DNA of 63,307 nt, the filler included, from Octopus bimaculoides (Eukaryota), in assembly GCF_001194135.2 (NCBI RefSeq). It is 4 parts of 3 records of this genome, joined end to end, with 100 filler letters (N's around TTAATTAATTAA, not from the genome) between each part and the next. Parts side by side here need not be neighbours in the genome. Positions count along the whole stretch, not along the records: positions 1 to 27,026 come from NC_068987.1; positions 27,127 to 43,493 come from NC_068999.1; positions 43,594 to 62,173 come from NC_068982.1; positions 62,274 to 63,307 come from NC_068982.1. One strand, given 5' to 3'. Positions 1-63,307 of this stretch are shown in pieces. A program made the translations under genes and the position numbers. Under the pieces are notes generated by a model. That model was not told the origin of the DNA and made no database searches. It saw only the letters and a list, made by a program, of their open reading frames with translations. Position 1 is the stretch's first letter. Each line of letters begins with the position of its first letter.

Positions 1-50
<50 letters not shown>

Positions 51-282
51 TACAAGTACGGAAGGACAGTGGTTATAGAATGCCCTATCGACTCAATATT
101 ATCAGGTATTTTGCTCGCAGCTGTAGCGATTCAGTCAATCCATACAGGTTCATTATTTCCTACCATTAAGATTGTAATAGCAATTTTTAGCAGGAGACTT
201 CATCATCATCATCATCATCATCATCAATTGTTAAGTAATCTTGTCTCCAGTCCTAGGACTCATAGGGCCTAGTTAACCAGTT

Positions 283-470
283 TTCATGGCATATAAGTAA
301 CCGAGATCACAGCATTCCCCCGGGACCGGAAGCCAGTCGGTTGCACGGTTGCTCATTTACACATGAGAGGACTGGAGTGACATGAATTGAAGTGTTTTGT
401 AGAAGAACTCAACGCACCACAATCTTGCGATCATGAGTGTATCAAGCCTAAGCACCAAGTCACTTGACTT
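283..470 (-). mobile_element. Degenerate tRNA-derived SINE remnant (third, older family)
   Basis: Contains TGAATTGAAGTGTTTTGTAGAAGAACTCAACGCACCAC and CGATCATGAGT, resembling a reverse-complemented SINE head and body. Recognised by eye only. Confidence 0.35.
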
Positions 471-787
471 TACTGCAGGAGATTTAGAACAAGAGAATGG
501 AAAATCCTGGTATGATTGCAGGAAAAAACCCCAAGAAACACACGTTTTTGCTCAGCCTGTTTGGCACCCAGCTATTAAAGGTGGGAACCAAAATATTGCC
601 AGTTAAACATTTCAAAATCATTTACCATTGCTTCAAAGCTAAACCTCCCACATTCCTCGTTTCTTCAAGGGTAGCCATTTTACCTTGAAGTATTTCTTCA
701 GATAATTTGAAAACAAACAAAAAAAACAAAAAATGGTTTTGATGTAGTTGTGCGTGCTGATGTCGAAAATCACATTCGCTGTCGTTA

Positions 788-789
<2 letters not shown>

Positions 790-849
<60 letters not shown>
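790..849. repeat. (GCT)n microsatellite
   Basis: About 20 uninterrupted GCT units; source of the poly-Ala and poly-Ser ORFs in the track. Confidence 0.95.
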
Positions 850-1797
850 ACTACTCTTGCTGACCCTCTTTATATGTTTGTATACATATATATATTTTTT
901 TTTATCTGTAAATCTGTCCTTGCAAAGTGTTTCCCAATAATCTCCAAACACTGATAAGCTCGATATCAAAGTATAACATGTAAGTGCATTGTGTGTGACC
1001 CAGATCATCGTGATGTCATAGATGATGATGATGNNNNNNNNNNNNNNNNNNNNNNNNNNNNNNNNNNNNNNNNNNNNNNNNNNNNNNNNNNNNNNNNNNN
1101 NNNNNNNNNNNNNNNNNNNNNNNNNNNNNNNNNNNNNNNNNNNNNNNNNNNNNNNNNNNNNNNNNNNNNNNNNNNNNNNNNNNNNNNNNNNNNNNNNNNN
1201 NNNNNNNNNNNNNNNNNNNNNNNNNNNNNNNNNNNNNNNNNNNNNNNNNNNNNNNNNNNNNNNNNNNNNNNNNNNNNNNNNNNNNNNNNNNNNNNNNNNN
1301 NNNNNNNNNNNNNNNNNNNNNNNNNNNNNNNNNNNNNNNNNNNNNNNNNNNNNNNNNNNNNNNNNNNNNNNNNNNNNNNNNNNNNNNNNNNNNNNNNNNN
1401 NNNNNNNNNNNNNNNNNNNNNNNNNNNNNNNNNNNNNNNNNNNNNNNNNNNNNNNNNNNNNNNNNNNNNNNNNNNNNNNNNNNNNNNNNNNNNNNNNNNN
1501 NNNNNNNNNNNNNNNNNNNNNNNNNNNNNNNNNNNNNNNNNNNNNNNNNNNNNNNNNNNNNNNNNNNNNNNNNNNNNNNNNNNNNNNNNNNNNNNNNNNN
1601 NNNNNNNNNNNNNNNNNNNNNNNNNNNNNNNNNNNNNNNNNNNNNNNNNNNNNNNNNNNNNNNNNNNNNNNNNNNNNNNTTTTATATTTTATCGTCAGAC
1701 ATTTCAACACTTCAATGTCTCTAAGTTAAACAGTAACAAAAATAGTTTAAAACTGGATAAAGATTATGTGAGCCGTCTGTATGCCTGTCTGTCTGTT

Positions 1798-1833
<36 letters not shown>

Positions 1834-1971
1834 AGTCAGTCTCTCCTTCACTTTCTTTCTCTTTCTCTCTCTTTCTTTCTCTCTCTCTCTATTTGTGTGT
1901 ATTTGAGTGTGTGTGTGTGTGTATGTTTGTGTGAGTTGAGCGTGTGTGTGTGTGTTTGTGTGAGTTGAGCA

Positions 1972-2002
<31 letters not shown>

Positions 2003-2350
2003 TCTAAAATATATATAAAGATCCGTTTTCTTACATCCTCTCTCTTTGATGTCTCCTGAAAATTAATTGTTTACGTGACTTTCTGTAATAATATTCCAAT
2101 TCGGACATTACCGAGGTGTCTCCGCTTGATAACAGATAACCGTCGATTTATAAAATAACTGATTGTCTAGGCAACCAAACGAATATATTAATCAGCTACT
2201 GTTTTATTGCTAAAACTGTCAAATTTAACTCGACCTGGCAGCAAATAAGAGCGGGGTACGACTTACGCTGCAGTAAAACAACACCCGCCAAAAAATGTGG
2301 AGCGAGGTTATCACTTCTGGTGAACGCTTTCATCAAAGTTCTTAATAAAA

Positions 2351-2382
2351 CCTAACCCTAACCCTAACCCTAACCCTAACCC
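2351..2382. repeat. Interstitial telomere-type repeat (CCCTAA)5
   Basis: CCTAACCCTAACCCTAACCCTAACCCTAACCC read directly. Confidence 0.9.
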
Positions 2383-2753
2383 ACGGACAAAAATTGGGAA
2401 CAACAACGATGTTAACCTTTTCAAGTTTGTCATTCTTTTGAGCCGAGAGAAGGAAGTCGAAAGACATGGATCATTTATAAAATGACTGATTCACAGCTTT
2501 CACTTTATATTTATATTCATATGCTTTATATTTATATGCTAAAAATACAGATATATTGACGTGGAGCAGAAGTAGAGTCAGTTTCTTTTATTTATTTTCT
2601 TACCAAATTATTGATTATAAAATCAATTCTCACTTAACGCTGATGTTTAGAGCTGCACATGAATTAAACATGGAAATATCTGTACGTACATAAGTTGCTA
2701 CCGACCGACCTACGTACCTCCATACAGATATACGTACACACATACAAGCATAC

Positions 2754-2798
<45 letters not shown>

Positions 2799-3160
2799 NN
2801 NNNNNNNNNNNNNNNNNNNNNNNNNNNNNNNNNNNNNNNNNNNNNNNNNNNNNNNNNNNNNNNNNNNNNNNNNNNNNNNNNNNNNNNNNNNNNNNNNNNN
2901 NNNNNNNNNNNNNNNNNNNNNNNNNNNNNNNNNNNNNNNNNNNNNNNNNNNNNNNNNNNNNNNNNNNNNNNNNNNNNNNNNNNNNNNNNNNNNNNNNNNN
3001 NNNNNNNNNNNNNNNNNNNNNNNNNNNNNNNNNNNNNNNNNNNNNNNNNNNNNNNNNNNNNNNATATATATAGGGAGAATTCACAGAAAAACTAGACGAA
3101 GACAGGTGGTGTAGAAAACAAACATATATATTAGTATAACGCTCGGGAATTGAAAAAAGT

Positions 3161-3196
3161 CATTAACGTTTCGAGCCTACGCTCTTCCACAGAAAG
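3161..3196 (-). ncRNA. Minimal type-I hammerhead-like motif, variant core (F2 left arm)
   Basis: Minus strand reads CTTT-CTGTGGA-A-GAGC-GTAG-GCTC-GAAA-C-GTT-AATG. Core position 6 is U rather than A, and stem I is partly decayed. Confidence 0.55.
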
Positions 3197-3232
3197 GAAC
3201 ACAAAAAGAAACAAGGACTTTACTCTGTTTTC

Positions 3233-3269
3233 TGTTTCTGAAGAAGAGCTTTGCTCGAAACGTAAAACA
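3233..3269 (+). ncRNA. Minimal type-I hammerhead ribozyme, canonical core (F2 right arm)
   Basis: TGTTT-CTGAAGA-A-GAGC-TTT-GCTC-GAAA-C-GTA-AAACA. It has the CUGANGA and GAAA cores, a 4-bp stem II, a 5-bp stem I (TGTTT/AAACA), a GUA triplet and a loopless ACGU palindromic stem III. Confidence 0.8.
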
Positions 3270-3460
3270 ACCTTTCTTTCCTTCCTTGAGCGTCTGTTAA
3301 TACGTTGCATGTACCACGTCCTCGTGTTGTTGTTTTTTTTTTGTGTTTGTTCGTTTTGGTGGGGGGGATTTACTGCACACACACACACACACACATATAT
3401 ATATTATACATACATACGTACATACAAACACATACACACATACACGAACACACACATGCA

Positions 3461-3491
<31 letters not shown>

Positions 3492-3838
3492 TTACAGTTG
3501 GGTTTAATCACATTTTTTACTGATACAAGGGACGGAATTTGGCCAAATGAAATGTTTATAGCTAACAATTAAACGTAAAAAAATTGTTCTCCAAAACAAA
3601 ACCTTCCCATTAAAGGCCTCTCTCTATCTCCCCAGTTGCACGAAATGTGTTACAAATACTTGGGTATGAATGAAAATATATCAATGGCATTGTAAATAAA
3701 GATAGAGTAACCAAAGAATATTGCAGCGGATACAGCAGGCTTCAAAGATACAACAGTTAGAGTTTTCCTTTTACAATACACAATAAACCACAATGCATTT
3801 TCAGTACATAGACTATTATTAATATTTGGGATATTCAA

Positions 3839-4053
3839 AGCGGGATGCTGGCGGAATCGTTACCGCACCAGGCAAAGTGTTTAGCGGCTTTTCGTCCGTT
3901 TTTATATTCTGAGTTCAAATTTCGCCGCAGTCAGCTTTTCCTTTCATCTTTTCAGAGTCGATAAAAAGTAAGTACCAGTAGAGCCCTGGAGTCGATGTCA
4001 TTGACTTATGCCCCTTCTCCGAATTGCTGGCTTTGGGCCAAATTTCGAAACCG
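3839..4053 (+). mobile_element. SINE family B (tRNA-derived head; central CCTTTCATCCTTTCGGGGTCGATAAA-type domain)
   Basis: GCTGGCGGAATCGTTA...GAGTTCAAATT...CTTTCATCTTTTCAGAGTCGATAAAAAGTAAGTACCAG; homologous to about ten other copies in the window. Confidence 0.8.
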
Positions 4054-4084
4054 ATATTTGGGATAGTCGGTTTGTCTAGAAAGG

Positions 4085-4330
4085 AAATTCGTGGCTCCAT
4101 AGACATTGAAACATGTAAGATCCTGACATCAACAGCAAATTTCCACAGAAAGAGCAATAGCGACAGATTGTATCTCAAAAGAAAAATGGAAGGAAGAGGT
4201 TTAAGATTTGTACAAACAGTCTTCGAGTGTCGTAAAATAATCACTCAGAGGGCATCTGTTAAAGAACAGCATCAAAGATAAACTCATCAACCAAATATTC
4301 CGAAACGACGTGAAGAATATGGTGCATATT
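4085..4330 (+). mobile_element. R4/Dong-like non-LTR retrotransposon fragment (post-RT thumb region)
   Basis: SIDIETCKILTSTANFHRKSNSDRLYLKRKMEGRGL matches the D..TRK.LT...FH..SD.DRLY..R..GGRGL motif of RLE-type LINEs. Confidence 0.75.
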
Positions 4331-4384
4331 TATTTCCTGAGGATCTCCCACATGAAGCCAGAAGTGCCAGACTAGTATATATAT

Positions 4385-4450
4385 CAATTCTATATTTAAG
4401 AGATGAGGAATTATTTACATTATTTACATTATTTACATTTGACGGATATT
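4385..4450 (-). mobile_element. Family F1 3' tail fragment, inverted, abutting the Penelope ORF
   Basis: The reverse complement AATATCCGTCAAATGTAAATAATG...AATTCCTCATCTCTTAAATATAGAATTG matches the F1 tail at 62791-62856. Confidence 0.85.
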
Positions 4451-4452
4451 AA

Positions 4453-5079
4453 GACTATAAGTAGCGATCGTGATACCCACCACGAGGAAATGATCAAGCT
4501 CAGTAACAATCTATTAAGAAACAACTACCCCAAGAACATACTATCTACTCCAATTATGAAGAAAAGAGAGGATGAAACCAATAAACTGTCTACAGTCTGT
4601 CTACCCTATGTGAAAGGCCTCTCCGAAAAGATAAAAAAGATATGCGGCCCATATGACATCAGGGCAGTATTCAAGAGCAATACAACACTTCGCAAATATC
4701 TCCTTCGGGTAAAACCACCAACAGAAGAGAATATGACCAAAAACTGCGTGTACTCCATCCCATGCAGCTGTAGTAAGTTATACAAAGGCGAAACATGTCG
4801 CCCCCCCTCAAAATAAGGGTAGAAGAACATCGCAAAGCTGTGACACGAGGAGATATTGATAAATCGGGTATAGCTGATCATGTATGGAAAAATGGAAACC
4901 ACCTCCCCCTGTGGGATGAAGTTAAAATAATAGACAGGGAACAACACTGGAAAATACGAAAACTAAAAGAAGCAGTACATATGCCAGGACACAACAACCT
5001 CCTAAGCAGACCGAGTGCAGATATGAATAGCATATGGGAACCGGTATTGAGGAAGGATAGAAAAATAATAGATTTATAA
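4453..5079 (+). pseudogene. Penelope-like element ORF, C-terminal part (RT thumb/linker plus GIY-YIG endonuclease), one frameshift in the C-run near 4800
   Basis: LPYVKGLSEKIKKIC...VFKSNTTLRKYL, then NCVYSIPCSCSKLYKGETCRP/LKIRVEEHRK (GIY-YIG pattern vYxIpC..C...Y.GeT.R.L..R..EH), SGIADHVW and RKLKEAVHM. Confidence 0.9.
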
Positions 5080-5467
5080 GCCTTAAAATTCNNNNNNNNN
5101 NNNNNNNNNNNNNNNNNNNNNNNNNNNNNNNNNNNNNNNNNNNNNNNNNNNNNNNNNNNNNNNNNNNNNNNNNNNNNNNNNNNNNNNNNNNNNNNNNNNN
5201 NNNNNNNNNNNNNNNNNNNNNNNNNNNNNNNNNNNNNNNNNNNNNNNNNNNNNNNNNNNNNNNNNNNNNNNNNNNNNNNNNNNNNNNNNNNNNNNNNNNN
5301 NNNNNNNNNNNNNNNNNNNNNNNNNNNNNNNNNNNNNNNNNNNNNNNNNNNNNNNNNNNNNNNNNNNNNNNNNNNNNNNNNNNNNNNNNNNNNNNNNNNN
5401 NNNNNNNNNNNNNNNNNNNNNNNNNNNNNNNNNNNNNNNNNNNNNNNNNNNNNNNNNNNNNNNNNNA

Positions 5468-5845
5468 AGCTAATACCACCTGGTTTGAATATAATGGAAA
5501 GGGCAGGACATGCTCTCGTCCGTGAGAGGATCCATTACAACCGTTGGAAAAAACATCAACTAAATAACGAAATCAAAGAGAGGCTATCTTCATTACTTAG
5601 AAAAATAACTAGAGATGACGACAGAAAGAGAATCCAACAAGATCTAGGAAAATCGTACATGAAAGAATTTGAAACGGTGAAGACACGCCAGATTAAGAAG
5701 TTTATGAAACTCAAAGGTCGGAGAATGAAGACTGAAGTCCATCACCCACCTGTGAAAGCAGTGATTAATGTAAGCAGCCGACGTCTGGAAGACTCCGAAG
5801 AAGCCGTACTAAACAAAGGTCTCAACTTTGCGACAACCATCAAGT
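5468..5845 (+). pseudogene. Penelope-like element ORF, N-terminal part (second, tandem unit)
   Basis: KFMKLK...VINVSSRRLEDSEEAVLNKGLNFATT matches the conserved PLE N-terminal V.NLS...L...E..VL.KGLNF motif. It follows the endonuclease end across gap 5092-5466, the tandem layout typical of PLEs. Confidence 0.85.
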
Positions 5846-6058
5846 GCTACTAACCCCAAAGTTCGATTCACGGCAGCGACCTGATTAATAATAGTAATAA
5901 TAATAATATAATAATAGAAACATCGTTACTATTATTATGAGAACCCAGGTTCGAAATTTCCCCAAGACACCTGACGAAGGCTGGAGGGTATATCAGCCGA
6001 AACGTTGTGTTAACAACAAACAAGATGAGGACAAATATCCGTCAAATGTAAATAATGT
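5846..6058 (+). mobile_element. Family F1: tRNA-like head remnant + (AAT)n + hammerhead-bearing tail
   Basis: GCTACTAACCCCAAAGTTCGATTC (B-box-like), an AAT tract, then GAGAACCCAGGTTCGAAATTTCCCCAAGACACCTGACGAAGG...; collinear with 62597-62856. Confidence 0.8.
5966..6011 (+). ncRNA. Minimal type-I hammerhead ribozyme (F1)
   Basis: GACAC-CTGACGA-A-GGCTG-GAGGGTATAT-CAGCC-GAAA-C-GTT-GTGTT. Cores are intact, stem II is 5 bp, stem I is GACAC/GTGTT, the triplet is GUU and AACGTT is a palindrome. Confidence 0.8.
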
Positions 6059-9000
6059 AGTATATATATCATCTATCTGAATGTTTTGTTGCCTCTTTCT
6101 TGAATCACCGAACTGTCTGGATGTTTTGCGTTTTTGTCCCATTTCGTATTATATATATATATATATATACCTTTTTAAAGGGATGTGATAAACCTACTAT
6201 AATGGGTAATACTAAGTGTATTTTTTCTTTTGTGATGTAATCTTTGGACTAACAATGTTTGCGGCTGAAGATAGCTTTAACAAATCTTTTATATCAATAA
6301 TATACCCATGGTGATGTAATAACAGATTGTTTATAAAGCTTGAAACATGTGTACCGCGATATCCTTTGTGTTCTGTTTTCAAGTTATGTTTGATATATAT
6401 ATATATAAAAAAAACTACATACGTAGTACATATGTATTTACGTACATAAATATATGAACTTGTGTATACATTTATGTGTGTGTGTATATATGTAAACGCA
6501 TGTAAGTGTATACAAACAACTGGTTAAATGTTTCCCCGTGGAATTTAATATGACCTCAATTGTTATAAATACCGGACATGAAAGTATAACTTTGTTTTTC
6601 CGGCCCATAAGTACTATACATATGAAGGTGTGTGTGTGTGTGTGTGTGTGTGTGTCTGTCTGTCTGTCTGTCTGTGTATGTGTGTGTTTGTTTTTAGTGG
6701 CATGTTTGTATATCATTTAAATTAGACATGGAAGAAACCATCAGCTTCGAAGATGGCAACAGCTGGCCACTGGAGTCAACTGATGCAGATGGTAACATAC
6801 AAGAACGCTGTGCTTGAATGTAAAATGCAGGACAAACGTTTGGCGCAATGTTTTATGACTGGAACACGCACTGAAAGGTATGGGGATCGCCTCAGTCATT
6901 TTGACAATCTCCTGCATTTTCATACAAGCTCACGTCTCTTGACTTTGTCTTGCCACCAAGAAACATTGCATGAGAACGAGAGAGTGAGTGTGCAGAACAC
7001 ACGTCTCTTTCACTAAACCCTTGCGCTCGTCTAGCGAATATGTGTATATATGTGGCACATAGTTAACTAAGCCACAATGAAGTGCTAAATAGTTTTGTTG
7101 TGGTGGTTGTTGTATTTCTGCAAAGCAGTAACGATGAAACACTTTCCTACTTTTCAGCCACATGGAACATGCAAGATAGACGGGAGAAGTCACACATCCG
7201 CGTTTCCTACTTCGTGGCTAGTGTTCTCTGTTGAAGCGTAGCATCGTCAGTGAAGATCTTCAATTATTACTGTTGAGCGAAATCTCTTGCAGTCACAGAT
7301 GGTGGGTCTCCCATTGCAGCTGTGGGGGAGTGTTAAACATCTATAACAATGAAATATCAACACTTTTACAGCTTCAGGGGGTACAGAAGATGTAGCGTAA
7401 AAGGATCGAGTTTTCTTCATTCGCAAAATACGCTTTTTGTAGAAGATAGTGAAAACTCTGAAAATTGGGTTATAATAATATAGCCTTCCTGTCTCATTGC
7501 TTTGAAGGTTTGATGTGGAGGAAAAAAATCGGAGAGAAAAGTTACAGAGGTTTAAAAATCGAAAAAACACTGGGTATTTTTAGCCAATAGCGAGACAGAT
7601 ATTTTCTGTGTTTAGCGGAGCGGTGTCAACTGTGAAATGTAGCGTCTGACCTGTTCATTGTAGGTTTGTAAATAAATTGAAATACCTAATAAAAATCAAC
7701 ATGTATCACCTGGCTCATTCATTAATTGTATTTAAACAATTTTTTTAAAAATGTATTATATCAATATATTTGTCTGCATGTGTTTACTTAATGCGTATTT
7801 CAGTATTATATATACCTGTCATGTATTTATGTACCTCATTAATATATAAGTGTATGTGTGTATGTGTGTGTGTGCTAAAAGGGGGCGTCTGTCTCCAAAA
7901 CTCCAAAGTTGAGTAACGTTTTCATGCTTGGATTTGTAAACTACGATAAGAATAAATACAGAAAAAGCAGAGAAAAATACAACCACACAGAACGACAGGA
8001 AAATGCGTAATGTTCTAACACAGAAAAATTCAATCAAAACACGTGGGTGAAAAGAATCTCGTGGTGTGAAGAATCAATTGCAAAAATCAGCATCGAACAA
8101 CGTGCGTCACAGACAACAGTGAGACAGCAGTGAAGTGAACCACAACACAGCGTCCTGTTGTCATGGTAACAAGCTGTTAATGCCACGCTGTCTGTTGATT
8201 GGCTGAAATGACCCAAATTTCGCAAATTTAATTGCAAATAACATCAGATTCTTTAATTTACGAGATAAAGTAATTGGTTGATCGTAATCAAAATTCAGAG
8301 TTGTATCGATACACCAAAATTGAAAGCAATCTGAACAAAATTAAAGGGGGCTGATTCTGCGAATGAGAAGGACTGGAGTAGTTGTAATTATCTGGTCCCC
8401 TGCAGGAATGTGTACACTTTTGAGTTTTGATTTCATGGCTGAAGCCGTTGTCTTCATTGATCAGTAATGGCGGAACAAGCTTTAATATTTCGTCTTTACT
8501 TCTTAAACACTTAAATTTATTGGCTGTCACTAGAACATCAAACATGGCGACGAAATATATATCTCAGGTACTTAAATGCAGAACATGCAACTTTTATACA
8601 TAAAATATTACACACGCACACGCACGCACACACACACACTCACGCACACATTCACACACACACATATATATAAAAAAAGGTACGTGTAGTAGTTATGCAT
8701 TCTTTTTCAAGTTGTCATAAGAAAGCGAAGTATTTCTATTCAAGTCGGATGTTTTTATATTCATTCTTTTATCTCCGGTACATGTTGCATAAAAAGCGGC
8801 CATGCAGGAAACACCCAATTTGTACACACAAACAAACACACACACACACACACACACACACATGCATAGAGAAGGAGAGACAGAGATACAGGGGTGCATA
8901 TAATGTATATAGAAGAAAAGAGTATATATAAAAGTGTATATCTGNNNNNNNNNNNNNNNNNNNNNNNNNNNNNNNNNNNNNNNNNNNNNNNNNNNNNNNN

Positions 9001-10249
9001 NNNNNNNNNNNNNNNNNNNNNNNNNNNNNNNNNNNNNNNNNNNNNNNNNNNNNNNNNNNNNNNNNNNNNNNNNNNNNNNNNNNNNNNNNNNNNNNNNNNN
9101 NNNNNNNNNNNNNNNNNNNNNNNNNNNNNNNNNNNNNNNNNNNNNNNNNNNNNNNNNNNNNNNNNNNNNNNNNNNNNNNNNNNNNNNNNNNNNNNNNNNN
9201 NNNNNNNNNNNNNNNNNNNNNNNNNNNNNNNNNNNNNNNNNNNNNNNNNNNNNNNNNNNNNNNNNNNNNNNNNNNNNNNNNNNNNNNNNNNNNNNNNNNN
9301 NNNNNNNNNNNNNNNNNNNNNNNNNNNNNNNNNNNNNNNNNNNNNNNNNNNNNNNNNNNNNNNNNNNNNNNNNNNNNNNNNNNNNNNNNNNNNNNNNNNN
9401 NNNNNNNNNNNNNNNNNNNNNNNNNNNNNNNNNNNNNNNNNNNNNNNNNNNNNNNNNNNNNNNNNNNNNNNNNNNNNNNNNNNNNNNNNNNNNNNNNNNN
9501 NNNNNNNNNNNNNNNNNNNNNNNNNNNNNNNNNNNNNNNNNNNNNNNNNNNNNNNNNNNNNNNNNNNNNNNNNNNNNNNNNNNNNNNNNNNNNNNNNNNN
9601 NNNNNNNNNNNNNNNNNNNNNNNNNNNNNNNNNNNNNNNNNNNNNNNNNNNNNNNNNNNNNNNNNNNNNNNNNNNNNNNNNNNNNNNNNNNNNNNNNNNN
9701 NNNNNNNNNNNNNNNNNNNNNNNNNNNNNNNNNNNNNNNNNNNNNNNNNNNNNNNNNNNNNNNNNNNNNNTCTTCCGATCTTATATATATCGATATATCG
9801 ATATATATCAGTTTTTAAATATATCAATGAATCAGTCATTAAATTAAAACATTAAAAATCTATGAATACATAAATATATAATGGTTTAATATACATCAAT
9901 AAATTGATGAGTGAAATCATGTTACAAAAGTGTAGATGTATAAAAATATAGATGTATAAAAGTATAGGTGCATAAAAGTTTATTTAGAATTTCACCCATA
10001 TTAAAAGCGTTGTAGAACGGCGTTGTAAAAATTATTTAAGAACAGAATTTCACTGATCTATTGATATATGTATATTAAAATTTTATATATTTATGTATTC
10101 CTAGATTTTTTATATATTCTAATATTTTAATGACTGGTACATTGATATATTTAAAAACTGATATATATCGATCCATGATAGAATATATGTTTATTTAAAT
10201 TGTTGATCTTATCAGAGATTCAAGTACTCGTTGTCTTATTTCTGTAGTT

Positions 10250-10775
10250 TCTCTCATGGTTGATCCTTCCTATGTTCGATGAGTAAGTTCTGCTGTAAAA
10301 TCTGCAAGCAAGGAGGATGCAGTGCTGCCGTGTGGTGTCTTTCTTTCTTGGGCGTTTTGCTTCGAGTGCCGGAATATTTTCTTCCTCGTGTTGTTTGGCT
10401 CCTTTGTTGACTCCTGAGGCTTTTCATGCTGTTCTGTCTTAAGCTAACTTTTCCCAAGTCTTTGCATCGATGTGGCACTTGGTCTGGCTGCTATTTTACA
10501 TGTGACCTTCAATTTCAGCTTTGGTCGCCCTCTGGGTCTGCTACCCTGAGAACCAACTCGCCATAGGAATTCTGCTAACATCCATCCACTTCGCAGGTCC
10601 AAGCCATCTTACTCTCCTTTCGCACAGAATAGTTGTTATGCTCGGAAGCACTGGCCTGTTTCAAGACTTGTGTATCGGTCACTTTGTCTTGCCAGGTGAT
10701 ACCAAGGCTCTTGTGCATGCATCTGAGATGAAACCCGTTGAGTCTCTTCTCTTGTCCTGTGTGTAATGTCCCCTA
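10250..10775 (-). mobile_element. RTE-clade LINE 3' end, frameshifted
   Basis: Minus-strand frames give EKRLNGFHLRCMHKSLGITWQDKVTDTQVL, ITTILCERRVRWLG, GRPKL and IDAKTWEKLA*DRTAWK. Confidence 0.85.
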
Positions 10776-11117
10776 CATGTGGCATTTATAGACCTAACTA
10801 AGGCGTTTGATACATTCAGTAGATCAGGATTGTACATGGTTCTTCACAAGAATGGATGCCCACTAAGAGAGAGGGAAAGAGAGACAAAGAAATTTAGGGA
10901 GAGTTGATGATGTTTTATTAAAAGTAGTAGTGCTGATGGTGGCAGTGGGAGTAATAATAAAAGAGAGGGAAAGAGTGGGTATGTGAGAGAAAGAGTGGGT
11001 ATGTGAGAGAAAGAGGGAGATGATGTACAACTTTGTTTAACCATGTCACTTTGACAGAAATTCCTGTCGCCAACATACTGAACACTATCACTTTTGTTTT
11101 ATTTGTTGCTTTCTTTA

Positions 11118-11196
<79 letters not shown>

Positions 11197-11292
11197 AAAT
11201 ACACTTCAATTGAAATAAAGTTTCCCCAAAATTAAGCATATCTAATATAATAAATGTGAATGTCAGTGTGTCACACTTTTTCAACTTTAATA

Positions 11293-11492
11293 AATCCTTT
11301 CTACTGAAAGCACAAGGCCTCAAATTTTGGGGAAGGGATTAAATCGATTACATCGACCCCAGTACGTAACTGGTACTAATTTTATCGACCCCGAAAGGAT
11401 GAAAAGCAAAGTCGACCTCGGCAGAATTCGAACTCAAAACCTATCGGCAGACGAAATACCGGCGTGCTAACGATTCTGCCAGCACGCCGCCT
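11293..11492 (-). mobile_element. SINE family B with a long flanking direct repeat
   Basis: ATCGACCCCAGTACGTAACTGGTAC...CGACCCCGAAAGGATGAAAAGCAAAGTCGACCTCGG...CGATTCTGCCAGCACGCCGCC; the flanks 11243-11289 and 11498-11552 are duplicated. Confidence 0.9.
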
Positions 11493-13722
11493 TAATATAA
11501 TATAATAAATGTGAACGTCAGTGTGTCAGTGTGTCACACTTTTTCAACTTTACTCCTAGAGGCTGTAGCCCAACATATCTTACCATTATGGAATCAGGCT
11601 GACTCCATGAATAAATTAACAACGTTCAGGGCCGAATTCGGACCCACGATCCTGAAATTTTGGATTCCCAAGTTTTCATTTTTGTGATTGTTTTCGGCGA
11701 ATTTTTTACGCGACTTTCTGCGACAAATTTTTTTATACGATAACAATTTTTATAATCTAAAGGTTAACTCCGTGATCAATTTTTTAAAAAAACATTCCGA
11801 GCTCTAAGGCAGGATATAATCAAGAGACTACTTTTCTTAATTCGGAAAGTATAACACCTGCTAGTAATAATAATGAGAATTTAAGGGAGAAGAAGAATAA
11901 ATGACCACCTAGTCGAGAAAACAGACCTACCGAGAAAGACTCCAACACAGCTATTAAATCAAAGGATAAATTAATATAAGAATAGGAAAATAAATTCTAA
12001 GGTCGATAGGATTAATAATTTATATAATAATGGTAGAGATATGATTGGGCGGAATATGTCATCCTCTAATGATAAGATAAATACCAATAGTTTAGCCATA
12101 CTTAATAATCATACATACAATAGCACCTGTAATATTATAATTTATAAAACCACATCCAATGATATCCATCAATGATATCCAATGATATCCTCATCTTAAC
12201 TTACCTTGACCTTAATCAACTTTGGTATGAATACCTTAAACTACCCTCATTATTTGCTTACCTGTTATCTTTTTAGCTTATCTTTTATCATTTCCGGTTT
12301 TTCTTTTTAATCTTCTGTCTTTACACATATTTCTTATCAATTTTCTATTAATTTTTCTTATTTTGATTTTTTATCGTTGAATACTTTCCTTATCAATTTC
12401 TTGTCCTTTATGTTTTATTTTTATTGTTAAACTTTTATGTAGAATTGGATTTATATTTTACATTCCTATTTTTCTTCGCATATACTGGTATAACATTCTA
12501 TGAGGTGTGGAGTATGTTACATCTTCTCTCCGCACATATGCATGATAAGATGTGGCTCATTATGGTTCTTAAATTGATATCTTTCAGTTACTTATAATTA
12601 CAGCATATAATTATACTATATTCTTTATAATCCTCTTTTTTGTACATGTATGCTACATTTTTATACTGTTATATCTAATTATATCAGTACACACTTTTCC
12701 TAGCTGTTAAATTTTTCTTGTATACTTACATTTAATTATGTCTTTATATTATTGAATCATTTATCTTATTATCCTCCTTCTAATCCCTTACTTCCAATCA
12801 AAATATATTTTTCCAGATAAATTCCATATGTAAGTCGTGATCATTGTTCGAGTGGCCTTTGTAGCGACCACCTAATAGTTATGTAATGATGAGATATTAG
12901 GGTGATTCTACATAATAGTTATCTTCTTTTTAATGTTTAATCTGACCTGTGTATCCCTCTTATTTAACATGGTTGTAACACCCCTTTAAAATTTTTTTTT
13001 TTAATTTTAATTTAAATCTCATTTTTATGCAATATAATATTACAAGGGCCTTTGCTATACTTTGATTATAACCTTTTTCTTTCTGAGCCCTTAATGACTT
13101 CCTAGATCCCAGTATAACGCCCTAAGTTTCATAGCGTACGCCCCCCCCCCTTTAACAGAAAATAATGACAAAATTAGAAATGAATTATAATCCTATGACC
13201 CTCACAGTGTTCCATGCCACTCCAAAATTGTAGTTCTTCCCTTAGCTTATTCTTGCTGCAATAGTGACAGCATGAAATTCTTTCATCTTCTTAGCTCTGA
13301 CAAAATGTTTGAGAAAAATTATATTAATATATCTTGTCTGTTGAAATTCCATGTTTATTGCAGCTGAAGATAGCACTATATTTAAATTGATATAATGCTT
13401 GCATTGTTCAATTAAATGGAGCCTCTTCAAACGGTCGTATTGCACTAATACTTGACATCCTGCTACTTATTTAGATTTTATAAAGGACAAAAACAAGGAC
13501 GGGTCGTTCGCGGCCTTCTCTCAACAGTCAAGTTTCCAGATTGTCCTCATATATAATTTTACAACCTAAAGGTAAAAACACACACGTCACTAAAGTGAAC
13601 ATATATATATATGTACACACACATACATGTATACATGTATGTGTGTATGTTGTTACGTAAAAAATACAAGGATGCATACATAAATGCATGCATACATACG
13701 TACATGTGTATAGACATGCATG

Positions 13723-13753
<31 letters not shown>

Positions 13754-14635
13754 NNNNNNNNNNNNNNTATATATATACATGTTATCTCCGATATTTTACA
13801 AGTAAACGGAAATGTCATTATAAAGTTGATTGACTATGAACCCAATCCCTCCATTTGCCAGAGATAGCAGCAAAATTCCTCTCAAATCAAACCACATTTT
13901 AAAGTTTCAAATTACAAAAGGATACAAAGGACAATGTAACCGTAGATGGAATATGAGCAACTAAAGAACAGGGTGTCACAGGTGAGAAACCTTTAGGTCT
14001 GCTTACGCAGGGCCGTCTGGCCTACAACCCACATCTATCAGCATAGACAGGTTCTGAGAGGTATTGGCACAAAGGGAAACTTTGATAAAACGAATTCGTT
14101 GAATTGTGAAAAATATCGTTGCAAGTGTTAGAATGAAACTAACTGGAGCAGTGAAGTGGTTGAACTTGTCAAACTTTGAAAATGTAGAGAAAAATATTAC
14201 ACAGTCGGGGAAAATTTTAAACGTCAAAATAGAGGAGCTGGTCTTACCTTAGACCAAATAATTCATAATAATGAATATTAAATACATGCTGTTGGAGTTG
14301 GTTGTTTTATGTAGGATTTCTGTATTGGAAATAAGCAACGAAATAAGGTTTAAAAACACTTGGAGGAAATATTTGATATAAACTGTTGTAGAAAATATAT
14401 AAAGCTAAACAGCGTGGAAATGTATTTATAGAATAGCCTAGATTCTTATCAGTTTCTCTCTCACTCTCCCTTTCTCTCTTACTTCCTCTTTCTCTCTTTT
14501 TCTGTACACACACACGCGCGCGCACACACGCACACACGTCTTTTCCTTTCTTCTACTTTCTCTCACTCTCCACTCCTTTCACTCTTATCATTTCCCAGTA
14601 TTGGGCTATTTAATGCCTTACATACATGTATAGAC

Positions 14636-14668
<33 letters not shown>

Positions 14669-14881
14669 TGAATGACGTAATATATATATGTGTGTGTGTG
14701 TGTGTGTGAGTGTATGTGAGTGTATGTGGGTCTTGTATAAACAATGTACTTCGAATACTTGTTATAAATAATAGCTAATGTTACATCCACACTAAGATGT
14801 ACACTACATGTATGAGTGCGTCTGCTTGTGTTTGTGTTTGTGTTTGTGTGTATCTCTGTATCCGTGCACACATGCTTGTGT

Positions 14882-14912
<31 letters not shown>

Positions 14913-15174
14913 AAGTTTGGCAAGTCAACAGCCATCGAAACATACGCACATATGTCCACATTACATATTTAGTGACATGTTTCTATTTTATGCAAAACGA
15001 GGCAATGGAAGGAACAAGTAACATTCTTCTCCCCAGCTTCGAAGATGGAGGCAGCAGCTGGCCAATAAGGGCAACTGGTGCAGGCACCAACGTAATGTCA
15101 TGTTGGGTCAGAAACTATGATGCAGGGAAAACACTTGGAATAATGCTTTACGGCTCGGACACACATAAAAATTA

Positions 15175-15717
15175 GATCTAGGGAGAGTAATCTACCGGGA
15201 GCTTTGTAGAAAGCTAGGATTTGAACATGTTGATAAATGGCATGAAGATGAAACTAGTAAAGTACTCGAAAGTAAGAAATATAAGATGTTGTAGGACTTT
15301 AATATTCAAACTGACAGAGGAATAGAAGCTGGGAGGCCTGATTTGGTAGTCGTAGATAAAGAGAATAGAAAGCGCAAGATAATTGACTTTACAGTCCCAA
15401 ATGATGAAAAAATCAATATGAGTAGTATAGAAAAAAAACAGCCAAGTACCAGGACCTAGATATTGGATTAGGGAGACTATGGAAAGTGCGAGTAAAAGGT
15501 ATCCCAGTCGTTATAGGTGCATTGGGAGCTATCCCTAAAGATCTGAACAGATGGATGGAGGAAATAGGCATAAAACCCAGTATAGTACAGCTGCAGAAAA
15601 CAGTGTTATTAGGGACAGCTAGAATACTTAGGAAGGTTCTTAGCATCTAAGGTTACTTGCTGTAGCCCGATGTGCATATCTTTTCTTTCCCAACAGTCGA
15701 ATTTGTTGTGTGTATAT

Positions 15718-15787
<70 letters not shown>
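15175..15787 (+). mobile_element. R4/Dong-like LINE 3' end (restriction-like endonuclease, 3' UTR, (AAT)n tail)
   Basis: VIYRELCRKLGFEHVDKW...DFNIQTDRGIEAGRPDLVVVDKENRKRKIIDFTVPND and KYQDL...RLWKVRVKGIPVVIGALGAIP...LQKTVLLGTARILRKVLSI*; carries the PD..D catalytic motif. Confidence 0.9.
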
Positions 15788-15849
15788 TATTGAAAATGAA
15801 ACGAGGATGATTTGAAAGAAATTGAAATGTCAAGTGAGCAAATCAACGA

Positions 15850-16390
15850 GAGCGGTTGAAAAAGGACAGTGGTATAAATATTTGGGAATATTGAAAGCAG
15901 ACGAGATAAAAAAAGATGAAGAAATGAAACAAATTGCCAGTAGAGAGTACACAAGGAGATTCAGAAACTTATTGGAGTGAAAGCTGGGTTCCAAAAATAT
16001 TATTGAAGCAATAAATTCAAGAGTTGTACCTTCAATCAGATATAGAGTTGAAATTATAGACTGGAACAGAAACGATAGAAAGAAGCAGGACAGAAAAATT
16101 AGGAAGTTATTGACGATGAATGGAGCCGACCATCCGAAAACTGATATCAACCGACTGTACCGGAGGAGTGACCAGGATGGAAGAGATTGAGTAGCAGTAG
16201 AAGAATGTGTACAGATGGGAAGAAATTGTCTTGTAGCGTATTTACAGAGCAGTTCAGAAAAACTACTAAAGGTAGCTAAGAAAGAACAGGTGATGAAGCG
16301 CATAATGGAAGAAAAGGTCAAGAAAGAAATACAAAGAGAACTGATCGAAGTGAATAATAATAAATGCCTTAATGCAATACCAGGCAATGG
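15850..16390 (+). mobile_element. R4/Dong-like LINE fragment (RT C-terminus and thumb)
   Basis: WYKYLGILKADEIK...NIIEAINSRVVPSIRY...DRKIRKLLTMNGADHPKTDINRLYRR, with in-frame stops. Confidence 0.9.
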
Positions 16391-17843
16391 CTTTAATGGC
16401 TTCACATCTTAATTGATTGGAAGTGTTATCGTCTGCATGTTTTGTCTTGGTATAAAAGATGCGATATATATATGTGTATGGTGTGGGCGCCGCGTGCGCG
16501 TGGTATCTTTATACGTATGTATACGTGTATTCATATACATATATATACATACACATAAGGGCATCTTAAAAGTAGAAAAACATTCGGAAGAGACTTGGTC
16601 GTGGACACTGATTCCAAAATTGACCACCGGTCAGTGGTTATAATATTGAGATTTGCCAGGAAGCTGTCAGTGGTATTAGCTACCTATTAGACAGGATGTC
16701 GAGGTTAGAAGATTATATAATGCAATCCGTAGGAAGGATTACCTTGAGGCAACACATATAAGAAGCTACAGTGATGTGACGGATATAATCAAGTCCATCT
16801 GTCCTCGTTTATTGCTGATTCATTCATCAAGGATTCAGGATAACGCGTTATGCTGTGAACCGTGTTACGCTTATCACGGATTGATGTGTGATAAAACAGG
16901 TTGGCGATCAGTCAAAGATTCTGCTTGGACTGTAAAATTTAACTCCATCCACATTACTCAGGACAACGTGGATTCTCAGAACGAAACCTGTTTTCTCCCA
17001 TTTGTTTTAGTATTCAGTTATCTCTGGTTCATTTAACACGGCGGTTTTTCATAGAACCAATCAACCGTGATAAACATAGAAAGATGTATAATGTACTCGA
17101 ATAACAGTGAAATATTGCTAGGAAGACCACAGTAAAATGCAAACATAAGACACGCACGTAATGATCAGCGATAGAGATAAAGAAATTGTGTGCACAACAG
17201 TGGAGATCAATTGACCAGCACATGTTAACATAATGTTAAAGGTTAGTGAAAAATGGAAACATCTATAGACAAATAGCCATGTGCGCATAAGACTTAATGC
17301 AAATACATCACGAAGAACCAAACTAACCGTGGTATTCGCCCAGAGACAACATCTCTTATACATGCATTGTGCTTAATAACACAAATATAACAGATATATA
17401 TACACACGCATACATACACACATGTATGATACACATATAGCTTGTTTAATCTAACACAGTTCTTTTTGTATATAACTTATCTGTAGTGAAGTAGTAAGAA
17501 ATCTAGAAACACAAGCAGAAGTGCAGCTTTAGGTTTCTGCCAATAATTATAAGGGTACGTGGATGTGAAGTTAACTACTGTATCACTTATCTTGACAAGA
17601 TGTGGGCTCATAAAAGTAAAAAAGAACACGGCTAATTAAAAATTTGCAGATACGAGCTTTTAATGGAACCGGGAGAGGGTGTAGAAGTCTAGCACCTATT
17701 AAGTGCTTAGACATACATTTAGGCGCATACATTCAGGTATGAGTACTCGCATATAGATAAATGAAAACATACAGACCTAACATGCAACATCGTATTCGTA
17801 CACACGCGCGTGCGCATGCACACACACATACACACAGTCACAC

Positions 17844-18061
17844 ACGAGGGAGTGTCAAAACTTTCCTGGCTTTAAGTGTATCACGAAAGGCTTGGCCGGA
17901 AGCCCAGCCTTCCGGCTTCTTTTACAGGGTTTGGAAAAGCTGAAGGATCGCTGCAATAAGTCTATAAATCTGAAAGGGGAATATGTTGAATGAAATCATA
18001 ATTAACGGACCCTCCTGTATTTTCTTTTACCCAATGCCAGGAACTTTTCAGCAACCCTTCA
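17844..18061 (+). mobile_element. Internally deleted mariner element (MITE-like)
   Basis: Terminal inverted repeats ACGAGGGAGTGTCAAAACTTTCCTGGC / GCCAGGAACTTTTCAGCAACCCT. The interior encodes GLEKLKDRCNKSINLKGEYVE*, the mariner transposase C-terminus. Confidence 0.8.
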
Positions 18062-19845
18062 CACCAGAATCCAGGAGCACATCTTGCGGGCCAAGTCAAC
18101 CTTGCTGTTTACGTGCGAACTCCAGCTTAGATTGTTATCAACAATTATTCTGACACTAGGGAGTCGCCCGAGGGTAGAGCATATGGTAGTTTCAGAGTTT
18201 CCTCTTTCCCAAAGTGAATCAAATCAAACTTATCTTCATTTAAAAGCATATTGTCTTTTTACGCCCATTGGACATTAGCAAACAGATCTGACTGAAGGCA
18301 TGTTCAGTCTCTCATGCCGTTTATGGTATTCTGGAGGTTGGAATCATCTGCAAAGATTTTCATACAATTATATATGTGTGTGTGTGTGTTCTATGCATGT
18401 GTGCAACATGCATATATNNNNNNNNNNNNNNNNNNNNNNNNNNNNNNNNNNNNNNNNNNNNNNNNNNNNNNNNNNNNNNNNNNNNNNNNNNNNNNNNNNN
18501 NNNNNNNNNNNNNNNNNNNNNNNNNNNNNNNNNNNNNNNNNNNNNNNNNNNNNNNNNNNNNNNNNNNNNNNNNNNNNNNNNNNNNNNNNNNNNNNNNNNN
18601 NNNNNNNNNNNNNNNNNNNNNNNNNNNNNNNNNNNNNNNNNNNNNNNNNNNNNNNNNNNNNNNNNNNNNNNNNNNNNNNNNNNNNNNNNNNNNNNNNNNN
18701 NNNNNNNNNNNNNNNNNNNNNNNNNNNNNNNNNNNNNNNNNNNNNNNNNNNNNNNNNNNNNNNNNNNNNNNNNNNNNNNNNNNNNNNNNNNNNNNNNNNN
18801 NNNNNNNNNNNNNNNNNNNNNNNNNNNNNNNNNNNNNNNNNNNNNNNNNNNNNNNNNNNNNNNNNNNNNNNNNNNNNNNNNNNNNNNNNNNNNNNNNNNN
18901 NNNNNNNNNNNNNNNNNNNNNNNNNNNNNNNNNNNNNNNNNNNNNNNNNATATATATATATATATATATATATATAAAGAAGGAGTAAATGGCATTGTTA
19001 TCCATTTCATAGAGCTCAACTAATTAGCGGTCTAATGGAGCTTCAGGAATATAAATTAATGAGAGAAGCAAATTTCAGACGTCGGTGTATATATTCATTC
19101 AATCGATTTTAAATCATCGGAATTCTCCACAGTATACAAAGATGTGGTCACATATATGAGACAGGATAAAAATTTACAAGAATTTATAAATATATATACA
19201 CATTCGAAGATTTGTAAATATATGAAAATTCATAAACATGTAATAAGTTATAAACATATAAGAATTTATAGATGCATAAATATAAATACATTGATGTACT
19301 TATGAGGTTTGAATGCCCGTATTAGAATCATTGTGGAGAGCAGATGAGAAAGTTAGTATAACATGATTTAAGAGGAATCCTGAATAAGCGCTAAGTCTGA
19401 CGGCCATTTCGGGACGATATAGGTTGGTATGGGTGAGCTAACTCCAAGCATAGCAATTATCTATACTTCCATCTTCCATCATCGGAGTTAAGAGATTCAA
19501 AGAGTTGTTAAAATTTTAAGAGACATGAAAGATTTGAGAATTTTTAGAAAACGAATGTTTTGTCTGACCATACTGCTCATGCGCATGATGTAATTAAACT
19601 TCAATTTACAGGTTAAGACACATTACGACGCTATGTATAATAGTATTTTAAGACGAATCCAAAATATGAAGGGTGACTAATTTAAATCCTACAGGCTAAT
19701 TATTTTGGCAGAAGGATTTAAAAGTTGAAAGATATTTACGTCTGCAAGTAATTATGACATCAGATATTTTATTAAGCATTTTTTTGTTGGCAGGAAGTTT
19801 GTGGTTCGCCTCCTTCGTGCATAAATTGCAATTTTTAGTGTGTAT

Positions 19846-19935
19846 AGACTTTTTCAATTCCCGAGCGTTATACTAATACATCTGTTTGTTTTCTACACCA
19901 CCTGTCTTCATCTGTTGTTTTTTGGGAATTAATCC
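19846..19935 (+). mobile_element. F2 copy containing only the sequence downstream of the hammerhead
   Basis: AGACTTTTTCAATTCCCGAGCGTTATACTAATACATCTGTTTGTTTTCTACACCACCTGTCTTC is the reverse complement of 3095-3160. Confidence 0.85.
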
Positions 19936-19944
19936 TATATATAT

Positions 19945-20105
19945 TCTTTTATTCTTTCACTTGTTTCAATCATTTGACTGCGGTCATGCTGGAGCAAAAT
20001 CGACCTCTGGACTTATTCTAGTACTTATTCTATCGGACACTTATGCCGAAACGCTAAGTTATGGGGACGTAAGCACACCAACATTAGTTGTCAAGCGATG
20101 GTGAA
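19945..20105 (-). mobile_element. SINE family A, 3' part
   Basis: TTGTTTCAATCATTTGACTGCGGTCATGCTGGAGCA...GTACTTATTCTATCGG...TTGTCAAGCGATG. Confidence 0.85.
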
Positions 20106-20131
20106 CGACAAATATAGACACACAAATACAA

Positions 20132-20164
<33 letters not shown>

Positions 20165-20467
20165 NNNNNNNNNNNNNNNNNNNNNNNNNNNNNNNNNNNN
20201 NNNNNNNNNNNNNNNNNNNNNNNNNNNNNNNNNNNNNNNNNNNNNNNNNNNNNNNNNNNNNNNNNNNNNNNNNNNNNNNNNNNNNNNNNNNNNNNNNNNN
20301 NNNNNNNNNNNNNNNNNNNNNNNNNNNNNNNNNNNNNNNNNNNNNNNNNNNNNNNNNNNNNNNNNNNNNATATATATATATATATATATATATAACATAT
20401 ATATACATACATGCATCTGTACATACGTACATACACACGCACGCACACACACACACACACACACATA

Positions 20468-21520
20468 CACACCACCGTTCAAAAGTTTGAATACACTTCA
20501 GTTTGTTTTTTATTCAAAAGCTAATTTATTTAACAGTGGCAGTCATTAATGGCTTGTCAAATATAACAAATAGATCGTCACAATGCTGGTCGTAAAATAA
20601 TAGAAACATACAGAGATTTTAGCACTGGTTCATATAACATATCATATTCAATCATCAGAATAGAAACAGTGTTTTGCTGTTTAAATACGACACCAAATGT
20701 TATCAGTGTCATAAAGTTTAGCTTTGGTTAATTTCATTTCTATAAAATGAAATTTTATTTCTGAGAAAATTGATAAAAATTCATTTGAATTTTGTTAGTT
20801 TAAATTGCAACAATAATCTCTTTTATTTCCAGAAAAAATATCCTAACTCTAAGAAAAGAGGGATATTCAACGTGAAAGATTACTTCTTGACTGAATGTTT
20901 TTGTTAATGGTGTTTTTTGCTGTAAAAAGATTCAACGAATCAGGGTCTAATCATGACGGAAAACGATCTGGACGACCAAAATCTACTTCAAAACGTCAAG
21001 ACTAAACATCGAACTCACAAGTCTTTGAAATAGACGTTTAGCAGCATCAAAAATTACAGCAAACCTCAATCAAACAATTGGCTTATCTATATCTGTGCCA
21101 ACAGTGAAAAGAAAGACTTTCTGATGCATGAATACAAGGTCAATGTGCTGCTAGAAAACCTTTATTAAGATCTGTAAACGAAATAAAGAGACTAGAAAAT
21201 ACAGAAATAACAGCATAGAAAATTAGAAAAGTGTTTTTTGGACAGATGAGTCAAAATTTAAAATATTTGACTGACGAAGAACTGGTTTGTACGGAGATTT
21301 GGTGGAAGAATCGCTCCCTCGGTGCACAGTTAAGCTTGGAGGAGGTTCGGTGTTGGTGTGGAGGTGTTTTGCAGGCCATAAGATGCAAAACAACTACACG
21401 TGGATACTTCTCAGTTAACAACGACTTCCATTTTCAATGGGCCATGACACCTCACCTCAAGATTTATCTTAAAATGTTTCTATCGGGTGGTGCTAATTCA
21501 GATAAACATGGCCTAGGCCA
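20468..21520 (+). mobile_element. Tc1-family DNA transposon fossil
   Basis: The 5' end CACCACCGTTCAAAAGTTTG is Tc1 TIR-like. Broken frames give KRSGRPKSTS, ARKPLL, WTDESKFKIF and TVKLGGGSVLVWRCF. Confidence 0.85.
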
Positions 21521-21673
21521 AACTTTTACCGAAACGTATCTAAGTTATCAATGATGTCATATTATCATTTACTTACCTTTATTTTTATAATTTTCTGCAG
21601 TATGTATGCATGTATGTATGTGAGATAATAGTTTCAGTATTAATAGTGAATAATAGTACTTTCTGGACAGTAG

Positions 21674-21710
<37 letters not shown>

Positions 21711-22516
21711 CTGTATTTATGTATGTATGTACGTACGTATGTATGTATATATATATATANNNNNNNNNNNNNNNNNNNNNNNNNNNNNNNNNNNNNNNNN
21801 NNNNNNNNNNNNNNNNNNNNNNNNNNNNNNNNNNNNNNNNNNNNNNNNNNNNNNNNNNNNNNNNNNNNNNNNNNNNNNNNNNNNNNNNNNNNNNNNNNNN
21901 NNNNNNNNNNNNNNNNNNNNNNNNNNNNNNNNNNNNNNNNNNNNNNNNNNNNNNNNNNNNNNNNNNNNNNNNNNNNNNNNNNNNNNNNNNNNNNNNNNNN
22001 NNNNNNNNNNNNNNNNNNNNNNNNNNNNNNNNNNNNNNNNNNNNNNNNNNNNNNNNNNNNNNNNNNNNNNNNNNNNNNNNNNNNNNNNNNNNNNNNNNNN
22101 NNNNNNNNNNNNNNNNNNNNNNNNNNNNNNNNNNNNNNNNNNNNNNNNNNNNNNNNNNNNNNNNNNNNNNNNNNNNNNNNNNNNNNNNNNNNNNNNNNNN
22201 NNNNNNNNNNNNNNNNNNNNNNNNNNNNNNNNNNNNNNNNNNNNNNNNNNNNNNNNNNNNNNNNNNNNNNNNNNNNNNNNNNNNNNNNNNNNNNNNNNNN
22301 NNNNNNNNNNNNNNNNNNNNNNNNNNNNNNNNNNNNNNNNNNNNNNNNNNNNNNNNNNNNNNNNNNNNNNNNNNNNNNNNNNNNNNNNNNNNNNNNNNNN
22401 NNNNNNNNNNNNNNNNNNNNNNNNNNNNNNNNNNNNNNNNNNNNNNNNNNNNNNNNNNNNNNNNNNNNNNNNNNNNNNNNNNNNNNNNNNNNNNNNNNNN
22501 NNNNNNNNNNNNNNNN

Positions 22517-22564
<48 letters not shown>

Positions 22565-23559
22565 TATACAAACAGCATAATATGTAGAATTAACAAGGAA
22601 ATCAACCAACCTAAATATTGCCAGCAGCAACGCACCCGTTCTACTACCATTGCATCACTCGAATCGCAAGGACACAACTCCACAAGAAAGCATGATGACC
22701 ATCTTTAGCAAACAAAAAGCAGCTGAGGAGAGTTGGGCCATTGAGAAAATAAAACTCAATCCCAAAGTGTTCTTTTCATTTCAATTCCTTTCAAATGGAA
22801 TTTTGTCAATAATTATTAATGATCTCTAATTAAAAGTGACGAGCTGGCAGACTCGTTTACTGCGCTGGACAAAATGTTTAGAAGCATTTCATCCAGCCTC
22901 ACGTTCTNNNNNNNNNNNNNNNNNNNNNNNNNNNNNNNNNNNNNNNNNNNNNNNNNNNNNNNNNNNNNNNNNNNNNNNNNNNNNNNNNNNNNNNNNNNNN
23001 NNNNNNNNNNNNNNNNNNNNNNNNNNNNNNNNNNNNNNNNNNNNNNNNNNNNNNNNNNNNNNNNNNNNNNNNNNNNNNNNNNNNNNNNNNNNNNNNNNNN
23101 NNNNNNNNNNNNNNNNNNNNNNNNNNNNNNNNNNNNNNNNNNNNNNNNNNNNNNNNNNNNNNNNNNNNNNNNNNNNNNNNNNNNNNNNNNNNNNNNNNNN
23201 NNNNNNNNNNNNNNNNNNNNNNNNNNNNNNNNNNNNNNNNNNNNNNNNNNNNNNNNNNNNNNNNNNNNNNNNNNNNNNNNNNNNNNNNNNNNNNNNNNNN
23301 NNNNNNNNNNNNNNNNNNNNNNNNNNNNNNNNNNNNNNNNNNNNNNNNNNNNNNNNNNNNNNNNNNNNNNNNNNNNNNNNNNATATATATATATATAGGA
23401 AAAATGATAAATTCACAACTGTCCTAATAAATTTATTTTTGTGCATTACGTTTGCCTTTTATTTCATAATAAAACCTTTCGATATTTTTATTTTCTTTCC
23501 CTTCTTCTCTCTCTCTTTTTATTTGTTTTCTTTTGTATATATTGATATTTGAATAAGTG

Positions 23560-24490
23560 AAAATGCGTGACGTATCTAATTCCTAAATAAAGCAAATTGT
23601 TGGAGAGCAAATGGTTAGAACTTCTGTCTCTAAATTCACTGAATTGTTTAATGTTTTGTGAGGTACAGTCTTTAAAACCATGTTGGCATTCTAAAGCCGA
23701 AGTAAAACCAGCTCTGACAAGCATAATTCTGGACAGAAGGCAAAGCTCTTGAGAAGAACCTCAGAAAAGTGAAATGTGTTGTGTCTTTAAAATCATCGAA
23801 TTGCGACAGCAAAAGAGACAGAAAAGCTAAACGACTTCGTTGTCAACCTCGTGTCAACGAACACCGTTCGTAACGATTTCCATAAAACTGGGTACCATGA
23901 CAGGACTGCAATTGATATACCTCTCCTGTTGCCATCGGCAATGATAAGCAGAATGACAGTGTTTAGACCCTCAAAGTTGGTCAATGACTTAATGGAATAA
24001 TATCATCTCTCATGAATCACCATTCACTATTCTGACCCTCTTCGGGATAAGTTTATGCCTGAAAACAGGCCAAAGGATGCTGTTTCGTCTGTACCGTGAA
24101 GCATGGAGGTGGCCCTTTGATGATTTGGGCGGCAGTATCACAGAATTCCCAAGACGCTTAAGTTATCCTTCTTAACCGTTAATGCTGTTCAAAATTGGTA
24201 CGAAGAGCATAGAAGTATATTAGCCCTCACACTCACCGGATCTCAACATAAACGACCATTTATGGTGCGTTTTGGAACATCAATTGGGGGACCACGTCCA
24301 TCCACCATCAACGCTGACAGAGCTACAGCAGGTCTTACCCGGAAAAAAGCTGAAAATTACTTTAACGAGCGTTGAAGACCTGCAAATGTCGATTCTTTGA
24401 CGTACAAGATCTGATACCAAAGGTGGACCAATTCTGTGTTTAATAAAATAAACTTCCATTTCACAAAGTGTTTCCATTACTTTACAAAAA
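23560..24490 (+). mobile_element. Second Tc1-family transposon fossil
   Basis: TVKHGGGPLMIWAAVS, PHSPDLNINDHLWCVLE and a terminal KGGP motif in broken frames. Confidence 0.8.
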
Positions 24491-24502
24491 CGCGCGCGCG
24501 CG

Positions 24503-24540
<38 letters not shown>

Positions 24541-24633
24541 CACACACATACACACACGCACACACAGACACAAAACACGTGTATGCATATATGTATATAT
24601 GTACATGCACATATATATATATAGAGAGAGAGA

Positions 24634-25374
24634 GTTCAATCCCATTGCGTGGCATCTTGGGCAAGTGCCTTTTACAATAGCCTCGGGCCGGCCAAAGCCT
24701 TGTGAGTGGATTTGGTAGATGGAAACTGAAAGATCGTCGTGTATATATACATATATATNNNNNNNNNNNNNNNNNNNNNNNNNNNNNNNNNNNNNNNNNN
24801 NNNNNNNNNNNNNNNNNNNNNNNNNNNNNNNNNNNNNNNNNNNNNNNNNNNNNNNNNNNNNNNNNNNNNNNNNNNNNNNNNNNNNNNNNNNNNNNNNNNN
24901 NNNNNNNNNNNNNNNNNNNNNNNNNNNNNNNNNNNNNNNNNNNNNNNNNNNNNNNNNNNNNNNNNNNNNNNNNNNNNNNNNNNNNNNNNNNNNNNNNNNN
25001 NNNNNNNNNNNNNNNNNNNNNNNNNNNNNNNNNNNNNNNNNNNNNNNNNNNNNNNNNNNNNNNNNNNNNNNNNNNNNNNNNNNNNNNNNNNNNNNNNNNN
25101 NNNNNNNNNNNNNNNNNNNNNNNNNTATATATATGCATATATATATATATATTTATGTGAGCGTGTTTTGTGTCTGTGTTTGTCCCAAACCATCACTTGA
25201 CAACCGGTATTGGTATATTTACGTCCCCGTAACTTAGTGGTTCGACACAAGAGACCGATAGAATAAGTACTAGGCTTTCAAAGAAAAAGTCCTGGGGTTG
25301 ATTTGTTCGACTGAAAGGCGGTGCTCCAGCATGGCCACAGTCAAATTACTGAAACAAGTAAAAGAATAAAAGAA
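24634..25374 (+). mobile_element. SINE family A (5'-truncated at the B box; internal microsatellite lies in a gap)
   Basis: GTTCAATCCCATTGCGTGGCATCTTGGGCAAGTG...GGATTTGGTAGA...GACCGATAGAATAAGTACTAGGC...GGTGCTCCAGCATGGCC. Confidence 0.9.
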
Positions 25375-25440
25375 TACATACATACACACAGACAGACAGA
25401 CAGATAGACATACAGACAGATAGACATACAGATGCACATA

Positions 25441-25482
<42 letters not shown>

Positions 25483-37625: not shown

Positions 37626-40352
37626 GGGGGGGGTAATATACATGTATAGGCATGTACGTGTATACATTTATTCATGCGTATGTTTGTGTATGTCTATATT
37701 CATATTTTTATGTATATATATATATATGTATCCACGTATATTTATGTGTGTGTGTGTGTGTGTGTAAATTTACCCAAATACTCACACACACACACCAACA
37801 AATTCCTTGTCAAAAGGTCTAGATACAAAAATGAAGTTTTATATTTTTCTAAATACGTTTTGTTATGACAAAATTTAATTATCTACAGGATATTTTCAAG
37901 TTACAAATCTAATTAATATTATATATTATGATATATGAATGGTGAAATATTATTTCATAATTTCATCTTGTGTTTGACAATTCAGATACTGCAAAACACG
38001 GCAATATTTTACTAAGTTGATGGAATTGTCATTTCCATAAAAAAAAAGAAAAAGAAAACGGTACAAATTATTATTATTGCTTGTGTGGCAATGGATTCAC
38101 GTTTCCGAAGACATCAATTCAACCAATTCTATCTGTCGGGACTCACCAGAGGGCATTGTTTCCCTCTGTCAGACAAGTAGTTACAAAAAAAAGATGGTAG
38201 ACTGTTATTACAGGCAATGTGGCTAGAATGCCGCAGGAAAAGATTACAAAACAGATTCTTTAAGCCAAGCGCACCAGCAGATTAAGTTATAATTTGCTGG
38301 GAGGTATGGGGACAGTTTTGTTTTTTGGTTGGTGTATTTTTTGTTTGTCCTATTGAGTATCCATATGAAATGATTGGGCGGATTTTTAGGGGTTTCTTTT
38401 TAGTTCGGCTTAGGGGTAGATCAAGAATAAGATAGTTGGATAATTTCCATAGTCGCAATTGGGGATACGCTTGGGAATCTAGAAGTGTAAATAATAGCTC
38501 TGATTGGACCCATACATTACAACCAAGAATAGCGGGCGGCAGAAAAATGGATGGACGAACAGAACTCGTACCTCAAGTCTTCAAGTTTATCTTATTATTC
38601 ATCGTCTTTGTGCTGCATTTAGTTATGCACTTAGCAATTCCATACAAAATACAGTTGCCAGCATGAGCAAAATGTTACATTAAACATAATAAAACGTTCA
38701 TTATAGAGAGGCTTCAATTTGCTTACAAAACATCTCGCTAAAAACAAATCCAAAGCAGTCACATGGTCGTCTGTAATTTTTTAAGGATTATAAAAATTAA
38801 AATAAAGAGGACTGCTTTTAAGTCATGTTTCTGACTAAACATCCATTAAATGATTTGCATCTAGTATTCCTTTCGTCTGTTTTCCATCAAACAAAAGGTA
38901 CAAACTTTGGTATACACTTATAATACCCAGCCATTATGATATGGGATAGGGCGTTTCTGCATAGGAGACGGCAAGGGTGCATAGCCAGAAGAATTTCCTT
39001 ACTTCAACTCTGTAGAAAATACATGATATGAGATAATAAAAGAAAACTGGAGCCTTATGATGTTAACCAGTTTCGAATTTAACAGAAAAGGTAGTGCGTA
39101 TTTAGACTCGAAAAATACCCACAGGTTACTGCTGCAAAACATTGGTCGAAAGTATACTTGACCTCGTTGCAACTGTTTTAAGGACAAAATGGATGCCATA
39201 TATGTGTAACATTTATACCATTGATATTTTTACTTGTGTAACTTATTCTGTCTTTTCTTTTCTAAAGCATTATAAGAGCTACTCATTGCTTTTCATCATA
39301 ATCGGAGTATAAAAACTTATTTTATCAGTATATTCAGACATTTATTTAGGACATGTATAGATAGATAGATAGATAAGCACATAGACTGATAAATAGATAG
39401 ACAGACTGATACAAATAGACAGATACAAACAGACATGCATAAGGCGGGAGCATGCGCGCGTGTGTAAGTTTGCTATGAGAAACAGGAAAACTGGAACCCA
39501 AAACATGAAAATTTATATATATGCAAATATGGATATATACCGGCATCTGTGTAGTACAGAGTGCGATGTAAACATATATATACATATATACACACACACA
39601 CACATATNNNNNNNNNNNNNNNNNNNNNNNNNNNNNNNNNNNNNNNNNNNNNNNNNNNNNNNNNNNNNNNNNNNNNNNNNNNNNNNNNNNNNNNNNNNNN
39701 NNNNNNNNNNNNNNNNNNNNNNNNNNNNNNNNNNNNNNNNNNNNNNNNNNNNNNNNNNNNNNNNNNNNNNNNNNNNNNNNNNNNNNNNNNNNNNNNNNNN
39801 NNNNNNNNNNNNNNNNNNNNNNNNNNNNNNNNNNNNNNNNNNNNNNNNNNNNNNNNNNNNNNNNNNNNNNNNNNNNNNNNNNNNNNNNNNNNNNNNNNNN
39901 NNNNNNNNNNNNNNNNNNNNNNNNNNNNNNNNNNNNNNNNNNNNNNNNNNNNNNNNNNNNNNNNNNNNNNNNNNNNNNNNNNNNNNNNNNNNNNNNNNNN
40001 NNNNNNNNNNNNNNNNNNNNNNNNNNNNNNNNNNNNNNNNNNNNNNNNNNNNNNNNNNNNNNNNNNNNNNNNNNNNNNNNNNNNNNNNNNNNNNNNNNNN
40101 NNNNNNNNNNNNNNNNNNNNNNNNNNNNNNNNNNNNNNNNNNNNNNNNNNNNNNNNNNNNNNNNNNNNNNNNNNNNNNNNNNNNNNNNNNNNNNNNNNNN
40201 NNNNNNNNNNNNNNNNNNNNNNNNNNNNNNNNNNNNNNNNNNNNNNNNNNNNNNNNNNNNNNNNNNNNNNNNNNNNNNNNNNNNNNNNNNNNNNNNNNNN
40301 NNNNNNNNNNNNNNNNNNNNNNNNNNNNNNNNNNNNNNNNNNNNNNNNNNNN

Positions 40353-40389
<37 letters not shown>

Positions 40390-40459
40390 ATGTATAAGTG
40401 CGTATAGAATATGTGTGTGCATATCTATATATATACACAGAGATATGAGTGCGTGTGTC

Positions 40460-40491
<32 letters not shown>

Positions 40492-40746
40492 GTATGTGGT
40501 GTGCGGATATGTCTTGTGTGTCTCTTTCGTTCTTCTCTCAGCTCAACTCATAAAGTTTTTATTTCTCCGTCTGTCTTCACCTTTGACTCGTTGTTCTGAT
40601 GGAGTTTCTTATGTTCAAATTTTGATTGGAGATTTCAGAATATTTAATTGCAATCTTAAAGATATATTGCTGAGATATTGCTTAATATCACAGCCATATA
40701 TCATTTCATTGAATTAGATGACACATCTCTCTCTCTCACACACACT

Positions 40747-40781
<35 letters not shown>

Positions 40782-41009
40782 CGTTATCTCCCCGTCTTCT
40801 CTCTCCTGATGTTTGTCTCGCAATAACGTCTGACGTCGCATACTTCCTAGACAGATAAGAGAAACTGCAAGAGTTAAAGATACGCGATTTAATAAAGCCG
40901 TAGGGAAGAAGTGAATATAAATTAACATATGTTTTTGTCATGTATATAATGCAAATACATACAAGCACATAACAGTTTTCGGTGGTAAATCACTGATTAG
41001 GAGGTTAAT

Positions 41010-41695
41010 AATAATCTAGCAGAAGGACTGATATTTGGGGGTGGAGTAAGTCGATCACATCGACCCCGGTACTCAACTAGGACTTATTTCATCGACCCAG
41101 AAAGGATGAAGGGCAAAGTTGACCACGGTAGAAACTGAGACCAGAACGTAAAGACAGACGAAGTGCCGCTAAACGATTCTGCCAGTTCCCCACCTTCTTA
41201 ATAATCTTTTCTACAAAAGGCACAAGGACTGAAATTTTGGGGGAAAGTTTAAGTCGATTACATCGACCCCAGTACTCGAATGGTACTTAATTTATCGGCC
41301 CCGAAAGGATGAAAGGCAAAGTCGACCTCGGTGGAATTTGAACTCAGAAAATAGAGATGGACGAAATGCAGCTATGCATTTTTGCCCGGCGTACTAAACC
41401 ACCTTATTATAATAATAATAATGCTTTGTGACAGGCACAAGACAAGCACATTTTATAAGCGGATGTAGTCGACACTTGACAGGTTACGTTATTTTATCTT
41501 CGGACCAAAAGTAGAATGGACTGCGGTGAGATTTGAACTCAGACTATAAAGAGCCGGAACAAACACTACAAAGCTTCCATTCCAAACGTTCTTACAGTAC
41601 TGCCAATCCACTGCCTCGGAGAGGTACTCCTTTATCAACCCCGAAAAGGATAAAAAGGCAAATCTGACCACGGTGGATTTCGAACGCAAGGTAGT
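41010..41695 (-). mobile_element. Stack of four same-orientation SINE family B copies of differing decay
   Basis: The motif ATCGACCC(C)GAAAGGAT(G)AA..GCAAA, or decayed versions of it, occurs near 41092, 41295, 41495 and 41635. Confidence 0.8.
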
Positions 41696-41830
41696 GGTAC
41701 CCGGAATGGCTATCACAAGACACTGAGTCTCATGTTTTAACAACTGCCATTTCGCTGTCAGTTTTTTTCATTAATTTATTGCACATATTTTGTTGTTTTC
41801 TTTCACATTGTCCCTTTTTCTTTCTTTCAG

Positions 41831-42109
41831 ATATTTCCAAATCACAGGAGATGGAGAGATCAAAATAATCGCTGACCCAAGCGAGTTAAAAAAGAGTTCC
41901 TACCAGTTGATGATAATCGTTGACGACGGTGGTCATCCGCCCCGTCGGACGCTGGTCAATGTTACCGTCAATTTCCCAGCCCTGGTTGTGGCCGAACCCG
42001 CCACTGGCAGTAGTCTCAGCAAAACCGACACCCTCCTCATAGTGTTGGGTGTCTTTTTAACCCTCTTTGTCATACTTGTCATACTTTTGAGCGTTTACAT
42101 CGCAAGACG
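41831..42109 (+). CDS. Cadherin exon: rest of the membrane-proximal repeat plus transmembrane helix
   Basis: Acceptor TTTTTCTTTCAG, donor ACG/GTACGT, 279 nt, phase 2-2. Encodes YFQITGDGEIKIIADPSELKKSSYQLMIIVDDGGHPPRRTLVNVTVNFP...TLLIVLGVFLTLFVILVILLSVYIARR (DGGxP motif, about 23 hydrophobic residues, basic stop-transfer). Confidence 0.93.
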
Positions 42110-42589
42110 GTACGTACAGAACTTTAAAATGGCCGCTAAATTATTGGTGAAAAGTTACTTTGACATTGTTCAGCATTAGAGCATGCGCGGACTGGTTTTT
42201 TTTTTTGCTTGGTTTCTTATTGTTGGATTTCTTGACAGTGTTTTTATACGCATGTTCAGTGTGTTTGAGGTGTTTCGTTTTATTTCTGTTTTTTTGTTTT
42301 TTAGGGTTTGAGTAATGTGTTTGCATGGAGCGGTGTTTTGTGCTGTGTTGGGACTCTGTGTTTACTATATTTTTAAAAAAACATTCTGTATTTGCGCGCG
42401 TCGAACCAAACTTCTTGTGATCGACTGTTACACTTTCAATAACCTTAACATTTGTGTGTAGAGCCATATACAGAATTGATGAACAAACACCAACAAAAAA
42501 TAAATCCACGGTACTTAAGATGTCACTTTACGACAGGTCGTTAAATCTAATACGTTATTATATTGCAGTAAATCCAGGTGGGACAGACT

Positions 42590-42641
<52 letters not shown>

Positions 42642-42660
42642 GCTAAGCCATCTTTAAGAT

Positions 42661-43087
42661 CAATATATTTAAAATAAAAGCCGAAGCGCATAAGTTCCAC
42701 CTACAGTTCATACTTTATTTGTGCTTAACAGCTGTTCTATTAAGATAAACATTATTAAATATTTAATTATATAAATGTGGTACATAATGAATTTGAATTA
42801 AATCAATTTAAAAGCTGTGTTTACCCATATCATCAGTATCTTTATGTGTTATGTTAATCAGAAAAGATTGTTTCAATGCATCAGGATATATAATAATTTT
42901 TCTGATTAACATAACACATAATACCCTTGATAATTTGGATGAACACAGCTTTTGAATTAATTTAATTTAGTTACTTGCCACAGTTGTGTATTTATACATT
43001 TAATAATGTTTATCTTACTGAAACAGCTGTTGAACACAAAGTATAAACTATATATGGATTTTATGCTGTTTTTATTTTAAATTATTG
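42661..43087. repeat. Fold-back (long inverted repeat) element, arms about 200 bp
   Basis: The inner TATGTGTTATGTTAATCAGAAAA (42843-42865) pairs perfectly with 42898-42920. Outer blocks AAAAGCTGTGTT, TAAGATAAACATTATTAAAT, AACAGCTGTT and TTTAAAATAAAA are mirrored. Confidence 0.9.
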
Positions 43088-43593
43088 CTCCTGAACATCA
43101 TTTGATGATTTGTGGGTATATGAAGTTGAGTATGCTGAGGGTATTCCTATACGCACATTTATGTGAGTATACACACATTAATATATGACTGCATGATTCG
43201 AATATGTGTGTGTGCACGTGTGTATGTACGTATCCATGTGCATTCAGATGCATGTGCGCTTACACACACTGATATATATGACGACATATAATCTGCATAC
43301 ATGTTTATACAAGCACATTAAATATAAATACGCATATGTATGTATGAGTGTGTGTGTTTATGTCTGTAAATATGTGTATATGTAGGCATGAAGGTGTGTA
43401 TATACTCTTGTATGTACAATTCTTTCTGAGTAATCACACATCAATATACACATAATTCCTATGTATACACAAGTGTTTCTTGGGGTACACATANNNNNNN
43501 NNNNNNNNNNNNNNNNNNNNNNNNNNNNNNNNNNNNNTTAATTAATTAANNNNNNNNNNNNNNNNNNNNNNNNNNNNNNNNNNNNNNNNNNNN

Positions 43594-43640
43594 ATCTTCA
43601 TCACCATCATCATCAACATCATCTTCATCCTCATCATCAT

Positions 43641-43672
<32 letters not shown>

Positions 43673-44330
43673 CTATCTTCATCCTCATCCTCATCACCAC
43701 CACCACTATCACCACCGCGACTACTTCCAACTTCGCGCCTACAACCACCACCACTATCATCATCACAACCGTCACCACCCTGAACACTGTCATCACCAAT
43801 ATCACCATCATCAAACTTCGCTAACACCTCAATCACATGACCACCTCAACAAGCATCATATGTCAAAACAACCTCCACACCGACCACTAAACATACCAAC
43901 AGAATTAGAACCACACATACATACATACATACATACATACATACATACATACATACATTCATACATGCATAATTACATACATACTTGCATACATAGACAC
44001 GCACAGACAAACACATACATACACACATGCATATATACATACGCACATACATACATACATAGATATTACACAAGACATTATTAGCACAACCACTAATAGC
44101 ATCTCCAATGCCACTCCTACTACCACCTCCACTTCTAGTACCAACATCACCACAGGCACTACTACCATAATGAATTCCACGCATCACCACTATCGTCATC
44201 ACTACCATTACCACATTGCTGCTGCTATCATCACCATGACCATCACTGCTGAGGCCACCACCACCGCCGATACCGCCACCACCACTGCAGCCTCCGTAGC
44301 AGCAGCAGCTGCAGCAGTCTCCGACATGTG
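43594..44330. repeat. (CAT)/(CAC)/(TACA) low-complexity block
   Basis: Mixed trinucleotide and tetranucleotide repeats read directly. Confidence 0.8.
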
Positions 44331-45174
44331 GTGCTCTGAAATCGAGTGAAAGATATCCATGTTGGAAGCTAGTTTCGTAGGTTGCTCACTGACGCGTGAC
44401 TACCACAGCAAAAATGGAATTTCCTAACTTATCAAGCCATGCGTGACATTACTGCAAAATTGGAAGAATATGAGTGTGGTAGCAATATAAACAGTACAAG
44501 ATTGGAGGTGTACGTGACAGTGGGGAGGAACATTCTTTAACTGGAACGGAAGAACATCCTGCATTGTATAAATAATACACTCTTAAATTATATTCGATGC
44601 ACTAGTATTCCCATAAGCATACACAGAGACAGACACATACTAGACAGTTAGAAAGTTACAAATAGACATATCTATCGACATAATACATACATTTTCATAT
44701 ATATATATATATGATATATATGTATGTTTTTAAAGTATGTAGGTGTGTGTGTATGTGTGTGTAAATAATAGATACTTAAGCACGTGGCTTTATAGATATA
44801 ATTGCAGTGTATTGTGTTTGTGTAAGTATGTATGTATGTTGTTTCTTTGAGTTTTTATTTAAATGCTTTAGATAGTTCAAGCCGGTTACTAACAAAACAA
44901 GACTTTTTGAGTTAAGAGAGTTCCTGGTGTTTGCAAATATGTAGTTGAGCTGGTGTGTTGGTTGAGTTGTCGATGCATACAACCAAGTGTCTGCATCTAT
45001 TCAGCTAAAGAATCTCAAGTGGAGAATCTTTGGAATATCTTTGAGATGTCTTAAAATCTTTGAATTGTCTTAAAGAATCTTTGAAATGTCTTACAAACCT
45101 CCACTGCTGCTAATAAATTGGATTTGGAGAACACGCCTCAATTACTTTTGCTCTTTCTACGAAAAACCTTAATA

Positions 45175-45480
45175 GGCAAAGGAGTGGCTGTGTGGTAAGT
45201 AGCTTGCTTACCAACCACATGGTTCCGGGTTCAGTCCCACCGCGTGGCATCTTGGGCAAGTGTCTTCTGCTATAGCCTCGGGCCGACCAAAGCCTTGTGA
45301 GTGGATTTGGTAGACGAAAACTGAAAAAAGCCTGTTGTATATATGTATNNNNNNNNNNNNNNNNNNNNNNNNNNNNNNNNNNNNNNNNNNNNNNNNNNNN
45401 NNNNNNNNNNNNNNNNNNNNNNNNNNNNNNNNNNNNNNNNNNNNNNNNNNNNNNNNNNNNNNNNNNNNNNNNNNNNNNNN

Positions 45481-45524
<44 letters not shown>

Positions 45525-45720
45525 TTTGTCCCCCCTACATCGCTTGACAACCGATGGTGGTGTGCTTATGTCCCTGTCATTTAGCGGTTTGGCAAAAAGA
45601 GACCGATAGAATAAGTACTAGGCTTACAAAGAATAAGTCCTGGGGTCGATTTGGTCGACTAAAGGCGGTGCTCCAGCATGGCCGCAGTCAAATGACTGAA
45701 ACAAGTGAAAGAGTAAAGAG
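45175..45720 (+). mobile_element. SINE family A, full length
   Basis: tRNA-like head GGAGTGGCTGTGTGGTAAG...GGTTCAGTCCC, then TTGGGCAAGTG, an internal microsatellite, and a tail ending GAAACAAGTGAAAGAGTAAAGAG. Confidence 0.92.
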
Positions 45721-45721
45721 T

Positions 45722-46360
45722 ATGTCTAGTCCTTTGTGTCAGTTTGTAGATACGTAGCCTGACGTACCTGTGATGATAGGTGCAAATGAACATTTGGAGT
45801 CAGAGTACAAGAGCTGTAAGTTCCGCATTAATTTGCTCCTTTTCCTGAATATTTGATTGTACATTCACATCCGTTGGGTAGCCGATCTCTACAACAGTGC
45901 ATGACTTTTGTTCTCTGTCCTACAGACCGATATGAGGTCTGTTATGCTTGCTCCGAATTGTTTTTATTGGAGCGTTCCACCAATATTCCTTGTTTTTAAA
46001 GGTGAGTGTACTTACTGGCTTCGACATGCCTTTGAGGTCCACGTAAAGGCAATCTTCCCTGTGGATAGCGTTATAAATAGTCTTTACAATTTTATTAAGC
46101 CTGAGGGCAGGTAGTATCCCGTAGTAGTTCTACTGTTGTGGGTTATATCTTCCACACTGGTATAGCAGAGCCGGCATTTTTTTTATCACACTTGGAGGTT
46201 TAGTGGTACATTTGTCCCTATTGTTTATCAGGAATTTAGTAGCTATCTCCTTTTCCTGGATGGCGATGGCATATCCTTTTAGATCGCAGGTCTAGGTGAG
46301 ACCACTCTTTCTGTCAATGCTGTTGTTATCCTCTAGCTTACAAGATATGTACTCATGCTT
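45722..46360 (-). mobile_element. RLE-type (R4-like) LINE C-terminal fragment, copy 1
   Basis: AIQEKEIATKFL, CRLCYTSVEDITH, KEYWWNAPIKT..KHNRPHI, VVEIGYPTDVNV and APIITGTSGY in broken frames. Confidence 0.85.
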
Positions 46361-46419
46361 TGCTTTTTGCTGGCATGATGCCTGCTTCTCCTCCAAGATT
46401 CTGTTTACGTAAGCCAGTA

Positions 46420-47082
46420 TATATGTAAGTATATATTTGTATGTATGACCTTATGAAGGTCTTGCAGATTTTTACTGTCCCAGATATCGTAACCATTTGC
46501 GGTGTATAAATTAAGGATTTGCATTCTCTCCACAAGAACACAATTTTAGCCATACTTTGCTCATGACGGGTTGGTATATATCCTGTTGCTCTAATTATAA
46601 TAAGTAGGAAGGTGAAATTAGGTACTGGATTTGCAAACTCCTTATCAATGTCCATAGATGTCCTCTTTCAATTGTATTTTTCGAACCACATTGCAGTCCA
46701 GAGGGCAGCTGATTTCCACGACAGAAAATATCCTTTTCTTGTGGTCCAACGCAACAATATCTTGCAGGTTGTGTTTTAACTTGGTGGCTTTTAAAATTTT
46801 TTAAAGTTCCACCTATATTCTTTTGACCCATCAGTCTCAACGTAGTCAACTTCATCTGTAGATGTTGTTTATTTTGTTATTCTGTTGCAGACTGTTTTGG
46901 TTATCGCATTATTCCTCATGAAAAGATAATATCTAGAAGACATTCTCTCCCAGTTGGCAATAGCGTGGTTGATGTCTTCAGTCTTGGTCTTGTACTGCCT
47001 ACATTTGTTGTCTGTCAATGTTTTCTGCTTTTTATGTTCTAAGTACTTGGTGGAGATCTCATGTACTTAAATTGCATGCAAG
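46420..47082 (-). mobile_element. RLE-type (R4-like) LINE C-terminal fragment, copy 2
   Basis: EISTKYLEHKK..DNKCRQYKTKTEDINH, MSSRYYL and LKHNLQDIVALDHKKRIFSVVEISCPLDCNVV. Confidence 0.85.
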
Positions 47083-47964
47083 TATGTATGTATATATGTG
47101 TATGGATGTGTGTATGTTATCCCTGCATGCAAATACACACTCATTTATGAACACCCTCACCTCAAACATACGCGCTTACACGCGCATATATATGTGTTTG
47201 TGCGTGTATGTATTTGGGTATGTATGCAGCCGATACAGATCCATATCATATTTGAGCCTTTGCTTATACATAAAAATACCCTGGAATATACATTATCCCA
47301 AGTCCCATGATACATGCAGCAAGATATTTACATGTGCTATCAAAAGTTTACGTTTACAAGGAAATGGATCTTCATCGGTTTCAGTGGTGAATAATGTAGA
47401 TATTTGTTGAACTGATGTACCTCCTCACTGAGTTATTATACATCTGTATGCCACACATTTGCGGGCCTTAATGCACTCGTTCGGCATATATCCATATGTG
47501 TGTGTGAGTGGTTAAATGTTAGTGTGTGCGTGCTCATGCGCGTCTGTATGTATGTGTGTATGTATATGAAGTATATATGAAAATATACAAACACGGAGAA
47601 ACGCACCCGGCAACTTCCGATGGACTAAGTTGCTAAACCGGTCTCTGAAAGCTTGACTCGCTGGGAAAGATGCATTCAGCTACCAGTATCCTATCTAGAT
47701 CGACTGTACAAAACTAAAATTTGTGGTCTGTGTAGCCGAAAAGTTTGAATTGCGGACACCTTATGCTACATCGATCTACAGGCCTACAAATTACTCTATC
47801 TAGATACGATCTGGAGGACACGATGCTGTCTGCCCATGTTCACATCGGTGCGTTCACAAAATCCATTCGGTACCTATCAGACTGTTAGAAGCACTTGAGG
47901 AGGTTTGTGAGGCTTTCGGCTAGCCCCATCCTATACCGGCGTGCGTCGAAGATGGCGTTCTAAT

Positions 47965-48126
47965 CTTTACATCGACCTCAGTGCTCAAATGGTACTTATT
48001 TTGTCACCCCACAAAGGATGAAAAGCAAAGTTGAGCCCGGACGCATTTGAACCTAGAACGTAAAAACAGACGAACTGTCGATAAACATTTTGCCTGGTGT
48101 GCTAGTGATTCTGCCAGACTACCGCC
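47965..48126 (-). mobile_element. SINE family B, decayed, followed by an (AAT)/(GAT) tract
   Basis: CACAAAGGATGAAAAGCAAAGTTGAGC...GATTCTGCCAGACTACCGCC. Confidence 0.8.
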
Positions 48127-48162
48127 TTAATAATAATGATGATAATGATGATGATATTGATG

Positions 48163-48238
<76 letters not shown>

Positions 48239-48257
48239 TGATGATGATGTTGATGAA

Positions 48258-48298
<41 letters not shown>

Positions 48299-48314
48299 TG
48301 ATGATGTTGATGAA

Positions 48315-48375
<61 letters not shown>

Positions 48376-48543
48376 TCGTATAGCCTAATTTTGTTTCACT
48401 ACATTGGTTTTCAATTAATTCCATAATATCTACTTGTTTGATGTATTTTCTTTTTTTTTTTTTGAATTTCTTTTAACTGAAAATATTTTATCTAATTCCC
48501 CACCCACATTTTCATTTCAAACGTATTATCGTTTTATTCAAAG

Positions 48544-48713
48544 GTTCTTTATATTCACTGAACCATGTGAACGAGGATGAAATGGAAACTACATCCAACA
48601 ATGAAATTCCACATAATGATGGTTTAAGTTCTGGATTAAAATCTTCTTCAAAAGACAGGAGAGAAGGAGAGAGGAAGGAGAAAGAGAGAGCAAGCGAAAG
48701 AGAGGGAGAGTGA
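48544..48713 (+). CDS. Candidate cytoplasmic-tail exon of the cadherin
   Basis: First AG after an AG-free, pyrimidine-rich zone of about 158 nt. The phase-1 frame reads SLYSLNHVNEDEMETTSNNEIPHNDGLSSGLKSSSKDRREGE...*. It needs an intervening phase 2-to-1 exon, and the AAG acceptor is suboptimal. Confidence 0.4.
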
Positions 48714-48829
48714 AGGAGAGAGGAAGGAGAAAGAGAGAGCAAGCGAAAGAGAGGGAGAGTGAAGGAGAGAGGAAGGAGAAAGAGAGAGCAAGCGAAAGAG
48801 CGGGAGAGTGAAGGAGAGAGAGAGAGAGA
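48663..48829. repeat. 49-bp purine-rich tandem repeat running into a gap
   Basis: CAAGCG recurs at 48691, 48740 and 48789 (period 49). Confidence 0.9.
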
Positions 48830-49400
48830 NNNNNNNNNNNNNNNNNNNNNNNNNNNNNNNNNNNNNNNNNNNNNNNNNNNNNNNNNNNNNNNNNNNNNNN
48901 NNNNNNNNNNNNNNNNNNNNNNNNNNNNNNNNNNNNNNNNNNNNNNNNNNNNNNNNNNNNNNNNNNNNNNNNNNNNNNNNNNNNNNNNNNNNNNNNNNNN
49001 NNNNNNNNNNNNNNNNNNNNNNNNNNNNNNNNNNNNNNNNNNNNNNNNNNNNNNNNNNNNNNNNNNNNNNNNNNNNNNNNNNNNNNNNNNNNNNNNNNNN
49101 NNNNNNNNNNNNNNNNNNNNNNNNNNNNNNNNNNNNNNNNNNNNNNNNNNNNNNNNNNNNNNNNNNNNNNNNNNNNNNNNNNNNNNNNNNNNNNNNNNNN
49201 NNNNNNNNNNNNNNNNNNNNNNNNNNNNNNNNNNNNNNNNNNNNNNNNNNNNNNNNNNNNNNNNNNNNNNNNNNNNNNNNNNNNNNNNNNNNNNNNNNNN
49301 NNNNNNNNNNNNNNNNNNNNNNNNNNNNNNNNNNNNNNNNNNNNNNNNCCAACTCAAAAAACAGAGCAAGAACGAGGCTTTGCGAGATAACTAAATATAT

Positions 49401-49599
49401 ATTGCAGCGTGGAAGGTGTTTATAAGCCATTTAAAATAACACACAAAAACCGTGCTGCAGCACAGAATTTTGTCAGTGAACAGGTCGCGGTCTCAAAGCG
49501 ACGAAAATATTTTGACAAATTAAATTTAAATGTTGAAGCGAATCTAACGGTTTTTGTGTGTTATTTTAAATGGCTTATAAACACTTTCCACACTGCAAT
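49401..49599. mobile_element. Family F3: element with 53-bp terminal inverted repeats and an internal hammerhead fold
   Basis: 49401-49453 and 49547-49599 are reverse complements with two mismatches, and a 12-bp palindrome GTGCTGCAGCAC lies at 49452-49463. Confidence 0.88.
49469..49519 (+). ncRNA. Minimal type-I hammerhead-like motif with G3-C8 swapped core (F3)
   Basis: TTTGTCA-GTGAACA-G-GTCGC-GGTCTCAAA-GCGAC-GAAA-A-TA-TTT-TGACAAA: 7-bp stem I, 5-bp stem II, AATATT palindromic stem III, UUU triplet. Confidence 0.65.
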
Positions 49600-49759
49600 T
49601 GTTTTCGTTCCAGCACACGATCTCAGATCAGGTCACTTGCTATGCAAGTACATCTCCGTAAATATATATTAAATGTGCAATAATTCTGACCATTACAGCA
49701 AATATTATATTATAACTGTTAGTTACTTATAATCGGTTGTATGTATATGTTGTTGTTTG

Positions 49760-49962
49760 TGCTTATGTTTGTCCCACCCACCATCGCTTGACAACCGATG
49801 TTGGTGCGTTTAGATCCCCGTCACCTAACGGTTCGGGAAAAAGACCGATAGAATAAGTACTGGGCTTACAAAGAATAAGTCCTGGGATTGATTTATTCGG
49901 CTAAAGGTGGTGCTCCAGCATGACCGCAGTCAAATGACTGAAAAAAGTAAGAGAGTAAAAGA
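49760..49962 (+). mobile_element. SINE family A, 3' half
   Basis: CCATCGCTTGACAACCGATGTTGG...GACCGATAGAATAAGTAC...GCAGTCAAATGACTGAAA. Confidence 0.9.
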
Positions 49963-50054
49963 GTAATATATATATATATGTATTATTTATTGTTATTATT
50001 TAATTGAACGCCACGCATCCATTTCCAAGTAAGTGTATATATATATGCTTTTAT

Positions 50055-50427
50055 TTTTTATTCTTTTATATGTTTCAGTCATTTGACTGCGGCCATGCTG
50101 GTGCACCGCCTTTACTCGAGCAAATCGACCCCAGGACTTAATGCTTGTAAGCCTTGTACTTATTCTATCGGTCACTTTTCCCGAACTACTAAGTTACGGA
50201 GACGTAAACACACCAGCATCGGTTGTCAGCGATGTTGGGGGAACAAACACAAACACACAATCAAACACACACACACACACATACACACACATATATATAT
50301 ATACACACGACGGGCTTCTTTCAGTTTCCGTCTACCAAATCCGCTCACAAGGCTTTGGTCGGCTCGAGGCTATAGGAGAAGACACTTGCCCAAGTTGCTA
50401 CGCAGTGGGGCTGAACTCGGAACCATG
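50055..50427 (-). mobile_element. SINE family A, near full length
   Basis: TTTCAGTCATTTGACTGCGGCCATGCTGG...GACACTTGCCCAAG...CTGAACTCGGAACCATG. Confidence 0.9.
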
Positions 50428-50520
50428 CATTATATTATGTATTATTTTATTCTTTTATACGTTCCCGGTACTGAAATATTCCTGGCTTTGGGTGAAAGAA
50501 AATACAGGCGGATGATACAG

Positions 50521-50702
50521 TTCTATATTTAAGAGATGAGGAATTACGTACATTATTTGCATTATTTACAATTGACGGATATTTGCCCTCACCTTGTTTG
50601 TTGTTAACACAACGTTTCGGCTGATATACCCTCTAGTCTTCATCAGGTGTCTTGGGGTTCGAAATTTCCCCAAGACACCCGATGAAAGCTGGAGGGTATA
50701 TC
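50521..50702 (-). mobile_element. F1 tail and hammerhead (minus) joined to an inverted partial copy (plus)
   Basis: 50521-50657 is the reverse complement of the F1 3' half. 50658-50702 reads TTCGAAATTTCCCCAAGACACCCGATGAAAGCTGGAGGGTATATC on the plus strand. Confidence 0.88.
50606..50651 (-). ncRNA. Minimal hammerhead (F1) with intact core and damaged stem II
   Basis: Minus strand reads GACAC-CTGATGA-A-GACTA-GAGGGTATAT-CAGCC-GAAA-C-GTT-GTGTT, with two A.C mismatches in stem II. Confidence 0.65.
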
Positions 50703-52607
50703 GCGAGGTTTTTTTGGAATGTAACACTCGCGATAGTAGAGGGCTTACTGTGTCTGGAATGATTGATAAGATAGAAACGTTTAAGAAGATTGGCATGACA
50801 TTTGGTGTTCCTCTTTCAGGAAGGGAGATAAATGTTATTGACAAAATCATATGAAATTATTTCAAATCTATAAGATTCATCTGTAAATACTTCAACTAAA
50901 ATTGTTTGTATTACTTTTATTTCCCTTTTTTTTACATACAAAGAAAATAGACTTCGACATATCTTGCTGTGTTATAAAGCTACAATAATTTCACAAATTG
51001 TAGGTTAAATGCCGGTTAAATACAGAATTCAAACAGGGAAAATTCAAGTAATTAATTTGCAACTGTTTAGATGAATGTATTTGTGAAAATTTTCATCTAT
51101 AAGTCAGTTAGATAATTTATGTTGTAAAAATATTATGGACAGCATTCATAAATGTTTTCGTGTTTCCGTGTCAATGGGATAATTTATGCTGTCAAGTTTC
51201 ATGTGTGCAAACAGATAACTGGCTATCTTACAAAGAAAAAAAATTCGGTTAAACGTACACATATTTATTGGCAGAAATTCCTTTTCAAACTACGTCAAAG
51301 TAAAAGTTAGCTTGCTCTTAAGAGAGTGCACAGCGAGCAGAATAACAACCGATGCATGATTGCTGTCAGAATTTAAAATCCGGCACAGTAAATAGATGTG
51401 TTTATGTCGAACGAATGACGCCACACGAAAAAAGATAGAGGTGAATAAATTTTCAAGTAAATTTACAGGTAGATTAGGCTTCCCTAGTTACTAGTCTCTG
51501 ATTGGTTAAACCAGAACGTGTTATGAGATCGAATTAAAATGGCAGCAGTCGAAATGGCGTCGCTACAAATATACATACCACTAATATGAATCTCAACGAG
51601 GTCGCTTCACAGTTAGAAAGAGACATAAAATAGAAAGAGAGAGCATATCGAGTAAAGGAGTCCAAGATAAACTATGAATGAAGTAAAGACGAAATGGTCA
51701 TCACCAGAATTTCTTTTCTCACATAGTCACCTGCTAACTTTCAAAGATATAAAGATACAAAGGTTTAAGTACTGGTGATAAGATTTTAGCTAGAAAGGCG
51801 ATTATAAATGTACATGCGCGCACATAGACACACACAGAATCCAGATATTGGAACAAAAATTTATTATGGTAATAAAGCAATATGCATAGTAGTAAGTTTT
51901 ATAAAGATCACTCGAAATGACTGTAAAATAGAGCTACTATATTAGGTAAATAAAATTTAATGTTTTGTCACTAAGATAGAGATTACAAAAGAGCGGTGAA
52001 TGAACTTCCAATTCGTAAATGAAGTCTCTCAGTTATGTGTAGCAAAATTAGACTGAGAAACTAAAGTAACTCTATTGCCAGAATCAGAAGTGAAAAATAA
52101 GCAGCAGAAACGAAAGAATGTTGTGCCAACTGTGAACGACAACATTGCATCAATAAATATATCAGCAATTGTTTGGTAATCTTCCAATGTGCTACAACAC
52201 TGCCAAAACAGTCAATAAATCAAACAGTTGATATGGAAATATTGTTGTAGTGGAAGAAATTATAGACCAAACTAGAAGTCACGTGATTAATGTCAGTATT
52301 GGAAATGATTTATGTGATACACACTGAATTGGTGGCACGGGGAATTGTGACACAACACCATGATACAGCACTACGACACGTCCCTGTAAGACAGCCCTAT
52401 ATGATTGTATTGTGAGTGTATAGACCGACGCTGTTATATTGTAGTGTCACTGTTACCGTTGACTGTACGTTACCGTTGACTCTACGACACAGCGCTATGT
52501 CAAAGCACTTCGATATAACGCTGCACCATCACAATGTTACCTTATAATGTTGCATTGAACCTCTTCTCCATGACATTGTACCTTGATACGTATTGGTATA
52601 CACAACC

Positions 52608-52637
<30 letters not shown>

Positions 52638-52658
<21 letters not shown>

Positions 52659-53654
52659 AACTTCACGAAAGAGGGAAGAAAGGGAGAAGTAGCACACAAA
52701 CAGGTGCGAGTGTTAGTATGAACGCTAACACCGCCACCACCACCACCACAACTACAAATGTTACCACCATTACAACTACCAACAACAACAACAACAAAAA
52801 CAAGGACGCAAGGTCATCCGCCACGAATATCTCTGCTAATACAAACACTGTCTTCACCACTGCTACCACCACTACCGCCGCCACCACCACCACCACCACA
52901 ACAACAAACACGAACTTTGTCGAGGCTTTGAAACCAAGGAAAGAAATAATGAATTTCACGAAAGAGGAGTTACTCGAATGCAAAAGTATGCTCACCAAAA
53001 ACGATATAACAATCCATCTACAGACACCCACAGACATTACAAAAACATTGCAAAAAGAAAAAAAAACAATTATTTATAAAACGCTCAACACAAAAACAAA
53101 GACTCCAGAAAAATTTAGTCAGGAAAATGTCGAGAGATGTTTAAGGCCCATATGGGCTTTTAAAAACTACATTACGAGGGGAAACAGGTTCGCAACAATC
53201 GAAGTGATATTCGACAGCGAACAGCGAGCCAGGGACCTCTCCACAAAGTCATTTCAACATGAAAACCTGCTCATGATCCCTACGTACCTTGGTCGTAGGG
53301 TGACAAAAATAAAAAACATCCAATTTGCCTCCTGAAATTGAAGTAAAATGGCTCGTATCGGTCATATGTTACGACATAGAGGAGGAAATAAATATTTTAG
53401 AAGTCACTGCCCCGGACCATGAAAACTGGATTGGCCAGGAAATTCAACTTCTTGTACAAGTTGATCCAGCCAATTACGAAAAGATTTCTCACAGAATCCA
53501 ATTAACAGAGGATTCGAGCTTCCGTGTTGCCGTCGAAGGCAGAAGGTCAAGTTGCTACGTTTGTAGTAGCAAAACTCACTTAAGATGCCCAGTAGCTCAG
53601 GAGCAAAGGCAACAACAACGTCAACAACAAAACCAAGAAAAACAACAACAATAA
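52638..53654 (+). pseudogene. Non-LTR retrotransposon ORF1-like protein (L1/Tx1-like; RRM-like region plus CCHC knuckle), one frameshift near 53310-53330
   Basis: Thr/Asn-rich leader, then ITRGNRFATIEVIFDSE...IPTYLGRRVTKIK / PPEIEVKWLV...FRVAVEGRRSSCYVCSSKTHLRCP. No splice structure and no ORF2 follows. Confidence 0.7.
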
Positions 53655-54304
53655 CCACAAGAAAACCATAAACAGAACAAAAAGCCAGCATTACTGCCCA
53701 CACCGCCATATACACAACTGGTTAAGCAGCTGTACAAAGAAATGCAGAAACGCCAACAACCAGCAGGCCATAAAATGCATTGTTCGGAGCGGAAGCTATA
53801 GTGGTAGCCCTTATTACACGCATACTGTTGAAACAAGGCTAAAAGCAAGAAAGCAAGTGGTTTCTATACATACATACATACATGCATGCATACATGTGTA
53901 TATATATCGCACACACACGCGCATGAAAGTGGGTATCCTGTTAGAACATAGAATACTACGATAGATATGGAGAGAAGCATCTGCTAATGATATTAAAACG
54001 AGTGCTTATATGCACCTCAAATCTATACGAGAGTTTCTCTCATGTTAGCTGTCATATTATTCTGTTCTAACACATCTACTTTATGTGGGGATATATATAT
54101 ATATATATATANNNNNNNNNNNNNNNNNNNNNNNNNNNNNNNNNNNNNNNNNNNNNNNNNNNNNNNTCCCCCTCTCTCACATTTCCTGACCTTCTATTCA
54201 TGCACACTTTCCCTCCTCTTTCACTTCACTCTGTCCATTTCATTTTTTGCTCGCCCCTCCTTAATTCTTCTATCCCTCTGCCTCTACCTCTCTCTCTCTC
54301 TCTT

Positions 54305-54790
54305 CTCTCCCCACGTGACTAGTGTTCGGCCAAGCCTGGCCTTTCTTTCTTAGTTCGACTACCATCCGTGCAACATCTATATTCCTCCCTGTGCCTGTCA
54401 AACCATATGTCCCTGCCGTAAAGCTTTACTTCCACACACGCCAACTTAATTTAATTCGTCCTTAGTCTAAAGACACCTGTTGTTATATCCTGTTATTTGC
54501 ATTTGTATTCGTGTACCATTTCTCCGTTTATTTTCCGTCCTTGTTTTCGTATACATCCGCTGCTTTCTTCCAAGGAATCTAATGTTCTTAGCTTAGTTTT
54601 TCCTTGGGGCTGGCCAGATTGGAGCAATCTCCAGTATAACCAGCCGAAATTGGAAAGATAATCTGGAACTCGACTGAAGAAAGAACTCTGAATGACCCGT
54701 CCTTGTTTTCTTTGTATCGCCTATCTGGATATTTTCTTATCCCTTTTTTTGTATCACCTGTCTGTCTGGGTGTTTTTTTTGTGGATATAT
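54305..54790 (+). mobile_element. Unclassified dispersed repeat (family F4); related to 13470-13560, 58978-59165 and 59795-59970 on the minus strand
   Basis: AATCTGGAA..T.GACTG....GA...GAA.GACCCGTCCTTGTTTT is shared with the reverse complement of 13483-13545. 58978-59165 and 59795-59970 are direct repeats of each other; their link to this copy is weaker. Confidence 0.45.
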
Positions 54791-55210
54791 ATATACACCC
54801 ATCTATATATACCTATCTAGGTAGTGGGTCGGGGGCTGTGTTTGTGTGTGGTTTTAAATAGCTATCAACAATATTTAAATTAAGTTGAGTAGAATTAACT
54901 GCATGACGTTAGCGGAACTTTGATGAAATTGTAAATCATCAAAAATATGTAAATATATGTAAAGCTATAAAATCTTTATTTGAAATCCACGTCCACGCAT
55001 AACTCTGTCTGCTCTTACGACGAAAAGCAGTTGGAATTTCAACTTTAATTATATAATTTACATAAAATATTGTTTTGTGCTGTTGTAATGCTACATGTGA
55101 AAAAAAAACAACATTTACTTTTGTCTTGTGCAATGCAAGTTTCACTCAAAGTAATGTTGAAGACTGCTATGATATTCTACATATTCTGATGTGTCAATGT
55201 TTCATTTATA

Positions 55211-55375
55211 TTTGAGTTCAAATTCAGACACGATCGACTTTGCCTTTCATCCCTTCAGGGTCGATTAAATAAGTACCAGTTACGCACTGGGGTCGATGCA
55301 ATCGACTAAATCCCATTGTTTGTCCTTGTTTGTCCCCTCTATATTTAGCCCCTTGTGGGCAATAAAGAAATAAAT
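55211..55375 (+). mobile_element. SINE family B, 5'-truncated
   Basis: GAGTTCAAATTC...GACTTTGCCTTTCATCCCTTCAGGGTCGATTAAATAAGTACCAG. Confidence 0.85.
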
Positions 55376-56282
55376 ATTTCATTTATATAAATGTTGCAGA
55401 AATGCATTTACTTCTTGTCAATTCCGGCATTTACTTCTTGTCAATTCTGAGTTTACAGTTAACCAACCTCGCCTCATTGGCGTATTTCTACTGTATGATG
55501 ATAATAGCGTATTTACATTCTGGGATTTTGCTGTCTCTGCAATGTATTGAAAATGCAGTTTCTCTGTTCTGTCATCGCTGAGTATCTCTATTCTCTTATT
55601 GCTTATACTCTCTATTTCATTTAATTAAACTGCCGTCTAAAATTCTATTGATATATTCTTGGCATTAATGTTGTTATCAAACTTCCCTTCTAGCCAATAT
55701 CTTCACTGCAATAACTATTAAGAACTGTGTTTCTTCTTTTGCTTTTGTTGTTGTTGTTGTTGATAATGATAATGATGACGATGAAGACGACGGCGACCAC
55801 GATGATGACAACATTGATGGTGTTGTTGATGATGATGAAGATGATAATGATAATGATAATGATGGTGATGTTGATTATGGTGATGATGTTGAACGTCAAT
55901 GTTTCTGTGATCGTTGAATAGTGTAATTGACGCTATAGCGGTCGTTAAACCTTCTTATATTTTATGAAATAAATATTGGAGAAATATTCTTGATAAAACG
56001 TAATGTTGACCTCCTGGACTATTTTTCACCCTTGCCACGACCCATGTCATTGACGCCAGTGTTTTTATAAAGAAAATCTATGATTGTGTGTAATACTTAA
56101 ATATTAGTGCCGTTATGTGAAGCTGTAGGACATTAACTATAGCAGCACTTACTGATCTCTCATCTATACATGTCCAGCCTACATTATCGATTAGAGTTTG
56201 CACTTAACTCTACACACTACTTCGCTTGCTAAATTAATAACCTTATTCGTAGCATTACATTGAGTTTATTATTATAATTATA

Positions 56283-56317
<35 letters not shown>

Positions 56318-56379
56318 CATTATTATTATTATTATTATTATTATCATTATTATTATTATTATTATTGGTATTATTGTCA

Positions 56380-56744
56380 TGGTGGCGAGCTGGCAGAATC
56401 GTTAGCAAGCCGGGCAAGACGCTTCGCGGCATTTCGTCTGTCTCCACGTTCTGAGCTGAAATTCGACCTGGGTCGATTTTGCTTTTCATCATTCGGAGTC
56501 GATAAAATAAGTACCAGCTGAATACTGAGGCCGATGTAATCGAATTAACCCCTCCTCCGAACTTGCTGGCCTTGTGCCAAACTTTGAAACAATTATTATT
56601 ATTATTGTTATTGCGAGCTGGCAGAATCGTTAGCATACCGGACAAAATGCTTCGTGGTATTTCGTCTGTATTTACGTTCCGAGTTCAAATTCCGTCAAGA
56701 TTGGCTTTGATTTCTATCCTCTCGGTGTCGATAAAATAAGTAGC
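56380..56744 (+). mobile_element. Two tandem SINE family B copies
   Basis: GCGAGCTGGCAGAATCGTTAGCA begins near both 56385 and 56613. Confidence 0.88.
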
Positions 56745-57510
56745 ATTCTCGGTGACTCCTGGGGTTTATTCACACCGCGTCTTTACATTTTGTTGGCCAT
56801 GATTTCCACAGAGCTCCCAATGGTTCATTCTTGCCGCATTATCATGTCGTCTTTTGTATTCACGTTGTGCCAGTTTCGGGCATTCGCTAACGATGTGCCA
56901 TGCCGTTTCACCCCTCTCACCACTCATTCTGTCTTTGTCAGTAGTGCTGTCGGTAGTGTTGTCGATTCTGCACTTCACATAGTTAGTCCTTAATGTTTGT
57001 TCTTGTGCTGCGCATATAAGTGCTTCTGTCTCTATCTTCAGGTCACTCCTCATCAGCCATAGCAACCGGTCGTCTGTATCTCTCTTGACGTTGGTATCTC
57101 TTGCAAACTGACCGTAAATGTCTTTCTCCTTCCATGCTGTTTCTTTTTTATGTTCCTTTCCTCTTTAAGTTTTCTTTCTTTACACAATTATCAGTTTTAA
57201 TGACCCTGGGCTTCTTCACATGTTTCAATAATGGTTCCACGGTATATTTTACATACTACCCCGAGCTGTTTTTCTCTGTTTCGACACAATCCTGACAGCT
57301 GATCTAACCTCTCTCACTCTTTCTTGTGGACAAGTGCAGCCTAAGGTGAAAGTCTCCGTACACTGTCAATATCTTTCTTGTCTTCCTATTCATGTTCATC
57401 AGTTCTTTCTTTTGCCAGTTAATGAGTCCAACTCCATACCAAAGTGATGCCCATGTATTAACTGCTTGGATTTTATTCCATCCGACAGTTTTGAGCGCAC
57501 GTCTATTTGT
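56745..57510 (-). mobile_element. R4/Dong-like LINE fragment (thumb to zinc knuckle)
   Basis: NKIQAVNTWA...NRKTRKILTVYGDFH and SDLKIETEALICAAQEQTLRTNYVKCRID...GETAWHIVSECPKLAQREYKRRHDNAARMNHWELC. Confidence 0.9.
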
Positions 57511-57863
57511 ACGTCCTTAGTGTGGCCTTTAGCTGTACAGGATGCTAGTGTACAATAGCAGTGCTATCCTAGATGTAAGAGTAATGCACTATTGGGAGCC
57601 TCACCTGAGTTTGTAGAATATCAGTAACTGCTGGGAAGGAAGTTTCTTCTAGCCACGAAGAAAAAGACCAGTCATTTGGATGTATTTCTAGCTTTATGAA
57701 GTATGAGCTTTCGAAACTATGACAGAAGACGAAGAAATAGTTCAGGTGTTGATTATAGGCAACTAACGCGAATAAAGTTTTATATGAAACAAGTGTAAAT
57801 TATGTTTAAAAAAAGGGCATATATTACTGGTTGATAGAAGTTATATTTCTTACATGGTATAGG

Positions 57864-57894
<31 letters not shown>

Positions 57895-58812
57895 NNNNNN
57901 NNNNNNNNNNNNNNNNNNNNNNNNNNNNNNNNNNNNNNNNNNNNNNNNNNNNNNNNNNNNNNNNNNNNNNNNNNNNNNNNNNNNNNNNNNNNNNNNNNNN
58001 NNNNNNNNNNNNNNNNNNNNNNNNNNNNNNNNNNNNNNNNNNNNNNNNNNNNNNNNNNNNNNNNNNNNNNNNNNNNNNNNNNNNNNNNNNNNNNNNNNNN
58101 NNNNNNNNNNNNNNNNNNNNNNNNNNNNNNNNNNNNNNNNNNNNNNNNNNNNNNNNNNNNNNNNNNNNNNNNNNNNNNNNNNNNNNNNNNNNNNNNNNNN
58201 NNNNNNNNNNNNNNNNNNNNNNNNNNNNNNNNNNNNNNNNNNNNNNNNNNNNNNNNNNNNNNNNNNNNNNNNNNNNNNNNNNNNNNNNNNNNNNNNNNNN
58301 NNNNNNNNNNNNNNNNNNNNNNNNNNNNNNNNNNNNNNNNNNNNNNNNNNNNNNNNNNNNNNNNNNNNNNNNNNNNNNNNNNNNNNNNNNNNNNNNNNNN
58401 NNNNNNNNNNNNNNNNNNNNNNNNNNNNNNNNNNNNNNNNNNNNNNNNNNNNNNNNNNNNNNNNNNNNNNNNNNNNNNNNNNNNNNNNNNNNNNNNNNNN
58501 NNNNNNNNNNNNNNNNNNNNNNNNNNNNNNNNNNNNNNNNNNNNNNNNNNNNNNNNNNNNNNNNNNNNNNNNNNNNNNNNNNNNNNNNNNNNNNNNNNNN
58601 NNNNNNNNNNNNNNNNNNNNNNNNNNNNNNNNNNNNNNNNNNNNNNNNNNNNNNNNNNNNNNNNNNNNNNNNNNNNNNNNNNNNNNNNNNNNNNNNNNNN
58701 NNNNNNNNNNNNNNNNNNNNNNNNNNNNNNNNNNNNNNNNNNNNNNNNNNNNNNNNNNNNNNCACACACACACAAACACCCCCCCCCCACACACAAACAC
58801 ACATATATATAG

Positions 58813-58970
58813 GACGGGCTTTTTTCAGTTCCCGCCTACCAAATCTACTCACAAGGCTTGGTCGGCCCGAGGCTACAGTAGAAGACATTTGTCCAAGGTG
58901 CTACGCAATGGGACTGAACCCCGAACTATGTGGTTGGTAAGCAAGCTATTTACCACCGAGTCACTCCTGC
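58813..58970 (-). mobile_element. SINE family A, 5' half
   Basis: CTACCAAATCTACTCACAAGGCTTGGTCGGCCCGAGGC...GGGACTGAACC...CACTCCTGC. Confidence 0.88.
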
Positions 58971-59974
58971 ATATATCAAAAGTTAGACAAACAAAGGAAA
59001 AATAGCCGAAAACTGGGCGAAAACATAACAGACAGACAAGGGAGACAAGAATACGATACAAGGAACATTCGCAGCTGACTTTCTCATCAATTGGTTTCTG
59101 AGACGTCTTAGTGGTTTCACACTATCTGAAACCAAAACCACTGTTATCTAACGAGAACACCAGAGCATAGAGCTACAGCAAAAAGCTGACTAATGTGTGC
59201 GAGGACATGACGAAATAACATTGCGTGTACAATAAGAAATAACAAGATCTAACATAAGGAAATATAGAATATAGAATAGAAAATGCTTTACGGCTGAACT
59301 ATAAGCAAAAGAATAATTATACTATACAATATTAAAGCAATACAATACAAACAGGAAAAAGACTTTTCGGCTATCAAGAGAGATGTAGTGAGGTAGCGCA
59401 AAGAAATGGAAAATGTCCGTGAGGGACGGAACACAAACGTATCTGATTTGGCCAGTAGGAGGCCGAAAAAGAACGACGCACTTTGACTAGACACCGGCCA
59501 CGTGGTAGGAGAGAGGAGAGGTGATGGAAGGACTAAGGAATGACAGAGGGAAAGAGAGAGGCAGAAGGGTAAGAGAGAGAGAGGCAGAAGGGTCAGAGAG
59601 AGAGAGAGGCAGAAGGGTAAGAGAGAGAGGAGAAAGAACAGGGTCCAAGGGAGACAATTAAGGGGGAGGGGAAAAAAGAGAGAAGAAATAGGAGAGGAAG
59701 AAAGAGCTAAAGAGTCGCACTACAAATATTCAGAGAATATCTTTTACAGTTAAGTAAATAAGCGGGGGTGCATTGTGCTGTAATAAATATTTCAAAAGTT
59801 AGACAGAGAAGGGAAAAATAGACGGAAACTGGGAGAAAACATAACGGACAGAAAAAGGAGACAAAAACACTATACAAGGATCATTTGCAGCTAATTTTCT
59901 CATCAGTTTGTTTCCGAGACGACCTAGTGGCTCCACGTTATTTAAAACCAAGACCACTGCTATGTAATGGGAGC

Positions 59975-60006
<32 letters not shown>

Positions 60007-60495
60007 NNNNNNNNNNNNNNNNNNNNNNNNNNNNNNNNNNNNNNNNNNNNNNNNNNNNNNNNNNNNNNNNNNNNNNNNNNNNNNNNNNNNNNNNNNNNNN
60101 NNNNNNNNNNNNNNNNNNNNNNNNNNNNNNNNNNNNNNNNNNNNNNNNNNNNNNNNNNNNNNNNNNNNNNNNNNNNNNNNNNNNNNNNNNNNNNNNNNNN
60201 NNNNNNNNNNNNNNNNNNNNNNNNNNNNNNNNNNNNNNNNNNNNNNNNNNNNNNNNNNNNNNNNNNNNNNNNNNNNNNNNNNNNNNNNNNNNNNNNNNNN
60301 NNNNNNNNNNNNNNNNNNNNNNNNNNNNNNNNNNNNNNNNNNNNNNNNNNNNNNNNNNNNNNNNNNNNNNNNNNNNNNNNNNNNNNNNNNNNNNNNNNNN
60401 NNNNNNNNNNNNNNNNNNNNNNNNNNNNNNNNNNNNNNNNNNNNNNNNNNNNNNNNNNNNNNNNNNNNNNNNNNNNNNNNNNNNNNNNNNNNNNN

Positions 60496-60539
<44 letters not shown>

Positions 60540-61952
60540 CACACACACACACACACACACATATAAATATATGCATATATATACATGTATATAGGCATCT
60601 CTCTCTCTCTATAAATTGTAGTGTGTATATTCTGTAAACTTGAATTACAATTATAATTTCTTTTACTGTCCTCGTGACTGACGTTTAGCTTCTGTATTTA
60701 GCTTAGCTTCTCTCTTTTGTCATGAAGTGTAACATTATTTATCTTCCAGGATCACTTATTAGTCACATCATTCTCTGAAAACTGCCTTAATCTATTTACA
60801 TTGCAGCTGTTTAATATGTGACTGACAATTAGATTAGACAATTTCCACCTGATTTGCCAGGTATATATGGACATTTCGCAGCAGCTTTCTTCTGCTGGTG
60901 TATTCCGTTAGATGAGCGTAGTTTATCAACTTCTCCATATACACTCATCTAAGACATTGTGTAAGGCAGTTTCTGTTCTCAACATCGTGAGTGCCAGGAT
61001 ATTTATTGAGGTCGTTTAGAGCTAAACTCGTCCTCATAATTAGATTTTTCTTTCAAGTGGTGCTACTATCTCAACTTAATCTTCAAAGCTGCATTCTGTA
61101 TTTCAATATTTCAATTTCTGGAGTTGGTGCTAACACGAATTTATGCTTCCTCTCTAGTCTAAAGACTTTATAACAGAGTTATTACACTAGCCTAATAGAT
61201 TTTTTTTACACAGGGACTCTCAATCATACACAAGAGTGTGAACGACACAGTTGAGATAATATGAGGCGTAATGTGTATATATGTCTGTGGGTGTGTATGG
61301 ATGTGTCATGTGTGTCTCGTGAGTGTCGCACGCGCGTGTGTATGTGTGTGTGTGTGTGTGTGTGTCCTGTGTGTGTGTGTGTGTGTGTGCCTTATGATCT
61401 GTGAAACGGAATTGAGTTTTAGTCAGTTGGTTTAGCAAATTTCTAGTGAAGAAAAAAGATTTCAAAGAAAATTCCACAACCAAAAGTTAATAGAAAATGG
61501 CATGGCATGAACTTATAGAGGAAGAAAATTAATAATCAAACAAGTAGATTTAATAGTTTTTTTCTCCTTCAATATACTATGTCAGAAAACAAAGAATAAA
61601 ATAAAGAAAAAGAAGATAACATCTAACTCTCATTGCTAAAACCATTGCAGTGCACCTATCACTGTCAATAAAAGTATGTCTTTTTAAAACAATCATCTCA
61701 CACGTCAGACAGATGTCACCCTTTTCCTCATTTTCTGCATGAACTTCTCTTTTCTTCTCGAAATTAAAGAAAATGGCTCCCGGCAATCTGTATAATGTCG
61801 TGGCAACAGTGAAGAAATGTATGATATGTCTCCTTAAATCATTGTCAACAGCACAGCATTCTGGGATAAATTGTGGGTGATATTTGTTATCACATACATG
61901 TGTCCAACTGTACGAATCTACAAGCTCTGTGTGAGTGGCGTGTGAACGTGTA

Positions 61953-61990
<38 letters not shown>

Positions 61991-62274
61991 AGTGTGTGTA
62001 TGTGTGTAAGCTTGTGAATATTTAAATGCGTGTCTACTGAAACATCAGTCGGTGTGTTTGTATATACGTTTGTATGTGCATAAATGTATAAATGCTAATA
62101 TATCTATATCTATATGTGTGTGCGTGTATGTGTGTGTGTTTGTGTGTATGTGTGTGTATATATATTTGTATGTNNNNNNNNNNNNNNNNNNNNNNNNNNN
62201 NNNNNNNNNNNNNNNNNTTAATTAATTAANNNNNNNNNNNNNNNNNNNNNNNNNNNNNNNNNNNNNNNNNNNNT

Positions 62275-62453
62275 CCACAAGGTCTGTTTGGGTGGTAGAA
62301 CTCCTGTTCGGATGGGTTTGAGTGAGTATCCTGCTTCTTTTGTGGCTGCAGTGGCTGCCGCATATATCATGTCATTTAGCTCAGTGATATTGCCTGTTGT
62401 TTCTGTGGTTGTTAGTTCCGTGACGGCCAGGTTTATGCTATTTATTATTGATG

Positions 62454-62455
<2 letters not shown>
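62275..62455 (-). mobile_element. R4/Dong-like LINE N-terminal fragment starting at an (AAT)n tract
   Basis: The minus frame NITELNDMIYAAATAATKEAGYSLKP...W resembles the L.E.N.L.YAAA motif upstream of the R4-clade RT. Confidence 0.6.
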
Positions 62456-62520
<65 letters not shown>

Positions 62521-62590
62521 TAGGTTACTGCCTGGAATCGAACTCGGAAACTTGGAATTAGTAGCCGGCGTTCTTCACCACTACGCCATA
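62456..62590 (-). mobile_element. F1 tRNA-like head + (AAT)n, minus copy
   Basis: Minus strand reads TATGGCGTAGTGGTGAAGAACGCCGGCTACTAATTCCAAGTTTCCGAGTTCGATTCCAGGCAGTAACCT(AAT)n; A box TGGCGTAGTGG, B box GTTCGATTCC. Confidence 0.8.
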
Positions 62591-62596
62591 TTCCCG

Positions 62597-62856
62597 TGGG
62601 AGTACTGGTTAAGAGCTCGGGCTACAAACCCCAACATTCCGAGTTGGATTCCAGGTAGTGACCTAATTAATAATAATAATAATAATAATGATAACATCGA
62701 AAAATACCTTAGGAACGAGGTCCCAGATTCGAAATTTCCCCGAGACACCTGATAAAAGCTGGAGGGTATATCAGCCGAAACAACAAACAAGATGAGGACA
62801 AATATCCGTCAAATGTAAATAACGTACATAATTCCTCATCTCTTAAATATAGAATT
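62597..62856 (+). mobile_element. F1 near-complete copy with inactivated hammerhead
   Basis: Head GGGAGTACTGGTTAAGAGCTCGGGCTAC...GAGTTGGATTCC, AAT tract, core CTGATAA (G8A), GTTGTGTTAAC deleted, tail ending TCCTCATCTCTTAAATATAGAATTG. Confidence 0.85.
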
Positions 62857-63307
62857 GGTTAACTATATCCAACAATTAGATACCAAGGTATGCAAGTATA
62901 ATACACGTCGATGGTAATTCCTAACGTATGACCACTAGATCTAAATATCAGTTCAGGAAATTCAATGAATTAGACAACAAATATACGTATAGAGAAAATC
63001 ACAACTTTAATTGTAGAATTCACCGGACAAAGTCAACGATGGTCTGCATAGTATTCACGTATTTCGATATAGAAAATATCATTGGCATTAACATTTCCGA
63101 ACACACTTTGAATTTAACTAATTTTGCATCGCCTTGGAAACGTTGTATTAGTATATATGTTCGGGAATATTAATTTTCAACGTCATTTGATACATCAAAA
63201 TGTTAACACACTAGAAATTATTGTCCGCTTTGTGAGGTAAAACCTACAATTAAATCTCTGATTTTCTGCATTGCTCATTTTTGTTATATATATACATACA
63301 CACACAC

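What the first reader, a model, noticed from the sequence alone, without database searches (positions are those of the whole stretch)
3072..62856. Window-wide system: several short hammerhead-bearing retroelement families inserted as outward-pointing inverted dimers
Seen in sequence: three repeat families with unrelated flanks and stems (F1 at 5966, 50606 and 62744; F2 at 3161, 3233 and 33119; F3 at 49469) all fold into the same minimal type-I hammerhead. Each has one extra purine between A9 and stem II and a self-complementary stem III (ACGU or AAUAUU) too short to fold alone. In five places the units are inverted with their 3' tails pointing outward: 3072-3360, 49401-49599, 50521-50702 and 62456-62856 are directly back-to-back, and 4385/6058 brackets a PLE ORF. 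Established: Penelope-like elements carry minimal hammerheads in their pseudo-LTRs that cleave as dimers through a palindromic stem III, and PLE insertions often have inverted ends. Inference: these are non-autonomous PLE parasites. Paired RNAs, possibly held together by the ribozyme dimer interface, may prime reverse transcription at both ends of a break and give TIR-like inserts that would be misannotated as MITEs.
Basis: partly seen in the sequence, partly recalled or inferred. Interest (0 to 1): 0.88.

Follow-up and report, generated by a model that had tools for sequence, protein, structure and literature searches.

The report
Octopus Penelope ends with tRNA-like head
These back-to-back repeats in an octopus genome are mostly the cut-short ends of ordinary Penelope jumping genes, which are known to carry tiny self-cutting RNA motifs and to insert with a flipped second end; the one unusual part is that the best-studied family has, in its terminal repeat, a tRNA-like stretch that would act as an RNA polymerase III promoter.

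Summary
The repeats and their head-to-head geometry are real, but they are not ribozyme dimers, and F1 is not a separate parasite. The window is Octopus DNA. F1 is the pseudo-LTR plus tail of the adjacent Penelope/Poseidon element: its hammerhead reads in frame as the ORF's N-terminus, and reads leaving its 5' end run into the ORF's stop region. 4385-6059 is one insertion with a 14-bp target duplication. Only 3 of 7 named hammerheads pass a minimal descriptor, and 0 of 5 pairs have two intact ones. Outer ends are fixed, inner junctions vary genome-wide, so these are not MITEs. Inverted 5' arms, the extra purine and the palindromic stem III are all published. Best mechanism (inferred): both ends of a staggered cut prime reverse transcription at the element's internal start sites, through the protein, not the ribozyme. 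Not found in print: an A-box/B-box tRNA-like head inside this pseudo-LTR, with inverted junctions clustering at its start, and a natural G3-C8 hammerhead core in F3. F2 and F3 have no identified parent element. Cleavage and Pol III transcription are untested.

The parts
4373..4386 (.). left copy of a 14-bp direct repeat (target-site duplication, 2 bp shared with the insert end)
4385..4450 (-). inverted 5' arm: tail plus 36 nt of F1, no hammerhead
4451..5079 (+). 5'-truncated PLE ORF: linker and GIY-YIG endonuclease region, frameshift near 4801-4804, stop at 5077-5079
   Evidence: 51-53% to P0102 aa 640-846; 75% to P0009
5080..5091 (+). first bases after the stop; in other copies this runs on into the tRNA-like head
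   Evidence: 5083 T>C majority
5092..5466 (+). assembly gap; inferred to hold one pseudo-LTR and the ORF start (about 417 nt expected against 375 N)
   Evidence: inference
5467..5845 (+). N-terminal part of the same PLE ORF (second, internally deleted tandem copy)
   Evidence: 84% to P0004; P0102 aa 121-238
5846..6059 (+). F1: 3' half of the tRNA-like head, (AAT)n, ATG at 5937, intact minimal hammerhead 5966-6011 (predicted cut 6006/6007), ending at the proximal fixed end
6058..6071 (.). right copy of the 14-bp direct repeat
50518..50657 (-). F1 arm with hammerhead (3 of 5 stem II pairs) and full tail
50656..50702 (+). F1 arm, 5' half of the hammerhead only (U4C), no tail
62456..62600 (-). F1 arm: tRNA-like head with exact A box (from 62588) and B box 34 nt apart, then (AAT)n; no hammerhead, no tail
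62593..62857 (+). F1 arm: diverged head, (AAT)n, decayed hammerhead (G8A, 11-nt deletion), full tail
3072..3215 (-). F2a unit, hammerhead-like with A6U, 3' end at (TA)n
3216..3360 (+). F2b unit, intact minimal hammerhead (N3 at 3238)
33037..33222 (-). F2a unit, A6U, 3' end at (TA)n; 5' side lost in a gap
19846..19944 (+). F2a tail without hammerhead, unpaired, 3' end at (TA)n; begins about 2 nt below the predicted cut
49401..49453 (-). F3 inverted arm: last 52 nt only, no hammerhead
49452..49599 (+). F3 unit: 12-bp palindrome at the junction, hammerhead with G3-C8 swap and AAUAUU stem III (N3 at 49476), tail

Best explanation
F1 is the terminal repeat, ORF start and tail of an octopus Penelope/Poseidon retrotransposon left behind by 5'-truncated insertions, F2 and F3 are likely the ends of other Penelope-like families, and the head-to-head pairs likely arise when both DNA ends of one staggered cut prime reverse transcription. 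Steps: (1, shown) the unit is stop codon - tRNA-like head - (AAT)n - ATG - hammerhead - two fixed 3' ends about 30 nt apart. (2, from the anole Poseidon work, inferred here) the element's protein nicks both strands at an AT-rich site and starts reverse transcription inside the RNA at those two ends. (3, inferred) two cDNAs grow towards each other, usually stop early and are joined at short homologies or palindromes, giving fixed outer ends, variable inner junctions and a target duplication (these three products are shown). (4, inferred) the ribozyme rides along, is not needed to pair the arms, and decays in dispersed copies. (5, inferred, weakest) the head is a captured tRNA/SINE promoter that would let Pol III make short template RNAs.
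For: In-frame match of F1 to the N-terminus of full-length PLE proteins beyond the ribozyme core (P0102 aa 18-61, E 5.6e-6 among 128 proteins). 527 RNA reads leave the head's 5' end with a consensus whose reverse complement hits only 5074-5091, just after the ORF stop (0.01 expected). Two fixed 3' ends with unrelated flanks in all 4 runs. Summed DNA depth falls from hammerhead to endonuclease (7-9x) to ORF N-terminus (about 500x), the polarity of 5' truncation. 8 distinct tail-arm junctions and 21 head-arm junctions among the rows shown. 14-bp target duplication round 4385-6059. The inverted arm at 4385 carries the tail that the sense arm lacks and joins to the endonuclease region, so it cannot be a fold-back copy of its neighbour. 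6 of 125 fetched relatives carry an antisense pseudo-LTR translation, 5 in front of a truncated endonuclease. PAc cuts and extends both strands (PMC11167929).
Against: No parent ORF was found for F2 or F3. The ORF-to-head join is seen in a 30-letter consensus (agreement 0.65), not in one continuous record; the window has a gap there. Palindromes sit at the F3 and head junctions, as the self-priming model expects. Summed contig depth is no copy number. The window copy lacks the RT core. tRNA origin of the head is not confirmed by ARAGORN or Rfam.
Confidence: 0.72

Rival explanations
1. Same elements, but the inverted arm comes from one priming event followed by self-priming or a template switch at a palindrome (the model of Arkhipova et al. 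2013).
For: 12-bp palindrome at the F3 junction; a 12-bp near-palindrome at the head's 5' end in the family majority, where 15 of 21 shown junctions fall; published palindromes at pLTR 5' ends.
Against: The 4385 arm has a tail absent from the sense arm and no symmetry at its junction (best 3 bp); the F2 pair joins two different subfamilies; many junction positions.
Confidence: 0.15
2. One reading: short non-autonomous units whose RNAs pair through the palindromic stem III and so prime both ends.
For: Stem III can only pair between molecules; cofolding gives a gain of 3-6 kcal/mol for each of three units, though largely through stems I and II. Missing ribozymes in the DNA arms do not prove that the RNA templates lacked them. 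A mixed F2a/F2b pair shares the ACGU palindrome.
Against: F1 is part of the autonomous element; 0 of 5 pairs with two intact ribozymes; the palindrome is lost by C-to-T change in about half of the reads that span it (224 against 209); PAc ribozyme mutants insert normally; Naiads without canonical hammerheads also show inverted arms.
Confidence: 0.08
3. The units are MITEs moved by a DNA transposase.
For: F3 shows 52-bp inverted ends.
Against: Arm lengths and junctions vary; unpaired and truncated copies exist (19846); 14-bp duplication; homology to a PLE ORF.
Confidence: 0.03
4. Pairs are independent insertions that happened to land next to each other.
For: PLEs tend to insert near earlier copies; could hold for the F2a/F2b pair, whose left flank is in a gap.
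Against: 5 of 5 pairs head-to-head ((1/4)^5 = 0.001); one target duplication round a whole pair.
Confidence: 0.02

Closest known systems
Penelope/Poseidon clade of Penelope-like elements (Penelope of D. virilis, PAc of Anolis, Pen2a_Av of Adineta)
   Same: C-terminal GIY-YIG region, no linker zinc finger, pseudo-LTR that includes the first codons of the ORF, optional 30-nt tail at one end, partial tandem with internal deletion, inverted 5' arm, target duplication of about 10 bp.
   Different: The pseudo-LTR holds an A-box/B-box tRNA-like head and an (AAT)n run; the described promoters are LINE-like, TATA-less or TATA/Inr.
Minimal type-I hammerheads of metazoan PLEs (Cervera and de la Pena 2014)
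   Same: Extra base between A9 and 10.1, palindromic 15.2-16.2, short stem I, mostly single motifs from truncated PLEs, some pairs 100-700 bp apart on opposite strands.
   Different: F3 has G3-C8 and F2a has A6U; neither is among the 56 aligned representatives, whose search was itself biased to the canonical core.
Non-LTR retrozymes (Cervera 2020; Li et al. bioRxiv 2026)
   Same: Short hammerhead-bearing units related to PLE pseudo-LTRs.
   Different: Those are head-to-tail arrays making circular RNA; none of the 12 fragments here is in a head-to-tail array.
Schistosoma Sm-alpha SINE-like repeats
   Same: Pol III promoter followed by a hammerhead (review passage).
   Different: Tandem satellite with a canonical hammerhead, not the terminal repeat of a protein-coding PLE.
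Octopus tRNA-derived SINEs OR1, OR2 (CORE-SINEs) and OK
   Same: tRNA-like head, octopus host.
   Different: F1 has no significant match to the two other SINE families in the window; the 1994 paper was not read, so identity with a family named there is not excluded.

Membership tests
Penelope/Poseidon PLE (F1 and its ORF) | RT with DKG and YxDD motifs in one ORF with a C-terminal GIY-YIG endonuclease | tested here: met
   Met on the full-length relative P0102 (RVT_1; motifs), to which both window ORF pieces align; the window copy itself lacks the RT core.
Penelope/Poseidon PLE (F1 and its ORF) | No zinc-finger linker between RT and EN (unlike Neptune, Nematis) | tested here: met
   No CX2-5CxxC in P0102, P0134, P0010
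Penelope/Poseidon PLE (F1 and its ORF) | Pseudo-LTR overlapping the ORF start, hammerhead inside, optional 30-40 bp tail | tested here: met
Penelope/Poseidon PLE (F1 and its ORF) | Placement in the clade on an RT tree | not tested
   No reference set of PLE RTs was laid in the script machine
PLE terminus (F2, F3) | Physical link to a PLE ORF | tested here: inconclusive
   No hit among 128 fetched proteins, none for the F3 frame, only a stray frame through another F2b copy (P0130), no motif hit in the Naiad/Hydra supplement
Minimal type-I hammerhead | Core bases, stems I and II, palindromic stem III | tested here: met
   Met at 3 of 7 named sites; not met at the other 4
Minimal type-I hammerhead | Self-cleavage as a dimer | not testable with these tools
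   No pile-up of RNA ends in fragmented RNA-seq, which is a weak test
tRNA-derived SINE (F1) | A and B boxes at tRNA spacing | tested here: met
   Exact in 1 of 2 near-complete heads; 3 of 300 shuffled windows had such a match anywhere
tRNA-derived SINE (F1) | Head homologous to a tRNA | tested here: inconclusive
   No call by ARAGORN at default or 80% threshold, partial cloverleaf at 50%; no Rfam tRNA hit; best phage match a tRNA gene at E = 2
tRNA-derived SINE (F1) | Unit begins at the head and is separate from its autonomous partner | tested here: not met
   Most reads at the head's 5' end go on into the ORF stop region; a head-starting subset remains possible
MITE | Fixed-length terminal inverted repeats, short fixed target duplication | tested here: not met
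   F1: variable arms, 14-bp duplication; F3: one copy only, no duplication seen
Non-LTR retrozyme | Head-to-tail arrays of hammerhead units | tested here: not met
   0 arrays among 12 fragments in the window; not tested genome-wide

The most novel reading that the evidence does not exclude
An autonomous Penelope element has captured a tRNA-derived Pol III promoter into its pseudo-LTR, so that every truncated copy reaching the head is a ready-made SINE: promoter, ribozyme and RT start site in about 270 nt. One element would be LINE and SINE at once, which would explain the very high number of short copies and the clustering of inverted junctions at the head's +1 (15 of 21 shown). Alongside it, octopus PLE ends use natural G3-C8 and A6U hammerhead cores that standard searches miss, and mixed-family pairs would record two different RNAs priming one break.
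Probability: 0.3. Interest if true: 0.65.

Novelty: new variant of a known kind. Interest (0 to 1): 0.38.

Why it matters
The structure flagged is textbook PLE anatomy, so by itself it adds little. Three details could matter. A tRNA-like promoter inside a PLE pseudo-LTR would be a new route to SINE birth and a first Pol III-driven, PLE-mobilised unit of this type; I found none in the held literature. Variant cores (G3-C8, A6U) would mean that hammerheads in animal genomes are under-counted. And a genome with tens of thousands or more of such inverted pairs makes the open question of how PLE inverted ends form directly testable by counting, once a gap-free assembly is used.

Tried and rejected
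The repeat finder was swamped by N runs and microsatellites. Rfam gave no hammerhead hit among the 150 rows shown of 250 and none for 62500-62900. No whole genome was available, so no genome-wide consensus or orientation table could be built; contigs round the related proteins could not be fetched either. Exact motifs of F1, F2, F3 found nothing in viral contigs, and F1 nothing in metagenome or prokaryote contigs; P0102 found no loci. Free-energy z-scores of single units were weak (-2.4 to +0.7), as expected for minimal motifs. A MAFFT alignment of six ribozymes did not align the stems, so no pair count was made; stem covariation within a family is not shown (the only core-region variant displayed for F1 is at the free position N7). 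Idea that F2 or F3 are the ends of the octopus Naiad or Hydra-1 families: their listed ends differ and four motifs gave no hit (line breaks can hide a motif). Idea that copies begin at the ribozyme cut: one F2a copy does, but F1 depth shows no step there. Absence of T4 terminators on 1282 nt of sense strand: about 1.6 expected, not significant. P0129 hit and its Pfam matches are chance matches to a repeat. Earlier notes of the scan: none. Two key papers were not held.
Full report
Source. The window is AT-rich animal DNA with 27 N runs (9114 N). Its PLE fragments are 84% and 75% identical to proteins named from Octopus sinensis, so the host is an octopus; the species was not determined. No whole genome was held; genome-wide evidence comes from two lays of four public run sets on F1.

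Observation. A minimal type-I descriptor (core, stem II of 4 or more pairs, palindromic stem III, stem I of 4 or more pairs) finds exactly three sites in the window, +3238 (F2b), +5971 (F1) and +49476 (F3, only when the 3-8 pair may covary), against a mean of 0.025 in 40 shuffles. The other four named sites fail: -50646 has two stem II mismatches; +62749 has G8A and lacks 11 nt; -3192 and -33150 have A6U and a broken stem I. The family majority restores G8, the stem II base and the deleted bases of the 62749 copy, so F1 has an intact motif as a family and decays in copies; about half of the reads across the palindrome show ACGT changed to ATGT (224 against 209). All five pairs are head-to-head, which two control SINE families are not (0 of 4 neighbour pairs). 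But no pair has two intact ribozymes, three have an arm with none, and two arms have no tail. The pairs are one longer arm plus a truncated inverted 3' end, not dimers.

What F1 is. From ATG 5937 the hammerhead and tail are an open frame that aligns to residues 18-61 of P0102, a full-length 847-residue RT-endonuclease protein, and to P0005, also beyond the ribozyme core. The same P0102 matches both ORF pieces at 4451-5064 and 5491-5844. Upstream of the ATG, copies share a linker, (AAT)n and a 75-80 nt head (loose-end agreement 0.74-0.87). At the head's 5' end, 527 RNA reads (depth there 627) continue with a consensus whose reverse complement matches only 5074-5091, the ORF's stop region (0.01 expected; one of three mismatches is removed by the 5083 majority base). 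So stop-head-(AAT)n-ATG-hammerhead is the pseudo-LTR of the autonomous element; the 375-N gap would hold about 417 nt of it. Copies end at two fixed points about 30 nt apart, followed by unrelated AT-rich flanks (agreement 0.42-0.49 in DNA): this is the PLE tail, which in the anole element lies between two internal RT start sites (PMC11167929). Summed depth in two DNA runs falls 7-9 fold from hammerhead to endonuclease and about 500 fold to the ORF N-terminus; the tool warns this is no copy number, but divided by single-contig depth it suggests the order of 100,000 short copies (rough inference). 4385-6059 is one insertion: inverted tail arm, truncated ORF, pseudo-LTR, internally deleted second copy, pseudo-LTR, within a 14-bp direct repeat. 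Inner junctions differ from copy to copy: 8 distinct tail-arm joints among the rows shown (15 of 233 and 12 of 164 rows shown) and 21 head-arm joints (15 of 81 and 12 of 84 shown). Relatives from other, unnamed assemblies show the same inversion: 6 of 125 fetched proteins begin with or contain the antisense pseudo-LTR.

F2 and F3. Both look like ends of other PLE families (hammerhead, tail, 3' ends at (TA)n in 3 of 3 F2a copies, inverted short arm in F3), but no parent ORF was found. F3's tail ends ten codons after an ATG, as pseudo-LTRs often do; this is a resemblance only. F3's core has both C3G and G8C, a pair swap that partly restores activity in the anole ribozyme; it is seen in one copy. 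F2a's A6U is seen in 2 of 2 copies.

Mechanism. The anole protein cuts and extends both strands, starts at the same internal sites on each, is predicted to be a dimer, and inserts normally with a dead ribozyme. Two cDNAs primed from the two ends of one cut and joined in the middle give just what is seen. The 4385 arm argues against simple fold-back: it carries the tail that the sense arm lacks and is joined to the endonuclease region without symmetry. Palindromes at the F3 and head junctions keep the self-priming model alive. Nothing here requires ribozyme-held RNA pairs, though truncated DNA arms cannot exclude them. RNA reads cover F1 about equally on both strands, follow the DNA depth profile and show no piled ends, which fits read-through of dispersed copies.

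The head. One window copy has an exact A box and B box 34 nt apart (box consensus recalled; 3 of 300 shuffled windows had such a match anywhere). tRNA ancestry is inferred: ARAGORN draws a partial cloverleaf only at a 50% threshold, Rfam finds none, and the best phage match is a tRNA gene at E = 2. From recall it resembles eukaryotic tRNA-Arg. 15 of 21 shown junctions fall within 62591-62601, the predicted +1 (7 of 11 among those whose between-letters are known, none with ORF-end sequence; p = 0.002 under a uniform model). Cautions: only the best-supported rows were shown, the laid stretch stops matching the family at 62600, and a near-palindrome lies at the same place. Head depth is no higher than ORF-end depth (ratio 0.6-1.6), so head-starting copies are at most a subset.

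Comparison with print. Extra base, palindromic stem III, single motifs from truncated PLEs and opposite-strand pairs: PMC4209133 (parts 1-2 of 4, supplement parts 1-2 of 3). Head-to-head inverted pseudo-LTRs, ORF codons in the repeat, tail, 8-10 bp duplications, solo repeats: PMC3846280 (passages). Inverted 5'-truncated copies in all clades and an octopus Hydra-type hammerhead: PMC8557442 (passages, supplement searches and part 2 of 59). Internal RT start: PMC11167929 (parts 1-2 of 4). Retrozymes as non-autonomous PLE derivatives: bioRxiv 10.64898/2026.07.22.740005 (part 1 of 5, passages; supplements closed) and PMC7229834 (passages). Penelope promoter and variable inverted ends: PMC2377424 (passages). 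Natural U3-A8 and A6C cores: PMC3088659 (passages). PLEs are 6.8% of the O. vulgaris genome, with no mention of hammerheads: PMC13282606 (part 1 of 3, passages, supplement search). Sm-alpha: PMC6765202 (passages). OR1/OR2: PMC4824008, PMC4758252, PMC5804259 (passages). PMC6962438 (passages) added nothing. Searches for a tRNA-headed or Pol III PLE repeat or a PLE-dependent SINE (listings only) and for natural G3-C8 or A6U cores showed none, but Lunse et al. on PLE hammerhead variants, Ferbeyre 1998, Ohshima and Okada 1994 and Repbase were not seen and may hold them.

Verdict. The flagged system is a known PLE insertion structure; the ribozyme-dimer mechanism is unsupported; the tRNA-like head in the pseudo-LTR and the variant cores make it a new variant worth a modest follow-up.

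Noticed in passing
window 42650-43098: Self-inverted repeat (73% over 474 nt) whose left end abuts (TA)n and resembles the F3 end; a CUGAUG...GAAAC remnant sits at the junction. Possibly a fourth head-to-head PLE end; it fails both descriptors.
   Followed up: partly
window 9797-10172: AT-rich self-inverted repeat (72% over 394 nt), MITE-like or PLE-type; unclassified.
   Followed up: no
window 58971-59151 and 59787-59967: 180-nt direct repeats (83%) round a 640-nt spacer, ending at (TA)n; LTR-like or partial-tandem element, no ORF or hammerhead found.
   Followed up: partly
window 3847-4051, 11310-11491, 29560-29765, 41047-41397, 47967-48117, 55213-55314, 56373-56745: Abundant tRNA-headed SINE, 9 hits, probably the CORE-type OR family (name from literature passages, not tested).
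   Followed up: partly
window 50044-50430 and 8 further hits: Second SINE with a central (CA)n, probably OK (recalled name); 49738-49960 and 50044-50430 form a tail-to-tail pair round an AT-rich stretch.
   Followed up: partly
window 15202-15539: Degenerate restriction-like endonuclease fragment of a non-LTR element (40-47% to the N-terminal part of P0018).
   Followed up: no
window 52574-53964: A-rich broken ORF with a zinc-knuckle-like motif, perhaps a LINE ORF1; no Pfam hit.
   Followed up: partly
window 17900-18051 / 50471-50511: 41-nt shared repeat next to the 50518 F1 arm.
   Followed up: no
joint 4456-5979: One head-to-head F1 junction is carried by 177 RNA reads and an RNA contig, i.e. 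a well-transcribed locus that would fold into double-stranded RNA.
   Followed up: no
loose end at 4759: 338 RNA reads join the endonuclease region to one foreign upstream sequence (agreement 0.99): a single expressed chimeric copy.
   Followed up: no
window 27071-27082, 43538-43549, 62218-62229: Short islands between paired 44-N runs, an assembly scaffolding pattern, not biology.
   Followed up: no

What the first reader, a model, noticed from the sequence alone, without database searches (positions are those of the whole stretch)
49401..49599. Hammerhead fold with a compensatory G3-C8 core swap hidden inside an apparent MITE
Seen: TTTGTCA-GTGAACA-G-GTCGC-(9 nt)-GCGAC-GAAA-ATATTT-TGACAAA. Stem I (7 bp), stem II (5 bp), GAAA and an AATATT palindrome all sit in exact hammerhead register, but the core is GUGAACA rather than CUGANGA. 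Established: positions 3 and 8 form a Watson-Crick pair in the active hammerhead, and swapping both rescues activity, so a standard CUGANGA search would miss this motif. An extra base after A9 is tolerated naturally, as in the CChMVd plus-strand hammerhead. The central palindrome GTGCTGCAGCAC and the CCGT at the arm end suggest an originally fully palindromic element whose left arm lost its ribozyme by microhomology deletion (inference). UUU is an allowed but weak NUH triplet.
Basis: partly seen in the sequence, partly recalled or inferred. Interest (0 to 1): 0.9.

Follow-up and report, generated by a model that had tools for sequence, protein, structure and literature searches.

The report
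Hammerhead-like hairpin in palindromic octopus repeat
A 199-base inverted-repeat element in octopus-like DNA carries a hairpin that fits the blueprint of a self-cutting hammerhead RNA with a swapped core base pair. It looks more like a broken piece of a Penelope-type retroelement than a DNA-transposon MITE, and whether it cuts is untested.

Summary
Two 53-nt inverted arms (96% complementary) enclose a 51-nt hairpin: stem I 7 bp, GUGAACA, one bulged G, stem II 5 bp, GAAA, AAUAUU palindrome, U17.

No Rfam hammerhead model matches it, even when only 75 nt are searched at E<=10.

It does fit a descriptor that recovers the experimentally active Penelope-like-element (PLE) hammerhead of Anolis. None as good appeared in 40 Mb of composition-matched random sequence. 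That extrapolates to about 4e-5 per piece and about 6 per octopus-sized genome.

The element is a decayed perfect palindrome of a 142-nt unit. The left arm lost 85 nt at a GT microhomology.

The layout resembles a PLE insertion more than a MITE:
- The motif-sense 3' ends point outward.
- Both junctions read ATT|GCAG.
- The predicted cut lies 84-87 nt from an AC-rich 3' end (82-89 nt in the Anolis PLE).
- There is no convincing target-site duplication.

No other copy could be reached, so conservation of G3-C8 is untested. Folding also predicts a G3·U17 mispair and a very weak helix III.

The hammerhead reading is plausible but unproven, and the MITE label is doubtful.

The parts
49401..49599 (.). 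Whole inverted-repeat element (199 bp), a decayed perfect palindrome
   Evidence: I1; fold -101.2 kcal/mol, z = -15.4
49401..49453 (.). Left arm. It is the reverse complement of the last 53 nt of the unit, with 2 transitions relative to the right arm (49408 C/T in a CpG, 49415 G/A).
49547..49599 (.). Right arm (last 53 nt of the unit)
49452..49463 (.). 12-nt perfect palindrome GTGCTGCAGCAC, with symmetry centre at 49457|49458. It marks the head-to-head junction of the two unit copies. The left copy lacks 85 nt, with a GT microhomology at 49452-49453.
   Evidence: (I5)
49458..49599 (+). 142-nt repeat unit that carries the hammerhead-like motif in sense orientation, with its 3' end pointing outward
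   Evidence: (the unit alone keeps stems I and II, p >= 0.9)
49469..49475 (+). Stem I, 5' strand (positions 2.7-2.1), UUUGUCA
   Evidence: I19
49476..49482 (+). Core strand GUGAACA: G3 U4 G5 A6 A7 C8 A9 (canonical is CUGANGA)
49483..49483 (+). Unpaired G between A9 and G10.1, the bulge usual in PLE hammerheads
49484..49502 (+). Stem II (GUCGC / GCGAC, 5 bp, G10.1-C11.1) with 9-nt loop GGUCUCAAA
   Evidence: (pair probability 0.99)
49503..49505 (+). G12 A13 A14
49506..49511 (+). AAUAUU palindrome: A15.1, A15.2, UA, U16.2, U16.1. Helix III is possible only between two copies. The palindrome extends to 10 nt (AAAAUAUUUU, 49504-49513).
   Evidence: I13; self-duplex -0.2 kcal/mol; 10-bp register -4.6 kcal/mol
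49512..49513 (+). U17 and U1.1. The predicted scissile bond lies between 49512 and 49513.
   Evidence: register read; untested
49513..49519 (+). Stem I, 3' strand (1.1-1.7), UGACAAA
   Evidence: I19
49580..49596 (+). AC-rich 3' terminal stretch ACACUUUCCACACUGC, 84 nt downstream of the predicted cut. Candidate start site for reverse transcription.
   Evidence: compared with PAc
49401..49403 (+). ATT at the left junction. The right junction 49597-49599 reads ATT on the minus strand. This trinucleotide may come from the target rather than the element.
   Evidence: (PAc endonuclease cuts 5'-ATT-3' on both strands)

Best explanation
The apparent MITE is most likely a dead insertion made of two head-to-head, 5'-truncated copies of the 3'-terminal 142 nt of a Penelope-like retroelement (PLE), or of a non-autonomous PLE derivative. 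One copy was later shortened by an 85-nt microhomology deletion.

The unit carries a PLE-type 'minimal' hammerhead. It has stem I, a core with one bulged base before stem II, GAAA, and a short palindrome in place of a closed helix III. Its C3-G8 pair is replaced by G3-C8.

In the master element's multimeric transcript, two such motifs would pair through the AAUAUU palindrome to build helix III. Each would then cut after U17, which corresponds to 49512|49513 here.

This genomic copy is a passenger relic. It has no same-strand partner and is not expected to cleave efficiently on its own.

Shown: the sequence anatomy, the palindrome and deletion history, the descriptor fit and its rarity in random sequence.
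Inferred: PLE ancestry, the twin-priming origin, and any catalytic activity.
For: 1. The motif fits the same descriptor that recovers the experimentally active PAc PLE hammerhead: bulged base after A9, palindromic helix III, stems I and II (using File S1). It is the only hit in the piece. No hit as good occurred in 40 Mb of composition-matched random sequence.

2. PLE hammerheads typically have an unpaired base at the 5' end of stem II and a small palindromic helix III, act as dimers, and already show a natural 3-8 covariation, U3-A8 (PMC4209133).

3. The C3G/G8C mutant partly restores cleavage in the PAc hammerhead.

4. PLE insertions often carry an inverted 5'-truncated copy that forms inverted repeats (PMC8557442). 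Pairs of minimal hammerheads on opposite strands 100-700 bp apart are reported. Here the motif-sense 3' ends point outward from a perfect palindrome centre.

5. In PAc the endonuclease cuts 5'-ATT-3' in AT-rich DNA on both strands and extends both. Reverse transcription starts in an AC-rich stem-loop 111-118 nt into the ORF, which is 82-89 nt after the hammerhead cut. Here both junctions read ATT|GCAG on their own strand, the left flank is ATATATAT, the 3' end is AC-rich, and it lies 84-87 nt after the predicted cut. That is 113-116 nt after the start of stem II.

6. There is no convincing target-site duplication.

7. The DNA is octopus-like: a neighbouring gag-like ORF is 81% identical to an Octopus bimaculoides protein. 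Cephalopod genomes hold Penelope elements and 235 Rfam Hammerhead_1 loci in the giant squid (PMC6962438).
Against: - No Rfam hammerhead model matches, even at E<=10 on 75 nt.
- Only one copy is available, so neither family membership nor fixation of G3-C8 could be tested.
- No RT, GIY-YIG or other PLE coding remnant was found in the 20 longest open segments of the piece.
- There is no start codon at stem II, unlike PAc.
- Stem I (7 bp) is longer and stem II (5 bp) shorter than the published PLE minimal consensus of 4-5 and 7-8 bp.
- A perfectly symmetric palindrome centre is not what two independent truncations predict.
- The PAc-specific distances and the ATT preference come from one lizard element and may not generalise.
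- I noticed the matches after reading that paper.
- The G3·U17 wobble (p = 0.67) and the 10-nt AAAAUAUUUU register would disfavour the active fold.
Confidence: 0.45

Rival explanations
1. It is a non-autonomous DNA element, either a MITE or foldback-type palindromic repeat or a local fold-back duplication. Its internal hairpin resembles a hammerhead only by coincidence and there is no ribozyme. If transcribed, the element simply forms a long hairpin.
For: - The anatomy is classic MITE-like: 199 bp, 53-nt terminal inverted repeats at 96%, AT-rich, no coding capacity, fold of -101 kcal/mol.
- Its only Rfam similarities are to MITE-like plant miRNA hairpins, far below their gathering scores.
- No hammerhead model matches.
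- Two of the seven bases of the CUGANGA core strand differ from consensus, there is an insertion, and helix III is not closed.
- About 6 equally good chance hits are expected per 2.7-Gb genome even in random sequence, and more in hairpin-rich repeats.
- The finding was selected by a reader who was looking for such motifs.
- DNA transposons are abundant in cephalopods.
- The reconstructed 284-nt ancestor would never expose the motif: pair probabilities for stems I and II are 0.
Against: - There is no convincing target-site duplication.
- There is no second copy in 16.5 kb.
- The chance expectation for this one piece is only about 4e-5 before inflation.
- Coincidence must also cover the bulge position, the palindromic helix III, the motif orientation, the 84-87-nt spacing to the end and the ATT junctions, all of which match PLE biology.
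Confidence: 0.35
2. One reading: a true cut-and-paste MITE that carries a functional G3-C8 hammerhead as part of its own biology.
For: It draws on the same motif evidence as the best explanation and on the terminal inverted repeats.
Against: - Hammerheads are documented in retroelements, satellites and RNA replicons, where an RNA intermediate is processed. A DNA transposon has no obvious use for one.
- In the perfect-palindrome ancestor the motif is fully sequestered.
- There is no target-site duplication.
- There is no partner on the same strand for dimer formation.
Confidence: 0.07
3. The relevant function, if any, belongs to the whole palindrome. A 199-nt near-perfect hairpin transcript would be processed into small RNAs (siRNA- or miRNA-like), and the apical hairpin is just the loop region.
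For: A very stable hairpin, z = -15.4. cmscan aligns it to long-hairpin miRNA families MIR841, MIR8562 and MIR1435.
Against: The scores of 29-51 bits are far below the gathering thresholds of 94-211, and the families are from plants, so the similarity is in shape only. There are no expression data. This reading does not explain the core match.
Confidence: 0.08

Closest known systems
Minimal (dimer-acting) hammerheads of Penelope-like elements, e.g. Poseidon_Ac (PAc) of Anolis and the min-HHRs of Cervera & de la Pena 2014
   Same: - One unpaired base between A9 and stem II.
- GAAA followed directly by a short palindrome instead of a closed helix III.
- Stems I and II only.
- Located about 85 nt upstream of an AC-rich element 3' end.
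- AT-rich target with ATT at the junction.
- Inverted truncated copies.
- Natural covariation at positions 3-8 is known (U3-A8), and the engineered G3-C8 mutant is partly active.
   Different: - The core pair is G3-C8. I found no natural report of it in two full-text searches of open-access papers.
- Stem I is 7 bp against 3-5 bp, and stem II is 5 bp against 6-8 bp.
- The palindrome is AAUAUU against ACGU or AU.
- The cleavage triplet is UUU.
- There is no ORF start at stem II.
- No RT/GIY-YIG ORF or tandem pLTR is in reach.
Canonical metazoan type-I hammerheads (Rfam RF00163; Schistosoma, newt and non-LTR retrozymes)
   Same: Open helix I of 6-7 bp, helix II of 4-5 bp beginning G-U-C, and helix III of 1-2 bp capped by a 2-4-nt palindromic loop that works in dimers.
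   Different: - Not detected by the Rfam model at any threshold.
- No recognisable contact between loop 1 and loop 2.
- Swapped 3-8 pair and an extra base.
- Not in a tandem array.
CChMVd plus-strand hammerhead (extra A between A9 and G10.1)
   Same: It tolerates one extra nucleotide at the same place (De la Pena & Flores 2001, as cited).
   Different: It is a viroid type-III hammerhead with closed helices I and II, a canonical C3-G8 pair and tertiary loop contacts.
MITEs and foldback elements
   Same: Small size, long terminal inverted repeats, AT-rich, non-coding, hairpin-forming.
   Different: No target-site duplication. No second copy seen. The ancestor was a zero-spacer perfect palindrome of a 142-nt unit.
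Twin-priming inversions of non-LTR retrotransposons (L1); comparison from my own knowledge
   Same: A 5'-truncated retroelement insertion with an inverted segment, made by priming on both target strands.
   Different: L1 twin priming joins different parts of the element. Here both arms are the same 3'-terminal segment and meet at an exact symmetry centre.

Membership tests
Hammerhead ribozyme | Conserved core U4 G5 A6 ... A9 and G12 A13 A14 in register between helices I, II and III | tested here: met
   GUGAACA at 49476-49482 and GAA at 49503-05 lie in exact register, with one bulged G at 49483.
Hammerhead ribozyme | C3 and G8 (a Watson-Crick pair in the active fold) | tested here: inconclusive
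   The identities are not met (G3, C8), but pairing potential is kept. The engineered swap is only partly active. Whether the swap is fixed in a family could not be tested because only one copy is available.
Hammerhead ribozyme | A15.1-U16.1 pair and H17 (not G) at the cleavage site | tested here: met
   A at 49506, U at 49511, U17 at 49512. The triplet is UUU.
Hammerhead ribozyme | Three helices meeting at the core (helix III present) | tested here: not met
   In a monomer, helix III would be 2 bp with a 2-nt loop, which cannot form. It can form only between two copies, and the AAUAUU self-duplex is -0.2 kcal/mol. This is the normal state of PLE and many metazoan hammerheads, but no same-strand partner exists here.
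Hammerhead ribozyme | Match to a curated covariance model (Rfam hammerhead families) | tested here: not met
   There was no hammerhead hit at E<=10 on 18.6 kb, 302 nt or 75 nt. Whether these models detect PLE-type minimal hammerheads at all could not be calibrated.
Hammerhead ribozyme | Covariation or conservation of stems and core across homologues | not testable with these tools
   No other copy was found in the piece, in JGI metagenomes, IMG/VR, GTDB genomes or the protein collection.
Hammerhead ribozyme | Site-specific Mg2+-dependent self-cleavage | not testable with these tools
   This needs an experiment. Folding predicts a competing G3·U17 pair at p = 0.67.
Penelope-like element (PLE) or a non-autonomous derivative | RT plus GIY-YIG ORF, or tandem pLTR arrangement | tested here: not met
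   Pfam found no RT, GIY-YIG or transposase domain in the 20 longest open segments of the piece. There is no tandem copy. A 5'-truncated fragment would not be expected to keep them.
Penelope-like element (PLE) or a non-autonomous derivative | Hammerhead motif a fixed short distance upstream of the reverse-transcription start (the element's 3' end), in sense orientation | tested here: met
   The distance from cut to end is 84-87 nt, against 82-89 nt in PAc. The motif sense points to the outer ends. The comparison rests on a single reference element.
Penelope-like element (PLE) or a non-autonomous derivative | AT-rich target or ATT cleavage, and inverted 5'-truncated partner copies | tested here: met
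   Junctions read ATT|GCAG on both strands, the left flank is ATATATAT, and the arrangement is a head-to-head palindrome. ATT cannot be told apart from being part of the inverted repeat itself.
MITE | Terminal inverted repeats, small size, no coding capacity | tested here: met
MITE | Target-site duplication | tested here: not met
   The best candidate is ATT(G), 3-4 nt, and it needs asymmetric ends. That is not above chance for the 64 boundary combinations tried.
MITE | Multiple dispersed copies sharing the same ends | not testable with these tools

The most novel reading that the evidence does not exclude
Octopus genomes harbour a family of Penelope-derived, possibly non-autonomous, retroelements. 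Their dimer-acting hammerhead has fixed a G3-C8 core pair in place of the near-universal C3-G8. This would be a natural instance of the laboratory 'rescue' double mutant, invisible to CUGANGA-based searches and to Rfam models.
Probability: 0.3. Interest if true: 0.55.

Novelty: new variant of a known kind. Interest (0 to 1): 0.4.

Why it matters
If a family with a fixed G3-C8 core exists, three things follow.
- Evolution would have used the C3-G8 pair of the hammerhead active site as a swappable Watson-Crick pair in more than one way (U3-A8 is already known).
- Standard descriptor and covariance-model searches would be under-counting hammerheads in animal genomes.
- Cephalopod Penelope-type elements would be added to the ribozyme-bearing retroelements.

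It would also show that some short "MITE-like" palindromes in draft invertebrate genomes are twin-primed retroelement ends, which matters for repeat annotation.

If the motif is a coincidence, the case is a useful calibration. A very good descriptor match, about 4e-5 per 16.5 kb in random sequence, is still expected a few times per large genome.

Tried and rejected
1. Rfam cmscan at E<=10 on the whole piece, on 302 nt and on 75 nt found no hammerhead. The only hits were long-hairpin plant miRNA families far below threshold, and (TG/TA)n false miRNA hits elsewhere.

2. Other copies in the piece: a mismatch-tolerant pattern search and blastn with word size 7 found none. The only match was a 34-nt, 82% GT-rich stretch at 54838-54870, which does not extend.

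3. A six-frame translation of the element searched against 5.8 billion proteins gave 616 word candidates, none significant.

4. Exact-pattern scans with two different patterns:
   - The 22-nt arm pattern found nothing in JGI metagenomes or GTDB genomes.
   - The core and stem II pattern found nothing in IMG/VR. In JGI metagenomes it gave two GC-rich bacterial chance matches without stem I, which I rejected.

5. Reaching the same genome through repeat proteins:
   - RT-fragment homologues are 50-68% identical, and all but one come from ENA contigs.
   - The two contigs fetched share no nucleotide similarity with the piece.
   - The Octopus bimaculoides UniRef homologue is not on record with DNA.

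6. Pfam on the 20 longest open segments found no RT, GIY-YIG or transposase domain.

7. RNAcofold cannot represent the double hammerhead, because the pairs cross. I therefore estimated only the helix III duplex energy and the competing registers.

8. Lunse et al. 2017 on PLE hammerhead dimers is not held in the library. The supplements of Cervera 2014 are not held either.

9. An assembly artefact is unlikely. The arms differ by two substitutions and an 85-nt deletion, which a read-through or hairpin-adapter artefact would not produce.

10. Decay from a canonical C3-G8 copy by two independent transversions is unlikely at about 2% divergence per arm. This is my inference.

Full report
**What is there.** The piece (43594-62173) is AT-rich, gap-ridden draft eukaryotic DNA full of microsatellites and short repeats. 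A neighbouring gag-like ORF is 81% identical to an uncharacterised Octopus bimaculoides protein, so a cephalopod origin is credible.

At 49401-49599 two 53-nt arms are 96% complementary.
- Stem I: 49469-75 with 49513-19.
- Core GUGAACA: 49476-82.
- An extra G: 49483.
- Stem II: 49484-88 with 49498-502, and a 9-nt loop.
- GAA: 49503-05.
- AAUAUU: 49506-11.
- U17: 49512.

RNA folding gives exactly stems I and II for the 61-nt motif (-14.5 kcal/mol, z = -2.6). It keeps them inside the -101 kcal/mol hairpin of the whole element. Their pair probabilities are 0.9-0.99 in every present-day context.

**Is it more than chance?** I wrote a descriptor with these parts: N3-UGA-N-N8-A with any Watson-Crick 3-8 pair, a 0-1 nt bulge, stem II, GAAA, a palindromic helix III, H17 and stem I.
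- It hits the piece once, at this site.
- As a positive control it recovers the experimentally active hammerhead of the Anolis Penelope-like element PAc from the published consensus: C3-G8, bulged U, stem I 3 bp, stem II 6 bp, ACGU palindrome.
- In 40 Mb of first-order-Markov sequence of the piece's composition there were 14 hits with stems >=3 bp, one with stems >=5 and >=4 bp, and none with stems >=7 and >=5 bp.
- Extrapolating at 0.385 per extra base pair gives about 4e-5 expected per piece and about 6 per 2.7-Gb genome.

The true chance rate is therefore higher by an unknown factor. A single instance cannot be proven non-random, but it is not a trivial match.

**What speaks against a working ribozyme here.**
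- None of Rfam's hammerhead models reports the site, even with only 75 nt searched at E<=10. I could not calibrate whether those models see stem-III-less PLE hammerheads at all.
- Helix III cannot form in a monomer, because it would be 2 bp with a 2-nt loop.
- The AAUAUU self-duplex is about -0.2 kcal/mol.
- The palindrome actually extends to 10 nt (AAAAUAUUUU). In a dimer that register would pair A13, A14 and U17 and destroy the core.
- G3 pairs with U17 in 67% of the ensemble, extending stem I across the scissile site. This is analogous to the inactive C3-G17 conformer discussed for hammerhead variants (PMC3884650).
- There is no second motif on the same strand within the piece.

**History of the element.** The left half (49401-49457) is exactly the reverse complement of 49458-49599 with 85 nt missing between two GT dinucleotides. 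It also has two transitions in the arms.
- The ancestor was therefore a 284-nt perfect palindrome of a 142-nt unit, with its centre at 49457|49458 inside GTGCTGCAGCAC.
- In that ancestor the hammerhead stems have zero probability. Any ribozyme function must belong to the source element, not to this locus.

**MITE or retroelement?** No convincing target-site duplication exists. No second copy is visible. Published Penelope-like element (PLE) biology fits the anatomy closely:
- PLE hammerheads usually have an unpaired base at the 5' end of stem II and a small palindromic helix III. They act as dimers, occur mostly as single motifs in truncated copies or as pairs on opposite strands, and include a natural U3-A8 covariant (PMC4209133).
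- PLE insertions often carry an inverted 5'-truncated copy (PMC8557442).
- For PAc, the endonuclease cuts 5'-ATT-3' in AT-rich DNA on both strands and extends both. Reverse transcription starts in an AC-rich stem-loop 111-118 nt into the ORF, which is 82-89 nt beyond the hammerhead cut. The C3G/G8C double mutant is partly active (PMC11167929).
- Here the motif-sense 3' ends point outward, both junctions read ATT|GCAG on their own strand, and the left flank is ATATATAT.
- The 3' end (ACACUUUCCACACUGC) is AC-rich. It lies 84-87 nt beyond the predicted cut and 113-116 nt beyond the start of stem II.

Several caveats apply. These parallels rest on one reference element and I noticed them after reading it. 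ATT cannot be told apart from being part of the inverted repeat. No RT or GIY-YIG remnant is nearby. Stem lengths differ from the published PLE consensus. An exact symmetry centre needs template switching or fold-back rather than two independent truncations.

**What could not be done.** The decisive test is whether other copies keep the stems and G3-C8. It was out of reach:
- Nothing related was found in the piece, in JGI metagenomes, IMG/VR, GTDB genomes or the protein collection.
- The octopus genome is not available through the contig look-up.

**Verdict.**
- Observation: confirmed.
- Interpretation: partly supported. The hairpin is a genuine, statistically unusual fit to the PLE-type hammerhead blueprint with a G3-C8 swap, but it is unvalidated by homology or experiment.
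- The element is more likely an inverted pair of truncated Penelope-like ends than a cut-and-paste MITE.
- A natural G3-C8 hammerhead family would be a new variant of a known kind. That is moderately interesting rather than revolutionary, since U3-A8 covariation and the engineered G3-C8 rescue are already known.

Noticed in passing
window 45530-45722 (+), 49774-49979 (+), 50037-50181 (inverted), 45218-45348 / 50297-50427 / 58788-58859: There are several 80-90% similar copies of a short SINE-like repeat, usually adjoining (TG)n/(TA)n tracts. One inverted pair (49835-49979 and 50037-50181, 81%, 57 nt apart) starts only about 240 nt downstream of the element. Inverted pairs of short repeats therefore recur at this locus (D10, D12, D14, I10-I12).
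   Followed up: partly
window 56766-57065 (-): An open segment encodes the C-terminal part of a non-LTR retrotransposon RT. Its homologues, nearly all on ENA contigs, are 50-68% identical and some carry Pfam zf-RVT (PF13966). Pfam itself gives no hit on the window copy.
   Followed up: partly
window 52574-53651 (+), two frames: A gag-like ORF is interrupted by a frameshift and carries a CX2CX4HX2C-like knuckle. It is 81% identical over 48% of the query to Octopus bimaculoides protein A0A0L8H9F3, which is the only tool-based clue to the organism. It has no Pfam domain.
   Followed up: partly
window 48659-48830, next to the gap 48830-49348: A GA-rich tandem repeat with a 49-nt period (three 97-100% copies) runs into the 519-N assembly gap, which ends 52 nt upstream of the element. 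What lies in the gap is unknown and could matter for the element's context (D8).
   Followed up: no
window 48090-48420 and 56255-56395: There are long imperfect (AAT)n/(ATT)n microsatellites in inverted orientation 8 kb apart. They produce the poly-Asn, poly-Leu and poly-Ile pseudo-ORFs in the ORF list (D3, I1).
   Followed up: no
window 43906-44056, 47072-47593, 60516-60628, 62058-62173: cmscan hits to mir-297, mir-3149, mir-1277 and mir-568 all lie on (TG/TA/CATA)n low-complexity DNA, far below the gathering scores. They are false positives.
   Followed up: yes
window 54838-54870: A 34-nt stretch is 82% similar to the inner part of the element's arm (GTTTTTGTGTGTTATTTTAAATGGCTTATAAACA). The similarity does not extend on either side. 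It is either chance in GT-rich DNA or a very old fragment of the same family.
   Followed up: partly
window 49391-49669 (+): One reading frame stays open for 93 codons across the whole element, including the stretch from the start of stem II to the unit's 3' end. In PAc that region is the N-terminal coding part of the PLE ORF. Here there is no ATG and no protein homologue, and open segments of this length are common in the piece.
   Followed up: partly
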